Source: a virus. Taken from it: 64,000 bases of DNA. The stretch covers positions 96,001-160,000 of the IMG/VR virus record IMGVR_UViG_3300023223_000669. One strand, given 5' to 3'. The notes under the pieces were generated by a model, which was given only the letters and a program-made list of their open reading frames with translations, did no database searches and was not told where the DNA came from. How positions within the stretch are numbered: position 1 is the stretch's first letter; the number at the start of each line of letters is the position of its first letter. A program made the position numbers and the translations under genes. Shown here piece by piece: positions 1-64,000 of the stretch.

Positions 1-45
1 GTTGTCAGACGAAGAACAAGAACGCCTTAGAAAGAAACATGTGAA

Positions 46-708
46 ATGAGTGCTGGAGACTTCCCCGTAATTCGTGTCTTTGAATGGGACACGGCTGAAG
101 TGGCAAGCCCCGTGGGGACACGGAACTTGCCAGGGGGGAGCTTTGCATTCAAACAGATCGTGTCTTCCGGTTGTGCTACCGTAGATCCCAGTAATCCGGG
201 CACAACCTCTGGTACTCTCGTGTTTCAAGATACCAAGTTTGATCTTAGCAATCTACCCCTGCCGTCACATCTAGCATCGAAGGTCACGGCCATTACGTTT
301 AACCTCGCCGCCAGTGGTACGGCCATTTCAGACCTTAAACTTTTTGTGGTAGATGATAGTGCTTTTCAAGGAAGTGCCGACGAAGGATTAGACAGAGCTT
401 TTATACAGGCTTCTCCTAGTGGCGGTAATTGGCTACCACTCGTAGAGATGCCTTCGGGGTCCGTGAGCCGTCTTCCATTGATAGTTCCTACAGTCCCAAA
501 CGTACTCCGTCAGGATGGCGGCAATGCCCTTGTAGGCGAGGATGACCAGAATTCATCTGAATTTGTGTACTTAAATATTGTGATCCCGCTCGGTACACCC
601 CTGGGCACTTTTGGCGTCTGTGGCTCTGGTATTCTGAGGCTAGCATTAGTTTTTAACTACTGGTCCAATGACTTCATTCTGGAGTTTGGCGATCCTACAG
701 TGGGTTAG
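46..708 (+). CDS. putative virion structural protein (beta-rich, SG-rich)
   Basis: 220-aa ORF with an acidic, Gly/Ser/Val-rich composition like the neighbouring structural ORFs; no enzyme motif. Confidence 0.55.
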   Translation: MSAGDFPVIRVFEWDTAEVASPVGTRNLPGGSFAFKQIVSSGCATVDPSNPGTTSGTLVFQDTKFDLSNLPLPSHLASKVTAITFNLAASGTAISDLKLFVVDDSAFQGSADEGLDRAFIQASPSGGNWLPLVEMPSGSVSRLPLIVPTVPNVLRQDGGNALVGEDDQNSSEFVYLNIVIPLGTPLGTFGVCGSGILRLALVFNYWSNDFILEFGDPTVG

Positions 709-714
709 TGTATT
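705..714 (+). promoter_or_regulatory. candidate phage late-promoter motif TTAGTGTATT
   Basis: identical 10-mer at 12421 and 60692 and a 1-mismatch copy at 1008; all lie upstream of structural-region genes. Confidence 0.5.
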
Positions 715-767
715 ATACAGTGAGGTCATATCGACCTATCGAACGTTCGTTTTAATGGAGGTAAGCT

Positions 768-953
768 ATGGCTACTTTTAACGCAACTAGTAGCACCAAT
801 AACGCTAACCAAGTCCTCTGGGGCTGGAGCACGAAGCTCGTGCTGCACACTGACCGTGCGGTCACTGGCACCGCTCGCGGTGACCAAGTGCAGGCTGTAG
901 AGAATCTGGGCGTGGGTGTTGCGGCGGGAGATCCATTCACATTACTGACGTAA
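768..953 (+). CDS. small hypothetical protein (possible virion component)
   Basis: 61-aa ORF with GGAGG Shine-Dalgarno upstream, followed by a terminator hairpin. Confidence 0.7.
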   Translation: MATFNATSSTNNANQVLWGWSTKLVLHTDRAVTGTARGDQVQAVENLGVGVAAGDPFTLLT

Positions 954-977
954 TCTGACGGATTTTTGCTAAAAACA

Positions 978-1007
978 GGGCCGCTGTTCGTTCGCGAACA
1001 GCGGCTC
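978..1007 (+). terminator. intrinsic terminator-like hairpin
   Basis: GGGCCGCTGTTCG-TTCG-CGAACAGCGGCTC: 13-bp stem, UUCG loop, T-rich tail. Confidence 0.7.
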
Positions 1008-1017
1008 TTAGTTTATT
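1008..1017 (+). promoter_or_regulatory. candidate late-promoter motif variant TTAGTTTATT
   Basis: 1 mismatch to the motif; follows a hairpin directly, as at 60692. Confidence 0.4.
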
Positions 1018-1060
1018 ATCATATGGACGTAGCTCGAAGCTTAGTTCACGGAGAAAGGAA

Positions 1061-1609
1061 ATGGTTAAAACATGTAGCAGATGTGGCCTTGAAAAAGACC
1101 TGACGGACTTTTATAGGGATCGTCGTCACAGGGATGGTTATCGCTCTGATTGTAAGGCGTGTCACACGCCAGTAGTCCGTAAATACCAAGCTACCAAAAA
1201 CGGCAAGGCCGTTGCCAGGCTTTCTGATAAGCGACGAATTGGCACCGTAAAGCGTAAAGCGTCTCACAATCGAGCTACTGCTCGTTATAAGAAAACACCA
1301 CATGGCCGTCTTGTAGAGAACGCCTGTAGCCATCGTCGCCGAGAGCGTCAAATAGGTTTAGATTCCACATGGAGCAAAGAAGACATTCTAGAGGTCTATG
1401 CTCGTTTCGGGGATAAGTGTTTTGTGTGTGATACGTCCCATGATCTTTCGATTGATCATCACCGCCCCCTATCTGAAGGGCATAGTCTTTGTCTTGAAAA
1501 CGCTGTACTCCTTTGTGTTTCATGCAACGCATCTAAGAGCACAAAAGATCCACAAGACTTCTATGCTCAAGAGCAAATGGAGGTTCTCAATGGTCTCGGC
1601 ATCATTTGA
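1061..1609 (+). CDS. free-standing HNH homing endonuclease
   Basis: N-terminal CxxC...CKAC zinc module; C-terminal CFVC-x-LSIDHHRP-x-ENAVLLCVSCNASK HNH motif. Confidence 0.85.
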   Translation: MVKTCSRCGLEKDLTDFYRDRRHRDGYRSDCKACHTPVVRKYQATKNGKAVARLSDKRRIGTVKRKASHNRATARYKKTPHGRLVENACSHRRRERQIGLDSTWSKEDILEVYARFGDKCFVCDTSHDLSIDHHRPLSEGHSLCLENAVLLCVSCNASKSTKDPQDFYAQEQMEVLNGLGII

Positions 1610-2060
1610 GCACGAGGGTAATAGTGGCCTCCTGAAGTTGACAACTCACTTCGGTTGCGAAGTGGAGATCGTATGCGATAAGCTGAACGACGAGACGTTC
1701 AAGCTAGGCGGGACCGCAGTAAACGCGGTGGTCGTATACGAGGGGCTCGTTCTACAGCTTCCTGCTTGCCCATCCTTTGTTCGTTTTAGAGCCTTTCGTT
1801 CGGAAGAGGTTTACTTTGAGGACGAAGGCGTGATGTCCCACGAGGAGTGGGACGTGGCCGATCGCCATTGTTATGTGACTGAGTATTACAGTCTAGACAT
1901 GGAAGGTAAACCACCGGGCTGGTTTATCAGCAAAAGGCCAATCCAAGACGCCAACCACCTGTTCGTTAATCTTGATGTCTTAGATGGTGGTGGTAACGTT
2001 GTGAAGAGATACAGGGTCTCTCCATTTACAGGTGAACATGTTATTCGAGAGGGACTCTAA
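1590..2060 (+). CDS. hypothetical protein
   Basis: start moved to ATG 1590, which has GGAGG at 1579-1583; stop abuts the next gene at 2061. Confidence 0.65.
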   Translation: MVSASFEHEGNSGLLKLTTHFGCEVEIVCDKLNDETFKLGGTAVNAVVVYEGLVLQLPACPSFVRFRAFRSEEVYFEDEGVMSHEEWDVADRHCYVTEYYSLDMEGKPPGWFISKRPIQDANHLFVNLDVLDGGGNVVKRYRVSPFTGEHVIREGL

Positions 2061-5000
2061 ATGGTCGATCTTGTCACTGACAATCACTTGATTGGTTTCT
2101 GGCCAATGGATGAACCCAGCGGGACTCCAACGTTCAAGAACTATTCTCCTTCGTATGCCGGTAAGCCCAGTGGCATTTCGTTTGATTTACATCAACAACA
2201 AGCTACTGTTGGTGCCGTTGGTGCTATCAGTGAATGGCTTGGCAATACTGAAGTGACGGAATCTGGTGCGTTCACATATCGTGGCGTACAATTACATGGC
2301 AACTATCAATCTGTACAGACTGTTGCTAGTAGACATGTTAAATATCTGACTATTGGTCATGGTGGTTTTGGTCCTAGACACAAAACATTGACAGCACCTA
2401 CTGCCCAGAGTGGTTTCACATTTGGTCTTTGGGTGTTACCGCAGTCTGATGGCTATGATGGATTTGTTGATGGTGCAGATAATAGTCAGAAACAACACGG
2501 CCTAGGCAATGCTTTGTTTTTCCGTGGTGATGATGATCATGGTATCATGATTGGTGTGTCTGGGCAACTTATCGGAGGTTCCCAGTTTAGTGCTTTAGAA
2601 TTTGGTGGCCCACATCGTCTAACAGGATATGTATATGTTACTGGTGGTGATACTGCTAATCCGAGTACAGATGCTCGTGCCGAGATTCTAGAGACGCCTC
2701 TTGAGTCTGGCCAATTTGTGCATTTGACATGTTCATATCGCTATATTGATGGCACAGTCAATGAAGTTGTCCTTTATAAAAACGGAAGAGTGACAGCTAG
2801 TGGCACGACGGACGCTGGTTTACATGCTGCTGCTACACCTGCAGCGAATAACTTTGATGATGTGAAGTGGGCCATTGGTGCATCTGTTGACGATGGAGAC
2901 GGTAATCCAGCAGGAGTATATGACTTGACAACAGGATGGAACCATCTTGTTTCTGGTGCGTATTATTTTGCTCGTGTTTTGCACGAGGGCGAAGTTCAAG
3001 AAATGCATGAGAGAGGTGGTTTACAGAGAACCACTGGTAATATTGGTCCTGCGACAGCGGCGGTTAGCATTGATGATACTAGGCTACTGGCTTACTATTC
3101 ATTTGCTGCTGTTGGATATGCTGATGCATCTCGTCATCACCGTCCCTTGATTGCTGGCGTTGATGAGGGTGACCGTAGTACTCTTGCCGCATTTGCTGGC
3201 CCCTTTGGTCGTGGTGGTCTTTACAAAACGTCTCCAGCCGATACTTTGATAGCTTCTAGTGGTCTTACGTTTGCTTTTGCTGAATCTACTGCTGGATTCA
3301 CTATTGGTATTCGTTACGCACAGCAACTCAGTCCTACGTTTCCTAATAACGTTTTATTCAGTTTTGGTACTTGTGGCACGACATTCAATCCTACGGTTGT
3401 TAATTCCACTATGGGGCTCAGAGTATCCCGCGACACGACTCTCGACAGGGTATTTGCTCAAGTATTTCCAATTGGAGATGAAAATACTGTAGTGACTCTT
3501 ACCAGTAGTGATTTTGATCAAGCTGACCGGGTTATGGCCCATATGGCTTTTGCGTATTCTGTTGCCGATGATGGTTTTGCCCTGTATATTGATGGTGAAT
3601 TACATGCTAGTGGTACAGCACAAAACCCATTGATGCCTCACATGTTAAACTTGGCTGCTAGTGGTTTCCCTCTAGCATTTATTGGCGGCATTGCAGCGGA
3701 CAATCCCTTTGTTCTAGCTTCGGTTTCTGATGAAACCACGATTTGTGATATCTCAATTTTCGATTCTCCGTTAGGACAGGATGAAATTAGAGCCATCGCT
3801 CAGAGTGGTATCGATATTGTGCCATTGATGCGTACTCCGCACGATCCTCGTCTAGCTGGTTACTGGCCATGCACAGATTTTGATGGTGATGATGTTTTAA
3901 TTGAGGACCGTGCTAAGGTATGGCAGAACGAAGCGTCAGCACCGCTACGTTACTCTTTGAGTGATGAAGTCTGGGATGAGCTTGAGCTTTTAGACAATGA
4001 GGGTCCATGGATTCGTAGAGATGAATTTGTAGCCAAGACTCTTCCTCCAGAGCTTGCGAGCTTCGGTAACCTGGGTATTACTAGTGGTGCTTTCACGGTT
4101 AACACACAGGGCTCTAGACCGCTTGGCGAGAACGTCGATTCTAAATCTTCGGTTGCGAACTTCCCAACTAGATGGCGTGCCAATCCAGAAGATAACGATT
4201 TAGTAGCTACTCATCCATTTGGTGAATACATCATTATGTTTGATGTGACGCCTAGTGGCACCGTGCCGCCCGCACTAGAGTTTGCCACTAATATGGATTT
4301 TAATTCCGTTGTTTTTACGCTGACCGATAACAACGACGAGTTCATGGCATACCTGACCTCTGTAAATGCCGCCCAAGGTTCTGGTATTAGTCTTTGTTTC
4401 ATGGGGCGTGAAGTTAGTGCTGGTCAATCTCATGTTTCTGGTGAGGTACCCTATGGAGTTCCTACTCATGTCATGTATCACATGAAGTGGGACGATCCAA
4501 ATAATACTTCTTCGACTGCCCTGATTAGTTATTTAACTGCTCGTCTATATATTGCTGGTGTACCTATCATGCATCGTCGTATGTTAGGTCCAGATTCTAG
4601 ATTATGGCCAGATCAACAGGGTGGTGCTAGCCTTGACGAATGGATGTTAAACATTGGTGGTGAAGCTATTGATGAAGCCGAGACAGGACATGCTACTATC
4701 GCGGAAGTTGGTCTTGGTGGTAATTATGTACGCAACTTCACAATTATGCGTGGCACTTTCTCGCCTGATGATATCAGAAACTTTGCTGTATCTGGTATTG
4801 AAGATAAAGCACCTTTGACGGGGTTCAATGATGGTGCTTTACCCACAACCCAAGTGACTACTGCTGATGCTGCTCTTGAGGGCTATTGGCGTTTCAGTGG
4901 TCAGCCATCTGGAGAAACCGATCTCGGTCCTGCTGGTAATGATCTAGTTTCCCTGGCGAAACAAGCGATTGAAGACGGCGTTTTTACTCCTGGTGCGAAC

Positions 5001-6929
5001 GTAGAGTCAGCATATAATATTCGCTTTTTGCCTGGACCATTGCTTAATTCTGATCTCGGTGTGAAATCTAGTGGCATTAGCTATCTTGGTGATAATCCAT
5101 CTCTCAATCCCATTTCCCCATATGTAGCGTCTGGAGTTGCTTTCCAAGATCCTGGTGCTGGTTTTTCTATTGGGTTGTGGCTCGTCAAACGATCTCCCGT
5201 AGTTAGTAGTGATGCCGATGTTTTGATTGCGTATGGTGTTATTGATACAGGCATTGGTCAAACAGCCGTACAAGATAATGCTGGTTGGGCCATCTTTGTA
5301 GATGAAGATGATAGTGTACGTATGGTATTGTCAAGTGCTGGTAACATGCACCTTGATGACGTTCCCAACGCGGCAAACTCTGGCCTTGTGACCGCTGGTA
5401 CGAGTGCTGTTCTCGTACAATCTAATATCTCAGCTTTTGAAGCATATAAAAAGAGTGCTTACCATGTAGGCTCACTTGATAGTTGGCAACACTACATGTG
5501 GACATATGATGCTACGACCGAAGTTCTGAAATGTTATCAATCTGCTGTTTTGGTAGATGAGCGTGTAGCACCAACTCGTGCTAACCTACATGGTCCTGTA
5601 CATAACCCAATTGATCCATCAGCTCGTCTGATAACTTTCTTGCAACACCAAGAGGACGCTTCGGCGGAAAGCGTGCCATGGGTGTTTGGCAATACACGTT
5701 CTGCTGACGATCAATACATTACAGACGTGTGTTACTTTAGTCGTGCCTTAGACGCACAAGAAGTTGCTTACATTGCCTATAATGGCATCGATCAAGCGGA
5801 AGGTGTTGTTAGTAGCGGTATCGTTGGTGGCTTTATTCACGGTCAAGAGACTGCTTCTGGTATTATTGCTGGTTATTTTCAAGGCCTTGATACCGGGTCT
5901 GGTTTAATTGGTGGCTTTATACCAGGTGGTAATATTGGTAGTGGCCTTCTTGGTGGTTTTGTTTCTGGTGTTGTTTTTGGTGATGGCACCATTGGTGGTT
6001 TCGTTCAGGGTCTTGATATTGTATCCGGCATCATAGCTGGTTATATCCAAGGTGTTGATATTGGCTCTGGCATGATTGCTGGTTTCATTCACGGTCAAGA
6101 TATTGGTTCTGGTATCCTTGGTGGTTTGATTCTTGCCGGTGATCTTGCTAGCGGTATTCTTGGTGGTTATATCCAAGCCGCTGGTGTTGCTAGTGGCATT
6201 CTTGGCGGGTTTATGCTTGGTGGTCTTCAGGGGAACTTTGAATTCGATGCTGGATTTACGGTTGAAGTATTGGCCGCAGAAGACTTTGATGCCCAGCTTG
6301 AAATTGCCAAGACGGTTGCTTCTGACTTTGATGCTAAGCTTATTATTTTCCAGGACGAACTACCACCGTTGGTTGAAGTACTTATCCCAGGCCAAACCGT
6401 TACTGGCCAAGCACCACCATTCAATCAGTATTTCATTGGTAAGGCGTCTGGTCAACAAGGAAAGACCATCACACAGACCAAATGGACATTTGGAGACTTA
6501 ACCCCAACGCAAAGCGTTGCAGAGAGTGGTGCAGGCTGCTATCCAATCCAGCATTTCTATGCAACCAGTGGTTTCTATGTTGCTAAGTTTGAGGCTATTG
6601 ATTCTGACGGCATGCACAATTCTGCAACACGTATTATCAATGCAGCATCCGGTATTGATCCTGTTCTTATTACTCTATCTGGTGTACCGCGTTCTGGCGA
6701 TGCAGTATTACTAGTTGATTTTACAACAACAATTGATATCCTACCGCCGGGCGTTAGCGTTTCAACGCAGCTATTGAATTTTGATGACGGACAGACTACC
6801 ATCTCTTTCGATCCAACACATGCATATTCGGAGCCAGGCACTTATAAGCCAGTTTGGTGTATACGAGATTCGCGTGGATTCTTCTGGTGTGATAGCCTTG
6901 AGGCAGGAAGTGACATCGAAGAGGCGTAA
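2061..6929 (+). CDS. giant virion/fibre protein: 4 LamG/concanavalin A-like domains, 14-aa Gly-rich repeats, 2 PKD-like domains
   Basis: four repeated L-x-G/A-Y/F-W/Y starts paired with E-V/I-x-x-x-A-x-x-G ends typical of LamG_3; WTFGD..HFYATSGFYVAK and NFDDG..HAYSEPGTYK PKD signatures. Confidence 0.75.
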   Translation: MVDLVTDNHLIGFWPMDEPSGTPTFKNYSPSYAGKPSGISFDLHQQQATVGAVGAISEWLGNTEVTESGAFTYRGVQLHGNYQSVQTVASRHVKYLTIGHGGFGPRHKTLTAPTAQSGFTFGLWVLPQSDGYDGFVDGADNSQKQHGLGNALFFRGDDDHGIMIGVSGQLIGGSQFSALEFGGPHRLTGYVYVTGGDTANPSTDARAEILETPLESGQFVHLTCSYRYIDGTVNEVVLYKNGRVTASGTTDAGLHAAATPAANNFDDVKWAIGASVDDGDGNPAGVYDLTTGWNHLVSGAYYFARVLHEGEVQEMHERGGLQRTTGNIGPATAAVSIDDTRLLAYYSFAAVGYADASRHHRPLIAGVDEGDRSTLAAFAGPFGRGGLYKTSPADTLIASSGLTFAFAESTAGFTIGIRYAQQLSPTFPNNVLFSFGTCGTTFNPTVVNSTMGLRVSRDTTLDRVFAQVFPIGDENTVVTLTSSDFDQADRVMAHMAFAYSVADDGFALYIDGELHASGTAQNPLMPHMLNLAASGFPLAFIGGIAADNPFVLASVSDETTICDISIFDSPLGQDEIRAIAQSGIDIVPLMRTPHDPRLAGYWPCTDFDGDDVLIEDRAKVWQNEASAPLRYSLSDEVWDELELLDNEGPWIRRDEFVAKTLPPELASFGNLGITSGAFTVNTQGSRPLGENVDSKSSVANFPTRWRANPEDNDLVATHPFGEYIIMFDVTPSGTVPPALEFATNMDFNSVVFTLTDNNDEFMAYLTSVNAAQGSGISLCFMGREVSAGQSHVSGEVPYGVPTHVMYHMKWDDPNNTSSTALISYLTARLYIAGVPIMHRRMLGPDSRLWPDQQGGASLDEWMLNIGGEAIDEAETGHATIAEVGLGGNYVRNFTIMRGTFSPDDIRNFAVSGIEDKAPLTGFNDGALPTTQVTTADAALEGYWRFSGQPSGETDLGPAGNDLVSLAKQAIEDGVFTPGANVESAYNIRFLPGPLLNSDLGVKSSGISYLGDNPSLNPISPYVASGVAFQDPGAGFSIGLWLVKRSPVVSSDADVLIAYGVIDTGIGQTAVQDNAGWAIFVDEDDSVRMVLSSAGNMHLDDVPNAANSGLVTAGTSAVLVQSNISAFEAYKKSAYHVGSLDSWQHYMWTYDATTEVLKCYQSAVLVDERVAPTRANLHGPVHNPIDPSARLITFLQHQEDASAESVPWVFGNTRSADDQYITDVCYFSRALDAQEVAYIAYNGIDQAEGVVSSGIVGGFIHGQETASGIIAGYFQGLDTGSGLIGGFIPGGNIGSGLLGGFVSGVVFGDGTIGGFVQGLDIVSGIIAGYIQGVDIGSGMIAGFIHGQDIGSGILGGLILAGDLASGILGGYIQAAGVASGILGGFMLGGLQGNFEFDAGFTVEVLAAEDFDAQLEIAKTVASDFDAKLIIFQDELPPLVEVLIPGQTVTGQAPPFNQYFIGKASGQQGKTITQTKWTFGDLTPTQSVAESGAGCYPIQHFYATSGFYVAKFEAIDSDGMHNSATRIINAASGIDPVLITLSGVPRSGDAVLLVDFTTTIDILPPGVSVSTQLLNFDDGQTTISFDPTHAYSEPGTYKPVWCIRDSRGFFWCDSLEAGSDIEEA
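5811..6230 (+). repeat. 10 x 42-bp (14-aa) coding tandem repeat, consensus xSG[ILM][ILV][GA]G[FY][IVF]xGxD[IT]
   Basis: SSGIVGGFIHGQET / ASGIIAGYFQGLDT / GSGLIGGFIPGGNI ... ASGILGGFMLGGLQ; 420 nt. Confidence 0.9.
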
Positions 6930-6932
6930 GAT

Positions 6933-9900
6933 ATGAATATTATTATTTCAAATGCTATTGTTGTTAGCGGTGTTGGCGTACCGCTTAATGGCATTGAGTG
7001 GCCATCTGGTCAATTTGGTGCTGGAGAACCGGGTTCTCAGTTGTGTGCATTCTTATCTTCTATCAACGCCTCTTTTGGTTTCAATCTCACCCCACACTCA
7101 TTCCAAACTGAATGGATACCTTGTGGTGATCCATGTGCATTCCACGGGGCATCAGGACAGCTAGCTGATATTGGTCATTCACTAGAACTGTTTGTGGGTG
7201 ATTTCTTTTTCCGTGGCAAGGTGACTCACTCTGATTTTACATCTACCGCCGGGGGCACGATTGTAAGTGTCACAATTGAAGACGATAGACGCAACCTACG
7301 TAGTGTCAAACTCCATACGGAAGACTTAGGCGAAGACGCACCAAGCGGCGTTGTGTCTATTGCTCGTGGTTTCCGTGTCCTCAATGGACTGGAGGATGTT
7401 AATGGTAATCCAAACGATCCAAACATTAGAGAGTATAGACGGATCTTGCAGTTTGGAGGTACCTATAGTCAAATCATTCAAGCGATTGATCTACACTTTA
7501 ATGAAGGTACGTGTTCCGTTCCTATCTCTGATCTACCCACTGTAGAGCAACTTGAAAAGAACACTGGTGGTACGATTGAGGCTATCCGATTCCAGTTTAA
7601 CTTGGCACATCTTGATGAGGTGTTGTCGCGTGTCCTACTTGATACCGGATACGATTGGTACTGGAATATGGATGCTCAACGTGTCAACCTCATCAACAAG
7701 AAGGCCGTCTTTGATATCAGCGAGAATGACATTCTCGATTTGGTTTCTGAGTTCGGTAGTACCAGCGGCCTCAATGAGACTAAGCAGCTTGGCTTTGGTA
7801 AAGACGTTGTACCTGATCCCACTCGTTTCCGCGTGATTGGTGGTCATCAAGAAGGATTCATCAACTCCCATTTGTTGAGCCCGCTTGATGGTATTGACAC
7901 CTTCGGTATAGATGGTCATGTGAGTAGCACCGTTAAGGACCCTAACGTCAACCTCGTCTTCGAACCAGCATGGACAAGACTCACGATTGGTTTCTATGAT
8001 AATGATGGCTTCTACCGTACATATATGCCACTAGAGAAAGAACTACAACTTGCTCTGGCTGGCATTGAACAGTGGACATATTTCAAGATTTATCAAAACA
8101 CGTCGCCATCTAGTGATCCTGCTGGATATGGTTTACCGTCTGATGCTGGTTCTATTGCCGCTCAAAATCCAACATTCCAAAGTAGAATGGATCCAGTGAT
8201 GCCACTTGCTGCTGTTGGAACCGGCAACTCGGCGTCTGGTCTTCGACTGATTAGTAACCGTCGTGACGCGACACAGAACTGGGTATTGGATTTTTATGCC
8301 CGTGTCCGTGATCACGCCGCCAGACACTACGGGCGTTCGTATGTTGTAGAGGGACTGTTGTTTAATGAAGCATCTGGTCTATTCCGATTAATAGGTTCTG
8401 CGTGGGGTAACGTTGATAACCAAGTTGAAGGTTTCGCTTTATCGTCGTCCGGTGTTGTCACCCTGGGTGGCGGTAGCGGTGTTTTTGTGGAAGACTATGA
8501 GATCAACCGTGACCTCGGGCCAGTAAGTCCATTTATAGCAGACGACTTCCGAGTGCGAGCACACTGTCGTCTGCCCGCAGATACCATCTACGGCCCACAA
8601 GGCGATGCTAATCCAGCCAGCTTTGGCAACTGGACCGAAGATGCTCCACCATTCAACCCAACGGGCGATGGTAGTCATTACATTCCAGTCGAGTTGTCCC
8701 TGGTGGGGAATCGGGTGATCGACCCACGCAGTAGTGAACTTTACTCTTTTGAAGATTATCCTGAGGGTACTTTATGGTGTCAGCTACCGATCAATGCTGG
8801 GCCGTCTGGTGGACTCGTTGAGGATAATACTATTTCTACGCTTGCCACGTTGCTTACAATCAATACTAAGCTCACTGGCTCTGGTCTGCGTGACCTCATT
8901 AATCCAGCTATTATCCTGAATGTTTATGATTCTCTCTCGGGTGTTGTTATACCTGTAGAATCTCGCAGTCGCTATGGTCAGACATATCCTAGTCAGTGGG
9001 TTCTTGGAGAATTTCATTACGAGAGGGATGAAGATGTCCAGCTTGATGATCAGTTTGTACCATGGGCTTTCTCGCCAGCGGGTAACGAGACTTCTCTACA
9101 GATTATGACGGATAGAGCCGTGCGTCGTGCTGAGGGCAAGATCGTTCCTAGAAGTTCGTCTCGCTATGCCGATTTCCAACAGATTGGTCTGCCGCTGCTA
9201 TCGTTTGACGCTTTTGCTGAGCAGAGTATTGGACCATCGGGCTTGTTTGGTGAGATCAGCCACGGTGTCAGTGAGGTCAACATCACATTTGGTCTGGATG
9301 GTTTCCTTACACGCTACAAGATTCAATCATACTTCCCGAAATTTGGTCGCGAGGCCCCCTTGGGTGAACGTGTGCGTGCTCAGTTGAATGGTATCCTCAA
9401 TCCTATTGATTTTACCGACCTCAGCTTGTTGGATCCTGGACCGCCTGCACCCATCGATCCTCTATTGCCAGATGACCCTTTTGTACCTCCGGTATTTTTT
9501 GAACGCGAAGAACGGGCTGTACGTGTTACTATTATTGAGGTTAACAATATCTTCACGCTGTCTAGTAGTGCTGGCACAGAAAGAGATGAGCGTTATCGTG
9601 GCCGAGATCAAAATCAATACACAAAGCCGCCTAGAGGCAATAGTTCTTCTAATCTTGATCTCAAAGAAGGAGCTATTTGTATCGATGGTTTCTTGAACAT
9701 TAGTGACGAAGCCTTGTATCATACGGACGAGTTTGAGCTTCCTGGTGGCAATACTGTATTGCGTTACTTCACCCAAGGGCGTCCGTTTGGTAACGGTACT
9801 ATTGTTACGGTAGCACGGGTTAATCCTGTTGAAGCAACTAAGTTTGATGTTACTATTGTTGATCCTACAACACTAGCAACTCTTGGTGAGGAACGTGCTA

Positions 9901-10313
9901 TTTTTGCTGTGGAAGTTCTCAATGGCAGCGTAACTCTTGATGACAAGACAACTCTGGCGGTACAAGGCGATGGTCCAGTTTCTCCCGGTGCTAGCAACGG
10001 TACTATTTTCATTAATGGCACAGCACAAGATGTTACTGGAATAACTCCTGTAGAAATCGTGTCTGTGACTCAACAAGGATCCGAGTTTGCCTTAACCGTC
10101 TGTAAAGAGTTGGGTTTGGATGCTAATGGAGAATACTCTATTGCTTCGGGAGAGATGTTTACTAATGTAGTGCCTATTCCTTTCAGACAAATGGCGTCCT
10201 CTGGTGATCGTGGTTTTTTGATTACGCCTTTGGCTTCGCCTAGTGGTGGATTTGGTCGGACTAGTGCCGTTAGCTACATTGAGATCGTGAAGCCTGCGTT
10301 CTTCAAAATCTAG
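6933..10313 (+). CDS. large putative virion (tail/baseplate-like) protein
   Basis: 1126-aa acidic beta-rich ORF in the structural operon; no catalytic motif recognised. Confidence 0.6.
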   Translation: MNIIISNAIVVSGVGVPLNGIEWPSGQFGAGEPGSQLCAFLSSINASFGFNLTPHSFQTEWIPCGDPCAFHGASGQLADIGHSLELFVGDFFFRGKVTHSDFTSTAGGTIVSVTIEDDRRNLRSVKLHTEDLGEDAPSGVVSIARGFRVLNGLEDVNGNPNDPNIREYRRILQFGGTYSQIIQAIDLHFNEGTCSVPISDLPTVEQLEKNTGGTIEAIRFQFNLAHLDEVLSRVLLDTGYDWYWNMDAQRVNLINKKAVFDISENDILDLVSEFGSTSGLNETKQLGFGKDVVPDPTRFRVIGGHQEGFINSHLLSPLDGIDTFGIDGHVSSTVKDPNVNLVFEPAWTRLTIGFYDNDGFYRTYMPLEKELQLALAGIEQWTYFKIYQNTSPSSDPAGYGLPSDAGSIAAQNPTFQSRMDPVMPLAAVGTGNSASGLRLISNRRDATQNWVLDFYARVRDHAARHYGRSYVVEGLLFNEASGLFRLIGSAWGNVDNQVEGFALSSSGVVTLGGGSGVFVEDYEINRDLGPVSPFIADDFRVRAHCRLPADTIYGPQGDANPASFGNWTEDAPPFNPTGDGSHYIPVELSLVGNRVIDPRSSELYSFEDYPEGTLWCQLPINAGPSGGLVEDNTISTLATLLTINTKLTGSGLRDLINPAIILNVYDSLSGVVIPVESRSRYGQTYPSQWVLGEFHYERDEDVQLDDQFVPWAFSPAGNETSLQIMTDRAVRRAEGKIVPRSSSRYADFQQIGLPLLSFDAFAEQSIGPSGLFGEISHGVSEVNITFGLDGFLTRYKIQSYFPKFGREAPLGERVRAQLNGILNPIDFTDLSLLDPGPPAPIDPLLPDDPFVPPVFFEREERAVRVTIIEVNNIFTLSSSAGTERDERYRGRDQNQYTKPPRGNSSSNLDLKEGAICIDGFLNISDEALYHTDEFELPGGNTVLRYFTQGRPFGNGTIVTVARVNPVEATKFDVTIVDPTTLATLGEERAIFAVEVLNGSVTLDDKTTLAVQGDGPVSPGASNGTIFINGTAQDVTGITPVEIVSVTQQGSEFALTVCKELGLDANGEYSIASGEMFTNVVPIPFRQMASSGDRGFLITPLASPSGGFGRTSAVSYIEIVKPAFFKI

Positions 10314-10315
10314 TC

Positions 10316-12424
10316 ATGGTTTTTGAATCTGGCGATCCTCCGTATGATTATGATGGTCCTCGGGGACCATTGCGGGGTAATGCACGTCCATCTTTGGAGC
10401 GGGGTTTACAGGGTCCTAGCGGCATTAATTTGGAACAAGGTCAATTCGTTATTACGGCAGAAAGACGTAAGTTCAATGTAAACGCCGTTGGTGGATCCCA
10501 TATTTTGCCAACGTTCATGGTATATGTACATGAAGATATCCCTCCAACAACTCAGTACGAACCCAAAGGAGATGGCTCTACTTTAGCTAATATTGCTAGT
10601 GTGTGGATCATCAATCATATTCTTGAAAGTCGTATAGCATTAGATGATTTATTTGATGACTACTCTCTCGATGGTGAGTTTTCAGCACTTGACATGAAAC
10701 GAGACTGGTTGCACCAACTTGATCCAATGGGGCCGCCGCCATCTGGTTATCGTAGACCTGATCCTAACCAGTTGGGTGTTGCTGATGGTTTGTTGGACAC
10801 CACGAACGTAAGTGTTTTGGGCGGTTCTGGTATCTTGTTTGGATTGGACTTTGGCGAAGTCATGTTCAATCCATATCCATATTTCTCTAACAACAATTTT
10901 GGTGATCTACATAATTTTGGTAATTTTAGGTCTGTACTATTATCTCCCGTTTGGCCAGCGTTCCAAAGAACAAACGGATCACTGATCACTTTGAATGGTC
11001 GTGAACCTGATGATCTGCTAAATGCTGATGAGTATGATGTTACGGAGATTGCTAATGGCAGGGTTCGTTTAGACGGTTATTGTTTTTTGTCACAATCACA
11101 ATATTTGATTGGCGAAGGCAATGGCTACGCTTTCAACGGTGAGGTAGGCTTCACTTTTGTTTCAGCCTCTACTCGGCCAACCATTTTCCCAGACGCATCG
11201 AATCTTGCAACGACGCGGGTGATTGTAGATCCAACACCGCAGCCATGCGGCATCTATAAAATTGTCGTACGTAATCTGTTAGGAGAAGACGCCGTTCCAC
11301 AGTCAACTATTCCATCTGGTCTTGTTAGTCAGTGGCCTGTATCGGGTCAAACACATCCAGAGAGAGATGGTCACATTTTTGATATCAATATTCCATATAA
11401 CCTTCATGGTAAATGGTATAACAACACTGAGTTTGAAATGGGATATCAAGTATATGATGATGCCATGTGGATTACTGATGTGGGCTCTGCTGGAGAGGAC
11501 CCATCTGGCCTAGTTGTTACATCTCCATTCACCGGTCATGCTCAATGGTTGCGTTATGCCGAGCAAACCCCCAGTACTGGCTCTGGAGCACTTGGAGGTT
11601 CTAGTATGAGTGCTGAACCATGGGGAGATCATGTTGGACTCGATAGAGTTGGTAGTATTATTCACCGTGTTCAAACAGCAGTAGCCAACGGTAGTACATC
11701 TGCTGCTGGTACATTACTCATTCAACAGTATAATGATGCTCTAGATTATTTGGGACAAATTGAAACGGATGAAAACCCAGGACAGGGTGCCAGTCCATTC
11801 GCTAGAGATTTGGCTTTTGTTCCAGCCTCTAGTTCAGAATGGTGGGCCGTTATCGGCACGACTCCAGGTAATTTCATTTGGCGTTTTGATGGAACATTTA
11901 CTTTTATTGCGGCTGCTGGTATTGTCAATATTGGTACGGGAGAGCTTGCCACCGGGGGTGCGTCACCGCGAGTTGCTGATTTGGGTGGTACTGTTAGATT
12001 TGGTAATGTTCATGTGAGTCCTGGAAATGCCACATTTTCTCATAGAGGTAGTGGTATTTGGGATGCCGACATCAGTAACCTGAGTACAAGTGGTGTTGTT
12101 ACTGAAAATTGTCGCTTAATTGATCTTGCCCCCGTCCTAGAAGACGGCGGCGACGAACAAGCTTTCTGTACCGTTTATGACATGCAAGACGTTAGCGGTT
12201 CCGCACATCTTATTGATGGATTCTACTTTTTGGCTTCTTGGCAAGAATCTACATCGCCGTTCCCGAATCGCCTGTTTTTGATTCGTGCGGTACCACGAGA
12301 TGATTCGAGTGCCCCAGCCTTTTGTGTTGGTTTCTGGGACATCTTAGGCATCTATGATTTAGGCACCATCCCAAGCTCGGCCACAAGGTTGGATTTTGCT
12401 ATGATACTGAAGAACATTGATTAG
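10316..12424 (+). CDS. putative virion structural protein
   Basis: 702-aa acidic, Gly/aromatic-rich ORF coupled to the upstream gene. Confidence 0.55.
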   Translation: MVFESGDPPYDYDGPRGPLRGNARPSLERGLQGPSGINLEQGQFVITAERRKFNVNAVGGSHILPTFMVYVHEDIPPTTQYEPKGDGSTLANIASVWIINHILESRIALDDLFDDYSLDGEFSALDMKRDWLHQLDPMGPPPSGYRRPDPNQLGVADGLLDTTNVSVLGGSGILFGLDFGEVMFNPYPYFSNNNFGDLHNFGNFRSVLLSPVWPAFQRTNGSLITLNGREPDDLLNADEYDVTEIANGRVRLDGYCFLSQSQYLIGEGNGYAFNGEVGFTFVSASTRPTIFPDASNLATTRVIVDPTPQPCGIYKIVVRNLLGEDAVPQSTIPSGLVSQWPVSGQTHPERDGHIFDINIPYNLHGKWYNNTEFEMGYQVYDDAMWITDVGSAGEDPSGLVVTSPFTGHAQWLRYAEQTPSTGSGALGGSSMSAEPWGDHVGLDRVGSIIHRVQTAVANGSTSAAGTLLIQQYNDALDYLGQIETDENPGQGASPFARDLAFVPASSSEWWAVIGTTPGNFIWRFDGTFTFIAAAGIVNIGTGELATGGASPRVADLGGTVRFGNVHVSPGNATFSHRGSGIWDADISNLSTSGVVTENCRLIDLAPVLEDGGDEQAFCTVYDMQDVSGSAHLIDGFYFLASWQESTSPFPNRLFLIRAVPRDDSSAPAFCVGFWDILGIYDLGTIPSSATRLDFAMILKNID

Positions 12425-12430
12425 TGTATT
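12421..12430 (+). promoter_or_regulatory. candidate late-promoter motif TTAGTGTATT
   Basis: exact repeat of the motif, 88 nt upstream of ORF 12519. Confidence 0.5.
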
Positions 12431-12518
12431 TTCTAGATAGGCATTGGTGTGACCATAGCTAGTCTCGATGGTGGTGTTCCTGTAAAGGATAACAACCTTC
12501 TCGACCGAGGAAAGAACA

Positions 12519-13235
12519 ATGGTATCAGGTATTAGATTTTTTGCGTGCTCTGGAGCTATGGGCATGTTTGGGAACAAGGGCGAGAAGTCCATTGCCCAAG
12601 TTTACACCGAGACCGGCAGGGCCGATCCTCTGCTGGAGGTCTTTAATTTAGAGGCGGGAGCCGATGGTAGTCCCAACCGTATGGGCTTCTTCGGCCTATT
12701 GGGTGCTCCAAATAGTGCGGTTATTGTTGGTCAATATCCAGACACAACTTTCCGTACGGACGCCCTTGGTGCTCAGCTTGGCGAGATGATTAATGCGAAG
12801 TTCCTTGGAGCTTCTACTGTAGAGCTGTCTGGTACACTTGGTACTGGCCCCATGTTTGGTGCTTCTTTCGCCGTTGGTTCTGTTCCGAACCTATCAGGCA
12901 CGCTCCTGTGTCGTTTCACGGAACCTAATGGTACGAATGTTATTACTCAGCAGGCCACATTCCGTGCAGTAGACTTAACGGCTGCTTCTGGTCTACCTGA
13001 TATCAGTGACCTAGCAACGGGCATCACCGTGCAAGCGGCCCAGCTTCAAGATACTGCTGGCAATGCTGCTGATTCTTCATGGTCTGATGTTTCTGATAGT
13101 GGTGCTGCTTTAAGTTTGGCTGATCAATCAACCGAACAAGTCACCCATGACTTCCATCTACTTGTGAGTGGCTCGCCTGACGTGGCTGGTCGCAAGATAG
13201 ACTTTGGTTATTACATTCAGTTAGAGTTCCTGTAA
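12519..13235 (+). CDS. putative virion structural protein
   Basis: 238 aa, Ala/Gly/Ser/Thr-rich; GAGG upstream. Confidence 0.55.
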   Translation: MVSGIRFFACSGAMGMFGNKGEKSIAQVYTETGRADPLLEVFNLEAGADGSPNRMGFFGLLGAPNSAVIVGQYPDTTFRTDALGAQLGEMINAKFLGASTVELSGTLGTGPMFGASFAVGSVPNLSGTLLCRFTEPNGTNVITQQATFRAVDLTAASGLPDISDLATGITVQAAQLQDTAGNAADSSWSDVSDSGAALSLADQSTEQVTHDFHLLVSGSPDVAGRKIDFGYYIQLEFL

Positions 13236-13236
13236 G

Positions 13237-13587
13237 ATGGAACGTAAGTGCTATGCCTGTCAAGACAGAAAGCCGCTTGAGGCTTTCGAAAAAGACAGTG
13301 CCAAGAAAGACGGTAGACGCTATCTCTGTAAAGAGTGTGGGAAAATTCGTGCTAGAGAACGACATCTTCGTATAAGTTACAATCTCTCTGAAGAAGATGT
13401 GCAAGAAATAAAACACACTCAGGGCGGCCGTTGTAAATTATGTAATCGGAAACGGAAATTGTGCATCGATCACGACCATGAGTCTGGTCGGGTGCGTGGA
13501 CTTTTGTGTTATCGGTGTAATCGTTCTTTAGGATGTTTGGGGATACCGAAAAGAGCTACAGCGTGTAGTATTCTATTTACAAGGTAG
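13237..13587 (+). CDS. endonuclease VII-like (His-Me finger) homing nuclease, C-terminus apparently frameshifted
   Basis: GRCKLC-x-LCIDHDHESGRVRGLLCYRCNRSLG motif; the expected GD...LxRxxxYL tail lies in shifted frames. Confidence 0.8.
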   Translation: MERKCYACQDRKPLEAFEKDSAKKDGRRYLCKECGKIRARERHLRISYNLSEEDVQEIKHTQGGRCKLCNRKRKLCIDHDHESGRVRGLLCYRCNRSLGCLGIPKRATACSILFTR

Positions 13588-13613
13588 CCTTTAGATTAAA
13601 CTTGTCCATATTG

Positions 13614-13648
13614 GGGCGGGAAGTTGAATTTAACTTCCCGCCCTTTTT
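13614..13648 (+). terminator. intrinsic terminator ending the structural block
   Basis: GGGCGGGAAGTT-gaattt-AACTTCCCGCCC-TTTTT: perfect 12-bp stem. Confidence 0.85.
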
Positions 13649-13650
13649 CG

Positions 13651-13679
13651 TAGACACTTATCTCTTCCTCTGTCATAAT
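13651..13679 (+). promoter_or_regulatory. sigma70-type promoter heading the replication module
   Basis: TAGACA-N17-CATAAT with extended -10 TG. Confidence 0.65.
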
Positions 13680-13730
13680 GACAGTACCATCCGTCGTGTT
13701 GATCATCATGCGAGGTTTTGGAAGAGACAC

Positions 13731-14189
13731 ATGAATCTAGCTTTTAGTTCGAAACACCCCTTCGTCCCAAATCCCAAGAAAGACCAGCAGGCTAGTCGCT
13801 GGATTGCTTCTCTTTCTGATGGCACGACCGTTTTTGAGGACGTGACGCCCGGGGAAAAATCTTCCTGGTCGCGTCTACACGATTACGTGGAGTTTCACAA
13901 GCTTACGATCACGAATCTACGCTTGGAGGCTTATGGTCGTACCATCCACCTTGTCCCGTATCGAGACGACGAGGGTAGGGCACAGCTTAATGGCTATTGG
14001 CACAGCAAGCAGATGAATGCCCTCCTCAGTAGTGCGGGGGTGTTGGAGGTTCAATGTCGAGGCATCGGCATTTTGAAGGCTAAACAGATTTGGATTACGT
14101 GGGTAGACCAACACGGTATTCTCCGCCAAGAGATTAGAGCGTACAAGCCCGGTGACAAGGCCGTCATCGTAAACGATCCACCGGCATGA
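13731..14189 (+). CDS. hypothetical protein
   Basis: the ORF-track start at 13602 runs through the terminator and promoter; ATG 13731 is more plausible. Confidence 0.6.
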   Translation: MNLAFSSKHPFVPNPKKDQQASRWIASLSDGTTVFEDVTPGEKSSWSRLHDYVEFHKLTITNLRLEAYGRTIHLVPYRDDEGRAQLNGYWHSKQMNALLSSAGVLEVQCRGIGILKAKQIWITWVDQHGILRQEIRAYKPGDKAVIVNDPPA

Positions 14190-14620
14190 AGCACCCTTCT
14201 ATCACAACGCCGGATATCGAGCACGATCCAGCCAACATGCTCGCGGAGTTCATGTGGCTAAATAAGGACATTCGCTCAGACAGTTACCCGTGGCGAGGTC
14301 ATAATGGTAAGGAGTGGGGCAAGTTGGTTGCCTCACTTAAGAAACTAATGGGCGACTCATATGGCCTATCACCAGGACAGCTTGCATTCTACATTTGGAA
14401 GTGCAAGCCCACATTCATTGATCCGAAACAATTCGCCACGATGGCGGTGGTTGCTCGGCGTCTCTTTGAGAACTATGATCTCGAACAGGTGTCACGTTTC
14501 TATGAACGCTGGCGACAGGAACTTGCATCGTCTGGATTGGAAAAGGCAAAGTATAAAACTGAGAAGCCGAAGACTCTTCTCACGTTCCTAAGGGAGTTGG
14601 AAAGTGGCAAAACGACGTAA
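14186..14620 (+). CDS. hypothetical protein
   Basis: 144 aa; ATGA overlap with the upstream gene. Confidence 0.65.
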   Translation: MKHPSITTPDIEHDPANMLAEFMWLNKDIRSDSYPWRGHNGKEWGKLVASLKKLMGDSYGLSPGQLAFYIWKCKPTFIDPKQFATMAVVARRLFENYDLEQVSRFYERWRQELASSGLEKAKYKTEKPKTLLTFLRELESGKTT

Positions 14621-15776
14621 AATAACCAGAGAGGAGTTTGTGGAGAAGGCAGCAGAGATTACCTTTGGTTTTTTCAAGCAAGAGGTAGAGCAAGAGGGCG
14701 TTCGTGCGATGACCGCCGAAGAGGTTGGTGATCCGGAGCCTAATCGTAGTGGATCTTACAATCTAGACTATGATCTAGCCGTCCCCTTCCCGGAGGGACG
14801 TATCATCGAAGTCTTTGGAGAAGAGGGTACCTGTAAGACGACGCTGACTCTTGAGGTTGCAGGCAGAGCTATCCAGGAGGGCAAGACTGTGTTATATGTC
14901 AACATGGAAAAGAACCTAAATCTCTCCCTGCTGAGAACAGTACGTACGCTGCGTCCTCACATCGATGCGGCGGTTGCTCAGATGAAGAGTGGTAAGAATA
15001 GCAATTGTCCGCTTTGGATTGTTAACGCATCGAATGGCGAACAAGCTATGGAGTCCATGCGTAAGTTTGCTTCGATGGTTCCTGGTGGTGTAGCCATTCT
15101 GGATTCTATTGATGCCGCACAACCCTCGGCTGTTTTGTCAGGTGAGATTGGTGAACTCAAGGTTGGTAACTTGGCGAAACTTATGTCTGATGCTATGCGT
15201 AAGCTTATCGGTGTCTCTGAGGAGAACAGGGTAGCATTGATTTTCGTGAATCAGATCAGGGATAAGATTACGCTGTATGGAGATCCTACTGCTACGCCGG
15301 GTGGCAGGGCTCTCAAGTTTTATGCATCGCAGCGTATTCGTTTGTTTAGACCACGCAAGATTGATTGGATTTTGGATGGTGATAAGGAACGTATTGGTAG
15401 CGTGATTCGCTATCAGGTAATCAAGAACAAGGTGGCTCCTGATGGAAACGAAGGGGCCTTTCCGATCCTTTTCAAGAACGGTATATTCCGTGAACAAGAA
15501 CTAATCACTCAATGTTGTAACTTTGGTATCCTACGCATGGGTGGCAAAGGCGGCAAGCAGGTATTCTTACCCAAGCTTGATCGCGACACTGGTGAGTTTG
15601 TCGAACAAGATGGAGAACGTGTGGAAAGCTGTATGAGTCAATTCAACGCTGCCCGGCGTCTCCTGATGGATAGTGCCCTCGTAGATAAGCTTGATACAGA
15701 AGTACAAGCAGTCTTTACGCCGGGCGGACATGATCCGATCGAAGACCTCGTAGATGAAATTCCGAACCCTGAGTAA
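14604..15776 (+). CDS. recA: RecA/UvsX-like recombinase
   Basis: GRIIEVFGEEGTCKTTL (Walker A variant), ILDSID (Walker B), IFVNQIRDKI, TPGGRALKFYASQRI, KNKVAP. Confidence 0.92.
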   Translation: MAKRRKITREEFVEKAAEITFGFFKQEVEQEGVRAMTAEEVGDPEPNRSGSYNLDYDLAVPFPEGRIIEVFGEEGTCKTTLTLEVAGRAIQEGKTVLYVNMEKNLNLSLLRTVRTLRPHIDAAVAQMKSGKNSNCPLWIVNASNGEQAMESMRKFASMVPGGVAILDSIDAAQPSAVLSGEIGELKVGNLAKLMSDAMRKLIGVSEENRVALIFVNQIRDKITLYGDPTATPGGRALKFYASQRIRLFRPRKIDWILDGDKERIGSVIRYQVIKNKVAPDGNEGAFPILFKNGIFREQELITQCCNFGILRMGGKGGKQVFLPKLDRDTGEFVEQDGERVESCMSQFNAARRLLMDSALVDKLDTEVQAVFTPGGHDPIEDLVDEIPNPE

Positions 15777-16170
15777 TCGCGAAGTGCGTATGGATATTCT
15801 ACCAGAACGATATCCTGTGCGGAGTCGCGAGCAATGCAAGTCGGCTGGGCAATACATGCTTGGCCGTTTATTGCGTCGTATTTATGGGTTTCATGCACTT
15901 CTCCTGGAGGAGTTTCGTCTACCTGATGAACGTTTATACTTAGATTTTTTTATGCCACATCACAAACTTGGGCTTGAATACCAAGGTAGGCAACATGACG
16001 AGTTTGTCAAGCTCTTTCATATTGACAAGAAAGGTTTTGAAAAATCCAAACGACGCGACGAACGTAAGCGTCTATGGTGCGAGATTAACGAACTAACATT
16101 GGTAGAGGTACGAGGTACTCCTACTGTCGAAGAACTACAACAACTGATCGCAGAAGCACGGGATGTATAA
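15754..16170 (+). CDS. Vsr/DUF559-like PD-(D/E)xK endonuclease
   Basis: LYLDFFMP-x-LGLEYQGRQH...RDERKRLWCE. Confidence 0.7.
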   Translation: MKFRTLSNREVRMDILPERYPVRSREQCKSAGQYMLGRLLRRIYGFHALLLEEFRLPDERLYLDFFMPHHKLGLEYQGRQHDEFVKLFHIDKKGFEKSKRRDERKRLWCEINELTLVEVRGTPTVEELQQLIAEARDV

Positions 16171-16384
16171 TAGACATTTACCATTGTCCTATCGCGATCG
16201 TTATGGCGAAAGTTTTAAATATAATCAAGGTAATTATGCCCCTACCGCTCGACAGTTTTCTGTTGGTTTTGTTTGTCCTGTATGTAATGTTGATCGTGGC
16301 ATGATATGTACGGGCGTGAAATATCCTCATTCAGCACGCGTTAAGTTAGCTCGTGCTAAAATGACGGGAAATTTCAATGGCTAA
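16163..16384 (+). CDS. small phage zinc-finger protein
   Basis: CPVC-x4-G-x2-C-x6-HSAR. Confidence 0.55.
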   Translation: MYNRHLPLSYRDRYGESFKYNQGNYAPTARQFSVGFVCPVCNVDRGMICTGVKYPHSARVKLARAKMTGNFNG

Positions 16385-17834
16385 TATTGCCGCTGAAAAA
16401 GTGTTCTTGGCTGGGGTGGTTAAGTATCCGAGCAAACTATTTGAGTTTGTCGAATATCTTGATGCAGATGACTTTCAGCATGCAGTCACACGGATGACAT
16501 TTGAAGCGGCTCGTTCTTTGGTTGTAGATAAGGAAACAGAGAAGCTTACGAAAGCCAAACTGGTTGCTGAGGCAAAGGCTCTTGGGCATCACAATTATCT
16601 ATCTGCTACACGAAATGGGCAATGGATAGATGAGCTATTTGCCGAGGAAATGGCCGAACATGAGTTAGACGCACATTTCATGGAGGTCAAACGGCAATCA
16701 CTCAAAGATCACTATACCGAATCCTTTATCGAGCTTCGTAACTATTTGTCGTCTACTAGTGATCCTCTCTCTGTACTCATTAGTAAGGTTGAGAATGCGA
16801 TCATTAGTAAGGTTAATATGATCGACAAGGGGGAGCACGCTATCGTTGATATGCGTGATGGCTTCTGGGAGTTTATTGATAGTGTCGCTGACGATCCAGG
16901 TCACATGGGTCTCGATCTTGGATATCCTCTGTGGCAAGAGAGAATCGGTCAGGTTCGCAATGGAGCGATTACCTTTTTGGTGGCAACCACCAAGGCGGGC
17001 AAAAGTCAATTCGGCTACCGTGCAGCTATCACGGCTGCTCGCAAGGGGCTACCCGTGCTGTATCTGGATAGTGAACTTAAAAAGCATGACCAATGGATTA
17101 GACAGGCGGCAATGTTGACCAAAGTGCCGACTCAGTATATTGAGACTGGTTTCTGGGATATGTCTGACAGCGAGCTAATTGATCAAGGTGTTACTGATCC
17201 CGAACAACGAGCAGAGATCATGATGTACGGTAAACGTCTTCGTGATCCACGCGTGCGTGCAGTAGTACAACACATGCCAATTTCCTATCAGAATATCAGT
17301 GGTCTTAGTGTTTCAGATGTGATTCCTCATATGCGTAGGTGGTTACTCACACACGTCAAGCCTGATCGTGAGACCCGTACGCCTCAGTGTTTGATTATCT
17401 ACGACTACATTAAACTGACCATGACAGACGAAGTGAGACGTGGCGTCTTGCAGGAGTATCAGCAGCACGGGCTCCATGTGGCTCAGTTACATGATTTCGC
17501 CAACAAGTATAATGTGCCGATGATGGCATTTGGCCAAACCAATAACGAGATCGATGACAACCTCCGATGCGTAGCGGGAGCGAAACGCATCAGTGAGAAC
17601 GTTGATTCTATTAGTTTGATGAAACGCAAAGGAGATAGAGATTTAGCGAGTGATGGCATTGGCACGCACATGATGCGTATTTTTGCTTCACGATATGGTA
17701 AATCATTGCACGGTGGTTACATTAATTTTGATGTTGACCTTAGCTGTGGTAATTTCCAGGAGCTAGACATTGGTAACGTGAGACCGCCGCAGGAAGACAA
17801 TAATGACGACGACGATGACCAGATTGACGACTGA
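16377..17834 (+). CDS. dnaB: DnaB-like replicative helicase
   Basis: VATTKAGKSQF Walker A, VLYLDSEL, LIIYDYIKL, FGQTN, ASRYG; N-terminal AEKVFLAG. Confidence 0.85.
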   Translation: MANIAAEKVFLAGVVKYPSKLFEFVEYLDADDFQHAVTRMTFEAARSLVVDKETEKLTKAKLVAEAKALGHHNYLSATRNGQWIDELFAEEMAEHELDAHFMEVKRQSLKDHYTESFIELRNYLSSTSDPLSVLISKVENAIISKVNMIDKGEHAIVDMRDGFWEFIDSVADDPGHMGLDLGYPLWQERIGQVRNGAITFLVATTKAGKSQFGYRAAITAARKGLPVLYLDSELKKHDQWIRQAAMLTKVPTQYIETGFWDMSDSELIDQGVTDPEQRAEIMMYGKRLRDPRVRAVVQHMPISYQNISGLSVSDVIPHMRRWLLTHVKPDRETRTPQCLIIYDYIKLTMTDEVRRGVLQEYQQHGLHVAQLHDFANKYNVPMMAFGQTNNEIDDNLRCVAGAKRISENVDSISLMKRKGDRDLASDGIGTHMMRIFASRYGKSLHGGYINFDVDLSCGNFQELDIGNVRPPQEDNNDDDDDQIDD

Positions 17835-18891
17835 TAAGAAACGCATGCTTCGCAATCATGCGAACCGCAACATCGCTTATCTTCTAGACAAGCTAGAGGT
17901 AGAGTTTGATGATCGTGGTGATGGTCTCATTCAAGCCGTGTGTCCATGTAAACAACATGGAGGAGACCGTAGTAACCACACGGCCTGGAGTTGGCGTGTT
18001 GATTTGGGTAAGTGGGTTTGTTGGTCTCACCATTGCGAGGAAACACGCGGCAATGATATCTTTGGTATCGTGAGTAGCGTTCGTGGCATCAACTTTATTG
18101 AGACGGTCAAATGGATTACCGCCACGTTAGAGGCTCGCGACATCAACCTAGAAGACGAGGTTGCTGATCCCGAGAACCTGTATCGTGGTACTAAGTTACA
18201 TCTTCATGAACCACTAGCAGAAGACAACCTCAAATTCTTGGTGCCTGATCCTCAATATCTTTTGAATAGGGAGTTTGATCTTGATACCCTGAGGGACTAT
18301 GAGGTTGGCCTGTGGCAGCGAGTGGGTACATTTATGCATGATCGCGTCGTGTTCCCCGTCCGCGATCATGATGGCCATTTGGTTGGGTACACTGGTCGCA
18401 CGGTCCATCCGGAATCCCATTTCGAAGCTCGTAATCTCAAGTATATGAAATGGGTACACGGTCGTCACTTTATCAGATGGACGAAGCGTGGTGATTTTTT
18501 TACTAGCTCTATCCTCTTCAATCTGAATAGAGCCAAGCGTTACTTGGAACTTAACAGACGTTTGATCCTAGTTGAAGGACCGCTCGATGGCATGAAGCTG
18601 GCGGAAGCTGGTATTCATAATTGGATTGCTACATTGGGCACGAACTTTTGTCATGCCCACCGCACATTACTAGTACAACATGGCGTTGCAGACCTATATG
18701 TCGCTTACGACGCAGACGATCCGTCTCAGTATAAAGACGATAAGTCGCCGGGCGAGAAAGGCTGGGAGAGAATGCAACGCATTGTCGGTGACCTCTTGAG
18801 GCTACACCGCGTAGAGCTGCCGCTTGGGAAAGATTGCGGCGATCTACAAATAGAACAACTACAAAAAATCTTTAAGGCAATTAGATGCTAA
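17803..18891 (+). CDS. dnaG: DnaG-type primase (CHC2-like zinc finger + TOPRIM)
   Basis: CPCKQH...WVCWSHHC; RVVFPVRD; ILVEGPLD; VAYDAD; KDCGD. Confidence 0.88.
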   Translation: MTTTMTRLTTDKKRMLRNHANRNIAYLLDKLEVEFDDRGDGLIQAVCPCKQHGGDRSNHTAWSWRVDLGKWVCWSHHCEETRGNDIFGIVSSVRGINFIETVKWITATLEARDINLEDEVADPENLYRGTKLHLHEPLAEDNLKFLVPDPQYLLNREFDLDTLRDYEVGLWQRVGTFMHDRVVFPVRDHDGHLVGYTGRTVHPESHFEARNLKYMKWVHGRHFIRWTKRGDFFTSSILFNLNRAKRYLELNRRLILVEGPLDGMKLAEAGIHNWIATLGTNFCHAHRTLLVQHGVADLYVAYDADDPSQYKDDKSPGEKGWERMQRIVGDLLRLHRVELPLGKDCGDLQIEQLQKIFKAIRC

Positions 18892-19868
18892 AACTAAAAT
18901 CGATTTCTCCTAGCCGTATCAAGACTTTTGATATGTGCAAATATAAGTATTGGCTTACATATTGTACTGATGCAGTACTCAAGTCAAATTGGGGAGCCGC
19001 CCATGGTTCTTTGATTCATGATATCCTGGAGTTCTATTCTACTGGAGATGATCCCGATTGGACCGCCCGTCTCTATCGTGGCTATGGTGGCATTCTAGAC
19101 ACGTTGGATCGTTTCCAGAAACCAGCGATTATGGAAAGCCCGCTTGTGTGGGCTAAGCCCGAAGAGTTTGCTGAGAAAAAGCCATACTGTGATACCTGCC
19201 CGTATGCGAATAAGGAAGCCAACCAGTGTGATATTTCACTTGATAAATTGGATAATCTTTTAGGCTGTCCCAAGACGCTGTTTGATGGATCTATCTCTAT
19301 GATAGAACAAACCATCGGTAGGTATGAAGCCACTTGGGATAATTTGTTGCGTGATACTAACGGCGTACCCACTGGCGTTGAATATGGTTTTAGGATTCCT
19401 TTGGCCGCTCGTCCTGATGTTCCTATTCATGGGTACATGGATCTTGTGGTTGAAGAGGATTCTGAGACGATCCATGTTTATGATTATAAGGCCGGTAAAC
19501 ACACACAGAACTACAAAGAATGCCACGACGATATTCAATCGAGGATGTATTCGCTGGCCTGTCGCAAAGAGTTCATTGAGGATGTTAATAACAAGGGTTA
19601 CAAATATAAGCATGTCATGTTGACATTTGATTACTTTAGAAACAGGCCCATCACGTTAGCATTCACGGCAGAAGAGGATCAGGCAACAGAGCAATTTGTT
19701 ATTGATAAGATCCACGAAATTGAATCTACCAGGTGGATTGATCGTATCGTTCGTAATGATGAGGAATTGGAAACCAAGACTCGTTATGGTCAAGTAGCAT
19801 TCGTTTGCAAATATCTATGCGACAGCAAGGTATGTAAAAGTCGATGGGAAGGAAGGTTTGAAGCATGA
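18885..19868 (+). CDS. PD-(D/E)xK exonuclease, RecB/Cas4-like
   Basis: ISPSRIKTFDMC, AAHGSLIHDILE, GYMDL-x-VYDYKAG, QSRMY, C-terminal Cys cluster. Confidence 0.85.
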   Translation: MLKLKSISPSRIKTFDMCKYKYWLTYCTDAVLKSNWGAAHGSLIHDILEFYSTGDDPDWTARLYRGYGGILDTLDRFQKPAIMESPLVWAKPEEFAEKKPYCDTCPYANKEANQCDISLDKLDNLLGCPKTLFDGSISMIEQTIGRYEATWDNLLRDTNGVPTGVEYGFRIPLAARPDVPIHGYMDLVVEEDSETIHVYDYKAGKHTQNYKECHDDIQSRMYSLACRKEFIEDVNNKGYKYKHVMLTFDYFRNRPITLAFTAEEDQATEQFVIDKIHEIESTRWIDRIVRNDEELETKTRYGQVAFVCKYLCDSKVCKSRWEGRFEA

Positions 19869-20476
19869 GCAGAATTAGTAAAGACTGGGTAGAAGCCTAT
19901 TTTGAATATGGCGTTGATGTTAAGAACCGCAAGGTGTTTTTGTTTGATGGTGTAGATGAAGATACTATTGGTTACGTTATCAAAGGTCTATACCTCATGG
20001 AAACAGAAAACACCAAAGAACAAATTAAAAATGAGACAGTGAAACCCATTGAATTGTTCATCGGTTCTTTTGGCGGTAGTGAGTATGAAATGTGGGCTCT
20101 CTATGATGTCATTCGTACTCTCCAATCGCCCATTCATACTGTTGCTATTGGTAAATGTATGAGTGCCGCCCCTCTATTGGTTGCGTGTGGCGAACCCGGA
20201 CATCGTTATGCTACTCCTAATACTTGGTTCATGGTTCATCAATCATGGGAAGAATGGGGATCCGTGGATAAAGATGTTCTTAAGAAAGACATTAAGCATT
20301 TTGATGCTATGGAGAAACGCTGGTACGATCTCATGGCACTTCATTCCAACAAGCCTGCCACGTTCTGGAAAGCAAAGTGTACCAAACAGAAGGGCGACGA
20401 CTATTTTGATGCTTACACAGCACAAGAGTATGGTCTGATTGATCATGTTTGGGATGAAAAAGACGGAGTGCTATAA
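19865..20476 (+). CDS. clpP: ClpP-like serine protease
   Basis: IELFIGSFGG, GKCMSAA (Ser), FMVHQ (His), DDYFDAYTAQEYGLIDHV. Confidence 0.88.
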   Translation: MSRISKDWVEAYFEYGVDVKNRKVFLFDGVDEDTIGYVIKGLYLMETENTKEQIKNETVKPIELFIGSFGGSEYEMWALYDVIRTLQSPIHTVAIGKCMSAAPLLVACGEPGHRYATPNTWFMVHQSWEEWGSVDKDVLKKDIKHFDAMEKRWYDLMALHSNKPATFWKAKCTKQKGDDYFDAYTAQEYGLIDHVWDEKDGVL

Positions 20477-21168
20477 TGGCTAACGCGAGAGTGGTTATAT
20501 GCTGCTGGCTCAAAGGACACGAGACCGAGCTAGTGATGACCAAACGACAAGAGGAGAAGCTTAGTGTCAAGCTTAAAACTCTCAAGGCGGTATGTCCTAC
20601 ATGCCGTGCCGAAGAATTGGGCAATCAAGCCATCTTCATCAAGGAAGGACAGACGCTTTTCAACCCAAGCAAGGCGTTCAAGTGTCGCCACGGTCACGTC
20701 TCAACCATCGGTGCGTTCAACAGCGATATGTTACACGTTAAGCATGGCGGGGGCTACGAGTCGTTCGTCAACATCGAAGGTACGCCAGAAGAAGTGCAGG
20801 AACTTATTGACAGTAAGGAGATTTCATGTCATCATATAAAGGAGAACGGTCGTGTCTGCGGCTGTAAACTCAAAACTGTTGATGATTTTGAACTCACTAA
20901 ACCACAAGGTACGGCCTTTAGAACAAAAACACGCCTCGGAGATATATGGGATAAAGCAGGGGCCGATCCGGTTCGTGCTGGAACCTACGATAAGGGCGGT
21001 CGCTATCATGGCAGTCGGACACAAGAGGCAAACCGTGCCCGTTTGAAGCGTTCGCGTAAACGTAATACGCCCGCAAAGAGACATCCCGGTAAGAGAATCG
21101 ACAAAGCAACCAAGAGGGATTACGGCTATCGTTCAAAAGATGAAGTTAACCCAGAAAGACTTAAATGA
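20476..21168 (+). CDS. hypothetical Cys/His-rich protein with basic C-terminal tail
   Basis: CPTC, CRHGH, CHH, CGC motifs; Arg/Lys-rich end. Confidence 0.6.
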   Translation: MANARVVICCWLKGHETELVMTKRQEEKLSVKLKTLKAVCPTCRAEELGNQAIFIKEGQTLFNPSKAFKCRHGHVSTIGAFNSDMLHVKHGGGYESFVNIEGTPEEVQELIDSKEISCHHIKENGRVCGCKLKTVDDFELTKPQGTAFRTKTRLGDIWDKAGADPVRAGTYDKGGRYHGSRTQEANRARLKRSRKRNTPAKRHPGKRIDKATKRDYGYRSKDEVNPERLK

Positions 21169-24100
21169 ATTTCGCACACCTGAACGTACACTCTAAAGCG
21201 TCTATGCTGTATGGGTCGGCAGACATCAAGAAGATCGTCGCACGAGCCAAGGAGCTAGGACAGTCTGCGGTAGCCCTTACCGACTATTCGAACGTCTATA
21301 ACGCGGTCAATTTTTATCGTGAGGCGACCAAGGCTGGAGTCAAGCCCATTCTGGGTGTTGACTTGTATTTCTGTGAGGATGCAGAGCAGCTACGCATTCA
21401 GAAGGTACGTCAGGTGTCGCACATCGTCCTGCTGGCCGAGACCGAAGAGGGCTGGCAGAATATCACAAGAATCGTATCAGGGGCCAACACGCCTGAGTAC
21501 TTCTACTACAACCCTCGTGTCGATTTCAAGCTCCTCGAACAATACAGCGAGGGTGTTATCTGTCTGAGTGGTAGCAGCCTCGATGGTATAATCGCCCGCC
21601 AATTGTATGACAAAGTTGGCGATGATGGCGAAGTGGTGGAGCCCGCCGCCCTGTTCAAAGCCGAAGGTTTAGTACGCCGTTTCTTGAAGATTTACGACAC
21701 TGATCACTTCTGCCTTGAGATTCAAGACACTGGTGTAGCAGAACAAGACACGATTAACACTCGTCTGAGAGGTATTGCCACGAAGTATAGTCTCAAGATT
21801 GTGGCCACGAATAACGTACACTACGTTGAACAACATGATGCCGAGGCTCACAAGACCCTGTTAGAGATGAGCACTAATAAGTACAACCGTGCTACCTATA
21901 CTGATTTTGGTCCAGAGGAGTACTACCTCAAGAGCCGCGAGGAACTTGATGAAACCAATCTTTTGGCCGAGGAACTTAACGCGGCTCTTGAGATTGCCGA
22001 GCGTTGTAACGTAGAGCTTGATTTGAAGAAACGTCGTTTGCCCAAGTACCAGTTTGTGCCCGAGGGCAAGACTTCGATGGAGTATCTTCGGGAGTTGTGT
22101 GATAAGGGTTATGATCGTCTTATGCTTGGGCAATGGGCAACTCCCGAAGGGCGTGAGAGTTATACCGCACGTCTTGAACGTGAACTTGTTGACATCGAAG
22201 ACATGGGGTTTGCGGACTACTTCCTCATCGTCCATGATGTCATTTCTTGGGTACGAGAACAAGATATTCTGGTTGGTCGTGGACGCGGTAGTGCAGGCGG
22301 CAGTCTTGTTAGCTATACTCTTGGCATTACTGAGATTGATCCTCTTGAGTATGGTCTCATTTGGGAACGCTTCCTCAATAAAGGCCGTGGTGGCCTTCCT
22401 GATATTGATACTGACCTTCCCCGCTCAAAACGACAGAAGGTACTTGGGTATATCAGGGAGCGTTTCGGAGAAGGTAACGTCGCACAGTTAGTAACTCTTG
22501 GTGGCTTGCAAGCTAAAGCCATTGTTAAAGAGGTATTCAAGGTCTATGGTGTATCCTTTGATGAGGTTAATAAGATTACCGCACTCATTCCTGCCAAGAA
22601 CGAGGATCATGTGGCCATTTCTTTACAAGAGGCTATCGACGCTGTACCTGAATTAAAGGAATACTACGAACGCTACACGCCTTGGTTCAAGGTGGCTTTA
22701 GCTCTAGAGGGATGCTACAAGACCACAGGTATCCACGCTGCTGCCGTTGTGATTTCCGATGTGCCGTTTGATGAAAGTCCTTATCCGCTGACGCGAGCAA
22801 AGGATGGCAGCATGTTGTTTGGCTGGGACATGAACACAGTCGATTCTTTGAGTCTGCTCAAGCTCGATATTCTCGGTTTGACAACCCTAGACGACATCCA
22901 AGTGACTATGGATCTTGTCAAACATCGTCATGACATCGAGCTTTCGCGAGTGGCGATGCCGTTAGATGATTCGGCTACCTATGCCATGATTGGCCGGGGA
23001 TTCACCATTGGTGTTTTCCAAATCGAGAAACAACTTGGTCGCACCTGGAGCAAGAACCTCAAGCCGGAAAACATCGAAGAATTGAGTGACCTTGTGTCCC
23101 TTATCCGTCCTGGTCCGATGGAGTCTAATATGCATACGGCATATCGTAGCGTGAAGAACAAGGGTGAAGCTCCGGAGTATATCCACCCCAAGCTTGAGCC
23201 GATCATGGGGCCGACTTTCTCTGCCTTGTTGTATCAAGAACAGGTGATCTATATTTGTCAGCAATTAGCTGGCATGAACTCCGTGGACGCCGATATGGTT
23301 CGCAAGGCGATGGGCAAGAAGAAGCCCGAGGACATGCAGAAATGGCAAGATGTATTTGTTGACGGCTGTACTGCTAATGATATTGATCCTGTCACCGCTG
23401 AGGAAATTTGGGGTTACATCGAGAAGTTCGCTGGGTATGGTTTCAACAAGTCCCACGGTGTAGGCTACGCCCTTCTGGCGTACGAGACAGCTTATCTCAA
23501 GGCCAACTATACCGTGGAGTTCCTGTGTGCTAAATTGCGTCACTCAGATAGTCACCCCGACAAGTTTGCTCAGATGTCTGCTCTGGTTTACGATGGCAAC
23601 CTATTTAACATTGAGGTTGTGCCGCCTCGTGTGTCGCAACGCAATAAAGATTTTGCCGTGATTGACGACACGCATATTGCTTTTGGGCTTACAGCTCTTA
23701 AGGGCGTGGGCGTGACAGCAGTCAACGATTTAATCAAGATTAGCCGCAAGCATGATACCTTTGAGGGTATACTATGGCATATCATGACCACTAAGACAAA
23801 AGTCAATACGGGGGTTTTGATAGCACTCATTCGTGGTGGTGCCTTTGATGATCTTGTTGAACATCGTGTAGAAGCACAAGCACGATTTAAACTTTTGGAC
23901 ACCCTTACTGCTAAAGAGCGTGAGACTGTGCAAGAGCTTATACCACATCAGGAAGGTGACGCTGATTGGGTACGTATCATAAGTGCGATTGCCAGTGAAA
24001 AGAAAGCCCCGCTGGTTAAAGAGAAGTTTGGTGTCAAGATTCCGAATGCTCGTCGTCGTCCCAAGCTTCGTGAGGCTCTTGGTGAGTTTCATAGGCGAGA

Positions 24101-24473
24101 ATTGTTTGACAGCAAAGCACAGCGTATCGCGTGGGAACAACACTACCTAGGGATTTCCCTCAGTGGTAGCGAAGCCGACATTTACAAAGCAGAACACACC
24201 TGTATCGATTTGATCCGCAACAGCTTCCCCGATATGCGTTTTGAGATTGCTGTTTGTGTGGATGCCGTTCGTGAGATTGTGACTCGCAAGGGAGACCCAA
24301 TGGCCTTTGTGACAGCACGCGATAAAACCTATGTTATGGATAACATCGTTGTCTTCCCTAAGACATTCAGTTACTCCAAGAGACTACTGGAAGAAGGCAA
24401 CGTTTTGAAGATTAGGGGGCGGGTTGATGACCGTGGCTCCTTGATTGCTGACCGTGTAGAGAGAATACGATGA
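21165..24473 (+). CDS. dnaE: DNA polymerase III alpha subunit
   Basis: PHP HLNVHS; GRGSAGGSLVSY; LIWERFLN; PDIDTDL; GIHAAAVVI; KLDILGL; YQEQV; GFNKSH; C-terminal OB fold; no intein visible. Confidence 0.97.
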   Translation: MNFAHLNVHSKASMLYGSADIKKIVARAKELGQSAVALTDYSNVYNAVNFYREATKAGVKPILGVDLYFCEDAEQLRIQKVRQVSHIVLLAETEEGWQNITRIVSGANTPEYFYYNPRVDFKLLEQYSEGVICLSGSSLDGIIARQLYDKVGDDGEVVEPAALFKAEGLVRRFLKIYDTDHFCLEIQDTGVAEQDTINTRLRGIATKYSLKIVATNNVHYVEQHDAEAHKTLLEMSTNKYNRATYTDFGPEEYYLKSREELDETNLLAEELNAALEIAERCNVELDLKKRRLPKYQFVPEGKTSMEYLRELCDKGYDRLMLGQWATPEGRESYTARLERELVDIEDMGFADYFLIVHDVISWVREQDILVGRGRGSAGGSLVSYTLGITEIDPLEYGLIWERFLNKGRGGLPDIDTDLPRSKRQKVLGYIRERFGEGNVAQLVTLGGLQAKAIVKEVFKVYGVSFDEVNKITALIPAKNEDHVAISLQEAIDAVPELKEYYERYTPWFKVALALEGCYKTTGIHAAAVVISDVPFDESPYPLTRAKDGSMLFGWDMNTVDSLSLLKLDILGLTTLDDIQVTMDLVKHRHDIELSRVAMPLDDSATYAMIGRGFTIGVFQIEKQLGRTWSKNLKPENIEELSDLVSLIRPGPMESNMHTAYRSVKNKGEAPEYIHPKLEPIMGPTFSALLYQEQVIYICQQLAGMNSVDADMVRKAMGKKKPEDMQKWQDVFVDGCTANDIDPVTAEEIWGYIEKFAGYGFNKSHGVGYALLAYETAYLKANYTVEFLCAKLRHSDSHPDKFAQMSALVYDGNLFNIEVVPPRVSQRNKDFAVIDDTHIAFGLTALKGVGVTAVNDLIKISRKHDTFEGILWHIMTTKTKVNTGVLIALIRGGAFDDLVEHRVEAQARFKLLDTLTAKERETVQELIPHQEGDADWVRIISAIASEKKAPLVKEKFGVKIPNARRRPKLREALGEFHRRELFDSKAQRIAWEQHYLGISLSGSEADIYKAEHTCIDLIRNSFPDMRFEIAVCVDAVREIVTRKGDPMAFVTARDKTYVMDNIVVFPKTFSYSKRLLEEGNVLKIRGRVDDRGSLIADRVERIR

Positions 24474-24715
24474 AATACGAATATGATGTTGTAACGTTAG
24501 AGCTTACTGAAGAACAACAACAGGTTATTCAGATGGGGCTTGGCGATATCGAACAGATCAATGCAATGATCTGCGATATCATTAATAAACGTGCTGCGGA
24601 CGGCTGGGAGCCGCTTTACCCGTTTTCTGTGCCGCAAGTGTGGTTTCGTAAAGAGATCAAAGCACGTAGACGCAAAAAAATTACAAAAAAGACACGACAG
24701 TCTGCTAAAAAATGA
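24470..24715 (+). CDS. DUF4177-like small protein
   Basis: YEYDVV...INKRAADGWEPL pattern. Confidence 0.5.
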   Translation: MKYEYDVVTLELTEEQQQVIQMGLGDIEQINAMICDIINKRAADGWEPLYPFSVPQVWFRKEIKARRRKKITKKTRQSAKK

Positions 24716-24721
24716 TATAAT
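24713..24721 (+). promoter_or_regulatory. extended -10 promoter (TGATATAAT) upstream of the sigma gene
   Basis: perfect TGnTATAAT; no good -35. Confidence 0.5.
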
Positions 24722-24723
24722 GT

Positions 24724-25446
24724 ATGATTACGCAGAAGATGATGAAGCACAATATCGTATGGCTAGAAGAGTCCAGCATAATGGTTGATGAGATCTCTGA
24801 GGAAGAGGTTGAGTCTCTCCTGGATGAATATCGTCCTATCGTTACTCGCATTGCTCGATCGGCTTTCTATTCCTCAGCAGCTATTGATGTCAACGACCTT
24901 ATCCGCGTTGGTGAGTTTGCCGTCCTACAAGCTGTCAAAGCCTATGACCCCACCTGTGGTACAACCATTCGCTCTTTTGTGTCTAGAGTTGTACGAAACG
25001 AAATTTTCCATGAAGCCGCCCGCTTCTTGGGAGTGTTTACAGTAGACCACCGAGTCACCAGCCTAGCTGCCAAGGTTAATAAATTACACGCTAAGGGGCA
25101 GAGTGACACGGAGATTGCCGAGGTGCTCAATGCATCCGGCAGTCGCAATTTTGATGCGGACCATGTTCGCGATTTACGTATTGCCTATAGTCGCCGTCAG
25201 CATTCAGCTTTGACAGACGACGATGCTCTCGAAGAGTATTCTGCCGAGGAAAACACAATCCAAGAACTATTGCGGGGAGTTGTGCAAAACCCAATAGAGC
25301 AGACTATTTTAGACGAAAGGATCCTAGGCGATAAATCAGTAAAGGACGTGGCTTGTATCTTATGCCTATCGCAACGTCAAGTATACGATCTGGAAAACCA
25401 ACTCAAAGATCGTATCCGGAAAGCCATTGAAGATGTAACGGAATGA
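24724..25446 (+). CDS. sigma70-family RNA polymerase sigma factor (true start may be 24739 or 24781)
   Basis: region 2 DVNDLIRVGEFAVLQAVKAYDP-x-SFVSRVVRNEI; region 4 HTH SVKDVACILCLSQRQVYDLE. Confidence 0.85.
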   Translation: MITQKMMKHNIVWLEESSIMVDEISEEEVESLLDEYRPIVTRIARSAFYSSAAIDVNDLIRVGEFAVLQAVKAYDPTCGTTIRSFVSRVVRNEIFHEAARFLGVFTVDHRVTSLAAKVNKLHAKGQSDTEIAEVLNASGSRNFDADHVRDLRIAYSRRQHSALTDDDALEEYSAEENTIQELLRGVVQNPIEQTILDERILGDKSVKDVACILCLSQRQVYDLENQLKDRIRKAIEDVTE

Positions 25447-27248
25447 ATGAGAAAAAGCGTGTATTGTTTATAGGTGAAGCCAGCAATTTGAGTACTGGCT
25501 TCTCGACCATTTATCGAGAACTATTACCTCGACTGGCAGCTACGGGTAAGTATGAAATCGCAGAGTTCGGATCATATGTTCGCCAAGATGATCCCAAGGT
25601 CCAAGAGTTTATTCAAGGACGCTGGAAGTTCTACGGTGTCATGCCCCTCACCCAGCAAGAAGGACAGGTTTTCAATCAGCCCAGCCCACACCCTAGGGCA
25701 AAGGGACTGAATACCAACCAGTTTGGCGAGTACAAGTTCAATCATGTTGTTGCCGATTTCAAGCCTGATATTGTCATCGATATTCGTGATTGGTGGATGT
25801 TAGAGTATCAAGAGCGAAGCGTGTTTCGTCCATTCTATAAATGGATTGTTATGCCTACTGTTGATGCTGAACCCCAGGCAGAGGAATGGATTCAAACCTA
25901 CGAAAATGCAGAAATGGTTTTGGCCTATTCTGACTATGGTGTTCATGCTCTGCGTCGTCAGAGTCAGTTGACTACCGGGGGACGCCGTAAGATGCGTGTG
26001 TTCCCGAAGGCCATGCGTCCTGGAGTTGATTTGGCTACATTTAAACCAATGGACAAGGCAGAGATTCGTGAACATTGGAATCTCTCTAAAGACAATCCGG
26101 TTATTGGCACGGTTATGCGTAATCAAAGCCGTAAGTTGTACCCTGATTTGATCGATGGTTTCGCTCGCATGCGAGAGAAGTATAAGGGCAATGAAGCGGT
26201 AGACAAGGCTGTTCTTTTGATTCATTCTTCGTGGCCAGATAATCAACATTCATTTGATTATCCGAGACACATTATGCGTCTTGAGTCTTATCCATGGATG
26301 CAGCATGCACAAAAAGGTATTCGAGGCAGCATTCTCCAGACGATCCACTGTCATACATGCAATGAGCCCTCTGTTGCGTTTGCCATGAGCCTGTGGGGTA
26401 AGCCTATCGAAGAAGGTAGAGTCAAGTTGCCATGTCCTCACTGTGGTAAGGTTGATGCTTCACCGCCGAATACTGCCATGGGTTTTTCACGCGAAGATCT
26501 TGCTAAACTGTATAACCTGATGGATCTCTATGTGCAATGTTCCATCTGTGAGGGTGACGGCATGCCCATTCAAGAGGCGAAAGCCTGTGGAGTGCCGACG
26601 CTAGCTACAGACTACACGGCCATGCGTGAGAAAGGAAGATTCCCCGACTACTCGCACTTTGAGGAGCTTGGTTATACTTCTCAGACGTACACTTGTCATA
26701 AGGGCGGCGAAGTGATTGATGTTGGTCGTTATTACTATGAGCCAGAGACCAGTTGTATGCGTGCTCACCCTGATATTGAAGACTTAGCCGACAAGATGTT
26801 TGCCATGATTAGCAATCAGGAGAAGCTGGATAGTCTTGGTGTAGAGGCCCGTACATGTGCCGAAGACAACTATGATTGGAATGTGCTTTGGAAACAATGG
26901 GAGTATGTTCTAGATAACGTTAAAATAAAGGATCGTTTGCAGACGTGGGATAGTCCCATCGCTGAGCACGAAGATATTGCTGCTGTGCCCGTGCCTGCTG
27001 CACTCAGCGATGAGCAATATGTTGAATGGCTCTATCTCAATGTTCTCAAATATCCCTCAGTTGATCCCGAGGGGGCAAAGGTTTGGGTACAGCATCTTGG
27101 ACTTGGTGTAACTCGCGAACAGATCATGCAACAGTTTGTAGCAATTGGTAATCAACAGTCCGATGGTAGCAAGATGCGTGATCAGATTCGTCAACAGGTG
27201 GCTGGTCTTACTATAAATCTACCGAAGCCCAAGCAGGAGTTCGTATAA
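25443..27248 (+). CDS. GT-B (GT4-like) glycosyltransferase with CxxC inserts and DUF4214-like C-terminus
   Basis: RPGVDLATFKP, IGTVMRNQ-RK, LYNLMDLYVQCSICEGDGMPIQEAKACGVP. Confidence 0.85.
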   Translation: MNEKKRVLFIGEASNLSTGFSTIYRELLPRLAATGKYEIAEFGSYVRQDDPKVQEFIQGRWKFYGVMPLTQQEGQVFNQPSPHPRAKGLNTNQFGEYKFNHVVADFKPDIVIDIRDWWMLEYQERSVFRPFYKWIVMPTVDAEPQAEEWIQTYENAEMVLAYSDYGVHALRRQSQLTTGGRRKMRVFPKAMRPGVDLATFKPMDKAEIREHWNLSKDNPVIGTVMRNQSRKLYPDLIDGFARMREKYKGNEAVDKAVLLIHSSWPDNQHSFDYPRHIMRLESYPWMQHAQKGIRGSILQTIHCHTCNEPSVAFAMSLWGKPIEEGRVKLPCPHCGKVDASPPNTAMGFSREDLAKLYNLMDLYVQCSICEGDGMPIQEAKACGVPTLATDYTAMREKGRFPDYSHFEELGYTSQTYTCHKGGEVIDVGRYYYEPETSCMRAHPDIEDLADKMFAMISNQEKLDSLGVEARTCAEDNYDWNVLWKQWEYVLDNVKIKDRLQTWDSPIAEHEDIAAVPVPAALSDEQYVEWLYLNVLKYPSVDPEGAKVWVQHLGLGVTREQIMQQFVAIGNQQSDGSKMRDQIRQQVAGLTINLPKPKQEFV

Positions 27249-28498
27249 TGAAATTACTTTTTGTTGGTCCTCTTTTGGATTTTTCCGGCTTTGCTACGGC
27301 TTCACGTCGCTTCTTACAAGCACTCAACGAGAGCGACCTTGACTTGACGGCCCGTCCTCTACGGTATGATAAGTTGGATGATGGACAAGAGTTCACTCCG
27401 CCGGAATGGCTCGCCTCCCTTTTGAAGAATGATCTTCAAGGGGTTGATATGGCCCTTCAAATGACGACATCGAATACCGAGGCCGTCCCCGTGCCTGGTA
27501 TTTTGAATGGTCTGTATACCTTCTTTGAGACTGATCGTCTGCAACCTTTGTGGGCACAGAAGGCGAACGAGTTTGACTTCATCATTGTACCCTCGCGAAG
27601 CAATGGTGAGACGTTGCTCCGTTCGGGAGTGAATAAGCCTATTTTGTGTGCTGGCCCCCCTTGTGACATAGATGATTTCCAACGTGAACGTCAGCCGTTC
27701 GTCATTGAGCAGGCTGGTGACAGAACGATCTTCTATAATATTTGTCAGTTGAGTGCCAAGAAAGGGATTGATGTTTTGCTACGTGCTTACTATGCCGCAT
27801 TTGTCGGGGCACCCGATGAAGTGTTGCTTGTTCTCAAGACATATGTCAATATGGAGAACCGTCAGCAAGATGAAGAGATTGTTAAGCAGTATATCCAGAA
27901 TATCAAGCAACGTTGTCGTATTCCGGTTCCCCAACATCCTCCCGTGTTGCCATTAGTATATACCATGACGGACGATGAGATCCACGGTTTACATGTTGCT
28001 GGCCATGCGTACGTTTGCTCTAGTCGAGCAGAAGGATGGGGACTTCCCGTGTTTGATGCTTTGGCTCACGGTAAGACGGTCATCACCCACAATGCTGGTG
28101 GCTTGGCAGACTTCGTAACCCCAGAGAATTCGCTGCTCTATCAAGGCATGCCAACGTTCTTCTTTGATATGCCGCATCCTGATCCTGGTCTTTTTACTGG
28201 TGTTGAACAGTGCTTCGAGCCTTCGCCAGCACACTTAGCCCTCAATATGCGTAGGTTCCATCTACTCAGACGTGGTGCTGATGCTGGCGAGCTTGACGAA
28301 ACAATGCAGGCCGAATGGGCATCTGTACTGACGCGTCGTGAAAATGCTAAGCTTGTTGGCCAGAAGTTTGATTACCGTGCTATTGGTAAGCGTATTGTTG
28401 GTCAGCTAGAATCACTATTCGCCTCATGGAAAGAAACTGGTACAGCTATCTACACTCCGACAAATGATGAGAAACCTTCTCTGGAGGATTCGCTATGA
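27248..28498 (+). CDS. GT4-like glycosyltransferase
   Basis: KKGIDVLLRAY, YVCSSRAEGWGLPVFDALAHGK. Confidence 0.85.
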   Translation: MKLLFVGPLLDFSGFATASRRFLQALNESDLDLTARPLRYDKLDDGQEFTPPEWLASLLKNDLQGVDMALQMTTSNTEAVPVPGILNGLYTFFETDRLQPLWAQKANEFDFIIVPSRSNGETLLRSGVNKPILCAGPPCDIDDFQRERQPFVIEQAGDRTIFYNICQLSAKKGIDVLLRAYYAAFVGAPDEVLLVLKTYVNMENRQQDEEIVKQYIQNIKQRCRIPVPQHPPVLPLVYTMTDDEIHGLHVAGHAYVCSSRAEGWGLPVFDALAHGKTVITHNAGGLADFVTPENSLLYQGMPTFFFDMPHPDPGLFTGVEQCFEPSPAHLALNMRRFHLLRRGADAGELDETMQAEWASVLTRRENAKLVGQKFDYRAIGKRIVGQLESLFASWKETGTAIYTPTNDEKPSLEDSL

Positions 28499-29634
28499 AC
28501 CAACAGCAAATCTATTACGAGCCGCAGATGCAATCGATTGCGGAGCGTGTCAATCAGCCGCCGCGTATTGTACAATGTATCCAAATGCACAACGAGGAGC
28601 AATTTGCCCCGTTGGTGCTGGCATCTATCTATGATGAGGTAGATCGTATTATTGTGATCGAGGGTGCCGTTGAGAACCGTCCGAACGCAACACAAGATGG
28701 ACACTCCACCGACAATACGTTGTCGGTGATTAAGAAATTCAAAGAAGAAAATGATCCAGACAATAAGATCCTGCTGGTCTCTATCCCCAAGTTTTGGAAA
28801 AACCTGGAGGAAATGAAACAGGTATTCCTTGATATGAGTATTCCGGGCGACTGGATCTTGATCAATGATGCAGACGAATTTTATAAGCCGTCTGATATCA
28901 GACGACTTAGGAAAGCTATTGAGCTTGAGCCGCACGCCTGCGAGTTTGTTCCGAACTTCCTGCACTTCTATCGTGACTGCTGGCATGTGGCCGTTCCTGG
29001 TCCCGAGTGGCAACCACAACATCAGCGGGTATTCAAATATGTACGCGGCATGATATACAATAGTCATCCGGTCGTTACTGACCCTGCGGGACATTGCACA
29101 TATTTCTCACCACATTATCAACAGCGTAGGGTAATGCTTAATGATTTCTTTATTTACCACTATGGTTATGCCCGTTCCAATATGGACGAAATCATGAGGG
29201 CGAAACAAGAATATTACAAGGGTGAGCTTGCGAAGCACGATGGGGCCGACAAGAAGTTTGATCAGAAAGTCAAGGACTGGTTTGATGGTACGGAACCACT
29301 ACTGAGGTTCGATGGAGAACATCCTCAAATCATTCAGGATCATTATCATGTGGCAAATAAGGTTGTGCCCAGAAATGTTCCTACCCTATGGCGGGACGAT
29401 CCTTTTTATAGTAAGGTGCTCAGGAATGAGCCCTATGGAAATATTTATTTGTGTATGACGCAGCAAGCAACGCCGCACATGCAACTGTATCACAACGGTA
29501 TGACTATTGAAAATGGTCTTGAAACAGAAGGCGATGTTCCTGTGGTACAGATGTCGATGGAAGAATATAAACAGGCCCTACAGTCTGGTGGCCTAGAAGG
29601 TTTTGGCTGTGGTAACCCCGCAGTCTCATGTTAG
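28495..29634 (+). CDS. GT-A (GT2-like) glycosyltransferase
   Basis: MHNEEQF, IIVIEG, STDNT, WILINDADEF (DxD), IYHYGY. Confidence 0.75.
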   Translation: MNQQQIYYEPQMQSIAERVNQPPRIVQCIQMHNEEQFAPLVLASIYDEVDRIIVIEGAVENRPNATQDGHSTDNTLSVIKKFKEENDPDNKILLVSIPKFWKNLEEMKQVFLDMSIPGDWILINDADEFYKPSDIRRLRKAIELEPHACEFVPNFLHFYRDCWHVAVPGPEWQPQHQRVFKYVRGMIYNSHPVVTDPAGHCTYFSPHYQQRRVMLNDFFIYHYGYARSNMDEIMRAKQEYYKGELAKHDGADKKFDQKVKDWFDGTEPLLRFDGEHPQIIQDHYHVANKVVPRNVPTLWRDDPFYSKVLRNEPYGNIYLCMTQQATPHMQLYHNGMTIENGLETEGDVPVVQMSMEEYKQALQSGGLEGFGCGNPAVSC

Positions 29635-29644
29635 GAGAAAAATT

Positions 29645-30019
29645 ATGAGTTTTGCAACAGATTATATAACAGCGTATAGATTACTACGTCATGGCGACGT
29701 TCCCGACGATATTGGCAGAGCCTTAGGCTATGAAGACAAAGATATTCTGCTTCGTCTACGTGCCCGCTTTGGTCGTGTGAGTCTTCGTGAGGCGGTTGAT
29801 AAAAGTCGAGTTCGAATTTTTGGTCGCATTAAAGCTGCTATTTATGCTGTTAAGATGGTCAAAGAAATGAGACGACAAAAAGTTCTGATTACCAATATGC
29901 TTGGTCTTGAACAAGAGCCTGATGGCATTAGAGAGATTCATAAAAAATCCATCAATTTATTCCCTATTACGGTGCATCGCACAGTAGTTCAAATGCGTGA
30001 ACCCAAGGAAGATGCCTAG
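29645..30019 (+). CDS. hypothetical protein
   Basis: AGGAG upstream of ATG 29645. Confidence 0.55.
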   Translation: MSFATDYITAYRLLRHGDVPDDIGRALGYEDKDILLRLRARFGRVSLREAVDKSRVRIFGRIKAAIYAVKMVKEMRRQKVLITNMLGLEQEPDGIREIHKKSINLFPITVHRTVVQMREPKEDA

Positions 30020-30872
30020 ACTCAGTTACTTGGTTTCAACTTATGATTCTGGCCAATTTCTAGACGGTCACATTGCCGATCTCATTGACCATCAAACAGA
30101 TGGAGACTTTGAGATCGTAATAGTTAACCCGGCTTCGCCGGGCATTGATGGCCTCATTGCTGAGAAGTGGGCTCACGCGGATCCCCGCGTGAAGTATATC
30201 TACCATCACGAGAGAGAACCGTATGGAACCTCCTGGCTGCGAGCATGGCGAGCAGCCAGGGCTCCACTCGTGATGAACTCTAACACCGACGATTTCCATG
30301 AGCCCCGTACGACTGAATTAGTCCATAAGCACATGCGTCTGGCAACCAGCCCGATGCATACAGGTTCTAAGATCGGCTTTGGCTATGGTGGTATCACTGT
30401 GACAGACGCGAAGGTTCGTGCGACAGGAAGAGGCTTAAAACCTCCATTCAATTTTGAGGTCATGTCGTATGAGTGTCACGCTGGCCCGCAGGTTATCTGG
30501 CGAAACGACAAGCAATTCATTGATGATCTTGACTGGAATCTGATGCAAGAGCGTAGTGAGAGCTACAAGTCGGCATTTGACTACTGGCTTTGGCTGTACT
30601 TCATGAGTAAGGGGTATCGTGGCTATGTGATTCCTGAGTATCTTACGATTTACCGGCAACGTCCCGATTCTATTGAGAATCGAAATAAATGGGCTAATAA
30701 TTGGGAAACTTATGCTGCCATCAGTGAGTTTTTCGGTCATAATTTCGATGGCAAATTGACACATGCACAGGAGTTTAGGGATTTCGACGCTCTACCTCCG
30801 CGAGACGCATGGGTTGCTACAATGCAAGCAGGCGAACAATGGGAAAAATCAGAGATAGATGGTATAGGTTAG
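30012..30872 (+). CDS. GT2 glycosyltransferase
   Basis: SYLVSTYDS-x-FEIVIVNPASP; MNSNTDD; DYWLWL. Confidence 0.8.
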   Translation: MPRLSYLVSTYDSGQFLDGHIADLIDHQTDGDFEIVIVNPASPGIDGLIAEKWAHADPRVKYIYHHEREPYGTSWLRAWRAARAPLVMNSNTDDFHEPRTTELVHKHMRLATSPMHTGSKIGFGYGGITVTDAKVRATGRGLKPPFNFEVMSYECHAGPQVIWRNDKQFIDDLDWNLMQERSESYKSAFDYWLWLYFMSKGYRGYVIPEYLTIYRQRPDSIENRNKWANNWETYAAISEFFGHNFDGKLTHAQEFRDFDALPPRDAWVATMQAGEQWEKSEIDGIG

Positions 30873-31300
30873 TTGCTGGCGGTCTTTTGCAGGCCAAGAA
30901 GCGTTTAGCTACTAAATTAGCTAGACAGATTGAGATTACAGCAGAACATGCAGCCCAATGGAGGATTGTCCAGAGACAATTCATCGCCCTGAAAGATGAT
31001 ATGAAAAAGATCCTTGCAGACAGAGACGATCAAATCGTTATTCTGAAAGAACATGTTAAGGCTGCCAAAGAGGGTCGAACAGATGACGTTGAGACAGCCA
31101 AGGACATTATCCGTGAACGCATGGGTATGGATCCAGACGCTCCTGGTAAGATGGACATATTACGAAAGCAGCTTCGCCAAGAGTGTGCCTATGTGATGTA
31201 TCTAGAAGACAATCTTGAGGATGGATTGACAGAGTTTAATGACATACCGAAAGAAGAACGTAAAGTCTATTTTGAGCGTGTAGATGAGCGGGCACGATGA
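30839..31300 (+). CDS. hypothetical coiled-coil protein
   Basis: charged helical ORF; ATGA overlap with the next gene. Confidence 0.55.
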   Translation: MGKIRDRWYRLVAGGLLQAKKRLATKLARQIEITAEHAAQWRIVQRQFIALKDDMKKILADRDDQIVILKEHVKAAKEGRTDDVETAKDIIRERMGMDPDAPGKMDILRKQLRQECAYVMYLEDNLEDGLTEFNDIPKEERKVYFERVDERAR

Positions 31301-31665
31301 GCAAACAACGTATTGTGTCGCAGTCTTGGGGACGTGAGCGAGTCTTAGAAGAGAATGACAAGTATGTCCTTAAGATATTGGAAGTCGATCCTGGTCATCG
31401 ACTGAGCCTGCAATTCCATGACCGTCAAAGACTTACATTGTATTGTCTTTACGGTCATGGGACGCTCTTTTTGACCAACGACCAACACGATAGCGAAAGA
31501 TCCCTGCTGCCGGGGCGTTACGAAACAATCGAACCCGGCACCATCCACAGTCTTGAATCATCAGGAACGGCCCCCTGTATTGTGATGCAGATTTCGTGTG
31601 CAACAGCAAACGACACCACCATCTTAGACGTTGGCAGGTTCCTCGACCCCTTTAGCAATGATTAA
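31297..31665 (+). CDS. cupin, type II phosphomannose-isomerase C-domain-like (degenerate)
   Basis: VLKILEVDPGHRLSLQFH...IEPGTIHSL. Confidence 0.65.
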   Translation: MSKQRIVSQSWGRERVLEENDKYVLKILEVDPGHRLSLQFHDRQRLTLYCLYGHGTLFLTNDQHDSERSLLPGRYETIEPGTIHSLESSGTAPCIVMQISCATANDTTILDVGRFLDPFSND

Positions 31666-32761
31666 AATATTACATTATCTCCGTAACCTCGGATTAGGTG
31701 GTACGGAAAAGACTTGCCAGTTGTTTTTTGAGCACGCGAGCAGTGATTTTGAAGTTACGGTTATACATGAAGAAAGTGGTGACTATACACGTATAGAGGA
31801 ATTTAATAAAGCCGCCAGGGTTAGTAAAGGATTGGTGCATGCTATTGATTCCTATGGGAGCAACCCACGACTGAAAGGTGACCCTGATCCAGCCCCTCTA
31901 CAAGAGGTTATCGACACTTTAAAGCCCGATATTTTACATGTCTATCGTAGCGGTTATAGCGAATTTCCGGCCAATTGCGTATATGTACCGCATACTGTTG
32001 AAACAAATGTATTTGGTTTTCTAGATCCATCTCTTAATGGTCGCACCCTTTTCATGAGTAAGTGGCTCATGGATTATGCACTTAAGAGTGGACGCTGGAA
32101 CGTAAAGGCTTTTGCGTGGGCAAAAGATAGGTTTGATTACGTGAACAATCCGGTTGAAATGCCCTACACAGACGCTACATTTTCTCACCTTTCAAGCGAT
32201 GCTATTTGGCTTGGTCGTTGTGGGCGTCCGGATAATGGCATCTACAATTCTGTAAGCGTAGACGCTGCTCGTCTGTTACGTCTACAGGGGTACGACATTC
32301 GCTTTTTAGTGGTGGCCGCACCACCCAATATGATCCTTGACTTGGAGCGTTACAAGATTCCTTTTGAAGCTATTGCACCCACGACAGATCCGTTAGTGCT
32401 GAGTCAATTTTACAACAGCGTGGACATTTATGCCCACGCTAGGGCGGACGGAGAAACCTTCGGTGTGAATATCGCTGAGGCAATGATCCATGGGAAACCC
32501 GTCGTGACGCATATCGCCACGCCGAGCTTCCCAGGTATGGGAGTATTCCAATCACAAACAGAGCTTGTCGAGGATGGCCTGACTGGTTTTATTGTACAAA
32601 ATAATGCAGCAGAATATGCCGAGGCACTCAAGCGTATTATCGAAGATGATCAATTGGCCGCGAAGATGCGAGTATTAGGACGTTTTAAAGCAACGCGTGA
32701 CTATCATGTTGATGCGTGCATGAAGAAGTTAGAGAGAATTTACCGAGAGGTTGTATCGTAA
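31658..32761 (+). CDS. GT4 glycosyltransferase
   Basis: LGLGGTEK, DIYAHARADGETFGVNIAEAMIHGKPVV. Confidence 0.88.
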   Translation: MIKILHYLRNLGLGGTEKTCQLFFEHASSDFEVTVIHEESGDYTRIEEFNKAARVSKGLVHAIDSYGSNPRLKGDPDPAPLQEVIDTLKPDILHVYRSGYSEFPANCVYVPHTVETNVFGFLDPSLNGRTLFMSKWLMDYALKSGRWNVKAFAWAKDRFDYVNNPVEMPYTDATFSHLSSDAIWLGRCGRPDNGIYNSVSVDAARLLRLQGYDIRFLVVAAPPNMILDLERYKIPFEAIAPTTDPLVLSQFYNSVDIYAHARADGETFGVNIAEAMIHGKPVVTHIATPSFPGMGVFQSQTELVEDGLTGFIVQNNAAEYAEALKRIIEDDQLAAKMRVLGRFKATRDYHVDACMKKLERIYREVVS

Positions 32762-33141
32762 TGCAAACACTAAAATTTGATAAGATGTTTCTCTTGCAGA
32801 GAATCAAGGAAAACCGCAAAAGACACGAAGAGATTTTCAATGAAGCCATTGGAAACTATCGTCAAACATTGATTGAAGCCATCGAGGCACGTCTTGAACT
32901 TGTGCGGACTGATGAAGCTTCGGAGTGGCATGGTCGCATTGACCTTGAGAAACCACAACACCATATTGCCGAGTATGATCGTGTCATCATGATGATTGAG
33001 CATTGTGTGGAGACAGAGATTGAGTTGGACGAACATGAGTATGCTCAGTATGTCATGGATAATTGGACATGGCAGCGTGGATTCCTGACTTCTAATTCAA
33101 TGTATTCTACCATGGCCGCTTCTGGTTGTGCCGCACTATAA
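32761..33141 (+). CDS. hypothetical protein
   Basis: TAATG overlaps on both sides. Confidence 0.6.
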   Translation: MQTLKFDKMFLLQRIKENRKRHEEIFNEAIGNYRQTLIEAIEARLELVRTDEASEWHGRIDLEKPQHHIAEYDRVIMMIEHCVETEIELDEHEYAQYVMDNWTWQRGFLTSNSMYSTMAASGCAAL

Positions 33142-34292
33142 TGAGTAAGATCAAAGTAGTACATCACACTAAATATCTTGGCTATAGTGGTACGGATCGA
33201 ACAGCACAGTTATTTTGTAAGTACCTTGCTAAATCAGATCGTTTTGAGCCATTCATTGTGTATAGAAATCTACCGGATGCCTATCCACGACTTGAGATTG
33301 TGCAGGAATGGATTGGTGCTGATCATGTGATCCCATATGAATGGGAACCCGGAGAACAAGGCAAGAAAGCTCCATACGTACCTGAGCGATGTGATTTACA
33401 GCAAGTACTAGCGGACATCAATCCTGATATTGTACACCTACATCGTACAGGGTACGCTGAGCATCCTGGCTTCCGTTATATGGCTCCGTATGCCAAGTGG
33501 GTGGAAACTAATATCTTTGGCGAAGCTGATTTCACGCCCGAAAGCCAGATTGATATGCATATCTACATTTCGGATTATATTAGAGCAAGAGCTATGGGCA
33601 ACGGTAGTCCGGATGGTCCCGTGCTTTACAACCCTATTGACCAGCCCGTTCGTGATGTTACCCCTGGACTCAAGCTATTGTGTCGCGAAGAACTATTGGA
33701 CAAGTTCAAGATTCCTCGTGATGCTCTGCTGCTTGGACGCGTCGGACGAGCAGACAACTTTGACGCCATCTCTCTAAAAGCGTTTGCAGAGATTGAGCAG
33801 ATGCACCCGGAGGCGTTCTATATCGTTGTCAATCCCTGCCCTCGCTGGAAAGACGTAGCTGAGGAGTTAGGCATTCAGAACATCAGATTTAGTGAACCTA
33901 TCATTGACGACTATGATCTATCGAATTTCTATCATGGGCTGGATATTTATGCTCATGCTCGACATGACGGCGAATGCTGTCCCTGCAACATTCAGGAAGC
34001 GATGATGCACCGACTGCCCGTTGTTTCTCATGAGTCTGCTATCTACAATGGGCAGTCAGAGATTGTTGGTAACGCGGGATTCGTGGTGCCGCTTGGTGAT
34101 TACGTTGCGTATCGTGACGTATTGCATGAGTTGATTGTTAATCCAGAAATGGCCTCTGAGGATGAATCATGTTTGATTCGCCTCAGAGAGCACTTTGGCC
34201 TTGAAGCTCGTCGTCGTGCCATGCGATACTTCGAATCGGAGTGCATGACTAGTCAACTTGCACAGTTGTATGATTGGGTGTTAGCGAAATGA
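33141..34292 (+). CDS. GT4 glycosyltransferase (paralog of 31658)
   Basis: LGYSGTDR, DIYAHARHDGECCPCNIQEAMMHRLPVV. Confidence 0.85.
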   Translation: MSKIKVVHHTKYLGYSGTDRTAQLFCKYLAKSDRFEPFIVYRNLPDAYPRLEIVQEWIGADHVIPYEWEPGEQGKKAPYVPERCDLQQVLADINPDIVHLHRTGYAEHPGFRYMAPYAKWVETNIFGEADFTPESQIDMHIYISDYIRARAMGNGSPDGPVLYNPIDQPVRDVTPGLKLLCREELLDKFKIPRDALLLGRVGRADNFDAISLKAFAEIEQMHPEAFYIVVNPCPRWKDVAEELGIQNIRFSEPIIDDYDLSNFYHGLDIYAHARHDGECCPCNIQEAMMHRLPVVSHESAIYNGQSEIVGNAGFVVPLGDYVAYRDVLHELIVNPEMASEDESCLIRLREHFGLEARRRAMRYFESECMTSQLAQLYDWVLAK

Positions 34293-34483
34293 CTATTGAG
34301 CTAGCAAAAGCCGTTTTAGAGTGGTGGGAAGACCAACCGCAAGAGCCAAAGCCTCGTTTTGTGCAACTAGCTGAGAATGAAGCCGAAAGAGTTCTCGATG
34401 AAGACGGTAAGTGTAAACGTTGTGGCGGCTGGGGTGCTCCTACTGGATGTCGCACTTGTGGCACAACTTGTATGGGTGGTTAA
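34289..34483 (+). CDS. small hypothetical protein with 2 CxxC
   Basis: CKRC...CRTC; ATGA overlap. Confidence 0.5.
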   Translation: MTIELAKAVLEWWEDQPQEPKPRFVQLAENEAERVLDEDGKCKRCGGWGAPTGCRTCGTTCMGG

Positions 34484-34486
34484 TTC

Positions 34487-35215
34487 ATGACAAAAATCAT
34501 ATCTTTTTCTTTATGGGGAAACGAGCCCAAGTATTGTATTGGAGCTATCCGTAACGCGGAGCTTGCAGAGGAAATCTATCCTGGATGGGAAGTACACATA
34601 CAAATGGATTATCAAGTACCCATGTATGTCTGGCGAGCACTTGGAGAGATGGGCGACCACGTTCATGCTATTCGTCGTTTAGATCCAGAAACCCATGGTA
34701 TGGCCAAGGGCGACTGGCGTGGCATGTTTTGGCGTTTTGAGTATGCGTGTTGTCAGGGCTTGGACAATGAAGTGGAAGCATTCATTTCACGCGACTGCGA
34801 CAGCAGACTATTTCGCCGCGAAGCGGCAGCGGTTGAAGAGTGGCTAGAGAGTGGTAAAGGATTTCATATCATGAGGGATCATCCTTGGCATGGTTCACAA
34901 ATGTTGGGCGGTATGTGGGGTTGTCGCAATTATGCTCTACCTGAGTTTCTAGACCTCATGTATAATACGGATGGTACTAACAATCTACTCGGCCATCACG
35001 ATAATCGTTGGCAATGTGATCAAGACTTTCTGAACACCATGATTTATCCTCGTATCGTAAACGACGCGATGATTCATGCAAGCTTTTTGAAGATGGAACC
35101 ACACGCAAAAGACTTTCCTGTGCCCCGGCGGGGCACAGAATTTGTTGGACAGATTTTTGATGAGAACGACGCAGTTATACCTGAACACGTAGCCGCATTG
35201 GCACAAGCACTATGA
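34487..35215 (+). CDS. putative GT-A glycosyltransferase-like protein
   Basis: IISFSLWG..Y-x-GAIRN; ISRDCDSR (DxD); HIMRDHP; LGGMWG; DQDFL. Confidence 0.6.
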   Translation: MTKIISFSLWGNEPKYCIGAIRNAELAEEIYPGWEVHIQMDYQVPMYVWRALGEMGDHVHAIRRLDPETHGMAKGDWRGMFWRFEYACCQGLDNEVEAFISRDCDSRLFRREAAAVEEWLESGKGFHIMRDHPWHGSQMLGGMWGCRNYALPEFLDLMYNTDGTNNLLGHHDNRWQCDQDFLNTMIYPRIVNDAMIHASFLKMEPHAKDFPVPRRGTEFVGQIFDENDAVIPEHVAALAQAL

Positions 35216-35568
35216 AAACCTTAGATTTTGATGAAATCAAACAAGATGTCGTAAATTTCTTACTTGAAACATGTCTTGATACTCATGTAACAGGATGTGT
35301 GTTTGAAAATCGAGTCGTATTTAATGTCTATGTTAGAAATTCAACGCTCGATATAGACGAGGGTCGTCTGCAAGCAATCTTAGCAAAGTATAATTTGGTG
35401 GGAGATGATGACTTAGTACATACATTTCCAGTGAGTCCAGGAGGATTTTACAATCAGTATTTTAATATTGGTTGTACGGCTCAAGAGGCCATACGTGTAT
35501 CCATGACTTTAGATCCTAATTATCAAAAACCAAACGAAGATCCTATTGCTGTTGTACGTCCATTATGA
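35212..35568 (+). CDS. hypothetical protein
   Basis: 118 aa, coupled on both sides. Confidence 0.55.
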   Translation: MKTLDFDEIKQDVVNFLLETCLDTHVTGCVFENRVVFNVYVRNSTLDIDEGRLQAILAKYNLVGDDDLVHTFPVSPGGFYNQYFNIGCTAQEAIRVSMTLDPNYQKPNEDPIAVVRPL

Positions 35569-36647
35569 AAGCTCTAACGTTTGATGATATCTCTCTTGTC
35601 CCGCGATACAACAACATTGCTTCGCGGAACGACGTAGACACCAACGTACAGTTTGGGGGTCTCAAATTGAAAATTCCTGTGTTTTCAGCCAATATGGAGA
35701 CTGTAACTGGTGCTACAATGGCTGATAAAATGTCACAACTTGGTGGCCTTGGGTTTCTTCATAGATTTTGTTCTATTGAAGATAATGTTTCTATGTACCT
35801 TGATGCTACGCCCGGTAAAGGAATATCAAAACGAGACCACCTAGTACAAGGCACTGAAGCTGTAGTGTCACTCGGTATCAATGAGGGACTTGAGCGTTTC
35901 CATGCTCACTATGAGGTAGGTGCTCGCTACTTCTGTGTTGATATTGCACATGGTCACAGTCAGTTGGTTGGACGTATTATTCAACAGATCAAAGAATTCA
36001 GCGATGACACGTTTGTCATCGCTGGGAACGTCTGTCACGCTGCCGGGGCTGAATACCTTGCAGACAAGGGTGCTGATGCGGTAAAAGTTGGTGTCGGCCC
36101 CGGAAGCGTATGCACCACACGCATCAAAACCGGTTTCGGTGTGCCACAGTTTTCGGCAATCAAAGCTTGTCGAAGAATCAATGTCTTTGTCATTGCTGAT
36201 GGTGGTATACGGCATCCGGGGGATGCCGTAAAAGCATTTGTGGCGGGTGCAGATGCCATCATGTTAGGCGGCATGCTTGCCGGGTGCGACGAAACCCCTG
36301 GTGAAATTCAGCATGAAACTATTACGCTTGGTGGTACTTACCATGATCATAAGTTCAATGTCAAAAACTCGGGATACAAAGTATTCCGAGGCATGGCTTC
36401 CAAGGAAGCTCAGGATGATTTCATGGGCAAAATGAGCGGCTGGAAAACGTCCGAAGGCGTAGAGATTAAGATTGAGGCTAAAGGGCCTGTTGTGAACGTA
36501 GTGAACGATCTCATGGGCGGTATTCGTAGTGGTATGACTTATGTTGGAGCCAATAGACTGAAGGAACTACGAGAGCGAGCAGACTGGGTAGAAGTTACTG
36601 CTGCTGGCCGAACAGAAGGTAGCCCGCATGGCGAAGGGAGACTATGA
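35565..36647 (+). CDS. IMPDH/GMP reductase family enzyme without CBS domains (GMP reductase favoured)
   Basis: LTFDDISLVP, DIAHGHS, IAGNV, KVGVGPGSVCTT, IADGGI, FRGMAS, GGIRSGMTYVGA; no Arg-Tyr flap dyad. Confidence 0.9.
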   Translation: MKALTFDDISLVPRYNNIASRNDVDTNVQFGGLKLKIPVFSANMETVTGATMADKMSQLGGLGFLHRFCSIEDNVSMYLDATPGKGISKRDHLVQGTEAVVSLGINEGLERFHAHYEVGARYFCVDIAHGHSQLVGRIIQQIKEFSDDTFVIAGNVCHAAGAEYLADKGADAVKVGVGPGSVCTTRIKTGFGVPQFSAIKACRRINVFVIADGGIRHPGDAVKAFVAGADAIMLGGMLAGCDETPGEIQHETITLGGTYHDHKFNVKNSGYKVFRGMASKEAQDDFMGKMSGWKTSEGVEIKIEAKGPVVNVVNDLMGGIRSGMTYVGANRLKELRERADWVEVTAAGRTEGSPHGEGRL

Positions 36648-37075
36648 ATCAAATTCACAAACTACCGCAACGTATAATAGACAAGATTTCTATTAATGGC
36701 AAGACCGATTGTTGGGAGTGGATCGCGTGCATTGATCGTGGTGGATATGCCAGAATCCAATATCAAGGTAAATTTGCTTCTGCTCATAGAATTGTTTATC
36801 AGTTACTTTGTGGCGAAATTCATAATGAGACATTAGATCATTTATGTCGCGTGCGTCATTGTGTAAATCCAGATCATCTAGAAGCTGTTTCGAATAAGAA
36901 AAATTGTTTGAGAGGAAATGGTCCTACGGCTAAAAACGCTCGTAAAACTCATTGTAAACGCGGACATCCATTATCAGGTAGTAATTTAGCGTTATGGAAA
37001 TCTGGTGGTCGTAGATGTAAAACATGCATGAATGATCGCAAACAAGCGAGAAGGAGAGCGGGATGCGGATATTAG
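36644..37075 (+). CDS. HNH homing endonuclease (HNH_3-type)
   Basis: CWEW, AHRIVY, LDHLCRVRHCVNPDHLEAV, KTHCKRGH. Confidence 0.9.
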   Translation: MNQIHKLPQRIIDKISINGKTDCWEWIACIDRGGYARIQYQGKFASAHRIVYQLLCGEIHNETLDHLCRVRHCVNPDHLEAVSNKKNCLRGNGPTAKNARKTHCKRGHPLSGSNLALWKSGGRRCKTCMNDRKQARRRAGCGY

Positions 37076-37974
37076 TATCGTACCGCGGCATTCCGCAAAG
37101 TCCAGGCTGGAGTACAGGAGACATGGTTGTCAAGGCATTTCGTGCCCTAGGTCATAAAGTTTTTCCGTATGCTAAGTACTACCAAGAGAATCGTTGGGTA
37201 GACGAACGTCCGCCATTAGATAGATACGATTGGGATTTGATTTTAGTTCTTGAATGCAACGACGGCGAGCCTCAGTATCCAGAGTTGCGTATCACGCGAG
37301 CACGAAAGAAGGCGTGTTGGCTCTTTGATACGAGCTATCACGAAGATCGTTACACGTTGTTTGCCAAGTATTTTGGTTTCGATTACCATTTTCTAGCCAA
37401 CCCACTGACGGTCCAAGAATACAAAGTATGGGAGTTTTCTAATGTCCATTACCTACCTTATGCATGCGACCGTGACCTACATGGACGTTCGTTGGAGCGT
37501 CCCAAGACGCGTGACGTGGTGCTTGTTGGCTCTATCCGGGATGATAGGCTTAAGCTTGCTCGCGAACTTAGTATTTTGGGGGTAGACCTTGAATTGATCG
37601 GGGATGTATTCCGAGAAGACTACATTGACGCCCTGGCGTCCGCCAAGATTGTCGTCAACCAAAACCCTATGGAGGGTCGTGGGCTTTTGAACATGCGTTT
37701 TTGGGAAGCACAGGCTGCGGGAGCATATGTACTTACCGAACGAGAAGATTTGTCTCTCAACGCGGAATTCATCACGCCCTGTATCGCAGGATCATACAAG
37801 GGTCCGCGGGATTTAGCCTCTCAGTGTAATAGTCTATTGTGCGAGCAGGATCTTAATCAAATTATGACTAATGCCCTGATACATAGTTCACAAAAGTATG
37901 CTTTCGAGCACCACACCTATCAGAATCGTTGTGAGACTATTCTTGATACGATATTTCCCCATGAAAGAAACTGA
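37063..37974 (+). CDS. CgeB/Glyco_trans_1_2-like glycosyltransferase
   Basis: YLPYACD, DVVLVGS, SAKIVVN, NMRFWEAQAAG. Confidence 0.8.
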   Translation: MRILVSYRGIPQSPGWSTGDMVVKAFRALGHKVFPYAKYYQENRWVDERPPLDRYDWDLILVLECNDGEPQYPELRITRARKKACWLFDTSYHEDRYTLFAKYFGFDYHFLANPLTVQEYKVWEFSNVHYLPYACDRDLHGRSLERPKTRDVVLVGSIRDDRLKLARELSILGVDLELIGDVFREDYIDALASAKIVVNQNPMEGRGLLNMRFWEAQAAGAYVLTEREDLSLNAEFITPCIAGSYKGPRDLASQCNSLLCEQDLNQIMTNALIHSSQKYAFEHHTYQNRCETILDTIFPHERN

Positions 37975-38623
37975 TACTATCAGTGTACTGATCTGTGTTC
38001 ACAGTCAGGACCAAGAACACGACGCCCTCCTACAGCGGGCACTCGAATCCTTAGTGCGGCAGACGTACGAGGATTTTCAAACGGTTGTCGTGTTAGATGA
38101 GTGCTGGGAGAGCACTCTCAGCATCGTGGAAAGCTATGGTGAAGTACTAGATATTCGTTTTTTCAAGCGTCCCCAGAAACAAGGTTTGGCTGCGGCGAAG
38201 AACTTTGGCTTATCGAAGTGTGAAGGCGATTGGGTTGCCTACCTTGATGCCGATGATAGATATATGGATTGTAAGCTTGATGTCCAGCGTAAATGGATGT
38301 TAGAACATCCAGTTGATTTTTGTGGTACACATTCTTGGGATATTCTTGATGGTTATATGGTGCCTAATTGTTTTGGTGTTACGGCATACGTGACACATAA
38401 TGAGATCATAGAAGCATTACCGGAAGAAAATGTCATGTGTCACGGCAGTATGATGATCAGAAAGATCGCTATTGATAGTCTTCATGGTTACCAAACTGAT
38501 AAGGTTTATCTTGGCCGAGAAGATTGGGAGTTATGGGTGAGAGCCGTTCAGGCTGGTTTCCGTTTTGGCCAAGTGCCGGAACGCCTCTATGTATATTCTT
38601 TAGGAACTTCTGTACCTCGGTAA
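37961..38623 (+). CDS. GT2 glycosyltransferase
   Basis: ISVLICVH, GLAAAKNFGL, VAYLDADD, EDWELWVR. Confidence 0.9.
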   Translation: MKETDTISVLICVHSQDQEHDALLQRALESLVRQTYEDFQTVVVLDECWESTLSIVESYGEVLDIRFFKRPQKQGLAAAKNFGLSKCEGDWVAYLDADDRYMDCKLDVQRKWMLEHPVDFCGTHSWDILDGYMVPNCFGVTAYVTHNEIIEALPEENVMCHGSMMIRKIAIDSLHGYQTDKVYLGREDWELWVRAVQAGFRFGQVPERLYVYSLGTSVPR

Positions 38624-38627
38624 TGCT

Positions 38628-39059
38628 ATGCGACTTGTTGATGTATATTACGATCGATTTTTAACGAAGTATTCAATTGATTCTACGACTGAATGTTGGA
38701 TTTGGGATGGTTGTAGGGACCAAGATGGATATGGTCAGTTTCATTATCAGAAGACGGTACGAGCACATAGGTTCATCTATGAATATATCTATGGTCCTAT
38801 TCCCGATGGTATGACAGTACATCATAATTGTGGTATTAGAGAGTGTGTGAATCCAGACCATTTAGAGCTTCTGTCTTGTAGAGATAATGTTTTACAAAAT
38901 GGGGGTCCTACTGCTATCAATGCCGCCAAAACACACTGTAAGCGTGGCCATAGTTTTGACGAACCCAATACTTATGTAGATAAGTATGGTCATAGAACCT
39001 GTCGTGCATGTCGTAAGCTTCGTAAACAAAAAAGTCAGGCTAGGTATCAACAGTCATGA
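38628..39059 (+). CDS. HNH homing endonuclease (paralog of 36644)
   Basis: CWIW, RAHRFIY, VHHNCGIRECVNPDHLEL, KTHCKRGH. Confidence 0.9.
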   Translation: MRLVDVYYDRFLTKYSIDSTTECWIWDGCRDQDGYGQFHYQKTVRAHRFIYEYIYGPIPDGMTVHHNCGIRECVNPDHLELLSCRDNVLQNGGPTAINAAKTHCKRGHSFDEPNTYVDKYGHRTCRACRKLRKQKSQARYQQS

Positions 39060-40030
39060 AAATTCTATATATAGGCTTGCTTTACAACTATGGCAAGAAA
39101 GCAGAAGGGTTTTCTTACGAACACTTTAACCTAGAAGCTGGTTTCAAGGACTGTGCTGACCGTGGCATGTTTCAAGTAGATAGTCTCTACCCCGATGAAT
39201 GTAGCAATATTCATAGTGCTGCGTTGGAACTAGTCATTGATGGTGGATATGATGCTATTTTCCATGTTGCTTTCAATGAGCATTTGGATTTCCCGGAGTC
39301 AGCAGCAAAGCTGGCCATCAAGAAAGAGATCCCCGTGATTCAATGGGACTGTGATTCGTCTTGGCGGTTTGGTCATTGGATTCAGCCACGCAAAGATCGT
39401 GTCAGTCACTTCGTTACGACACATTCGCGTACAGTAGAGTGGTATGAGCGTTTTGGCATGAAAATCATCAAGTCTCAATGGGGAGGTTCTCCGTACTACC
39501 ACCCAAAGGGTGGTGATATTCAGTATGACGTGACGTTTGTTGGTCAGAAACATGGTCGTATGCCTGATGGTCGTTTTCTACGCTCTGAGATCGTAGACTC
39601 TATTCTGGCATCAGATATTCAAATTGATCTCTTTGGTAATTATTGGGAAGGATATGAGAATTGGCATGGTTATCTCACCAGCTTCCATGATATGATCGAT
39701 GTTTTTGATACAAGCAAGATTTGTCTCAATCTGTCGAATCCGTGGCACCATGGTACTATGCCTCAAATCAAGGGTAGACACTTCGAGATCCCGCAGACCG
39801 GCAGATTGCAGGTTTGTACCCCGGCGGACGACTTGGAGTCTTATTTTGAAGATGGCAAAGAGATTGTTATTGCCAAGACGCCCGCCGAGTTGATTGAGAA
39901 GCTACAGTATTACTTGGATAACGAAGAAGAACGCGAGACTATCGCCAAAGCTGGCCGTGATCGCATGCTTGCGGACCATCAGTGGTATCACCGCTTCGAG
40001 CGTATTTTCAAAGAGGTTGGTATCCTATGA
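39056..40030 (+). CDS. CgeB/Glyco_trans_1_2-like glycosyltransferase
   Basis: YDVTFVGQ, SKICLNL, IKGRHFEIPQTG, LESYFEDGKEIV. Confidence 0.85.
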   Translation: MKILYIGLLYNYGKKAEGFSYEHFNLEAGFKDCADRGMFQVDSLYPDECSNIHSAALELVIDGGYDAIFHVAFNEHLDFPESAAKLAIKKEIPVIQWDCDSSWRFGHWIQPRKDRVSHFVTTHSRTVEWYERFGMKIIKSQWGGSPYYHPKGGDIQYDVTFVGQKHGRMPDGRFLRSEIVDSILASDIQIDLFGNYWEGYENWHGYLTSFHDMIDVFDTSKICLNLSNPWHHGTMPQIKGRHFEIPQTGRLQVCTPADDLESYFEDGKEIVIAKTPAELIEKLQYYLDNEEERETIAKAGRDRMLADHQWYHRFERIFKEVGIL

Positions 40031-40677
40031 CTCAAGGCTATAACAAATTCAAAGATTCGCCTGACAATCATGACTTCATGACCAGCGATCATATCGCTGG
40101 GTTTCTGCGTAATCACAGGACTGGACTTGATAATCGAGGCCGTCATACTCTTGCTAGGCTTGTTGCATCATATGATGACCCTAAAGTCTTAGATGTTGCT
40201 TGTGGTACATGTGTGAATTGGGAAGTTTTCAAGACGGCTGGTGTTACATGTCGGTATGTAGGCTTGGATCGTACGGAAGGAATGTTGCGTGAGGCTGATA
40301 AACGTTACGGCGGCGAGATCAGTTTACATCATGGTTATGTACAAGAAACATATTTGCCTGATGATTTCGCTGACATAGTGATCATGCGACATATCCTTGA
40401 GCATCTTCAAGAGGGCTACGAAGATGCTATCCGCGAGGGACTTCGGGTTGCCTCTAAGGAACTCGTAGTGGTGTTTTTCCTGGAACCTTCTAGTGCGGCC
40501 GAGGATGATATCAGTGAATCTGAACCTGATGAGAATGGCTGCACGTACTTCTGGAACATTTATAGCTGGGACAAATTTACAGAGTTTGTTGTTGGCCTTG
40601 GCGTGCAGATGAAAGTAGGGCATGTGGCTACTCCTGGAGCGGCCCATGCGGATACTATTGTACGATTGATCAAATGA
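40027..40677 (+). CDS. class I SAM-dependent methyltransferase
   Basis: VLDVACGT, YVGLD, ADIVIMRHILEH. Confidence 0.85.
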   Translation: MTQGYNKFKDSPDNHDFMTSDHIAGFLRNHRTGLDNRGRHTLARLVASYDDPKVLDVACGTCVNWEVFKTAGVTCRYVGLDRTEGMLREADKRYGGEISLHHGYVQETYLPDDFADIVIMRHILEHLQEGYEDAIREGLRVASKELVVVFFLEPSSAAEDDISESEPDENGCTYFWNIYSWDKFTEFVVGLGVQMKVGHVATPGAAHADTIVRLIK

Positions 40678-41492
40678 TTCCCGATATCACATACTTCATT
40701 CTCGACTACAATCCCCGCTGTCAAGAGCAGGCAACTACATATCTTGATTTATGTATGCGGTCATTGTACTCGAACCGCAATTCAAGCCTGACGAGCGAAG
40801 TCTATGTGATCGATCAGGGCAATATTTATATAGACTACAAGAATGAATTAGCTAATAAGTGTTCTGATTACTGTTTTAATTTTATCAGCCTGGATGAAAA
40901 CAAAGGCATTTCGGGTGGCATCAATCTTGCTGCCCGTCTGAGCCGCAGTCCATATCTATGTCTAGTGACCTCGGACACAATATTCACTCCTGCCCTTGAT
41001 ACGGTTCTTTTAGGAGAATTGGAAGCCCACCAAGATATCTACCAGATCACTCCTGCTGTGGATAAAGGCGATGTACCGTATCAAGTGCAGGGGTATACGA
41101 ATGATACTGACCCTATCCGTTGTATCTCTCAGGAGCTTACGATTCAATGCTGGAAACGTGAAGTGTTTAGCATGATAGGCTATTGGGATGAGCGATGGCT
41201 CGCTTGCTATGAATCGCTTGACTATCCTTTGCGTCTGTTTTTAAGAGGCCAGATGTCGGCTGCTATCACACACAAGATCGCATGCCACCACGAACACAAT
41301 ACCACGCTTCACAATGGTTCTTTGGCGGACGCCTACGGTGGTGAGTTCGAGCATGCCCCTTTGCGGCGTATGTGGGATGAGAAGTGGCCCAATCTTGATT
41401 GGGATATGATGTATGATTTGAACCAATACACAGAGAGGGTTCGTCAAAATCTTGTCTTGAAATACCTACGTAACATTAGTTTGTATTATTAA
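40674..41492 (+). CDS. GT2-like glycosyltransferase
   Basis: VYVIDQG, NKGISGGIN, LVTSD, IGYWDE, ESLDY. Confidence 0.75.
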   Translation: MIPDITYFILDYNPRCQEQATTYLDLCMRSLYSNRNSSLTSEVYVIDQGNIYIDYKNELANKCSDYCFNFISLDENKGISGGINLAARLSRSPYLCLVTSDTIFTPALDTVLLGELEAHQDIYQITPAVDKGDVPYQVQGYTNDTDPIRCISQELTIQCWKREVFSMIGYWDERWLACYESLDYPLRLFLRGQMSAAITHKIACHHEHNTTLHNGSLADAYGGEFEHAPLRRMWDEKWPNLDWDMMYDLNQYTERVRQNLVLKYLRNISLYY

Positions 41493-41497
41493 TTGCC

Positions 41498-42106
41498 ATG
41501 CTAACGATGACTGAAATTTTTGATAGCGAGGGCGGCGACAAAGGATCTTTCTTTTGTCATGTTGGCACAACCGAGAACCTTGCACATGGGTATACTGCCG
41601 TGTATGAGAAGTACATGGAGTCATGCCGCAATGAGCCAATCAAGATGCTAGAAATTGGCATCTGCTCTCCGTTTTATCCAGGTGCTTCTCTTCGGTCTTG
41701 GTATCGGTACCTGGAACAAGCAGAGATTTTTGGCATTGACATCGTTGAGTGCTCTCGATTTGAAAACGACCGGGTGCAAACCTTTGTAGTCGATCAAACC
41801 TCTAAAATTCAATTGCAGACGTTTGCGGCTGACATGCCGTCATTTCGCTTTATCATTGATGATGGCTGTCATGACCATAGGGCCATTTTGATTTCTCTTG
41901 GTGCCTTGTTTCCCAAGCTTGAGAGTGGTGGCGTGTACTTTCTTGAAGACCTACACGTTGTAGATCGTACTGAGCTTCTTGGGCTGAAAGACCGTATGCT
42001 AGTGACATCACATATCACACGAGAAGAATGTGAGTACATCAACGAGAACATAGCAGACGTAATGTTTACTGACGACAACAAGATGTGCGTCATCACAAAG
42101 AAGTAA
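41498..42106 (+). CDS. MycE/TylE-like sugar O-methyltransferase
   Basis: MLEIGI, GASLRSW, IFGIDI, DQ, FIIDDGCH, GGVYFLED. Confidence 0.75.
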   Translation: MLTMTEIFDSEGGDKGSFFCHVGTTENLAHGYTAVYEKYMESCRNEPIKMLEIGICSPFYPGASLRSWYRYLEQAEIFGIDIVECSRFENDRVQTFVVDQTSKIQLQTFAADMPSFRFIIDDGCHDHRAILISLGALFPKLESGGVYFLEDLHVVDRTELLGLKDRMLVTSHITREECEYINENIADVMFTDDNKMCVITKK

Positions 42107-42120
42107 TGAGGAGTTTGAAT

Positions 42121-42942
42121 ATGTCTAATAAAGTATGTTTCATCATAGCCCACAAGTATTTCAGAGGGTACGAGTCGTATCTCAGCTACTACATTGACAA
42201 CATTCAAAGGCTCTACCCAGAGGCATTGACCATTGTAGTTGACAACAACTCACAGTTTACAGAGGACACCTTTGGTCCCCTGAGGGAGTATGACAACGTG
42301 ATTCTATTAGAGAATGACATTGAATGCAAGTTTGAGCTTGGTGCTTATCAAGTTGGCATGAGATATCTTATCGACAATGATCTACTCGGTGAGTTTAGCT
42401 ATTGCATCTGTACCCAAGACAACTTTGTTCTTAAGAACAAGTATGACTTCAATGTCTTAGTAGAAGAAGGCACCTATGCATTACCTATCAATTCGATGTA
42501 TGCAGATGGAGCACGTCAGGACGTTTGTGATCATGTTCTGAACATATTGGGCATGAATGATAATTGGGACAAGATTAACTTTTGTTGGTGTAGTAGTTTT
42601 GTTGTTGCTACTCATAAGGTAGAACAATTGTACGGCTGGCTCAGCCAAATTGTTCAGGCTACTAGGACCGACAGTGAAGGTGCAGAAAGATATCTAGCTA
42701 GACTTTTGTGGGAACTCAACGAAAGACGAGACTGTGGCGATATCGACGGTACTGCTGCCGACCTACACATTAGGCATTATGACACATGGCAGGTAGATAT
42801 TCGCGGCGATGCCACGTCTTATTTCGTGAAGAAGGTTCAGCAGAAAACCGAGCATACTGTAGATAAAGATACTCCTCAGATTGTAGTGCCTCCTCAAGTT
42901 ATGGTTCGTACGCCCCCTATCATTAAACGAGAAAGTAAATGA
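42121..42942 (+). CDS. putative glycosyltransferase-like protein
   Basis: IVVDNNS, FELGAY, CTQD; position in the glycan island. Confidence 0.5.
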   Translation: MSNKVCFIIAHKYFRGYESYLSYYIDNIQRLYPEALTIVVDNNSQFTEDTFGPLREYDNVILLENDIECKFELGAYQVGMRYLIDNDLLGEFSYCICTQDNFVLKNKYDFNVLVEEGTYALPINSMYADGARQDVCDHVLNILGMNDNWDKINFCWCSSFVVATHKVEQLYGWLSQIVQATRTDSEGAERYLARLLWELNERRDCGDIDGTAADLHIRHYDTWQVDIRGDATSYFVKKVQQKTEHTVDKDTPQIVVPPQVMVRTPPIIKRESK

Positions 42943-43715
42943 CACGTTTTGCGGTTTGCGGGGATTCTGGAGCTGGAAAGACAACGATGGCGACGACTTT
43001 GGCTCGTCATTTGTCGGGTGTAGTGATTTTAGAATGCGACAGATATCATCGATGGGAACGCAATGACCCCCATTGGAAATACTATACTCATTTGAATCCA
43101 GGAGCTATTGAACTTGGTCTCATGAATAGAGACGTACAAACGTTGGAAGAACATAAGAGTATCTTTCGGAGAGGTTACGATCACGCGACAGGTAGATTTA
43201 CACCAGACCAAGAGATCAAGCCCGCAGACAATATCATTGCCTGCGGATTGCATACATTCATATGTCCAGAAGGATTGTATGATGTTAGTATTTTCATGGA
43301 TCCAGATCCCGTGCTGAAAACCCAATGGAAGATTTCCAGAGATATTGGCAAGAGAGGCTACACCCTTCAAGAAGTAAAGAAGCAAATTGCAAAGCGACAA
43401 AAAGACTATGTGTCGTTCTTGCAACCCCTTATGTTGCGTGCAGATGTCATTGTGAATTTTTGTACCGAAACTGGTATCTACACTGATTCGATTAAAGGGA
43501 TTGGAAGGTTTCTGAGGGTCTTCATTAGGGAGACCTATCAAACAAGCGACATACTGAGTAAATTTGACGAACTGGACCTTGATTATAGCTTCTCAGAAGC
43601 AAGTGATCGACCGGAGTTTTGGCAAATAGATATCAAGCAGATCAGTAGTGGTTACTATTATGATTACGTTGTACTATGCGTACTAGACATTGCGAGACAA
43701 AATGAAGCATCCTGA
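42939..43715 (+). CDS. phosphoribulokinase/uridine kinase family P-loop kinase
   Basis: GDSGAGKTT, CDRYHRWER, YDHATGRF, GLH, RDIGKRG. Confidence 0.85.
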   Translation: MTRFAVCGDSGAGKTTMATTLARHLSGVVILECDRYHRWERNDPHWKYYTHLNPGAIELGLMNRDVQTLEEHKSIFRRGYDHATGRFTPDQEIKPADNIIACGLHTFICPEGLYDVSIFMDPDPVLKTQWKISRDIGKRGYTLQEVKKQIAKRQKDYVSFLQPLMLRADVIVNFCTETGIYTDSIKGIGRFLRVFIRETYQTSDILSKFDELDLDYSFSEASDRPEFWQIDIKQISSGYYYDYVVLCVLDIARQNEAS

Positions 43716-44373
43716 ATTGATCGATCTAGGAATCCAGTTGTCGGATTTTGTCGTGGGTACTGAGGGTAACGTATCACAAAGAACAGAACGTGGGTTCGTC
43801 ATCAAGGCTAGTGGTAAATCCTTGAAGCACATGAATGATGACGCACTTGTACACTGTGACACTGACGGTAGACCCTTGCCTGATCAGCATGGGATGGAAT
43901 CAGTTAGGCCAAGCATGGAGGTCAGTTTTCATGTCTGGATTTACAAGAACTCAGATTACAGCTTTGTGGCTCATACACACCCCACAAACGTCTTGAAGAT
44001 TCTATGCTCCCCCTGGGCTGCCATAGGACAATTTGCAAGCAAGAGACTTTTTCCAGATCAGGTAGTATTCAATGGTGCCAGGGCTTATGTCGTTCCATAT
44101 GCTACCCCAGGTGAGGATCTGACAAATGCAATTATGAATGCGGTTCTGCCGGGCGTGTCGGTGCCTAGTCTGTTTCTACTCAAGAATCATGGCATTATTT
44201 GCTGTGCCAATTCAGTACAACAAGCCGTGACCATGACCGAAGTCTGCGAAAAAGCAGCGGAGATTTTCATTGGAGCCCACGCTCTTGGCGAACCCACTTT
44301 CTTGAGCGATCGACAGGTGCTTGCCATTCAGGGGCATCCGGATGAGGTATATCGACATGATCATTCGAGTTGA
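43702..44373 (+). CDS. class II aldolase/adducin family protein
   Basis: EGNVSQR, IKASG, PSMEVSFH, HTHP, LKNHG. Confidence 0.88.
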   Translation: MKHPELIDLGIQLSDFVVGTEGNVSQRTERGFVIKASGKSLKHMNDDALVHCDTDGRPLPDQHGMESVRPSMEVSFHVWIYKNSDYSFVAHTHPTNVLKILCSPWAAIGQFASKRLFPDQVVFNGARAYVVPYATPGEDLTNAIMNAVLPGVSVPSLFLLKNHGIICCANSVQQAVTMTEVCEKAAEIFIGAHALGEPTFLSDRQVLAIQGHPDEVYRHDHSS

Positions 44374-44665
44374 CATCGATGAGACCATTTGTTTTTATAA
44401 AGAGGAGATCGCTCTTGATGGTAAAAAGAACTATGGTGCGGCAATACCACACCATAAGAATATTGCCAAGATCAATGCTCTATATGATGCTGGCAACATC
44501 ATAATCTACTGGACCTCTAGAGGCAGCAGAAGCGGTATCGATTGGACTGAGTTTACAGAGCGACAACTGAACGAGTGGGGAGCAAAGCACCACGAACTAC
44601 ACTGTGACAAGCCCTACTACGACGTGTTCGTAGAAGATCGCAGCGTCAGGATTGAAGAACTATGA
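44357..44665 (+). CDS. small HAD-family phosphatase (capsule-locus type)
   Basis: DIDETIC, WTSRG, KPYYDVFVED. Confidence 0.75.
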   Translation: MIIRVDIDETICFYKEEIALDGKKNYGAAIPHHKNIAKINALYDAGNIIIYWTSRGSRSGIDWTEFTERQLNEWGAKHHELHCDKPYYDVFVEDRSVRIEEL

Positions 44666-45303
44666 ATCACATGGACGACATTCACTTGGAGAATAGAGGG
44701 AAGCTCATTGGAGAGAACAAAGACCTCTTAGAGCAGACGGCCTTTCTTGAGTTTGGGGTGTATCATGGAACCTCCATGTTGATGTGGCATGGCCTGTATG
44801 AGCGTTACGACGTGTCTAAAAACTTCATTGGTTTTGATTCCTTTCAAGGCATCCCAGAAGAGACAGAGGATGAGAACAGTATTGATGATTGGAAAGAGGG
44901 AAGCTTTAGCACTAATGGTGTAATCAATCCAGACTTGTGTAAGCCAGACATCCGACTGGTCAAAGGCTTCTTTAGTGATTCTTTGACTGATGATGTCGTC
45001 AAGATGTTGGGAGGCACTAAGGTTGGCCTCGTTCACATGGACTGTGATACATACTCTTCTACGAAAACAATTTGGGAATGGCTGCTCAAGCATGATCTTC
45101 TAGCGTTCGGAGCCTTGGTGGTCTATGATGACTGGGGAGGTTATCTCAAGGGTGGGTGTGGTGAATATGATCTTGGTGAGGCCAAGGCCCACCGAGAGAT
45201 TGAAGCGGAGCATAACATCCATTTCACAGACCTAGGCAGGTACATTGTTGACCCTACGTTCTACGTAGTAAAGATGTTTAGATATGAAGATTATTTCTCA
45301 TAG
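44662..45303 (+). CDS. TylF/MycF-family O-methyltransferase
   Basis: LEFGVYHG, GFDSFQG, VKGFFSDSL, VHMDCDTYSS, VVYDDW. Confidence 0.88.
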   Translation: MNHMDDIHLENRGKLIGENKDLLEQTAFLEFGVYHGTSMLMWHGLYERYDVSKNFIGFDSFQGIPEETEDENSIDDWKEGSFSTNGVINPDLCKPDIRLVKGFFSDSLTDDVVKMLGGTKVGLVHMDCDTYSSTKTIWEWLLKHDLLAFGALVVYDDWGGYLKGGCGEYDLGEAKAHREIEAEHNIHFTDLGRYIVDPTFYVVKMFRYEDYFS

Positions 45304-45727
45304 AGGCAACATCCGTGGGCCTAACCCCAAAAAAGAAAACATGCCGCTGTACGTAGACGAGGCCATAGGGCTGGGTTTTGATGTAGAAGTTGATGTCAGA
45401 GTGATAGATGGTAAGGTTTACCTTGGTCATGATGGTCCTGACTATGAAGTAGATTTAGATTGGCTTCTTGAAAGAAGGCATAATCTTTGGGTCCATTGTA
45501 AGAATTTGGAAGCAGCACACTGGCTCGCTACTGACTTAAGATGTTTTTGTAGCATAAGCGATCCTTTTTGTTTCATTACTCAAGGTTATTTATGGTTAAA
45601 TGATTTAGAAGTTGAACCAACGGATAATTGTATTGTACCATTACTGCATACTGATGACCTCAAACGCTACAGGTTTATGGGTGAACCCTGGGGCGTGTGT
45701 ACCGACTATCCAATGGAGATCAAATAA
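45284..45727 (+). CDS. short GDPD/PI-PLC-like phosphodiesterase
   Basis: IISHRGN..EN, GFDVEVD, LGHD, WVHCKN, GVCTDY. Confidence 0.75.
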   Translation: MKIISHRGNIRGPNPKKENMPLYVDEAIGLGFDVEVDVRVIDGKVYLGHDGPDYEVDLDWLLERRHNLWVHCKNLEAAHWLATDLRCFCSISDPFCFITQGYLWLNDLEVEPTDNCIVPLLHTDDLKRYRFMGEPWGVCTDYPMEIK

Positions 45728-47268
45728 TGCCGCGTGATATTCAATTAATTATACCGATGGCTGGTAGTAGTGAAATGTTTACGAACGTTGGCCCCAAATG
45801 GCTAATTGACATAGATGGCAAACCCATGATTCAACATGTAGTTGATCAATTTCCTGGAGTTACGGACATACTATTTATTTGTAACAAAGAGGAATTACAA
45901 AATCTAGATGTGGCGAACGCACTAAAGTCATTAGGAGGTAGAGTAGTTGGAGTAAATCCAAACAGCAACGGTCCAGTGGACACTATACTTCAAGCTATAG
46001 AATACATCTCAGATGAAAAAGAGATTGTAGTGAGTTATTGTGATCATGGAATGGTTTGGAATTTTCACTCCTTTCTAGAAGAGGTTAGGCGTGGAAATTT
46101 TGATGGTGCCATGACTTGTTACAATGACTTTCATCCACATACATTGGGAACGACTGGTCTATACACCTTTTGTAGACAAAAAGACAACAAGCTCTTAGAG
46201 GTACAGGACAAGAAGCCTTTTATAGAAGAGAGGAGTTCTGAGTTTGTTTCAAGCGATGTATTTTACTTTAGGAATGGTGGTATACTGAAAAAGTATTTTG
46301 AGACGGCTATCGACAAACCGGGCATGAGTTATGATGGGAATTACTTTGTTGCTCTGGTATACAACTTGCTGATAGCAGACAACTTGAATGTTCATGTCCA
46401 TAAAATTGACACAATGTTATTGTGGGCCACACCAGAGGATCTGGAGGTTTACAAACAATGGTCAAGATACTTTGCCCAGAAGAAGCAAAAGACAGATAGG
46501 GCACCAGAGCAAGACTTCACGTTGATCCTGCCTATGTCGGGCAAGGGTACGAGATTTGCTAGGGCAGGGTACAAGTTGCCGAAACCACTACTGCCTGTTG
46601 ATGGTAAGCCGATGGTTGTTCAGGTTGCGGAGTGTTTACCAAGACATACAAATGATGTTTTTATCTGTTTGGAGGAGCACTCTATTGGTCGTACGCTTCG
46701 AGATCATTTTCCTAACTCGATAGTGCGGATTATTGATTATGTTACGGAGGGCTATGCTGCTTCGTGCGAGTTGGGAATTGACCTTATTGATGAAGATAAC
46801 CCTATCATGATTTCTCCCTGTGACAATGGAGTTTCGTATGACGAGCAAGCATTTTTGGACATGGTTGCTGACGAAGATAACGACGTGATAGTTTGGTCTT
46901 TTAGAAACAGTCAGGCGAGCAAGACAAATCCAGCCATGTATACTTGGATGGATGTTGATGAGAACAATTTTTTGTGTGACATGCTTTATAAGCAAGTGCC
47001 CAAGGGAGATCCTCTAAAGACTCATGTCAGTGTTGGCATTATGTATTTCAGAAAAGCCAAGTACCTCTTGGAAGGTCTCAGAAAGAATCGTGAACAAAAC
47101 AAAAGACCAATTGGCGAGCTTTGTATAGATAGTGTTGCACATCAACTTGCAGACAACAACTACAAGGTTAAAGTATTTGAAGTAGATCATTATGCTTGTT
47201 GGGGAACGCCCGGCGACTATAAAGCCTATCAATTTTGGGAAAATCATTTCGCATGTTCGCCGTCTTAG
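45727..47268 (+). CDS. tandem two-domain nucleotidyltransferase (NTP_transferase/GlmU-like)
   Basis: IIPMAGSS..PKWLIDIDGKPMI and ILPMSGKGTRF..PKPLLPVDGKPM; both end in L/CWG/ATP-x-D. Confidence 0.85.
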   Translation: MPRDIQLIIPMAGSSEMFTNVGPKWLIDIDGKPMIQHVVDQFPGVTDILFICNKEELQNLDVANALKSLGGRVVGVNPNSNGPVDTILQAIEYISDEKEIVVSYCDHGMVWNFHSFLEEVRRGNFDGAMTCYNDFHPHTLGTTGLYTFCRQKDNKLLEVQDKKPFIEERSSEFVSSDVFYFRNGGILKKYFETAIDKPGMSYDGNYFVALVYNLLIADNLNVHVHKIDTMLLWATPEDLEVYKQWSRYFAQKKQKTDRAPEQDFTLILPMSGKGTRFARAGYKLPKPLLPVDGKPMVVQVAECLPRHTNDVFICLEEHSIGRTLRDHFPNSIVRIIDYVTEGYAASCELGIDLIDEDNPIMISPCDNGVSYDEQAFLDMVADEDNDVIVWSFRNSQASKTNPAMYTWMDVDENNFLCDMLYKQVPKGDPLKTHVSVGIMYFRKAKYLLEGLRKNREQNKRPIGELCIDSVAHQLADNNYKVKVFEVDHYACWGTPGDYKAYQFWENHFACSPS

Positions 47269-48155
47269 ATATCAATAGGTCCAAAATCTGTTATCACACT
47301 CATCCATGCGTGTGGACTAGTGAGTATTACAAGTATTGCTTACACCTACTCATTTTGTCTTTACAACTGATTGACCAACCGATCAATATCATCTTGGGGA
47401 CTATCGATTACAATTTTCGAAACACAAACAGAACTCTTCGGTTGGACATTCAGTCAGAGCATACCTTAGTGAAGCGTGGCGGAAGAGATGTTGGCGAGAT
47501 TGTGTGGGGAGACGTGGATCTTTTGGACGAGGAGGGTAAGTACCTCATCAGGATACCAAACTATGAGTATTTCTCCAAGCTCGATGCTACCATTGAATAC
47601 AGTCTTCCAAACATGGTAAACATGAGCACTAATGATAAGTACTCAGGCTACCTTGAAACCGCGACTTACGTAGCTCCAGTCATCTATTTTTCACCAGACT
47701 TTCAAAACAGACAAGGGACAGCGACGATCACCATGTTCTCAAACAATCCATGTGAGAGGAGACTTGAGTTCTCCACGAGGGCTAGAGACATTGTGAATAT
47801 TCAAGGCGTCTTTTCCAAGGAAGACTTGAGGCAGGTTTACCATACCAGCAGGGTGATGGTCAATGTCCACCAGACTGATCATCACCACACCTTTGAGGAA
47901 CTAAGGGTATTGCCCGCATTGTGCAATGGCGTGGTGATTGTGTCCGAAGACGTTCCTCTAAAAGATAAGATTCCTTACGCAGACTCTATCGTATGGTGTT
48001 CCTACGAAGATCTCGTTGAAACGGTTGAAGATGTACAACATAACTATAAACTTTATTTCGAGAAGATCTTTACGAGTAACCTAGAGGAGCACATCAGACA
48101 GCTCCATAAAGATAACATCGAAGGTTTGACTGATTTAATCCGTCAAATAGCTTGA
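47253..48155 (+). CDS. hypothetical protein, possible GT-B-like C-terminus
   Basis: SRVMVNVH..FEELRVLPALCNGVVIVSE resembles Glyco_trans_1_2 tails. Confidence 0.5.
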   Translation: MFAVLDINRSKICYHTHPCVWTSEYYKYCLHLLILSLQLIDQPINIILGTIDYNFRNTNRTLRLDIQSEHTLVKRGGRDVGEIVWGDVDLLDEEGKYLIRIPNYEYFSKLDATIEYSLPNMVNMSTNDKYSGYLETATYVAPVIYFSPDFQNRQGTATITMFSNNPCERRLEFSTRARDIVNIQGVFSKEDLRQVYHTSRVMVNVHQTDHHHTFEELRVLPALCNGVVIVSEDVPLKDKIPYADSIVWCSYEDLVETVEDVQHNYKLYFEKIFTSNLEEHIRQLHKDNIEGLTDLIRQIA

Positions 48156-48180
48156 CACACCTAGGGTAAATTGATATAAT
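48152..48180 (+). promoter_or_regulatory. consensus sigma70 promoter (probably leaderless transcript)
   Basis: TTGACA-N17-TATAAT with extended TG; ATG 5 nt downstream. Confidence 0.8.
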
Positions 48181-48185
48181 AAGAT

Positions 48186-48728
48186 ATGGGTCGTACACTT
48201 GATTTAGAAGGTCAGAGATTTGGTATGTTGGTGACTACCAATACATTAAAACTTGTTAAATATCCTTCGAGAAGCAGTACTGTGCGTTTATGTCATTGTG
48301 ATTGTGGCCAGTCAGTATGGTTACCAACTAATTATTTGACTTGTGGCAGAGTCAAGGCGTGTGGCTGTAGACGGCAAACGGCACCTGGCCGTGCGGCTAG
48401 AAATCAGATATTGGATGGATATAAACGTGGAGCAATAGAGCGTGGTCTAGAATGGAATTTAACGGAAGAAGAGTTCGATCATATTACTGCTATGAATTGT
48501 TTTTATTGTGGTCAGTTACCTAGTAGAGAAAAAATAACAAGAGGTAATAATGGTAGTTTTGTTTATAACGGAATTGATCGCAAAGATAATAGTAGAGGGT
48601 ATTTGACTGACAACATAGTACCCTGCTGCTCTATTTGCAACAGAGCCAAGCGTGCAATGTCGTTTAATGATTTTATTCAATGGTTAGAATGTTTGGTTGA
48701 GTATAGGGGTGTACAATGCGGGTCTTGA
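48186..48728 (+). CDS. HNH-like homing endonuclease
   Basis: GQRFGML..LCHCDCG; CFYCG..GIDRKDNSRGY..NIVPCCSICNRAK. Confidence 0.85.
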   Translation: MGRTLDLEGQRFGMLVTTNTLKLVKYPSRSSTVRLCHCDCGQSVWLPTNYLTCGRVKACGCRRQTAPGRAARNQILDGYKRGAIERGLEWNLTEEEFDHITAMNCFYCGQLPSREKITRGNNGSFVYNGIDRKDNSRGYLTDNIVPCCSICNRAKRAMSFNDFIQWLECLVEYRGVQCGS

Positions 48729-49720
48729 TTACCGGAAGCTCGGGCTTCGTCGGCAAGCATGTCGTCAAGGCATTAGAAAATGATCACGATATTCTGGCGT
48801 TGTCACGCAAAGGACTCGATCTTTTGAGTCCTCCCACCGGAGAGACGACAAGGGGTTTAGTGGGGGCCAATTCTGCCGAAGCATTGTCGCTGTGGTTTAA
48901 GAACTATGAACACTACAACGGTCGCATCGACGCTATCGTGCATCTTGCGGCAACATGTGGCGGCATCGGCATCAATGCGGACAACCCAGGTAGATTCATC
49001 TACGAGAATCTCCAGATGGGCATCAATGTACTGGAGGCGGCCCGACTCGCGGGAGTCAAGAAGATCGTTAACCTCGGCACGGTTTGTGCCTATCCTAAGT
49101 ATGCTACTATTCCTTTTAAAGAAAGCGAGATTTGGGATGGATATCCAGAAGAGACCAACGCCCCCTACGGCATTGCCAAGAAGACCATCATGGAAATGGG
49201 CATTGCCTACTCACGTCAGTATGGGATGGACATTACCAATCTTGTGCCGGTGAACATGGCAGGAGAGCACGATAACTTTGATGAGTATTCGTCACATGTG
49301 ATTCCTGCACTGATTCAGAAATTTGAGCATCCAGTAGAATATGAGAGCGGTCTTGAAATTGTTGATGAAGATCATTCAAGAACATTAGTACAGCTATGGG
49401 GTACGGGGTCAGCTTCACGAGAATTCTTGTACGCGGGTGATTGTGCTAGGGCCATTGCCGTTGCCTTAGAAAAGCATACTGGTCCTGACCCTATCAATTT
49501 GGGCACCGGTAAAGAAATTACTATTCGTCAGCTTGCTGAGTTAGTCAAGAAGGTTGGTGGCTATGATTCTTATATTGTGTGGGATAAAAGCAAGCCGGAT
49601 GGTCAGCCTAGACGATGTTTAGATGTCACTAGAGCAAAGCACGTTTTGCGATGGGAAGCTACAACAACGCTGGAAGAAATTATCCGTCGTACTATTTCTT
49701 GGTATAGAGAAAATGGGTAG
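48716..49720 (+). CDS. fcl: GDP-L-fucose synthase
   Basis: ITGSSGFVG, HLAATCGGI, N..MGINVLEAA, CAYPK, YGIAK, LWGTGSASREFLY, INLGTG, KPDGQPRR. Confidence 0.93.
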   Translation: MRVLITGSSGFVGKHVVKALENDHDILALSRKGLDLLSPPTGETTRGLVGANSAEALSLWFKNYEHYNGRIDAIVHLAATCGGIGINADNPGRFIYENLQMGINVLEAARLAGVKKIVNLGTVCAYPKYATIPFKESEIWDGYPEETNAPYGIAKKTIMEMGIAYSRQYGMDITNLVPVNMAGEHDNFDEYSSHVIPALIQKFEHPVEYESGLEIVDEDHSRTLVQLWGTGSASREFLYAGDCARAIAVALEKHTGPDPINLGTGKEITIRQLAELVKKVGGYDSYIVWDKSKPDGQPRRCLDVTRAKHVLRWEATTTLEEIIRRTISWYRENG

Positions 49721-50276
49721 ACCAGCATTAAATTTGGGTGGTAGGCGTTTTGGTAAACTTGTGGCTACGAATACGCTCCGTATTGCGGCGGGGAATAATC
49801 GCCAACGTTTGTGTTATTGTGATTGTGGTAATGAAACATGGCTTGGGACTACTAATCTAACCACCGGGCACACTCAAAGTTGTGGATGTTGGTTAATGGA
49901 ATTTAAATCACTACCAAGCGGTCAAGCCGCTCGGAACGAAGTTTTTAGTGGTTACAAATCAGACGCAAAAAGACGCGGGCTGGAGTGGAATTTAACTGAT
50001 GAGCAATTTGATGCTGTAGTTTCTCAATGTTGTTTTTACTGTGGCCTAGAGCCATCTAATCGTAACAGTGTGAATCGAAATGGTGGCCGTAAGAATAGAT
50101 TAAGCTCTGGAGATTTTGTTTATAGCGGCATTGATAGAGTCAATAACAATCTTGGTTATCATGCTGATAATATTGTTGCTTGTTGTAAAATTTGCAACAA
50201 GGCCAAAAGTAACATGTCACTTTCCGATTTCTTAGAATGGATTAACAGGATCAAACAACATGACATCGTTTGTTAA
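49713..50276 (+). CDS. HNH-like homing endonuclease (paralog of 48186)
   Basis: GRRFGKL..LCYCDCG; CFYCG..GIDRVNNNLGY..NIVACCKICNKAK. Confidence 0.85.
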   Translation: MGRPALNLGGRRFGKLVATNTLRIAAGNNRQRLCYCDCGNETWLGTTNLTTGHTQSCGCWLMEFKSLPSGQAARNEVFSGYKSDAKRRGLEWNLTDEQFDAVVSQCCFYCGLEPSNRNSVNRNGGRKNRLSSGDFVYSGIDRVNNNLGYHADNIVACCKICNKAKSNMSLSDFLEWINRIKQHDIVC

Positions 50277-51336
50277 ACATCCAACGGCTCTTGTCACTGG
50301 AATTACGGGCCAGGACGGATATTACTTAGCACATTTTCTATTAGAACAGGGCTATCGAGTCGTAGGACTCGTACGTCGCACCTCCCTACCCACCGATTCG
50401 CGTCTGCGAACCTTACGCGGTAGCCCTAACTTACACCTGGTACATGGCGATGTGGACGACATCACGAGTATTCAGTCAGCTATCAGAGAATTTCAACCTC
50501 ATGAATTCTATCACCTGGCGGCACAGAGTCACGTAGCTGTTTCGTGGGAAGTCCCTATTGCTACCGCTAACACTACTGGCCTTGGCGTGTTGAATTGTCT
50601 GGAAGCTTTGAGGCAGGAAAAACCGGACTGTCGATTCTATTTTGCTGGCAGTAGCGAGCAGTTTGGTAATGCGTTGCCTGATCCGGGCGGTATTATCAAA
50701 ATACAAGATTCACAAACGGGTGAAATGACCAGGCAAAAATTGCACGAACGTTCCCCCATGCGTCCGGAATCTCCATATGCGGCTGCTAAGGTGTTTGGAT
50801 ATCACATTACTAGGGTATACCGTAGATCCTTTGATGTGTTTGCAAGCTGTGGCATATTGTTTAATCATGAATCGCCCGTTAGGGGCGAAGAGTTTGTGAC
50901 TCGCAAAATCACGCGTGGTTTAGCACGCGTGAAGTGGGACCTACAAGAATATATAGAACTCGGTAATATGAACGCTTGTCGTGATTGGGGGTTTGCGGGT
51001 GATTATGTGCGTGCCATGCATGCAATGTTACAACATGATGAGCCCGATGATTTCGTGATTGCTACTGGCCAGACAAACTCGGTCAAGCATTTTTTCAACG
51101 AGTGTTGCGAGTGGTTTGACCTTGACCCCGCTGTGGTATATAAGGTCAACGATAAATTTATGCGTCCAAAAGACATTGAAGTACTTTTGGGCGATAGTTC
51201 TAAGGCACAAAGAGTATTAGGCTGGAAGCCAGAGTGTGATTTCGAGACTTTAGTCTCGAAGATGTGTCGATATGACTACCACCTACAATCCCCCGACCCC
51301 TCCATGTCGCGAAAGGCAGATGAGTTTCTTTTCTAA
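50260..51336 (+). CDS. gmd: GDP-mannose 4,6-dehydratase
   Basis: ALVTGITGQDGYYLA, LAAQSHV, SSEQFG, SPYAAAK, LFNHESP.RGEEFVTRKI, RDWG. Confidence 0.97.
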   Translation: MTSFVKHPTALVTGITGQDGYYLAHFLLEQGYRVVGLVRRTSLPTDSRLRTLRGSPNLHLVHGDVDDITSIQSAIREFQPHEFYHLAAQSHVAVSWEVPIATANTTGLGVLNCLEALRQEKPDCRFYFAGSSEQFGNALPDPGGIIKIQDSQTGEMTRQKLHERSPMRPESPYAAAKVFGYHITRVYRRSFDVFASCGILFNHESPVRGEEFVTRKITRGLARVKWDLQEYIELGNMNACRDWGFAGDYVRAMHAMLQHDEPDDFVIATGQTNSVKHFFNECCEWFDLDPAVVYKVNDKFMRPKDIEVLLGDSSKAQRVLGWKPECDFETLVSKMCRYDYHLQSPDPSMSRKADEFLF

Positions 51337-51350
51337 GAAGAGAGGACAGG

Positions 51351-52034
51351 ATGAATAAAAAGAAAGAGATAGAAGAGGAGCACGTAATCACCGAGCGTGA
51401 GAAGCGTGCATGGGCTAAGAGCAAGGAACGTAAGAGTAGTCGCGAACGACCTAAGTTGGATCGTTTGCAACGTATTGAATTCCTCAAGCTTGTTTCGCAG
51501 ATGGCTAGTGCTTCTACAATGGAGCGTAAGCTCAAATTGGAGCCAAGGGATGTTGCATTCTATAAGCGGGAACTCGACATTGAGAGTCCTGATGAGGCTC
51601 GCCGTATGGCCAGGAATCTCCAGGCTGAGAGCAATGAGGTTTATGAGGCTCGCGTGCTTGCACAAACCAAGAAGGCTCGGGAAGCAGAACAGATAGCCAA
51701 CCAACGGCTTGATGAACTAGATGCCAAGAGGGCTGCCGACAAGGGTGGTTCAAGCCGTAGGGTGGACGTGACCAAGATCCGCCAAGAAGATGCTGAGCGT
51801 CAGCGTCGTTTTGCAGCACAGCAGGCTGAGCTAGATGAGCCCAAAACTAAATGGGAACTTCCCATGGAAGAGGGTGCTGGTTCTGAGGCTGAGCAGATCG
51901 ATCGTTTCCGTCGTCTCATTATCTATCATGGTTTGGATGCCGTACGTCGTCAGCACGGTGCGAGTGCTGTTCAAGTCAAGTGGGAGGCCGCTCGATTGGG
52001 ATTACGTATTAATTGGGATATCGTGCGTGGCTAA
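51351..52034 (+). CDS. hypothetical highly charged protein
   Basis: 227 aa, Glu/Arg/Lys-rich. Confidence 0.6.
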   Translation: MNKKKEIEEEHVITEREKRAWAKSKERKSSRERPKLDRLQRIEFLKLVSQMASASTMERKLKLEPRDVAFYKRELDIESPDEARRMARNLQAESNEVYEARVLAQTKKAREAEQIANQRLDELDAKRAADKGGSSRRVDVTKIRQEDAERQRRFAAQQAELDEPKTKWELPMEEGAGSEAEQIDRFRRLIIYHGLDAVRRQHGASAVQVKWEAARLGLRINWDIVRG

Positions 52035-52756
52035 TGAAACATACCAAAGAAAATCTTGAGCGGCTTTATGCCACTATGTCCTTGGACCAGATGGCCGAGC
52101 ATCTGGACATGGCCAAGTCTACGCTGTACTATCACATGCGTAAGCTTAAGGTTGAAAGGCGTTCCAAGAGCGAGGCTCAACAACAACATCTAAGGAAATC
52201 TCCTCACCAACGTAAGGGTAAGACACATTCAAAAGAGACCCGGGAAAAGATTTCCCAGGGCACTCGTGAGTTTTGGGACTCTGACGAAGGGGAGAGTCAG
52301 AAGACACGATTGGGAGCCTTGCGTCGAAGAGAGTGGAAGAACCGTTCTGCCAAAGACCGTTCTTCTGTCGTCAAGAGACTCCAGGAAGGGATTCGCCCAG
52401 CCCCAGGCGAGCTTTCACGATTTGGTGAAAAGCTGGCCGTGTTTCTAGGCGAACATGAGAAACTTCGGACGGGAATTCAGTTGACACCTAGCCATGTTTC
52501 TGATATCATTCTAGATGACCGCAAGGTAGTGGTGGAGCTGATTCTACCTGTCGCCGTGTATGGTGACGAGCAGCAGGCAAAGATCGAGGTGAGGTATGAC
52601 CGCTTGGCGGACCAACTCAATGACATGGGTTATCGCGTAATGGTCATCGAGGACCGTTCAAATTCTATCTCGACGGCACGATGCCAACGAGTATATGACG
52701 CCCTGGTGGCGTTTTTCCAGGACAGTAGTTTACAACGCACGACTATCGTGTCATAA
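52034..52756 (+). CDS. HTH + NUMOD3 + degenerate DUF559-like protein
   Basis: SLDQMAEHLDMAKSTLYYHM; RKGKTHSKETREKISQ; SDIIL-x-VVVEL..GYRVMVI. Confidence 0.55.
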   Translation: MKHTKENLERLYATMSLDQMAEHLDMAKSTLYYHMRKLKVERRSKSEAQQQHLRKSPHQRKGKTHSKETREKISQGTREFWDSDEGESQKTRLGALRRREWKNRSAKDRSSVVKRLQEGIRPAPGELSRFGEKLAVFLGEHEKLRTGIQLTPSHVSDIILDDRKVVVELILPVAVYGDEQQAKIEVRYDRLADQLNDMGYRVMVIEDRSNSISTARCQRVYDALVAFFQDSSLQRTTIVS

Positions 52757-52757
52757 T
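52729..52757 (+). promoter_or_regulatory. sigma70-type promoter (probably leaderless)
   Basis: TTTACA-N17-CATAAT with extended TG; ATG 6 nt downstream. Confidence 0.6.
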
Positions 52758-52763
52758 GATATC

Positions 52764-53444
52764 ATGAGTAAAGACCTATTCGAGACAGATTGGGAGAAAG
52801 AACTCCAGGATGGAGACACTGTAACACGTAAGGAGGATGGCGACCGAATGGAAGTCGTCTTACTTGCAGGCTTGCAACGACTTGCTCGTATGGCTGGCAT
52901 TACAGGTCAGGACTGTACCATACAAACCCCCGCCCCGACGATGGTACAGGCTATTTTTAAATCCGAATTTCAAACCGAACGTGGCAGGGTAGTATTTACT
53001 GGTACAGCCGACGCCATCGTTGGAGGAACTCATGCCAACGTCAAAGGTATTTTCGCGAGCTATCCTACTGCCATCGCAGAGTCTCGTGCAGAAGCACGTT
53101 CGCTCCGCAAGGCACTAGGTATCAAGATGCTGTCTTCGGAAGAGCTTGGTTTCCGTGAAGGTGTTGGTGCTCTTGAAGCATCACCTACCGGCAAGGCCGA
53201 TACTCAATTGGTCGCAGCTATCGAGAAACTTTGTGAGACACGCGGCGTTGAACCCGTTGCTGTCCTTGAAGCCGTGCTTGATGAAGCTCGTTCCTCAACA
53301 ATCTTTGAGTTGACAGAGCTAACAGTAGATGAAGCCCAACGTGCGATGGGATGGTTGAACGACCATAAGCTCAAGAAGGCAAAACAAAGCACTCAGGCAA
53401 AGCGTGACGCACGCAAGAAGGAATTGGAAAGGAAGAAAGCATGA
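52764..53444 (+). CDS. putative single-strand annealing protein (Rad52/Sak/ERF-like)
   Basis: FTGTADA...AIAESRAEARSLRKALGI; similarity by eye only. Confidence 0.45.
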   Translation: MSKDLFETDWEKELQDGDTVTRKEDGDRMEVVLLAGLQRLARMAGITGQDCTIQTPAPTMVQAIFKSEFQTERGRVVFTGTADAIVGGTHANVKGIFASYPTAIAESRAEARSLRKALGIKMLSSEELGFREGVGALEASPTGKADTQLVAAIEKLCETRGVEPVAVLEAVLDEARSSTIFELTELTVDEAQRAMGWLNDHKLKKAKQSTQAKRDARKKELERKKA

Positions 53445-53695
53445 GCGAAACATATTTTGAATTAGATGATATGGCTTCAAAACTCTTTAGCGAGTTTCAT
53501 AAAGCTATCGATGGTTTGCGTGCCGATGACACAGAAGCAAAAAAATATTTGTATGGTGCCTTTATTACGCTTCAAGAAGATATGTATTGTCTGGAAGCAA
53601 GACTAGCACCCGCGTCTCATTCGAGAGAACATCAGCGGTGTATTGCGGCAGAAGCACGCAATGGCATGTTAGCTCATTCTGATAAGAAGGACTAA
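53441..53695 (+). CDS. hypothetical protein
   Basis: 84 aa, coupled. Confidence 0.55.
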   Translation: MSETYFELDDMASKLFSEFHKAIDGLRADDTEAKKYLYGAFITLQEDMYCLEARLAPASHSREHQRCIAAEARNGMLAHSDKKD

Positions 53696-53696
53696 A

Positions 53697-54059
53697 ATGA
53701 AAGTATTAGTACTATGTGGTAGCGGATCCGTTCAAGCAGAAGGTGAGAGCCATGCTGAGCTTTGGGAGCAACTTGCTCAACTAGAGGAAGCATTTGGCGA
53801 GCATCAGTGTGGTAAATGTGAAGGCACTCATGTTCGTCATGTTGTCAGAGAAAATGACGGTGGTGACAAATTCTATGAGCTACATTGTTTAAAGAAAGGC
53901 TGCCGTGCTCGTCTACGCATGAGTGTCCGTAAGAAGGGTGGTGTGTTCTATCCGAAGCGTAAGGCTGGCGAAAATGATTCGTCTGGCTTGGAGCAGGGAG
54001 CATGGTTGCCGAATGGCGGGTGGATGAAGTATAACGCACAGATCGGTAAGGAAGAGTAA
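53697..54059 (+). CDS. hypothetical zinc-ribbon protein
   Basis: CGKC...C-x4-C. Confidence 0.6.
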   Translation: MKVLVLCGSGSVQAEGESHAELWEQLAQLEEAFGEHQCGKCEGTHVRHVVRENDGGDKFYELHCLKKGCRARLRMSVRKKGGVFYPKRKAGENDSSGLEQGAWLPNGGWMKYNAQIGKEE

Positions 54060-54625
54060 TGGATCCTGTTTGCATTTGTAAGGGTCTTGATCCCCGCGAC
54101 GGAAAGACCACGCACAGTCATCATTCATCTTGTCCTAGAGCAAAGCCATTTGAAGAAATGACTCCTGGTATTCGTGAGGCTAACGCTATGGCCAACCAAC
54201 GACTCAAAGAAATACTAAGACAAAGAGAAAAGACTATGTTGACTTTTGATGAATACCAGGAAAGTACTACGCATACTCGTATTTACCGCGACTCGATTCG
54301 TACAATCCTGATGGGCCTTGGCATTGAAGGTGATGCACTCCAGGCGGTAACCAAACTACTAAGTACATCTTATGCTGGTCTCGGCTTGGGTGAAACTGGT
54401 GAAGTCCAAGGTAAGCTCAAAAAGATCATTCGTGACAGTGGTGGCGTGATTGACGATGATGTGCGTCAGAAGATTGCTGGTGAACTCGGTGATTGTCTGT
54501 GGTATGTCGCTGCGACAGCGGAAGAGTTTGATCTTAGTTTAGGTGATATTGCTCAGGCTAACTTAGATAAGCTGGCCGATCGCAGAGAACGCGGCGTGAT
54601 TCAGGGTTCCGGCGACAACAGATGA
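54059..54625 (+). CDS. mazG: MazG-like nucleoside triphosphate pyrophosphohydrolase (N-terminal Cys/His extension; alternative start 54236)
   Basis: TFDEYQ, LGLGETGEVQGKLKK, ELGDCLWY, ANLDKL..R. Confidence 0.85.
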   Translation: MDPVCICKGLDPRDGKTTHSHHSSCPRAKPFEEMTPGIREANAMANQRLKEILRQREKTMLTFDEYQESTTHTRIYRDSIRTILMGLGIEGDALQAVTKLLSTSYAGLGLGETGEVQGKLKKIIRDSGGVIDDDVRQKIAGELGDCLWYVAATAEEFDLSLGDIAQANLDKLADRRERGVIQGSGDNR

Positions 54626-54912
54626 GACGCCTGAATCGCAAATCAGAAGACAAACGCGTATTCACCTGTCCTCAATGCGAGAAGCATCGCATGACTCGAC
54701 CCATCGCTCATGTAGTGAGCGATGAGAAACATCCCTATAAGACGAAGACTGGTGAGGAGCGTGAGTTCTTTATCGATATCTGTGATCCTTGCAAACGCCG
54801 CAACTTCCGCAGGCATTTCGAGCCATCGCGGGAGGACATTCGTAAGGTACTCAAAACTCTAAGTGAAGATGCCACACTAGCGGACGATCAATCTCTCGAA
54901 GATTTGCTGTGA
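54622..54912 (+). CDS. hypothetical zinc-ribbon protein
   Basis: CPQC...CDPC. Confidence 0.55.
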   Translation: MRRLNRKSEDKRVFTCPQCEKHRMTRPIAHVVSDEKHPYKTKTGEEREFFIDICDPCKRRNFRRHFEPSREDIRKVLKTLSEDATLADDQSLEDLL

Positions 54913-55502
54913 AACTGAGATTTGGAAAATATACCGAAGCCCAACTTAGAGAAGTGATTAAAGAATCTAGGTCTATCAGACAGTCTCTTTTGAAGCTTGG
55001 TGTAAGCGTTAAAGATAATACCTATAGGGCTATCCGGCGACGTATTGATTATCTTGATATAGATACATCACATTTTACTACTAGTGGACCAGCCTGGAAG
55101 CGTGGCCGACGTACATCTATAGAAGATTATTTTAGTAATAAAGTCAAGATTACAAGCCACTTATTGCGTTGTCGTCTACTAGAAGACCGTATCTTTGAAC
55201 ACAAATGTTTCAATTGTTCTCGTTCTGAATGGTGTGATCAACCTATTCCACTAGAACTTAATCATATTAATGGCGATCACAACGACAATAGCTTTGATAA
55301 CTTGGAATTATTGTGCCCTAATTGTCATGCTTTGACGCCACACTACAGAGGTAGAAAAAACAAAAACCAAAAATATAAAACGCATTGCAAACGCGGCCAC
55401 GAACGCACCGAAGATAACTTACACTCAAATCGTGGGTGTAAAATATGCAAGAAAAATTACGACAAATTACGCAGGAATAGAAAAATTGGCCAATCATCGT
55501 AA
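54909..55502 (+). CDS. HNH homing endonuclease
   Basis: CFNC, LELNHINGDHNDNSFDNLELLCPNCH, KTHCKRGH. Confidence 0.88.
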   Translation: MKLRFGKYTEAQLREVIKESRSIRQSLLKLGVSVKDNTYRAIRRRIDYLDIDTSHFTTSGPAWKRGRRTSIEDYFSNKVKITSHLLRCRLLEDRIFEHKCFNCSRSEWCDQPIPLELNHINGDHNDNSFDNLELLCPNCHALTPHYRGRKNKNQKYKTHCKRGHERTEDNLHSNRGCKICKKNYDKLRRNRKIGQSS

Positions 55503-56721
55503 TTACTGGTTCTCAACAGCTCCAACCAGACACAGTGTCTCGTCGGGCTTAGTTCGTAATGCGGACGTGCTTATCATCGGCGGCGGTATCGCGGGTGTCA
55601 GCCTCCTGTATACCTTATTGAACGCGGGGTTCACTAACACTTATCTGGTGGAGGAATCCACCATCGCCGCCCATGCGAGCGGGCGGAGTAGTGGCCAGCT
55701 TATGCTTCGTGGTTTCAAGCTATTCAGTGAAATGCCAGAAGCCGATGGTATCGAATACCTTGAGTATGTGGGTGAAAACAATCGTCGTTTTCTCAGTGGT
55801 TTACGACGTGTAGCCTTTGACACTGACCTACGCGACTCAGGTGGATTACGCCTAGCAGTTACGAAAGAGGAACTAAAATCTCTTGAGAAGGAGTCTGAGT
55901 TTATACTTAGGCATCGTGACCTCAAGTGTCCCATGTTGACGGCTAAGGAATTACTAGGTCTTATCCCACAGACTAATTTTTTAGGCGGCATGTTCGTTCC
56001 CAATGAGGCTATTTTTAATCCATACAAAGTTGTGAATGGATTACGGGAATTCATTGAGAAGAAAGGATCTAGGGTTATTACGGATGCACAGGCGACTGCG
56101 GTAACTAAGAATACAGATGGCACTTTGGGTGTTTCAATTCGACATCGAGGAACCATTCGAGCAAAGAAAGTAATTTATGCGACCAATGCATACACACCAG
56201 AACTACTGCCTGAGTTGGCCGAGGCCATAACTCCCTATCGCGGGCAAATGATAGGTACCGATTATCTAGACGGCGAGATCGTCAGTAGCATTTTGCCTGC
56301 CATGAGCATGAGTTGTAATAACAGTAATGAATATTTCCGTGTGCATAATGGTCGTTTTTTAGTAGGTGGCATGCGACACGCGGTTCGCGGCAAGCAAATT
56401 GGTATCACGAACGATGGAGAGGTTAGTACTGCGGTGTATGAGAAGCTTCGTAACTTTGTTATTGATGCTTTTCCTTTCTTGAAAAATACTAAATTTACTC
56501 ATACGTGGTCTGGAATTATGGCTGCCACATCAGATGGATTGCCGTTGATTGGTGTCGTACCTGATAAACCTAATCAATTTATTTTGGCCGGTTTTAATGG
56601 CTATGGATTTTCTCATGCTTTACAAGGGAGCATGATTATCAAAGATCTTATCGCGACAGGGAAATCTTCTCATGCTGGCGTGAGATTATTTGATCCTGCT
56701 AGATTCCTGGAGACTGTTTGA
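55486..56721 (+). CDS. FAD-dependent oxidoreductase (DAO/PuuB-like family)
   Basis: DVLIIGGGIAG, HASGRSSG, ATNAY, WSGIMAATSDGLPLIG, GFNGYGF; probable TTG start at 55486. Confidence 0.88.
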   Translation: MANHRNYWFSTAPTRHSVSSGLVRNADVLIIGGGIAGVSLLYTLLNAGFTNTYLVEESTIAAHASGRSSGQLMLRGFKLFSEMPEADGIEYLEYVGENNRRFLSGLRRVAFDTDLRDSGGLRLAVTKEELKSLEKESEFILRHRDLKCPMLTAKELLGLIPQTNFLGGMFVPNEAIFNPYKVVNGLREFIEKKGSRVITDAQATAVTKNTDGTLGVSIRHRGTIRAKKVIYATNAYTPELLPELAEAITPYRGQMIGTDYLDGEIVSSILPAMSMSCNNSNEYFRVHNGRFLVGGMRHAVRGKQIGITNDGEVSTAVYEKLRNFVIDAFPFLKNTKFTHTWSGIMAATSDGLPLIGVVPDKPNQFILAGFNGYGFSHALQGSMIIKDLIATGKSSHAGVRLFDPARFLETV

Positions 56722-57206
56722 TGCGACCGACTTTTTGTTCATATTGTAAGATGGAAACCATTTTACATGGTGATCCTCATTATTATTGGCAAAAATCTAA
56801 TCATATGTTAGTTGGTGGTTATTGGAAATGTAAACAGCGAAACCGTGACAATGTTAGACAATGGCGTCGTAAAAATCCCGAACGGATGCGTTTACGTTCT
56901 CATCGTGATTATGATCAAAAACATTCGCTGGAACATGATTTGGATCTTGCATTTTATTGTACTATTATCAAGGATGCATGCTTTTATTGTGGACTCACAC
57001 CAGCTAATGGTGTGGATAGGAAGGACTCATGTATCGGACATGTGCGAATGAATTGTGTTCCGTGCTGTCCCAAATGTAATATAATTTTGGGCGACATTCC
57101 TTTTGAAGCTAAGAAAGCTTTAAAACCTAATTTGCGTGATGTTCGTATACGTGGATTGTTAAAAAATTGGGATATTCCATCCAAGAGACGACAGATCGAT
57201 GAATAA
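56721..57206 (+). CDS. HNH-like homing endonuclease
   Basis: CFYCG..GVDRKDS..NCVPCCPKCN. Confidence 0.8.
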   Translation: MRPTFCSYCKMETILHGDPHYYWQKSNHMLVGGYWKCKQRNRDNVRQWRRKNPERMRLRSHRDYDQKHSLEHDLDLAFYCTIIKDACFYCGLTPANGVDRKDSCIGHVRMNCVPCCPKCNIILGDIPFEAKKALKPNLRDVRIRGLLKNWDIPSKRRQIDE

Positions 57207-59091
57207 TGCTATGCGATTAGAAGGATTGGCACGAGATATTTTCTTACAGCGTTACGCTATGCCCGGTGAGACCGACTGGTTAGATTGTTCTAAGCGTGTT
57301 TCTGCTCATGTCGCACAACATGAGATCAATGGTCTAATTGGTGAATGGATGGATAAGTTCGATGCGGCTATTGGGATTGGAGATTTTATGCCTGGTGGTC
57401 GTATTTTATTTGGTGCTGGTCGCAGACAATTCAATATGTTGAACTGTTTTAGGCTACATCCAGAGGATACAGTCGAAAGCATCGGCAAGATGATTCGTGA
57501 CACGTATTTGATATCGTGTGGCGGCGGGGGCATTGGATATAACTTCTCTTCTATTCGTCCCAAAGGGGATGATATTCAGAACATCAGAAATTCTGCTCCG
57601 GGCTCTGTGTCGGTCATGAAGATGGTTAACGAGGTTGGCAATCATGTACGTAGCGGTAAAAATCGTCGCACGGCATTGATCGCCATTTTGAATGTAGACC
57701 ATCCTGATTTGTTTGAATTTCTACACGTTAAGCTGGATCTCGCTGAGCTGAATAACTTTAACATCTCAGTTGGTATTACGAATGAATTTATCAATGCCGT
57801 GCGACGGAATAAGTCATGGGTTTTTAAGTTCAATGGGCGTTCCTACGAACAATATCAGATGAGGCGTTCAAGTCCTGATGGATCAGACACTATTACCGTT
57901 CTTGCCCTCAACAAAGAGGATGCGGTCAATCGTGCCCAGGTGCATTATCGTAAGACTCAAGACGACAAGTTCACGCACGTCAAGTCGATAGATGTGATGG
58001 CCCGTGATATTTGGGATACTATTATTATTAACTCATGGCGAAGTGGTGATCCTGGTATCTATAATCTTGATTTGGCTAATGAGTTTACCAACGTTTCTTA
58101 TTTTGAAGACCTTGATTCGCCTAATCCGTGTGGTGAGATTCCTCTACCTCCCTATGGTAATTGTTGCTTGGGACATGTAAATTTATCAAACATGTATTCC
58201 GAGAAAATGGATGATGTTAATTGGAAACGTTTAGCCAAAGCTATTCGAATTGGTGTGCGGTTTTTAGATGACGTTCTGACAGCTAACTTCTATCCTATCC
58301 CTGAATGTAAAACGGTGGGTGAGCGTACTCGTCGCATTGGTTTAGGGGTGACTGGTCTCCATTATTTGTTGTTGAAATTGGGATACACATACGGTGACGA
58401 GAAGTGTTTGGAATTTCTTGATCGACTGTTTGCTACCTTTAGGAACGAAGCGTATAAAGCATCTATCGAACTTGCAAAAGAAAAAGGTGCGTTTCCTGAG
58501 TTTGATGCAGAGAAGTATTCTCAAGAGGGATTCTTTCAGCAGCTACCTTCACGCATTCAGAATGCCATTAGGAAATATGGAATTCGTAACGCTGTGATGT
58601 TGACAATTGCTCCATGTGGTACCAATAGCATGGTGCTTGGTGTGTCGTCGGGTGTAGAACCCATCTTTGCTCCCCTATATGAAAGACGATTCCGTGAAGG
58701 CAATGTGACACGCAAAGAGATAGTTGCTGATGCGTTGTTTGCTGAATATTTTACAGACGGCAAGTCTATGACTCATTTTCGCGGGGCACATGATGTACCT
58801 GTGGAATCTCACTTAGCAGTACAAGCAACTATTCAAAAACATATCGATTCAGCCATTTCCAAAACTACCAATCTTCCCAAGAAATATCCGGTGGAAGCAC
58901 TCAGCGACGTGATTTTAGAGCATGCTACATATGTCAAAGGATTCACCATTTATCGTGAAGGTTCCAAAGGGGACGAACCCTTGAAGCCTATCGATATTTC
59001 TGATCCTGTTAAACTTAGTGCCGCTATGAAAAAAGCAGGCGTTGGAGTGAAGTCTCTCGAAGCATGCCGTAGCGAAAGTTGCGAAATCTAG
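57199..59091 (+). CDS. nrdJ: class II (adenosylcobalamin-dependent) ribonucleotide reductase
   Basis: FMPGGRIL, NCF, GGGIGYNFS.IRP, PNPCGEIPL..CCLGHVNL, RRIGLG, IAPCGT, SSGVEP; no ATP cone and no nrdB neighbour. Confidence 0.88.
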   Translation: MNNAMRLEGLARDIFLQRYAMPGETDWLDCSKRVSAHVAQHEINGLIGEWMDKFDAAIGIGDFMPGGRILFGAGRRQFNMLNCFRLHPEDTVESIGKMIRDTYLISCGGGGIGYNFSSIRPKGDDIQNIRNSAPGSVSVMKMVNEVGNHVRSGKNRRTALIAILNVDHPDLFEFLHVKLDLAELNNFNISVGITNEFINAVRRNKSWVFKFNGRSYEQYQMRRSSPDGSDTITVLALNKEDAVNRAQVHYRKTQDDKFTHVKSIDVMARDIWDTIIINSWRSGDPGIYNLDLANEFTNVSYFEDLDSPNPCGEIPLPPYGNCCLGHVNLSNMYSEKMDDVNWKRLAKAIRIGVRFLDDVLTANFYPIPECKTVGERTRRIGLGVTGLHYLLLKLGYTYGDEKCLEFLDRLFATFRNEAYKASIELAKEKGAFPEFDAEKYSQEGFFQQLPSRIQNAIRKYGIRNAVMLTIAPCGTNSMVLGVSSGVEPIFAPLYERRFREGNVTRKEIVADALFAEYFTDGKSMTHFRGAHDVPVESHLAVQATIQKHIDSAISKTTNLPKKYPVEALSDVILEHATYVKGFTIYREGSKGDEPLKPIDISDPVKLSAAMKKAGVGVKSLEACRSESCEI

Positions 59092-59119
59092 TAGACAGTT
59101 ACGCCATTAGGCGTATAAT
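59092..59119 (+). promoter_or_regulatory. sigma70-type promoter (probably leaderless)
   Basis: TAGACA-N16-TATAAT; ATG 6 nt downstream. Confidence 0.6.
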
Positions 59120-59125
59120 GTTACC

Positions 59126-59455
59126 ATGACCCAACCTACCCCTCTTAAAAAGTATGTCTTGACTTTCCCCAAGGATGGCGAAGGTCAAGAGATGAAATAC
59201 CGTTTCATGCTCACGGTGGATCGCTGTCTTACTAATAAGACTGGATCTGGCGATGAAGATTACGGCACACGCCTACTGAAATCTCTTAGTACTATCAATG
59301 GCATCGAAGCTATTGTTCCTCAGGGTGGTAGATATACTCTTGAGGTTGGGATAGCTCGTACGTTTGATCCTAATGAGGTTATCAAAGAAATCGAGCGTCG
59401 TCTCAATGAGGAAGTGCTGACGGATATCATTCGTCCTACGCTTGTGACACCGTGA
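59126..59455 (+). CDS. hypothetical protein
   Basis: 109 aa, directly after a promoter; weak resemblance to Nfu N-terminal domains. Confidence 0.55.
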   Translation: MTQPTPLKKYVLTFPKDGEGQEMKYRFMLTVDRCLTNKTGSGDEDYGTRLLKSLSTINGIEAIVPQGGRYTLEVGIARTFDPNEVIKEIERRLNEEVLTDIIRPTLVTP

Positions 59456-60084
59456 ATGTATATAACAACACTGTTGAATTGTTAGGCATTTATGGTGGGG
59501 ATGAGTCGCATGCATTAAGTGCATGGACAAGCACGAGTCGTGATCTTACGGATGAGAAACGTAAACGCATGGGTAAGCTTCTTGCAATGTTGGCCGAAAA
59601 TGGACATCACACGCCGTTTGAAAAAAGCACCTTGCATTTTCTGGTCACCTGCGATACAGCCAGTCATATTCATATCATTAAACACCGTATTGGTGTGAGT
59701 GTTAATACTGAATCGGCTCGCTATAAAGAACTTAAAGAAGACAAGTTTTATGTTCCGCAAGATTGGCCAGATGTTGAGAAAGTTTATTTTGAAGATGCTG
59801 TACACAAAGTGTACGAGAGTTATCATGAATTACTTGAAGTATTGATACATTATGGTTTTTCACGCAAGCGAGCTAAAGAATCAGCTAGATTCATTTTACC
59901 GTATGCAAATCAGTTAACTATGGATGTTAGTTTTAATTTTCGATCTTTCATGCATTTTCAAGGTTTACGTAATAGTGAACATGCTCAAACGGAGATTCGA
60001 GAAATTGCCCAGCAAATGTTACAACTAGTTCGTGAGACCGGACAGTTTAATATGTCTTTAGATGCTTTTGGATATGCTGAGTAA
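59452..60084 (+). CDS. thyX: flavin-dependent thymidylate synthase
   Basis: GHHTPFE, HIIKHR..SVNTESARY, KESARFILP, NFRSFMHF..LR..EHAQTEIR. Confidence 0.93.
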   Translation: MNVYNNTVELLGIYGGDESHALSAWTSTSRDLTDEKRKRMGKLLAMLAENGHHTPFEKSTLHFLVTCDTASHIHIIKHRIGVSVNTESARYKELKEDKFYVPQDWPDVEKVYFEDAVHKVYESYHELLEVLIHYGFSRKRAKESARFILPYANQLTMDVSFNFRSFMHFQGLRNSEHAQTEIREIAQQMLQLVRETGQFNMSLDAFGYAE

Positions 60085-60637
60085 AAAAGACGCTATTGGT
60101 TTTGAATCACAGAACGGTAGAATATATAAATTTGTCTGTTCTAATCCAGCGTGTGACAGAGTATTACGTGTTCGATCTTCTTACTTAAAACAACACTCTG
60201 GCCTTTGTGTGTCTTGCGTGAAGCACAAACCTCCATATTGGAGTACGTACAATAATTTACGCGGTAGTGTGAAGCGGCGTAATAAACGCCGTGGTTCAGA
60301 TCTTGAATTTGCTCTTACTTTTGAAGAATTTTTATTTTTGACGCAGATTAGGGTTTGTTATTATTGTGAGGAACCCAATATTGAATGGCTTGAGCGTGTA
60401 GGCAATGGTAAATTTCGATATAATCTAGATCGTAAAGATAACAATCGTGGTTATACATTTGACAATGTGGCTGTTTGTTGTAAAGAATGTAATCAGATGA
60501 AACGCGAATGGTTCACTTCTGATGAATTTCGAGCAATGAGGTTATTGCTTAAAAGGTGGCGAGAAGGCACACAAGAAGAACGCGATGAATTGATGTTGAT
60601 GCTGGTGTCCTGGAACAATACTGTAATACCAATATAA
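60074..60637 (+). CDS. HNH-like homing endonuclease
   Basis: CYYCE..LDRKDNNRGY..NVAVCCKECNQMK. Confidence 0.82.
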   Translation: MLSKKDAIGFESQNGRIYKFVCSNPACDRVLRVRSSYLKQHSGLCVSCVKHKPPYWSTYNNLRGSVKRRNKRRGSDLEFALTFEEFLFLTQIRVCYYCEEPNIEWLERVGNGKFRYNLDRKDNNRGYTFDNVAVCCKECNQMKREWFTSDEFRAMRLLLKRWREGTQEERDELMLMLVSWNNTVIPI

Positions 60638-60659
60638 ATCATAACTAGACCCTCATTCT

Positions 60660-60695
60660 CTAAGGGCGGTTCCTGATATCAGGAACCGCCCTTAG
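60660..60695. terminator. perfect 36-bp palindrome; probable terminator at the metabolic/structural boundary
   Basis: CTAAGGGCGGTTCCTGATATCAGGAACCGCCCTTAG equals its reverse complement. Confidence 0.7.
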
Positions 60696-60701
60696 TGTAT
60701 T
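60692..60701 (+). promoter_or_regulatory. candidate late-promoter motif TTAGTGTATT
   Basis: exact motif copy upstream of the second structural block. Confidence 0.5.
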
Positions 60702-60780
60702 CTATTGATGGTCGCGTTTAGTTTGCCCACGAGGGCAAGTCCACTTCGCCTTATTGGCGGAGATAATAAGAGGTAAAGTT

Positions 60781-61239
60781 ATGACCAATATAGTCGCAAC
60801 CACTGTTGGGTCGGGAACCCTGCCGCAAACGCGGGCGATTCTTCCTGCCTCCCAACGAGGCAACCAGCCCCTTGGTGCAGGGATCCGTACTGGCATTCAA
60901 GTTGTAGTTGCCAATCCAGAAGATTTGAATTCTGTTGATATTGTGGCAACTTCTGGTGCTGTTGTGAGTACCATTGCAACCCAGCTTTTAGGGCCTCACC
61001 TGAATCCCCTACCTAGAACCCGTCAGGTGACTATCCAGAACTTAGGAGACAGTACGGTCTACATCGGCTTCTCTAGTTCTATTGTTGCTGCTTCTGGTGT
61101 GGGACCTACTGCTGGTTTTGCTCTAGAGCCTGATGCTGCTAGTTCACAAGTTGTGTTGCCTATTCTACATAACGTTGAGATTTGGGGCATTGCGGCCGCA
61201 GGCAGCGTGCCACAAGATGTACGTTTGTTGATTCTGTAA
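60781..61239 (+). CDS. putative small virion protein
   Basis: V..NPED and QNLGDSTVYIG beta-rich pattern; paralog of 61705. Confidence 0.55.
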   Translation: MTNIVATTVGSGTLPQTRAILPASQRGNQPLGAGIRTGIQVVVANPEDLNSVDIVATSGAVVSTIATQLLGPHLNPLPRTRQVTIQNLGDSTVYIGFSSSIVAASGVGPTAGFALEPDAASSQVVLPILHNVEIWGIAAAGSVPQDVRLLIL

Positions 61240-61268
61240 GGGGATCTTCCGTGTAAAGGAGGTCCTTT

Positions 61269-61712
61269 ATGGTCCAGTGTAACAAATGTTTACAGAATAA
61301 GTCGCGTTCAGACTTTTATACTGATAGCCGCAATAGAAGTGGTATTGAGACTCAGTGTAAAGCCTGTAGATGTGCTCGTCAGAGACAGAGGCTTTCAACG
61401 GCTGAAGGTCTTGCTAAGCATCGTAAGTGTAGCCGTGACGGCATACAGCGTCTAAAAGACGCTGCTTATGAGGCATACGGTGGCTACCGATGCGTTTGTT
61501 GTGGCGAAACTGAGCCTAATTTTTTAAGCTTAGACCATATTCACAATGATGGTGCAATACATCGCAAAGAAGTCAGTGGCTCGAATTTCTATCGTTGGTT
61601 AAGAGATAGAGATTATCCACCCATTTTGCAGATTCTTTGCATGAACTGCAACGTGGGTAGACATCGTAACGGCGGCATATGCCCTCATAGAGTGGAGGTA
61701 TATCATGGGTAA
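61269..61712 (+). CDS. HNH homing endonuclease
   Basis: CNKC...CKAC N-terminal module; CVCCGE..LSLDHIHNDG..QILCMNCN. Confidence 0.85.
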   Translation: MVQCNKCLQNKSRSDFYTDSRNRSGIETQCKACRCARQRQRLSTAEGLAKHRKCSRDGIQRLKDAAYEAYGGYRCVCCGETEPNFLSLDHIHNDGAIHRKEVSGSNFYRWLRDRDYPPILQILCMNCNVGRHRNGGICPHRVEVYHG

Positions 61713-62145
61713 CTATGAGTATGCCACCACAATCGGTTCTGGTGCAATTCCTCATATTTCTGATGGGCCGCATCACGGTATAACGCCGGGCACGTTTCCT
61801 GTACCGGACCAAAGACACGCCCTACGTACGCGTAGGGGTGATGGTATGGTGGTCCTCAACCCTGAGGACTTCAGTGTATCTATCGGTCTACGCTCATCCG
61901 TTGTGTCAGTGACAACCTCGGCAACAGCGTTGCCGACAATCCCCCTAGAATTCCGCAGAGCACTTGTTATCCATAACAATGGAGCGTCAACTGTTTTCTT
62001 GGGAGCATCTGATGTCACTATTAGTACTGGTTTTCCTCTACTCGCAGGGGCGGATATTGCTTTTGACATTCAGAACAACCAAAATGTTGTAGTGTATGCT
62101 ATTGCAACGGGTACGGTTGAGGTGCGTGTTCTGGAGTTAAGTTAG
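61705..62145 (+). CDS. putative small virion protein (paralog of 60781)
   Basis: VVLNPED, HNNGASTVFLG. Confidence 0.55.
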   Translation: MGNYEYATTIGSGAIPHISDGPHHGITPGTFPVPDQRHALRTRRGDGMVVLNPEDFSVSIGLRSSVVSVTTSATALPTIPLEFRRALVIHNNGASTVFLGASDVTISTGFPLLAGADIAFDIQNNQNVVVYAIATGTVEVRVLELS

Positions 62146-62781
62146 ATGAAACATCAGCATCAAGACATTTTTGCGGACGTTAATAATAAATCTTGTTACT
62201 GGGCAGGGTTTATTGCAGCAGATGGATGTTTGAAACCCCGAAATGGAGTTCTATCTATTGGTCTTTCTAGCAAAGATAAACAGCATTTGATAAAATTCCG
62301 TCAAGCTTTAGCTTGTACTAATCCCATAACATACAGATTAAATAATGGTTATGGCCGTAACGATTTACAGGTGACTGCTGCAAATGATCTTATTAAATCA
62401 CTCGGTCTGAATTTCAACATTACGCCACGTAAAAGCTTGATATTACAACCACCTAGATTGATTCTCGAAAATTATGTACGTGCCTTCGTTCGTGGTTATA
62501 TGGATGGTGATGGATATATTTCTCAATACGGTGGCAAAAATCGACCCAATACATATATTGGCTTTGCTGGTACACGAGAAGTATTACAATGGATTAAAGA
62601 AAAAATCCAACAGTGTGTTGATGTAGGTAATCCATCTGTTTACAAACATAAAAATTGTAATGTACATCAGTTGATTTTCGGTGGTAGGCAGGCGGAACGA
62701 ATTTTAGATTGGCTCTATATCGACTCCACTCAATCTACTCGTCTTGATCGTAAGTATGTCAAATACGAGGAGATCACCTAA
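62146..62781 (+). CDS. two-motif LAGLIDADG homing endonuclease
   Basis: YWAGFIAADG and FVRGYMDGDG. Confidence 0.88.
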   Translation: MKHQHQDIFADVNNKSCYWAGFIAADGCLKPRNGVLSIGLSSKDKQHLIKFRQALACTNPITYRLNNGYGRNDLQVTAANDLIKSLGLNFNITPRKSLILQPPRLILENYVRAFVRGYMDGDGYISQYGGKNRPNTYIGFAGTREVLQWIKEKIQQCVDVGNPSVYKHKNCNVHQLIFGGRQAERILDWLYIDSTQSTRLDRKYVKYEEIT

Positions 62782-63254
62782 TGAATCTTGGTGTTGGTAG
62801 TATCATATCTGTTGGCGGCGGCACTGGTGGCGGTGGAGCTTCTAGCGGTATTCAAACTATCAATCCTGGGACTAATATTGGTCCGACTATCGAATTTCAA
62901 GGAGCCAATGGAGTTGTCGTTACTTCACCGAGCACAAACGTAATATTAATTGATGGTGCGGGTGCTTCTGGTGTTAGTGGTGGTACTACTGCTAGTGGAC
63001 TTTGTTTTGCCGCTGACTTTACTGGTATTACGGCCAGCACCATCACTCATAATCTAGGAACAACCAATGTAGTAATTGATGTATTTGATGCTTCTGACAA
63101 TCAAATGCATCCTGATGCCGTATCTATTATAGACATTAATAATATATCACTGGCATTTAATACTCCACAGACGGGAAAAGTTGTCATTGTTGCTTGCGGT
63201 GGCAATAATACCAACCTTGAAGAAGCTAAACGCTACGCATTATTGGTGAGTTAG
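62781..63254 (+). CDS. putative virion/fibre protein
   Basis: Gly-rich N-terminus; ITHNLGT..IDVFD..I.IDINNISLAF pattern typical of phage fibre modules. Confidence 0.55.
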   Translation: MNLGVGSIISVGGGTGGGGASSGIQTINPGTNIGPTIEFQGANGVVVTSPSTNVILIDGAGASGVSGGTTASGLCFAADFTGITASTITHNLGTTNVVIDVFDASDNQMHPDAVSIIDINNISLAFNTPQTGKVVIVACGGNNTNLEEAKRYALLVS

Positions 63255-63256
63255 AC

Positions 63257-63592
63257 ATGACATTACAAGAGAAACAACTAGGACAACTGAGACCGGCGAA
63301 TACAACGGCTGCATCATTGTATTCGCCTAGTGCTGGCGTGACTGCCATCATAAAATCTGTCTATATTACTAACACAACGCCTGGGTCGGTGACATTCAGA
63401 ATCTTTGCTGACGATGATGGAACCACCTACGATGAAACGACGGCTCTCTTTTGGGATGCTACAATTGCTGGCAACACAACGATTGAGCTTGATACGTTTC
63501 TTGCATTCAACAATGCGGCTGGCAATCTTGCCGTTCGTACATCTAGTGCAAATGCACTCACATTCACGGCCTTTGGAGCGGAGGTAAGCTAA
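63257..63592 (+). CDS. putative virion protein
   Basis: LYSPS..IIKSVYITNTT beta-rich small protein. Confidence 0.55.
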   Translation: MTLQEKQLGQLRPANTTAASLYSPSAGVTAIIKSVYITNTTPGSVTFRIFADDDGTTYDETTALFWDATIAGNTTIELDTFLAFNNAAGNLAVRTSSANALTFTAFGAEVS

Positions 63593-64000
63593 TGTCTATC
63601 AATGTTTTCCCCGGTGGAGACGTCTTTGAAATCAACAGAACTGCGTTTGGAGAACTTCGTGTTGCTGAACTCACCCCGAAGGTTCAATTGAACTTCCCTT
63701 ACAATATCAATCTGCGATTGGTCAAAGACCTCAGTGGTGGTGGCGGTACACTTACCCAGGTCAGTGGTCTAGCGGTTTGTTCTAGTTCTGCTTCTACAAA
63801 TGCCAGTGGCGTACTCCAGAGTCGACGCTTTTTGAAGTATGATCCAGGCGAAGGTGCTTTGGTTCGTTTTACTGCACTCTTTACCCCTGGCGTAGTTGGT
63901 TCTAGTCAAGAAATTGGTATTGGCGATGGACTTGATGGCTACTTTTTTGGTTATGATGGTACATCTTTTGGTATTATGCGTAGGCGTGATGGTGTAGACA
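63592..64000 (+). CDS. putative virion protein, truncated by the window end
   Basis: TAATG overlap; open frame MSINVFPGGDVFEINRTAFGELRVAELTPKVQLNFPY... continuing to the end; absent from the ORF track because it has no stop. Confidence 0.65.
   Translation, partial: MSINVFPGGDVFEINRTAFGELRVAELTPKVQLNFPYNINLRLVKDLSGGGGTLTQVSGLAVCSSSASTNASGVLQSRRFLKYDPGEGALVRFTALFTPGVVGSSQEIGIGDGLDGYFFGYDGTSFGIMRRRDGVD

Follow-up and report, generated by a model that had tools for sequence, protein, structure and literature searches.

Schellman and alpha-L helix C-caps, as well as the type-I turn with a G1 bulge, are established motifs combining a polar cap residue, a Gly capable of a left-handed conformation and a hydrophobic residue. 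Ordinary proteins fill the capping position with Ser, Asn, Asp or Thr alike; Asn-Gly is prone to deamidation and Asp-Gly to isomerisation. In eukaryotic proteoglycan xylosylation, the acceptor is Ser-Gly, strictly with Ser, in disordered regions and with acidic flanks as a requirement. In phages, Freeman and colleagues reportedly found in 2023 that mycobacteriophage virions are glycosylated by phage-encoded transferases, with capsid and tail-tube subunits being modified; to our knowledge, no defined dipeptide sequon has been described for that system. Furthermore, the autotransporter heptosyltransferases TibC and AAH, which act on TibA and AIDA-I, are cytoplasmic GT-B enzymes that modify many loop serines of a folded, beta-rich adhesin. 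TibC has bound iron ions, and the excerpted text of the source gives no Ser-Gly consensus for these enzymes (PMC4358343).

Herein, an uncultured phage with a genome of 183.1 kb was analysed, centred on a window of 64,000 nt from record IMGVR_UViG_3300023223_000669. In its tail-tip proteins the Ser-Gly (SG) dipeptide is selected at the protein level, is Ser-specific and is held at fixed positions. SG richness is inherited with the tail-tip module across phages of 24–78% identity. A structural turn or cap is the reading favoured below, and glycosylation of the serines is weighed against it.

Ser-Gly enrichment in the tail-tip and fibre proteins

The genes concerned are as follows, in window coordinates:

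46–708, plus strand: 220-aa tail-tip protein (6 SG against 2.4 expected)
2061–6929, plus strand: 1622-aa receptor-binding-type protein (38 SG; Pfam, AlphaFold, Foldseek)
5824–6205, plus strand: tandem repeat array of 42 bp (14 aa) (Tandem Repeats Finder, periods 42 and 84)
6933–10313, plus strand: 1126-aa tail-tip protein (16 SG against 9.1 expected, z 2.5)
10316–12424, plus strand: 702-aa tail-tip or fibre protein, fast-evolving (11 SG and 11 GS, z 2.1 for both)
12519–13235, plus strand: 238-aa tail-tip protein (7 SG against 2.6 expected)
62781–63999, plus strand: start of a second fibre-like gene cluster with SG excess, running on to genome position 163357

Expected numbers were obtained from shuffles preserving each protein's own composition. 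The 1622-aa protein carries 38 SG and only 9 GS, five of the latter inside GSG, against an expectation of 14.8 (z 6.5; none of 2000 shuffles was as high). The preliminary description had reported this asymmetry, and its counts were reproduced almost exactly, the sole mismatch being the 238-aa protein, with 7 SG rather than 6. In the 702-aa protein the two dipeptides are equally frequent.

When 12 tail-like proteins of the whole genome were pooled, a set picked partly by its SG counts, 129 SG were found against 55.5 expected (about 2.3-fold, z 10.8), which places SG first among all 400 dipeptides. In the same set, GS is at expectation (56 against 55.5), TG is depleted (38 against 50.5), and neither NG (30 against 34, 0.88-fold) nor DG (48 against 47, 1.02-fold) is enriched. 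A set defined by position only, comprising every reading frame of 150 aa or more located downstream of the tape measure, gave 95 SG against 40.7 expected (z 8.9). The remaining 245 reading frames of the genome are at expectation (198 against 189.5), and the scarcity of SG in cytoplasmic enzymes described earlier was confirmed (DnaE 3, NrdJ 3, DnaB 1).

The enrichment first ascribed to virion proteins in general is narrower than proposed, being found in tail-tip and fibre proteins but not in the head. The major capsid protein (genome positions 77668–78693) has no SG at all, the portal and tape measure are at expectation, and pooled head, neck and tail-tube proteins show no enrichment (1.12-fold for SG and likewise for DG). 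A dense glycan coat over the whole virion, attached through SG, is therefore unsupported. In a comparison set of 24 proteins (14,298 aa) from the tails, baseplates and fibres of T4, lambda and T5, SG, NG and DG reach 1.21-, 1.22- and 1.26-fold, so the excess observed here is roughly double the bias usual for turns and concerns Ser specifically.

The 1622-aa protein comprises four LamG/ConA-like jelly rolls, a fibre segment of 14-aa repeats and two C-terminal PKD domains (Pfam matches Laminin_G_3, PKD and PKD_4). Foldseek matched its models to trans-sialidase lectin domains, laminin LG and clostridial neurotoxin binding domains, with probability 1.0 to lectin-type jelly rolls, and its PKD aligns with that of ColH. 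A search yielded 98 homologues, and no relative was found among 50,697 deposited phage genomes. The repeat unit, approximately x-S-G-I-I-G-G-F/Y-I-x-G-x-D-x, accounts for 10 of the 38 SG, and the array, modelled as a monomer, has low AlphaFold confidence; without it, 28 SG remain against 11.4 expected (z 5.4). Most of the tail-tip and fibre genes gave nothing in Pfam or PHROGs, including the 220-aa protein. The 1126-aa protein has only 52 relatives among 1.84 billion representative proteins, and the 238-aa protein has homologues in the remote phages G009 and G011. In the second cluster, the 157-aa frame at 62781 carries 4 SG and matches the PHROG 'virion structural protein', and a 599-aa protein has a BclA_C-like C-terminus at a sub-threshold score.

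Conservation, placement and inheritance of the Ser-Gly sites

Conservation in the 1622-aa family was computed on 94 homologues of about 42% identity. The Ser of SG is conserved at 89%, compared with 31% for other Ser and 71% for Trp, and both residues of the dipeptide exceed Trp. At least 90% conservation is reached in 28 SG columns, and 38 of the 129 near-invariant columns derive from SG, although SG makes up only 4.7% of residues. The whole excess of the family sits in 37 fixed columns, with no turnover of positions; outside them SG is rare (5.1 against 11.7 expected, a ratio of 0.44, third lowest of 96 dipeptides). Where substitutions occur, Gly is replaced by N, D, A or S and Ser by N, A, T or D, Thr almost never taking the place of Ser. 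Both Ser codon families, TCN and AGY, are found at the same conserved SG column in 21 of 38 cases, so a DNA motif is not the cause. Conserved NG (6 columns) and DG (5 columns) are also present in the protein. The same tendency was found in the neighbouring proteins, with Ser of SG against other Ser at 0.87 and 0.52 in the 220-aa protein (13 orthologues), 0.92 and 0.50 in the 1126-aa protein (23 orthologues), 0.51 and 0.17 in the 702-aa protein (17 orthologues of 27–33% identity), and 0.82 and 0.42 in the 238-aa protein (23 orthologues).

Remote homologues of the 1126-aa protein (30–36% identity) carry T, D or N followed by G, N or D at most SG columns and have no SG excess. Within the 1622-aa protein, one paralogous helix C-end reads R-G, S-G, S-G and N-G across the four LamG domains, which have few SG positions in common. 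The canonical PKD of ColH has SG at only one of four family positions, indicating that these folds do not demand it.

On AlphaFold models, used for secondary structure and confidence only, loops and the borders of secondary-structure elements account for 20 of the 24 SG sites that fall outside the repeat array: three helix C-ends (one in a low-confidence stretch), one helix N-end, three hairpin loops, three strand starts, three strand ends and seven other loops. The other four sites are inside strands. The context is [P/A]-S-G-[I/V/L]-[L/F/V], with hydrophobic residues at 59% and 54% at the two positions past Gly against a background of 33%. Charged residues, at 17% in the background, fall to 6% at -1 and +2 and to 9% at +3, and acidic flanks of the eukaryotic xylosylation type are absent around the SG sites. 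The in-strand sites and the hydrophobic residues after Gly suggest partial burial.

Among relatives, SG in the tail-tip module reaches 2.1–2.6-fold in G000, G009 and G006, all of which have the common module, and the nine relatives with this module are SG-rich where examined. The complete 195-kb genome G010 has the same head and replication genes and two transferases, yet a different tail tip; its SG is at 1.36-fold, equal to GS. In post-tape-measure proteins of G000, G009, G006 and G011, NG stands at 0.73–0.93-fold and DG at 0.46–1.13-fold. In 67 related loci, the non-structural genes carry SG at the expected frequency.

Structural and glycosylation readings of the motif

The preferred reading, to which we assign a probability of about 0.5, is that SG serves the tail-tip module as a structural turn or cap particular to this lineage. 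After Ser would come a Gly in the left-handed conformation, and after that a hydrophobic residue leading back into the sheet or stapling the helix end. The local geometry would match that of Schellman or alpha-L helix C-caps and, in hairpins, of a type-I turn with a G1 bulge. LamG, PKD, fibre-repeat and unassigned beta-rich domains in the proteins encoded past the tape measure would all reuse the element. We infer a left-handed Gly and a capping backbone at the SG sites. Counted in favour are the placement of 20 of 24 sites, the LamG paralogue spectrum, the T/D/N and G/N/D pairs of remote homologues, the hydrophobic residues past Gly, the fixed columns and the inheritance with the module, together with the replacements of Ser and Gly (N, D, A, S, T), which can take the same backbone and capping roles. 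Counted against it, conservation of 0.89 compared with 0.71 for Trp is extreme for a mere capping residue, Thr is nearly excluded here though accepted by remote homologues at equivalent columns, folds such as the ColH PKD do not demand SG, and the lost NG/DG enrichment could explain no more than about 20 of some 74 surplus SG. NG and DG are without the bias usual in tails, as if Ser had assumed their role. Ser may be preferred over Asn, Asp and Thr because adhesins that persist outside the cell avoid Asn-Gly and Asp-Gly, or the preference may simply have been inherited within a pool of recombining modules.

An alternative, the one proposed in the preliminary description, is glycosylation, for which the following features are relevant:

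25443–51336, plus strand: glycosylation island of about 26 kb (Pfam scans)
25443–27248, plus strand: 601-aa glycosyltransferase of the GT4 family, carrying a four-Cys insertion and a DUF4214 tail (Pfam, alignment)

The island encodes GT4, GT2 and CgeB-like transferases, sugar methyltransferases, nucleotidyltransferases, an aldolase, a GDP-mannose 4,6-dehydratase (GMD) and a related FCL-like epimerase/reductase; the only transferase models matched were Glycos_transf_1, Glycos_transf_2 and Glyco_trans_1_2. The 601-aa GT4 adjoins DnaE in remote relatives, a 240-aa sigma-factor-like gene intervening here. It is found in all nine related records with the tail module and in 67 IMG/VR loci, is as conserved as core genes, and is the sole island transferase conserved in all relatives and the only plausible lineage-wide candidate enzyme.

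In its restricted form, the glycosylation reading takes [P/A]-S-G-hydrophobic as the Ser-specific acceptor of a phage-encoded cytoplasmic O-glycosyltransferase, with the 601-aa GT4 starting a glycan that variable island enzymes extend. It is a tentative proposition, and we consider it rather unlikely, that a widespread uncultured lineage of large aquatic phages marks its tail-tip adhesins, and not the whole virion, in this way at about 100 surface turns per virion protein set by means of the core Cys4-insertion GT4. The one-directional enrichment of Ser, with TG depleted and NG and DG flat, would suit an acceptor, as would the conservation of Ser and Gly above Trp, the persistence of Ser through codon-family switches, the apparent conversion of turns from T/D/N-G/N/D to S-G in this clade and the rarity of stray SG. 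Loop placement, confinement to tail-tip and fibre proteins, and the conservation of one GT4 point in the same direction. The sugar island is present in all relatives, and among its scanned genes no lipid-carrier or export family was found. A Tet/JBP or thymidylate-synthase-type (ThyA) gene that would suggest DNA glycosylation was not found either.

However, the SG-free capsid and the portal and tape measure at expectation weigh against it, as do the fixed positions without turnover, the four in-strand sites with mostly hydrophobic residues after Gly, the occasional N, D and A substitutions that preserve the turn and lose the acceptor, and the missing acidic flanks. The 601-aa GT4 also occurs in G010 (27% identity), beside a second shared GT4, without SG asymmetry, so that SG richness appears to go with the tail-tip module rather than with the transferase. 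In the remote SG-rich G009 and G006, most other island genes have no orthologue; besides the GT4, matches were limited to GMD, an IMPDH/GMP-reductase gene and few others, a weak partial GT2-like match being the only other transferase. All 14 relatives tested have at least one transferase, and none without was found. No known protein O-glycosyltransferase family was recognised among the island enzymes, PDB matches being insignificant, and scans of the island gave no GT14-type enzyme.

Less probable still is a turn in which the exclusive use of Ser is owed to the chemical durability of long-lived extracellular adhesins, Ser replacing the Asn and Asp of Asn-Gly and Asp-Gly. The usual NG and DG enrichment of T4, lambda and T5 tails is lost in this lineage, and remote homologues show N or D where this clade has S. 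But such replacement explains only a minority of the excess, conserved NG and DG columns remain in the 1622-aa protein, and Thr-Gly would do equally well, yet TG is depleted. Head and tail-tube proteins are equally exposed without SG excess (and with DG at 1.12-fold), which weakens the chemical reason further. Finally, it is very improbable, and was rejected, that composition, internal repeats or a motif in the DNA create the excess artificially: although the proteins are rich in Ser and Gly and the 14-aa repeat carries ten SG, composition-preserving shuffles give z 6.5 to 10.8 with GS at expectation, the excess survives removal of the array, the LamG domains share few SG positions, codon families are mixed within columns and non-structural genes of the related loci are at expectation.

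That a motif of two residues should be conserved above tryptophan, and only in the host-recognition module, is an unusual degree of constraint. If structural, the motif would allow outer tail-tip proteins to be recognised in unannotated phage genomes by a simple sequence signature and would offer a rule for designing turns in beta-rich fibres. Should the serines carry a modification, it would define an enzyme-substrate pair and the first O-glycosylation sequon of a bacteriophage, confined to the host-recognition apparatus, and would explain the transferase islands of large aquatic phages that have no export family among the scanned genes.

Comparison with described systems

The closest likeness of the preferred turn reading is to Schellman, alpha-L and G1-bulge motifs, since SG lies at helix C-ends and in hairpin loops, Gly exchanges with Asn and Asp, and the cap position with Ser, Asn, Asp and Thr. 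Unlike ordinary caps, Ser is nearly exclusive here, surpasses Trp in conservation and occurs in a motif with roughly double the frequency seen in T4, lambda and T5 tails. The mycobacteriophage system resembles this locus in its phage-encoded transferases and sugar-nucleotide enzymes, cytoplasmic virion assembly and proposed O-linked chemistry, but in the present phage the capsid is without SG and the enrichment is limited to tail-tip and fibre proteins. TibC, with its bound iron, can be likened to the phage GT4 with its four-Cys insertion; however, the phage enzyme matches GT4 (Glycos_transf_1) and not the GT9-like heptosyltransferase family, and no ADP-heptose pathway was identified. The eukaryotic xylosylation site shares the dipeptide and the strict use of Ser, whereas in the phage proteins positions -1, +2 and +3 are poor in charged residues and SG lies at turns of folded domains. 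In overall build, the 1622-aa protein resembles phage tail receptor-binding proteins made of LamG/ConA-like and PKD domains, and it differs from the canonical PKD of ColH in sharing only one of the four SG positions of its family.

Serine-glycine excess in the tail-tip genes

The record G000, the phage to which the window belongs (G000:C1:96001-160000), is complete at 183,100 bp with direct terminal repeats, and nearly all genes of the window lie on the + strand. Its layout was derived from gene order and from matches obtained with PHROG, Pfam and tblastn.

Genome 67.9 kb: terminase
Genome 70.4 kb: portal
Genome 77,668-78,693: major capsid protein, whose only cultured relative found was a weak match, the Bacillus phage G major head protein
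Genome 88,375-93,813: tape measure, 1812 aa
Genome 93,817-109,235: tail-tip gene run, more than half of which is taken up by the stretch rich in serine-glycine dipeptides (SG), window 46-13,235
After the tail-tip run and before the glycosylation island: replication genes RecA, DnaB and DnaE
Window 25.4-51.3 kb: glycosylation island
From window 62.8 kb: second fibre cluster

Five HNH/endonuclease-VII-type genes are spread over the structural and replication modules (window 1061-1609, 13237-13587, 54909-55502, 61269-61712 and 62146-62781). The start of a 220-aa ORF at 1398-2060 overlaps one of them by ~210 bases, so its true start is probably later. In addition, 14 tRNA genes lie on the minus strand in genome 1-20000 (locus L026), and WhiB, sought as a host clue, was absent.

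Manual SG counts in the preliminary description proved nearly exact when recomputed, and per-protein, composition-preserving shuffles provided the expected values.

SG dipeptides in individual tail-tip proteins
Window 46-708, 220 aa: 6 observed, 2.4 expected
Window 2061-6929, 1622 aa: 38 observed, 14.8 expected (z 6.5); 9 GS
Window 6933-10313, 1126 aa: 16 observed, 9.1 expected
Window 10316-12424, 702 aa: 11 observed, 6.2 expected; GS likewise 11
Window 12519-13235, 238 aa: 7 observed, 2.6 expected

Cytoplasmic enzymes contain few SG (DnaE 3, NrdJ 3, DnaB 1). Pooling 12 tail-like proteins genome-wide, a set picked partly by SG counts, gave 129 SG against 55.5 expected (z 10.8), far above all other dipeptides (the runner-up, AS, reached z 4.5), with TG below expectation (38 against 50.5) and no departure for NG or DG; the other 245 ORFs of the genome yielded 198 SG against 189.5. 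A set defined by position only, comprising every ORF of 150 aa or more that lies downstream of the tape measure, contained 95 SG against 40.7 (z 8.9). The proposed excess of SG over shuffled expectation was therefore confirmed, with pooled GS at expectation (56 against 55.5). The enrichment had been ascribed to virion proteins at large and read as the O-glycosylation sequon of a dense glycan coat. It holds for the tail-tip proteins and is lacking in the head proteins, portal and tape measure; the capsid protein has 0 SG, and a dense coat on the virion is thus unsupported for the head. A mild SG excess can also come from nucleotide-binding Gly motifs, as shown by a non-virion enzyme, the 429-aa FAD-dependent oxidoreductase (DAO family) at window 55432-56721, with 6 SG against 2.7 expected.

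Several artefactual origins can be dismissed. Window 5824-6205 holds an array of 42-bp tandem repeats, translated as ~10 units of 14 aa with one SG per unit; its removal from the 1622-aa protein leaves 28 SG against 11.4 expected (z 5.4), which, together with the per-protein shuffles, rules out a composition or repeat artefact. Domain duplication is likewise rejected as the source, since only a few SG positions are common to the four LamG domains. A DNA-level motif is contradicted by the mixture of TCN and AGY serine codons at SG and by the codon-family switches among orthologues, in which both families occur at 21 of 38 conserved SG columns, pointing to selection at the amino-acid level. The SG excess is real, strong and under selection.

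Conservation and structural placement of the sites

For the 1622-aa protein, 98 homologues were recovered (33-63% identity, contigs up to 183 kb), all of them metagenomic; no cultured-phage relatives of the tail proteins were found. The SG excess is present in every homologue, with a median SG/expected of 2.2. One relative has an expanded homologue of 2772 aa at L018:1665-9983 (locus in IMGVR_UViG_3300001798_000006; also P0087, P0088), which contains 67 SG against 28 expected.

Mean conservation in the alignment of 94 homologues of the 1622-aa protein
Gly of SG: 0.93
Ser of SG: 0.89
Trp: 0.71
Other Gly: 0.61
All columns: 0.42
Other Ser: 0.31

Of the 129 near-invariant columns in this family, 38 belong to SG, and 28 SG columns are conserved at 90% or more, against five for GG, the next dipeptide. 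Outside the 37 fixed columns SG is scarce (5.1 against 11.7 expected, a ratio of 0.44, where the median for other dipeptides is 0.84), and the excess is therefore positional, without sign of turnover. Across the other tail-tip proteins, conservation is 0.75-0.92 for SG serines and 0.42-0.52 for the remaining serines, and the RecA control revealed no difference (0.42 against 0.45).

AlphaFold models of the 1622-aa protein were built from 40-sequence alignments, with a pLDDT of 82.5 for residues 1-640 and 65.4 for residues 901-1622, the repeat segment being modelled poorly. They contain LamG/ConA-type jelly rolls, matched by Foldseek to trans-sialidase lectin domains, laminin LG and neurotoxin binding domains, and two PKD domains. 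Of the 24 SG sites that do not belong to the repeat array, three fall at helix ends (Ser as the last helical or first post-helix residue, Gly next; one in a low-confidence stretch), one at a helix start, three in hairpin loops, three at or just before a strand start, three at or just after a strand end, seven in other loops and four inside strands. The context of 127 sites is [P/A]-S-G-[I/V/L/Q]-[L/F/A/V]; positions -1, +2 and +3 are poor in charged residues. Where variable, the Gly is replaced by N, D, A or S and the Ser by N, A, T or D, and the equivalent helix end across the four LamG domains reads R-G, S-G, S-G and N-G. These features fit a single local geometry that recurs in different kinds of secondary structure, in which a capping residue would be followed by a left-handed Gly and then by a hydrophobic anchor; judged by established structural motifs, this would be the arrangement seen in Schellman-type helix C-caps and in G1-bulge hairpins.

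The glycosyltransferase island and inheritance of the excess

Relatives without transferases were sought and none was found, at least one transferase occurring in all 14 relatives tested. Whole-record comparisons identified the 601-aa GT4 (window 25443-27248), the first gene of the island, as the only island enzyme conserved everywhere. This enzyme has a four-Cys (zinc-ribbon-like) insertion and ends in a DUF4214. It was found in 9 of 9 related records and, with identities of 27-81%, in 67 IMG/VR loci; its only cultured relative found was a weak match, from Synechococcus phage S-EIVl. Its conservation exceeds that of most structural genes. In remote relatives it adjoins DnaE; here a 240-aa sigma-factor-like gene (sigma-70 region 2, window 24724-25446) intervenes. 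Genes flanking it in the 67 loci are mostly non-structural and include only two small SG-rich ORFs, SG being at expectation in the non-structural ones, which served as a negative control. For the remaining transferases of the island, the SG-rich related phages G009 and G006 yielded no orthologue, save for one weak and partial GT2-like match. An IMP dehydrogenase/GMP reductase-family gene (window 35565-36647) and a uridine kinase/phosphoribulokinase-family gene (window 42939-43715) also lie within the sugar island. DNA glycosylation was rejected as the purpose of the island, as no Tet/JBP or thymidylate-synthase-type gene was found, the Tet/JBP search having been run without a positive control.

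SG and GS observed/expected, pooled over ORFs of 150 aa or more that lie downstream of the tape measure; controls are 24 tail, baseplate and fibre proteins; identity is that of the GT4 to G000
G009: identity 36-41%; SG 2.64; GS 1.18
G000 (this phage): identity 100%; SG 2.33; GS 1.00
G006: identity 34-38%; SG 2.11; GS 0.86
G011: identity 35%; SG 1.64; GS 1.01
G010: identity 27%; SG 1.36; GS 1.36
T4/lambda/T5 tail proteins: no GT4; SG 1.21; GS 1.07

G010, a complete relative of 195 kb, shares the head (capsid 49% identical), the replication genes, the 601-aa GT4 and a second GT4, and its tail-tip module is unrelated to that of G000. SG richness thus seems to travel with the tail-tip module and not with the transferase, although at 27% identity the G010 GT4 may act differently.

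Interpretation and comparison with other tail proteins

At a probability of roughly one half, S-G-hydrophobic is the standard chain-reversal and capping element of the tail-tip module; it would have been inherited with the module and multiplied within it. This structural reading does not explain the strict Ser, which outranks Trp in conservation and is hardly ever replaced by Thr, with NG and DG unused. The same features leave room for a narrower version of the sequon proposal, a putative Ser-specific modification confined to the tail-tip adhesins, which we consider rather unlikely; no phage or bacterial SG sequon turned up in the literature searched. Durability, in that Ser avoids Asn-Gly and Asp-Gly, accounts for part of the pattern at most. 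Within the second fibre cluster, a 599-aa fibre protein (genome 161558-163357; L025:1558-3357) matches, below threshold, the C1q/TNF-like domain found at the BclA C-terminus and shares the N-terminal motif D-L-V-P-x-x-S-G ... H-Q-x-S-G with a neighbouring 268-aa protein.

Relatives of the 1126-aa protein are few, 52 in a set of 1.84 billion representative proteins. Among its remote full-length homologues (30-36% identity), most show no SG excess and have T/D/N plus G/N/D in the columns where the query has SG, a picture, drawn from a noisy loop alignment, in which turn positions may have become S-G in this clade. The records G006-G009, which encode such remote homologues, contain strongly SG-rich neighbours in the same module (e.g. 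39 against 11.7, 36 against 11.3 and 21 against 5.9). A fold-intrinsic motif is rejected on the remote homologues of the 1126-aa protein, which lack the sites, and on the ColH PKD domain, where SG aligns at only one of four family SG positions. Nor is the excess a generic property of phage tail proteins: the 24 T4, lambda and T5 proteins show SG at only 1.21x, on par with NG (1.22x) and DG (1.26x), and TG at 0.96x. The usual turn bias of such proteins is therefore slight and falls on Ser, Asn and Asp alike, whereas here it reaches 2.3x and is confined to Ser.

Follow-up and report, generated by a model that had tools for sequence, protein, structure and literature searches.

A ~26-kb block of glycosylation genes (25443-51336) is located in the window, the whole 64,000-nucleotide stretch of uncultured phage DNA analysed here. 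Judged by sequence comparison across relatives, its backbone is a vertically inherited core of the lineage, passed on as faithfully as the DNA polymerase, which makes a complex glycan layer on the virion its probable product. The reading to which we give about an even chance is that the block encodes a cytoplasmic, lipid-carrier-independent system for the glycosylation of a constant phage-encoded acceptor, most likely the virion proteins.

The phage genome is complete, with terminal repeats and a CheckV completeness of 100%, and also encodes TerL, a portal protein and a 1812-amino acid tape measure protein. At 183.1 kb it falls strictly outside the jumbo class in which the first-pass annotation had placed it. 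The GC level is even across the 64-kb window, GCGC is absent from the block and the rest of the genome alike (0 observed against ~410 expected) and synteny is retained in more than 40 independent contigs; checked for a chimeric contig, the region thus stands as phage DNA. The block comprises ~34 ORFs, all on the plus strand and without gaps. It lies just behind dnaE, with ribonucleotide reductase (RNR) and ThyX genes downstream. As previously described, it directly follows a phage sigma factor gene (sigma70 region 2; 24724-25446; PF04542; E 4.9e-7), the stop of which overlaps the start of the first glycosyltransferase (GT) gene by four bases; a sigma homolog is found 5′ of this GT in 35/42 loci.

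The proposed gene content was borne out by Pfam, NCBIfam, structural and Atlas comparisons, with 13 GT or GT-like genes counted where about 12 had been estimated, and 15 in the whole genome. The first of four GT4/GT1-type enzymes recognized by Pfam, GT601 (25443-27248), is a 601-amino acid GT4-type GT-B protein with a C-terminal DUF4214 and an inserted CxxC...CxxC element, in which C303, C306, C331 and C334 are invariant; it serves as the marker by which the block is traced through the lineage. Its relatives fall into more than 120 clusters (53-87% identity), and none above 24% identity was found in cultured phages. The top PDB neighbor of its AF2 model (pLDDT 82) is the chlorovirus NY2A GT 3oy2 (E 5e-16), with retaining GT4 enzymes ranking next; the nearest structures also include the methylmannose-polysaccharide mannosyltransferase 7qsg, MshA, BshA, GlgM and sucrose-phosphate synthase. 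A second core GT4-type enzyme (27248-28498; PF00534; E 2.4e-9) occurs in all five long relatives (G001-G005; 34-67% identity). The remaining two (31631-32761 and 33126-34292), separated by a small ORF, are restricted to the nearer sub-lineage, being present in G001-G003 (46-68% identity) and absent from G004 and G005.

Two of the four GT2-type enzymes, 28495-29634 (PF00535; E 6e-5, at the cut-off) and 29997-30872 (PF00535; E 1.5e-11), belong to the core and are found in all five relatives at 40-74% and 40-69% identity, respectively. A third (37898-38623; PF00535; E 4.7e-20) forms a core pair with a CgeB-like GT of the Glyco_trans_1_2 family (37063-37974; PF13524; E 7.5e-11), likewise matched in all five, and the fourth starts at 40674. 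A further CgeB-like core gene lies at 39056-40030 (PF13524; E 7e-30), and a weak third member at 47235 had been overlooked in the first reading. There are also two atypical GT-A candidates. The core gene at 34487-35215 received no Pfam match, but its model adopts a GT-A fold (AF2; pLDDT 92) with a DxD motif, and its Foldseek neighbors (E ~1e-5 to 1e-4) comprise AvpGT, Skp1 alpha-GalT, mannosylglycerate synthase, glycogenin and PBCV-1 A64R. This family is virus-only (Atlas clusters 91-100% viral), with D103 and D105 invariant. The gene at 42085, whose structural look-alikes in the Atlas are GT2 enzymes, is a candidate GT-A-like enzyme and a lead only.

The gmd, fcl, cupin and three methyltransferase genes named in the first-pass annotation were all recovered by profile. 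The core GDP-mannose 4,6-dehydratase gene gmd (50260-51336; PF16363; E 2e-105; TIGR01472; E 2e-101) closes the block at its distal end. The core GDP-L-fucose synthase Fcl/GMER (48716-49720; NF047922; 251 bits; PDB 1e7q; E 1.6e-54), found in all five long relatives, is catalytically intact by its residues, retaining the equivalents of E. coli GMER Ser/Thr107, Cys109, Tyr136, Lys140 and His179. The PMI-type cupin, resembling the C-terminal domain of mannose-6-phosphate isomerase (31297-31665; PF01050; E 2e-9; C-terminal part of TIGR01479), is accessory (11/42 loci). A CBS-less enzyme of the IMPDH/GMP-reductase family (35565-36647; PF00478; E 3e-92; best PDB match 3r2g), not noted previously, is conserved within the block in all five long relatives and scores under both the IMPDH and GMPR equivalog cut-offs; it may supply guanine nucleotides for GDP-sugars. 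The methyltransferases are a Methyltransf_11 protein (39982-40677; PF08241; E 5e-12), restricted to the nearer sub-lineage, a sub-threshold Methyltransf_24 protein (41498) and a TylF O-methyltransferase (44662).

The latter two lie in a variable cassette (40674-48155; Pfam, NCBIfam, Atlas), which begins with the fourth GT2 gene and also holds the GT-A-like gene 42085, a PRK-family kinase (42939), a class II aldolase/epimerase (43690), a two-domain nucleotidyltransferase (45697) and the weak CgeB-like gene; the kinase, aldolase and double nucleotidyltransferase had been correctly recognized. The HAD and GDPD genes proposed in the same cassette are candidates recognized by motif: the small HAD-like protein (44321) has DxDxT and a single Pfam match (E 0.018), whereas the GDPD-like protein (45284) has HRG near its N terminus and matched no family. 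HNH-type genes, likewise missed at first, are interspersed in the block, namely two HNH_3 homing-endonuclease-type genes (36644-37075; PF13392; E 9e-8 and 38628-39059; PF13392; E 2.6e-15) and two paralogous Cys-rich HNH-like genes recognized by sequence and without a Pfam match. The first of the latter (48186-48728) has a CCxxCNxAK motif and is preceded by a perfect sigma70 consensus promoter (48152-48180; score 12/12), while the second lies at 49623/49713-50276.

The conservation pattern contradicts the view of the block as an island in the sense of an accessory insertion. GT601 is located 0.85-4.7 kb downstream of dnaE in 45/45 IMG/VR loci with at least 34% DnaE identity, but in only 1/14 of the more distant DnaE-anchored loci. 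Its identity tracks that of DnaE (r = 0.97), with a mean 3.5 points higher. The backbone common to the relatives comprises nine GTs and gmd/fcl, with gmd at the distal end, 21-27 kb past GT601, in all five long relatives. Inteins have invaded the GT601 orthologs of relatives at three sites, one in the donor-binding motif, which marks GT601 as among the most conserved genes. The cassette, by comparison, is shared with the nearest relative G001 only, and different genes occupy its place in G002-G005; in the distant relative G005 a DegT aminotransferase and a formyltransferase lie beside fcl/gmd instead. By these alignments the block consists of a conserved backbone and a swapped distal cassette. 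The acceptor is presumably constant, since these GTs change far more slowly than the surface glycans of hosts.

We suggest that host sugar nucleotides would be the main donors, to which the phage would add its own GDP-L-fucose via Gmd and Fcl, as their family and catalytic residues indicate. The cupin, nucleotidyltransferase and IMPDH-family enzyme may feed the GDP-mannose and guanine-nucleotide pools, and the kinase, aldolase, HAD and nucleotidyltransferase may supply one or two further activated sugars in this phage. Approximately nine conserved soluble GTs would assemble a constant inner oligosaccharide, onto which lineage-specific GTs and O-methyltransferases would attach a variable, partly methylated outer part. 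The enzymes would be made alongside the replication genes and phage sigma factor, before the late structural genes, and the putative acceptors, virion proteins of tail, fibre or head, would be glycosylated in the cytoplasm during assembly, much as chloroviruses glycosylate their capsid and CgeB/Sps enzymes the spore crust.

The two GT genes outside the block, one CgeB-like and one GT2, lie on either side of groES, 2-3.5 kb upstream of terL, and a groES-flanking GT is retained in the same place in G001-G003 (57-71% identity); this arrangement points to a possible link with morphogenesis. On the opposite side, 13 of the 15 GT genes are grouped with replication and nucleotide-metabolism genes, away from the structural genes, and the late-promoter-like motif TTAGTGTA was not found within the block. 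As regards the earlier proposal of a glycan on virion proteins, a phage-encoded acceptor fits best, and virion proteins are its putative identity; the MCP-like and tail-tube-like proteins have no Ser/Thr-rich C-terminal tails of the mycobacteriophage kind.

The chief alternative, which we consider unlikely, is that soluble GTs extend undecaprenyl-phosphate-linked intermediates of the host, exported by host flippases or ABC transporters. Possible benefits of the altered infected-cell surface would be superinfection exclusion and fewer progeny lost by adsorption to debris. O-antigen and capsule loci draw on the same families (GT4, GT2, gmd, fcl, sugar methyltransferases and nucleotidyltransferases), early or middle expression would leave time for export, and similar cyanophage clusters have been interpreted in this manner (PMC12801897). 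As predicted, the pathway is soluble: no block ORF contains a 19-residue window at Kyte-Doolittle 1.6, and none in the complete genome has at least three such segments, the tape measure protein excepted. Solubility alone is compatible with host lipid-linked acceptors, because the GT4 and GT2 enzymes that act in bacterial O-antigen synthesis are soluble too and have no membrane segments. However, the reported absence of export genes holds genome-wide, with no initiating transferase, flippase (Wzx), polymerase (Wzy), ABC transporter, ligase or multi-spanning protein in the complete genome. Furthermore, host-dependent GTs should diverge with the host, whereas the backbone is about as well conserved as DnaE across a lineage in which DnaE identity falls to 34-42%, and two GTs sit in the head-morphogenesis operon.

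An improbable alternative is a free or small-molecule-primed cytoplasmic glycan with an intracellular role in infection. Mycobacterial polymethylated polysaccharides are made by soluble GT4 enzymes and O-methyltransferases without export, and the phage has three methyltransferases in the block and no export genes. The GT601 neighbors 7qsg, MshA, BshA, GlgM and sucrose-phosphate synthase all have soluble small acceptors, and the last four also weigh against virion proteins. However, such a glycan has no known benefit for a phage, a swapped outer cassette is typical of surface glycans under diversifying selection, unlike an internal metabolite, and the GT pair beside groES and terL suggests particle assembly.

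Slightly less probable still is DNA hypermodification, in which the GTs would protect replicated DNA against restriction, as in T-even phages or 5mYOX- and ThyS-linked GT clusters. The position behind dnaE among nucleotide-metabolism genes, with the IMPDH-family gene inside the block, and the lack of the late motif are compatible with it, the G005 block contains an N6/N4 DNA methylase, and viral GT-A and GT-B enzymes place mono- to trisaccharides on 5hmC (bioRxiv 10.1101/2023.12.21.572611). Yet no known route to DNA hydroxymethylation was recovered in the complete genome, ThyA-type hydroxymethylase, C5-methyltransferase and TGT/DpdA genes all being missing (a Tet_JBP search gave no match, its control being likewise silent), known DNA-glycan pathways use 1-3 GTs against 13-15 here, the top structural neighbors of GT601 are GT4 enzymes, with T4 beta-GT not among the top matches listed, and, as with GCGC, the six-base palindromes that cover all four bases are absent or nearly so, an extreme avoidance that is the signature of DNA meeting restriction enzymes unprotected. 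As such, DNA is an unlikely acceptor.

Glycosylation of a phage-encoded acceptor has parallels in several systems. In the Bacillus subtilis spore crust, soluble GTs (CgeB, SpsA-L) decorate an intracellularly assembled proteinaceous particle without lipid carrier or export; this phage has four members of the CgeB family (Glyco_trans_1_2), although the likeness is at the Pfam family level only and the crust belongs to cellular differentiation rather than to a virus. In mycobacteriophages Che8, Corndog and Myrna, according to papers that cite Freeman et al. 2023 (PMC10527164), phage-encoded soluble GTs have been suggested or demonstrated to act on virion proteins, comparable to the two GTs here inside the morphogenesis operon. 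Their few GTs lie beside structural genes and the glycans on C-terminal tails of capsid or tail-tube subunits, whereas here 13 GTs lie beside replication genes, with their own sugar-nucleotide synthesis and no such Ser/Thr-rich tails.

The scale of the block, previously likened to that of giant viruses, has precedents among phages. The large T4-like cyanophages P-SSM2, S-SCSM1 and S-SCSM2R contain similarly sized GT-rich clusters, annotated as LPS / cell-wall synthesis and modification; for the last, 13 GTs and 22 genes of the cell-wall type are reported (PMC12801897). These too are large lytic phages with comparable gene numbers and nucleotide-sugar enzymes beside the GTs, and in both cases the target is putative. 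They differ in that the present lineage has a DnaE replicase, a long non-contractile-type tail and a very long tape measure, and its backbone, far from being hypervariable and accessory, is a strictly conserved lineage core, invaded by inteins and fused to the replication/sigma operon. The chloroviruses PBCV-1 and NY-2A glycosylate their major capsid protein autonomously (PMC9614988, PMC7019647); here, by contrast, the virus is a tailed phage that infects bacteria, its GTs are more numerous (15) and the acceptor is putative. With only 14% sequence identity between the enzymes, the likeness is one of fold and logic, not orthology. It extends from the structural matches of GT601 to 3oy2 and of 34487 to A64R (2p6w) to the shared set of virus-encoded soluble cytoplasmic GTs, GDP-mannose 4,6-dehydratase, GDP-fucose synthase and sugar O-methyltransferases and, at the gene level, to a conserved core with a lineage-specific outer part.

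The glycosyltransferase (GT) block forms part of a single record of 183,100 bp, positions 96001-160000 of which make up the window, and which is classed in IMG/VR as having direct terminal repeats and is estimated by CheckV to be 100% complete. The source is a large tailed phage, with its 183 kb falling slightly below the 'jumbo' limit. The genome codes for a large terminase (TerL; sharing only ~24% identity with any TerL from a cultured phage), a portal, a weak MCP-like protein and a 1812 amino acid tape measure protein, as well as a UvsX/RecA-like recombinase, DnaB helicase, primase, exonuclease and DnaE-type polymerase (21165-24473). The ~26 kb block (25443-51336) follows a sigma70_r2 gene (24724-25446, + strand) and has gmd (50260-51336, + strand) at its distal end. 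Every ORF from the sigma factor gene to gmd lies on the + strand, the majority abut or share 4 bases, and no convincing + strand terminators were observed inside the block. The sole gap, of 194 bp, is occupied by a 69-codon ORF (34274-34483), with a Cys-rich tail (CKRCGG...CRTCGTTC) at the end of its product. A Shine-Dalgarno sequence is missing from most genes of the block. Furthermore, the annotated ATG of the sigma factor gene and that of an HNH-like gene at 48186 are preceded, at a distance of only 3-6 nt, by strong -10 boxes (24694-24721 and 48152-48180), and either the true starts of these two genes are further downstream or their mRNAs are leaderless.

The first-pass annotation had allowed for the contig proving chimeric or bacterial in this region. 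This is ruled out by the terminal repeats, the 100% completeness and the uniform GC content and GCGC avoidance, and is also contradicted by the synteny seen across >40 contigs that derive from separate samples. The only match in a bacterial genome was to a contig of 158 kb from a Hydrogenophaga MAG, with 52% GC and no GCGC in the 21.8 kb retrieved; this contig is probably of phage origin and mis-binned, and therefore no host inference was drawn.

The content of the block was checked with Pfam, NCBIfam, one structure prediction and the Atlas. Four GT4-type genes start at 25443, 27248, 31631 and 33126, the first of which (25443-27248; 601 amino acids) is referred to as GT601. Four GT2 genes start at 28495, 29997, 37898 and 40674, CgeB-like (Glyco_trans_1_2) genes at 37063, 39056 and, weakly, 47235, and atypical GT-A genes at 34487 and 42085. 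The AF2 model of the 34487 product (pLDDT 92) has AvpGT, the Skp1 alpha-galactosyltransferase, mannosylglycerate synthase, glycogenin and PBCV-1 A64R as structural neighbours, and its DxD motif is invariant, while the lead towards a GT-A assignment for 42085 comes solely from Atlas structural look-alikes, which are GT2 enzymes. Three methyltransferase genes start at 39982, 41498 and 44662. The fcl product retains the catalytic Ser/Thr, Cys, Tyr, Lys and His of E. coli GMER (GDP-L-fucose synthase), and a PMI-type cupin, a two-domain nucleotidyltransferase, a class II aldolase/epimerase and a kinase, for which phosphoribulokinase is the best match but under the cut-off, are also encoded. The enzyme inventory originally read from the sequence is upheld by these comparisons, except for the HAD protein (DxDxT motif and one match at E 0.018) and the GDPD (HRG motif alone), neither of which was confirmed by a family model. 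To this inventory can be added two HNH_3 genes, two paralogous Cys-rich HNH-like genes on either side of fcl, one of them preceded by a perfect TTGACA-17-TATAAT promoter, and a CBS-less IMPDH/GMP-reductase-family gene (35565-36647). The latter scores under both the IMPDH and the GMP-reductase equivalog cut-offs and is found within the block in all relatives examined, and we infer that it is tied to GDP-sugar supply.

Orthologs of GT601 occur in more than 120 metagenome clusters at 53-87% amino acid identity, on contigs of up to 182 kb. An IMG/VR scan with a GT601 alignment yielded 42 loci, in which the adjoining GTs are 60-71% identical (median) and DnaE 68%; the sigma factor as a single protein query gave no match in IMG/VR, alignments being needed. 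The test was also run in reverse, with an alignment of DnaE as the starting point. GT601 was located 0.85-4.7 kb downstream of dnaE in 45/45 loci with a DnaE identity of at least 34% and no less than 3 kb of sequence after dnaE, as against just 1/14 loci with more distant DnaE proteins. GT601 and DnaE identities are tightly correlated (r = 0.97), with GT601 higher by 3.5 points on average, and in five long relatives (G001-G005, of which G001 is the nearest and G004 and G005 are distant) gmd ends the block 21-27 kb downstream of GT601. The backbone is a strict lineage core bound to the replication and sigma factor operon rather than the accessory island implied by the initial description, and phage 'GT islands' are thus not uniformly accessory.

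This backbone, common to G001-G005, comprises GT601, GT4 27248, GT2 28495, GT2 29997, GT-A 34487, the IMPDH-family gene, CgeB-like 37063, GT2 37898, CgeB-like 39056, fcl and gmd. A second tier, consisting of GT4 31631, GT4 33126 and methyltransferase 39982, is restricted to G001-G003, and the cassette at 40674-48155 is shared with G001 only. At the cassette position G002 carries genes for a HAD_2 phosphatase, two Methyltransf_24 proteins and a single-domain nucleotidyltransferase, while the distant G005 harbors genes for a GT2, a formyltransferase and a DegT aminotransferase beside fcl and gmd, suggesting an N-formyl-perosamine-type sugar. The block of G005 also includes an N6/N4 DNA methylase gene (L054:4569-5270). 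Outside the block, the TerL of G004 (record of L039, 131760-134747, minus strand) is encoded in a 1030 amino acid open frame with a split match, suggesting that it carries an intein or other insertion. The strict lineage-core demonstration and the two-tier layout of a constant backbone and a swapped cassette are new here, as are the three intein sites in one GT and the restriction-avoidance argument against DNA as acceptor.

Inteins in GTs are unusual. Some GT601 orthologs are 785-981 amino acids in length because they contain inteins at three different sites, following residues 119, 228 and 368, with the intein at 368 interrupting the donor-binding motif (...QCSI/CEGDG). The inteins of these orthologs (P0002, P0013, P0050, P0056, P0092, P0099 and P0114) have LAGLIDADG-type domains. 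Inteins, like the four free-standing endonuclease genes, are to be expected where genes are strongly conserved between relatives that co-infect.

The pattern of conservation is indicative of an acceptor for the sugars that is constant and phage-supplied, and we consider the chances that this acceptor is the proteins of the virion to be about even. A CgeB-like GT and a GT2 gene are located on either side of groES, 2-3.5 kb upstream of terL, and the former occupies the same place in G001-G003 (57-71% identity). The three genes are translationally coupled (genome positions 64143-66173; L004:7143-9173), ~30 kb before the window. The best solved-structure neighbor of GT601 is a GT of chlorovirus NY2A (3oy2; E 5e-16), with ordinary retaining GT4 enzymes that act on small-molecule acceptors close behind. 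Genome-wide, the + strand has 12 copies of the element TTAGTGTA, where ~3 would be expected, and the - strand has one; most copies lie directly upstream of structural genes, and the element may be a late promoter used by the phage sigma factor. Within the window it is found at ~705 and 12421 but nowhere from 12421 to 60692, and therefore not in the block, so that the enzymes are apparently expressed together with the replication and sigma factor genes, before assembly.

The main donors would be nucleotide sugars of the host. The phage-made donor shown by the gene complement is GDP-L-fucose, predicted to be produced via Gmd and Fcl, while the cupin, a nucleotidyltransferase domain and the IMPDH-family enzyme could plausibly feed the GDP-mannose and guanine-nucleotide pools. 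The kinase, aldolase, HAD and nucleotidyltransferase encoded in the cassette of the present phage may supply further activated sugars. From these donors, approximately nine conserved soluble GTs would build an invariant inner glycan, to which the sub-lineage GTs and O-methyltransferases would add a variable outer part. A bolder proposal, put forward tentatively since we judge it to fall short of probable, is that the whole widespread lineage is obligately glycosylated, its virions bearing a chlorovirus-like glycan that is built autonomously and carrier-free in the bacterial cytoplasm, with an invariant core made by ~9 GTs and a swappable methylated periphery. Under obligate glycosylation the enzymes would be as indispensable as the replicase, which would account for both the DnaE-level conservation and the repeated intein invasion.

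Action of the GTs on host-envelope intermediates is unlikely, although O-antigen loci have the same gene families and their GTs are likewise soluble. Bacterial O-antigen and capsule loci of the Wzx/Wzy or ABC type encode an initiating transferase together with a flippase and polymerase or an exporter, and Gtr serotype conversion by temperate phages relies on membrane GtrA, GtrB and a type-specific membrane GT. By contrast, no Pfam family of initiating polyprenyl-phosphate sugar-phosphate transferases (WecA/WbaP type) and no ABC or Wzx match was identified in the block, no ORF of which contains a 19-residue window with a Kyte-Doolittle value of at least 1.6. Apart from the tape measure protein, no ORF in the complete genome has three or more such stretches, which means that the phage has no gene of its own for a flippase, a polymerase, an ABC exporter, an initiating transferase or a protein of the Gtr type. 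These scans of block and genome agree with the first-pass annotation, which had recognized no exporter or initiating transferase in the region and considered it unlike a capsule or O-antigen locus. Initiation and export would thus rest wholly on the host. The replicase-like identity of the backbone in a lineage diverged to 34-42% DnaE identity also fits poorly with an envelope acceptor, as the surface glycans of hosts and the enzymes acting on them would be expected to change far faster.

A glycan free in the cytoplasm and the modification of phage DNA by the GTs are both very unlikely. Neither a ThyA-family hydroxymethylase (PF00303), a C5 DNA methyltransferase (PF00145) nor a TGT/DpdA gene, the entry points of known DNA-glycan pathways (bioRxiv 10.1101/2023.12.21.572611), is present in the complete genome, where the thymidylate synthase is an ordinary ThyX only. 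Such pathways, furthermore, employ 1-3 GTs. The hydroxymethylated-pyrimidine route of the T-even alpha/beta-GTs and the 5mYOX- and ThyS-linked clusters was as such not found, and a search for Tet_JBP (PF12851) gave no match, although its control was silent too. Glycosylated phage DNA would be expected to be shielded, with little selection against restriction sites, whereas here GCGC is absent from the 183,100-bp genome (~410 expected), CACGTG, GAGCTC, CTCGAG, GTGCAC and CAGCTG each occur 0 times (18-29 expected), and z is below -3 for 34% of 6-mer palindromes as against 0.4% of other 6-mers. This avoidance, which covers sites made from all four bases, is an indirect signature of DNA that is unprotected when meeting restriction enzymes. 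GCGC is also absent from the stretches of G001-G003 and of the relative L055 but occurs 110-145 times in those of G004 and G005, which would point to strong sub-lineage-specific pressure by a GCGC-cutting host restriction system.

Should the virion prove to be the acceptor, the complex glycosylation of proteins by viral enzymes would reach beyond the giant algal viruses and a few actinophages into a broad environmental lineage of tailed phages. It would then be a trait that is essential and passed on vertically, conserved in its core and variable at its periphery, bearing on phage stability, host recognition, evasion of grazers or immunity, and lectin- or antibody-based particle assays. Irrespective of the acceptor, the GTs, methyltransferases and sugar-nucleotide enzymes of the block make up a compact set without membrane proteins, which could be amenable to in vitro reconstitution.

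Soluble glycosylation by virus-made enzymes is established for chloroviruses and some mycobacteriophages. The chlorovirus type, in which the major capsid protein bears the glycan, combines soluble GTs with a Gmd, a GDP-fucose synthase and sugar methyltransferases, all encoded by the virus, and this whole set is present here at the level of genes. In the mycobacteriophage type the GTs are encoded within the structural operon and the glycans are carried on Ser/Thr-rich C-terminal extensions of capsid and tail-tube proteins; here, two GTs flank groES by terL and the 13-GT block follows dnaE and the sigma factor gene, while neither Ser/Thr-rich C-termini nor Ser/Thr-rich windows were observed in the MCP-like, tail-tube-like or other structural ORFs. 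This result and the absence of TTAGTGTA from the block argue against a straightforward replica of the mycobacteriophage type. Against cultured phages, megablast with 20 kb of the block gave no match and tblastn with GT601 and the CgeB-like GT only partial-length matches of at most 33% identity; profile searches against PDB sequences returned marginal GT4 matches only for GT601 and none for the CgeB-like GT. The moraphages were rejected as relatives, being a separate lineage with PolB and a contractile tail (PMC12619734). The 'giant-virus-like scale' at first attributed to the block is not unprecedented, as GT-rich clusters of the same size are already found in large T4-like cyanophages, such as S-SCSM2R, reported with 13 GTs and 22 cell-wall-type genes, the function of which is not established (PMC12801897). 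Those clusters are similar in GT numbers (PMC12801897). As a type, they are regarded as hypervariable, with a content that differs between relatives; the present block varies in its distal cassette only and retains an invariant backbone throughout the lineage.
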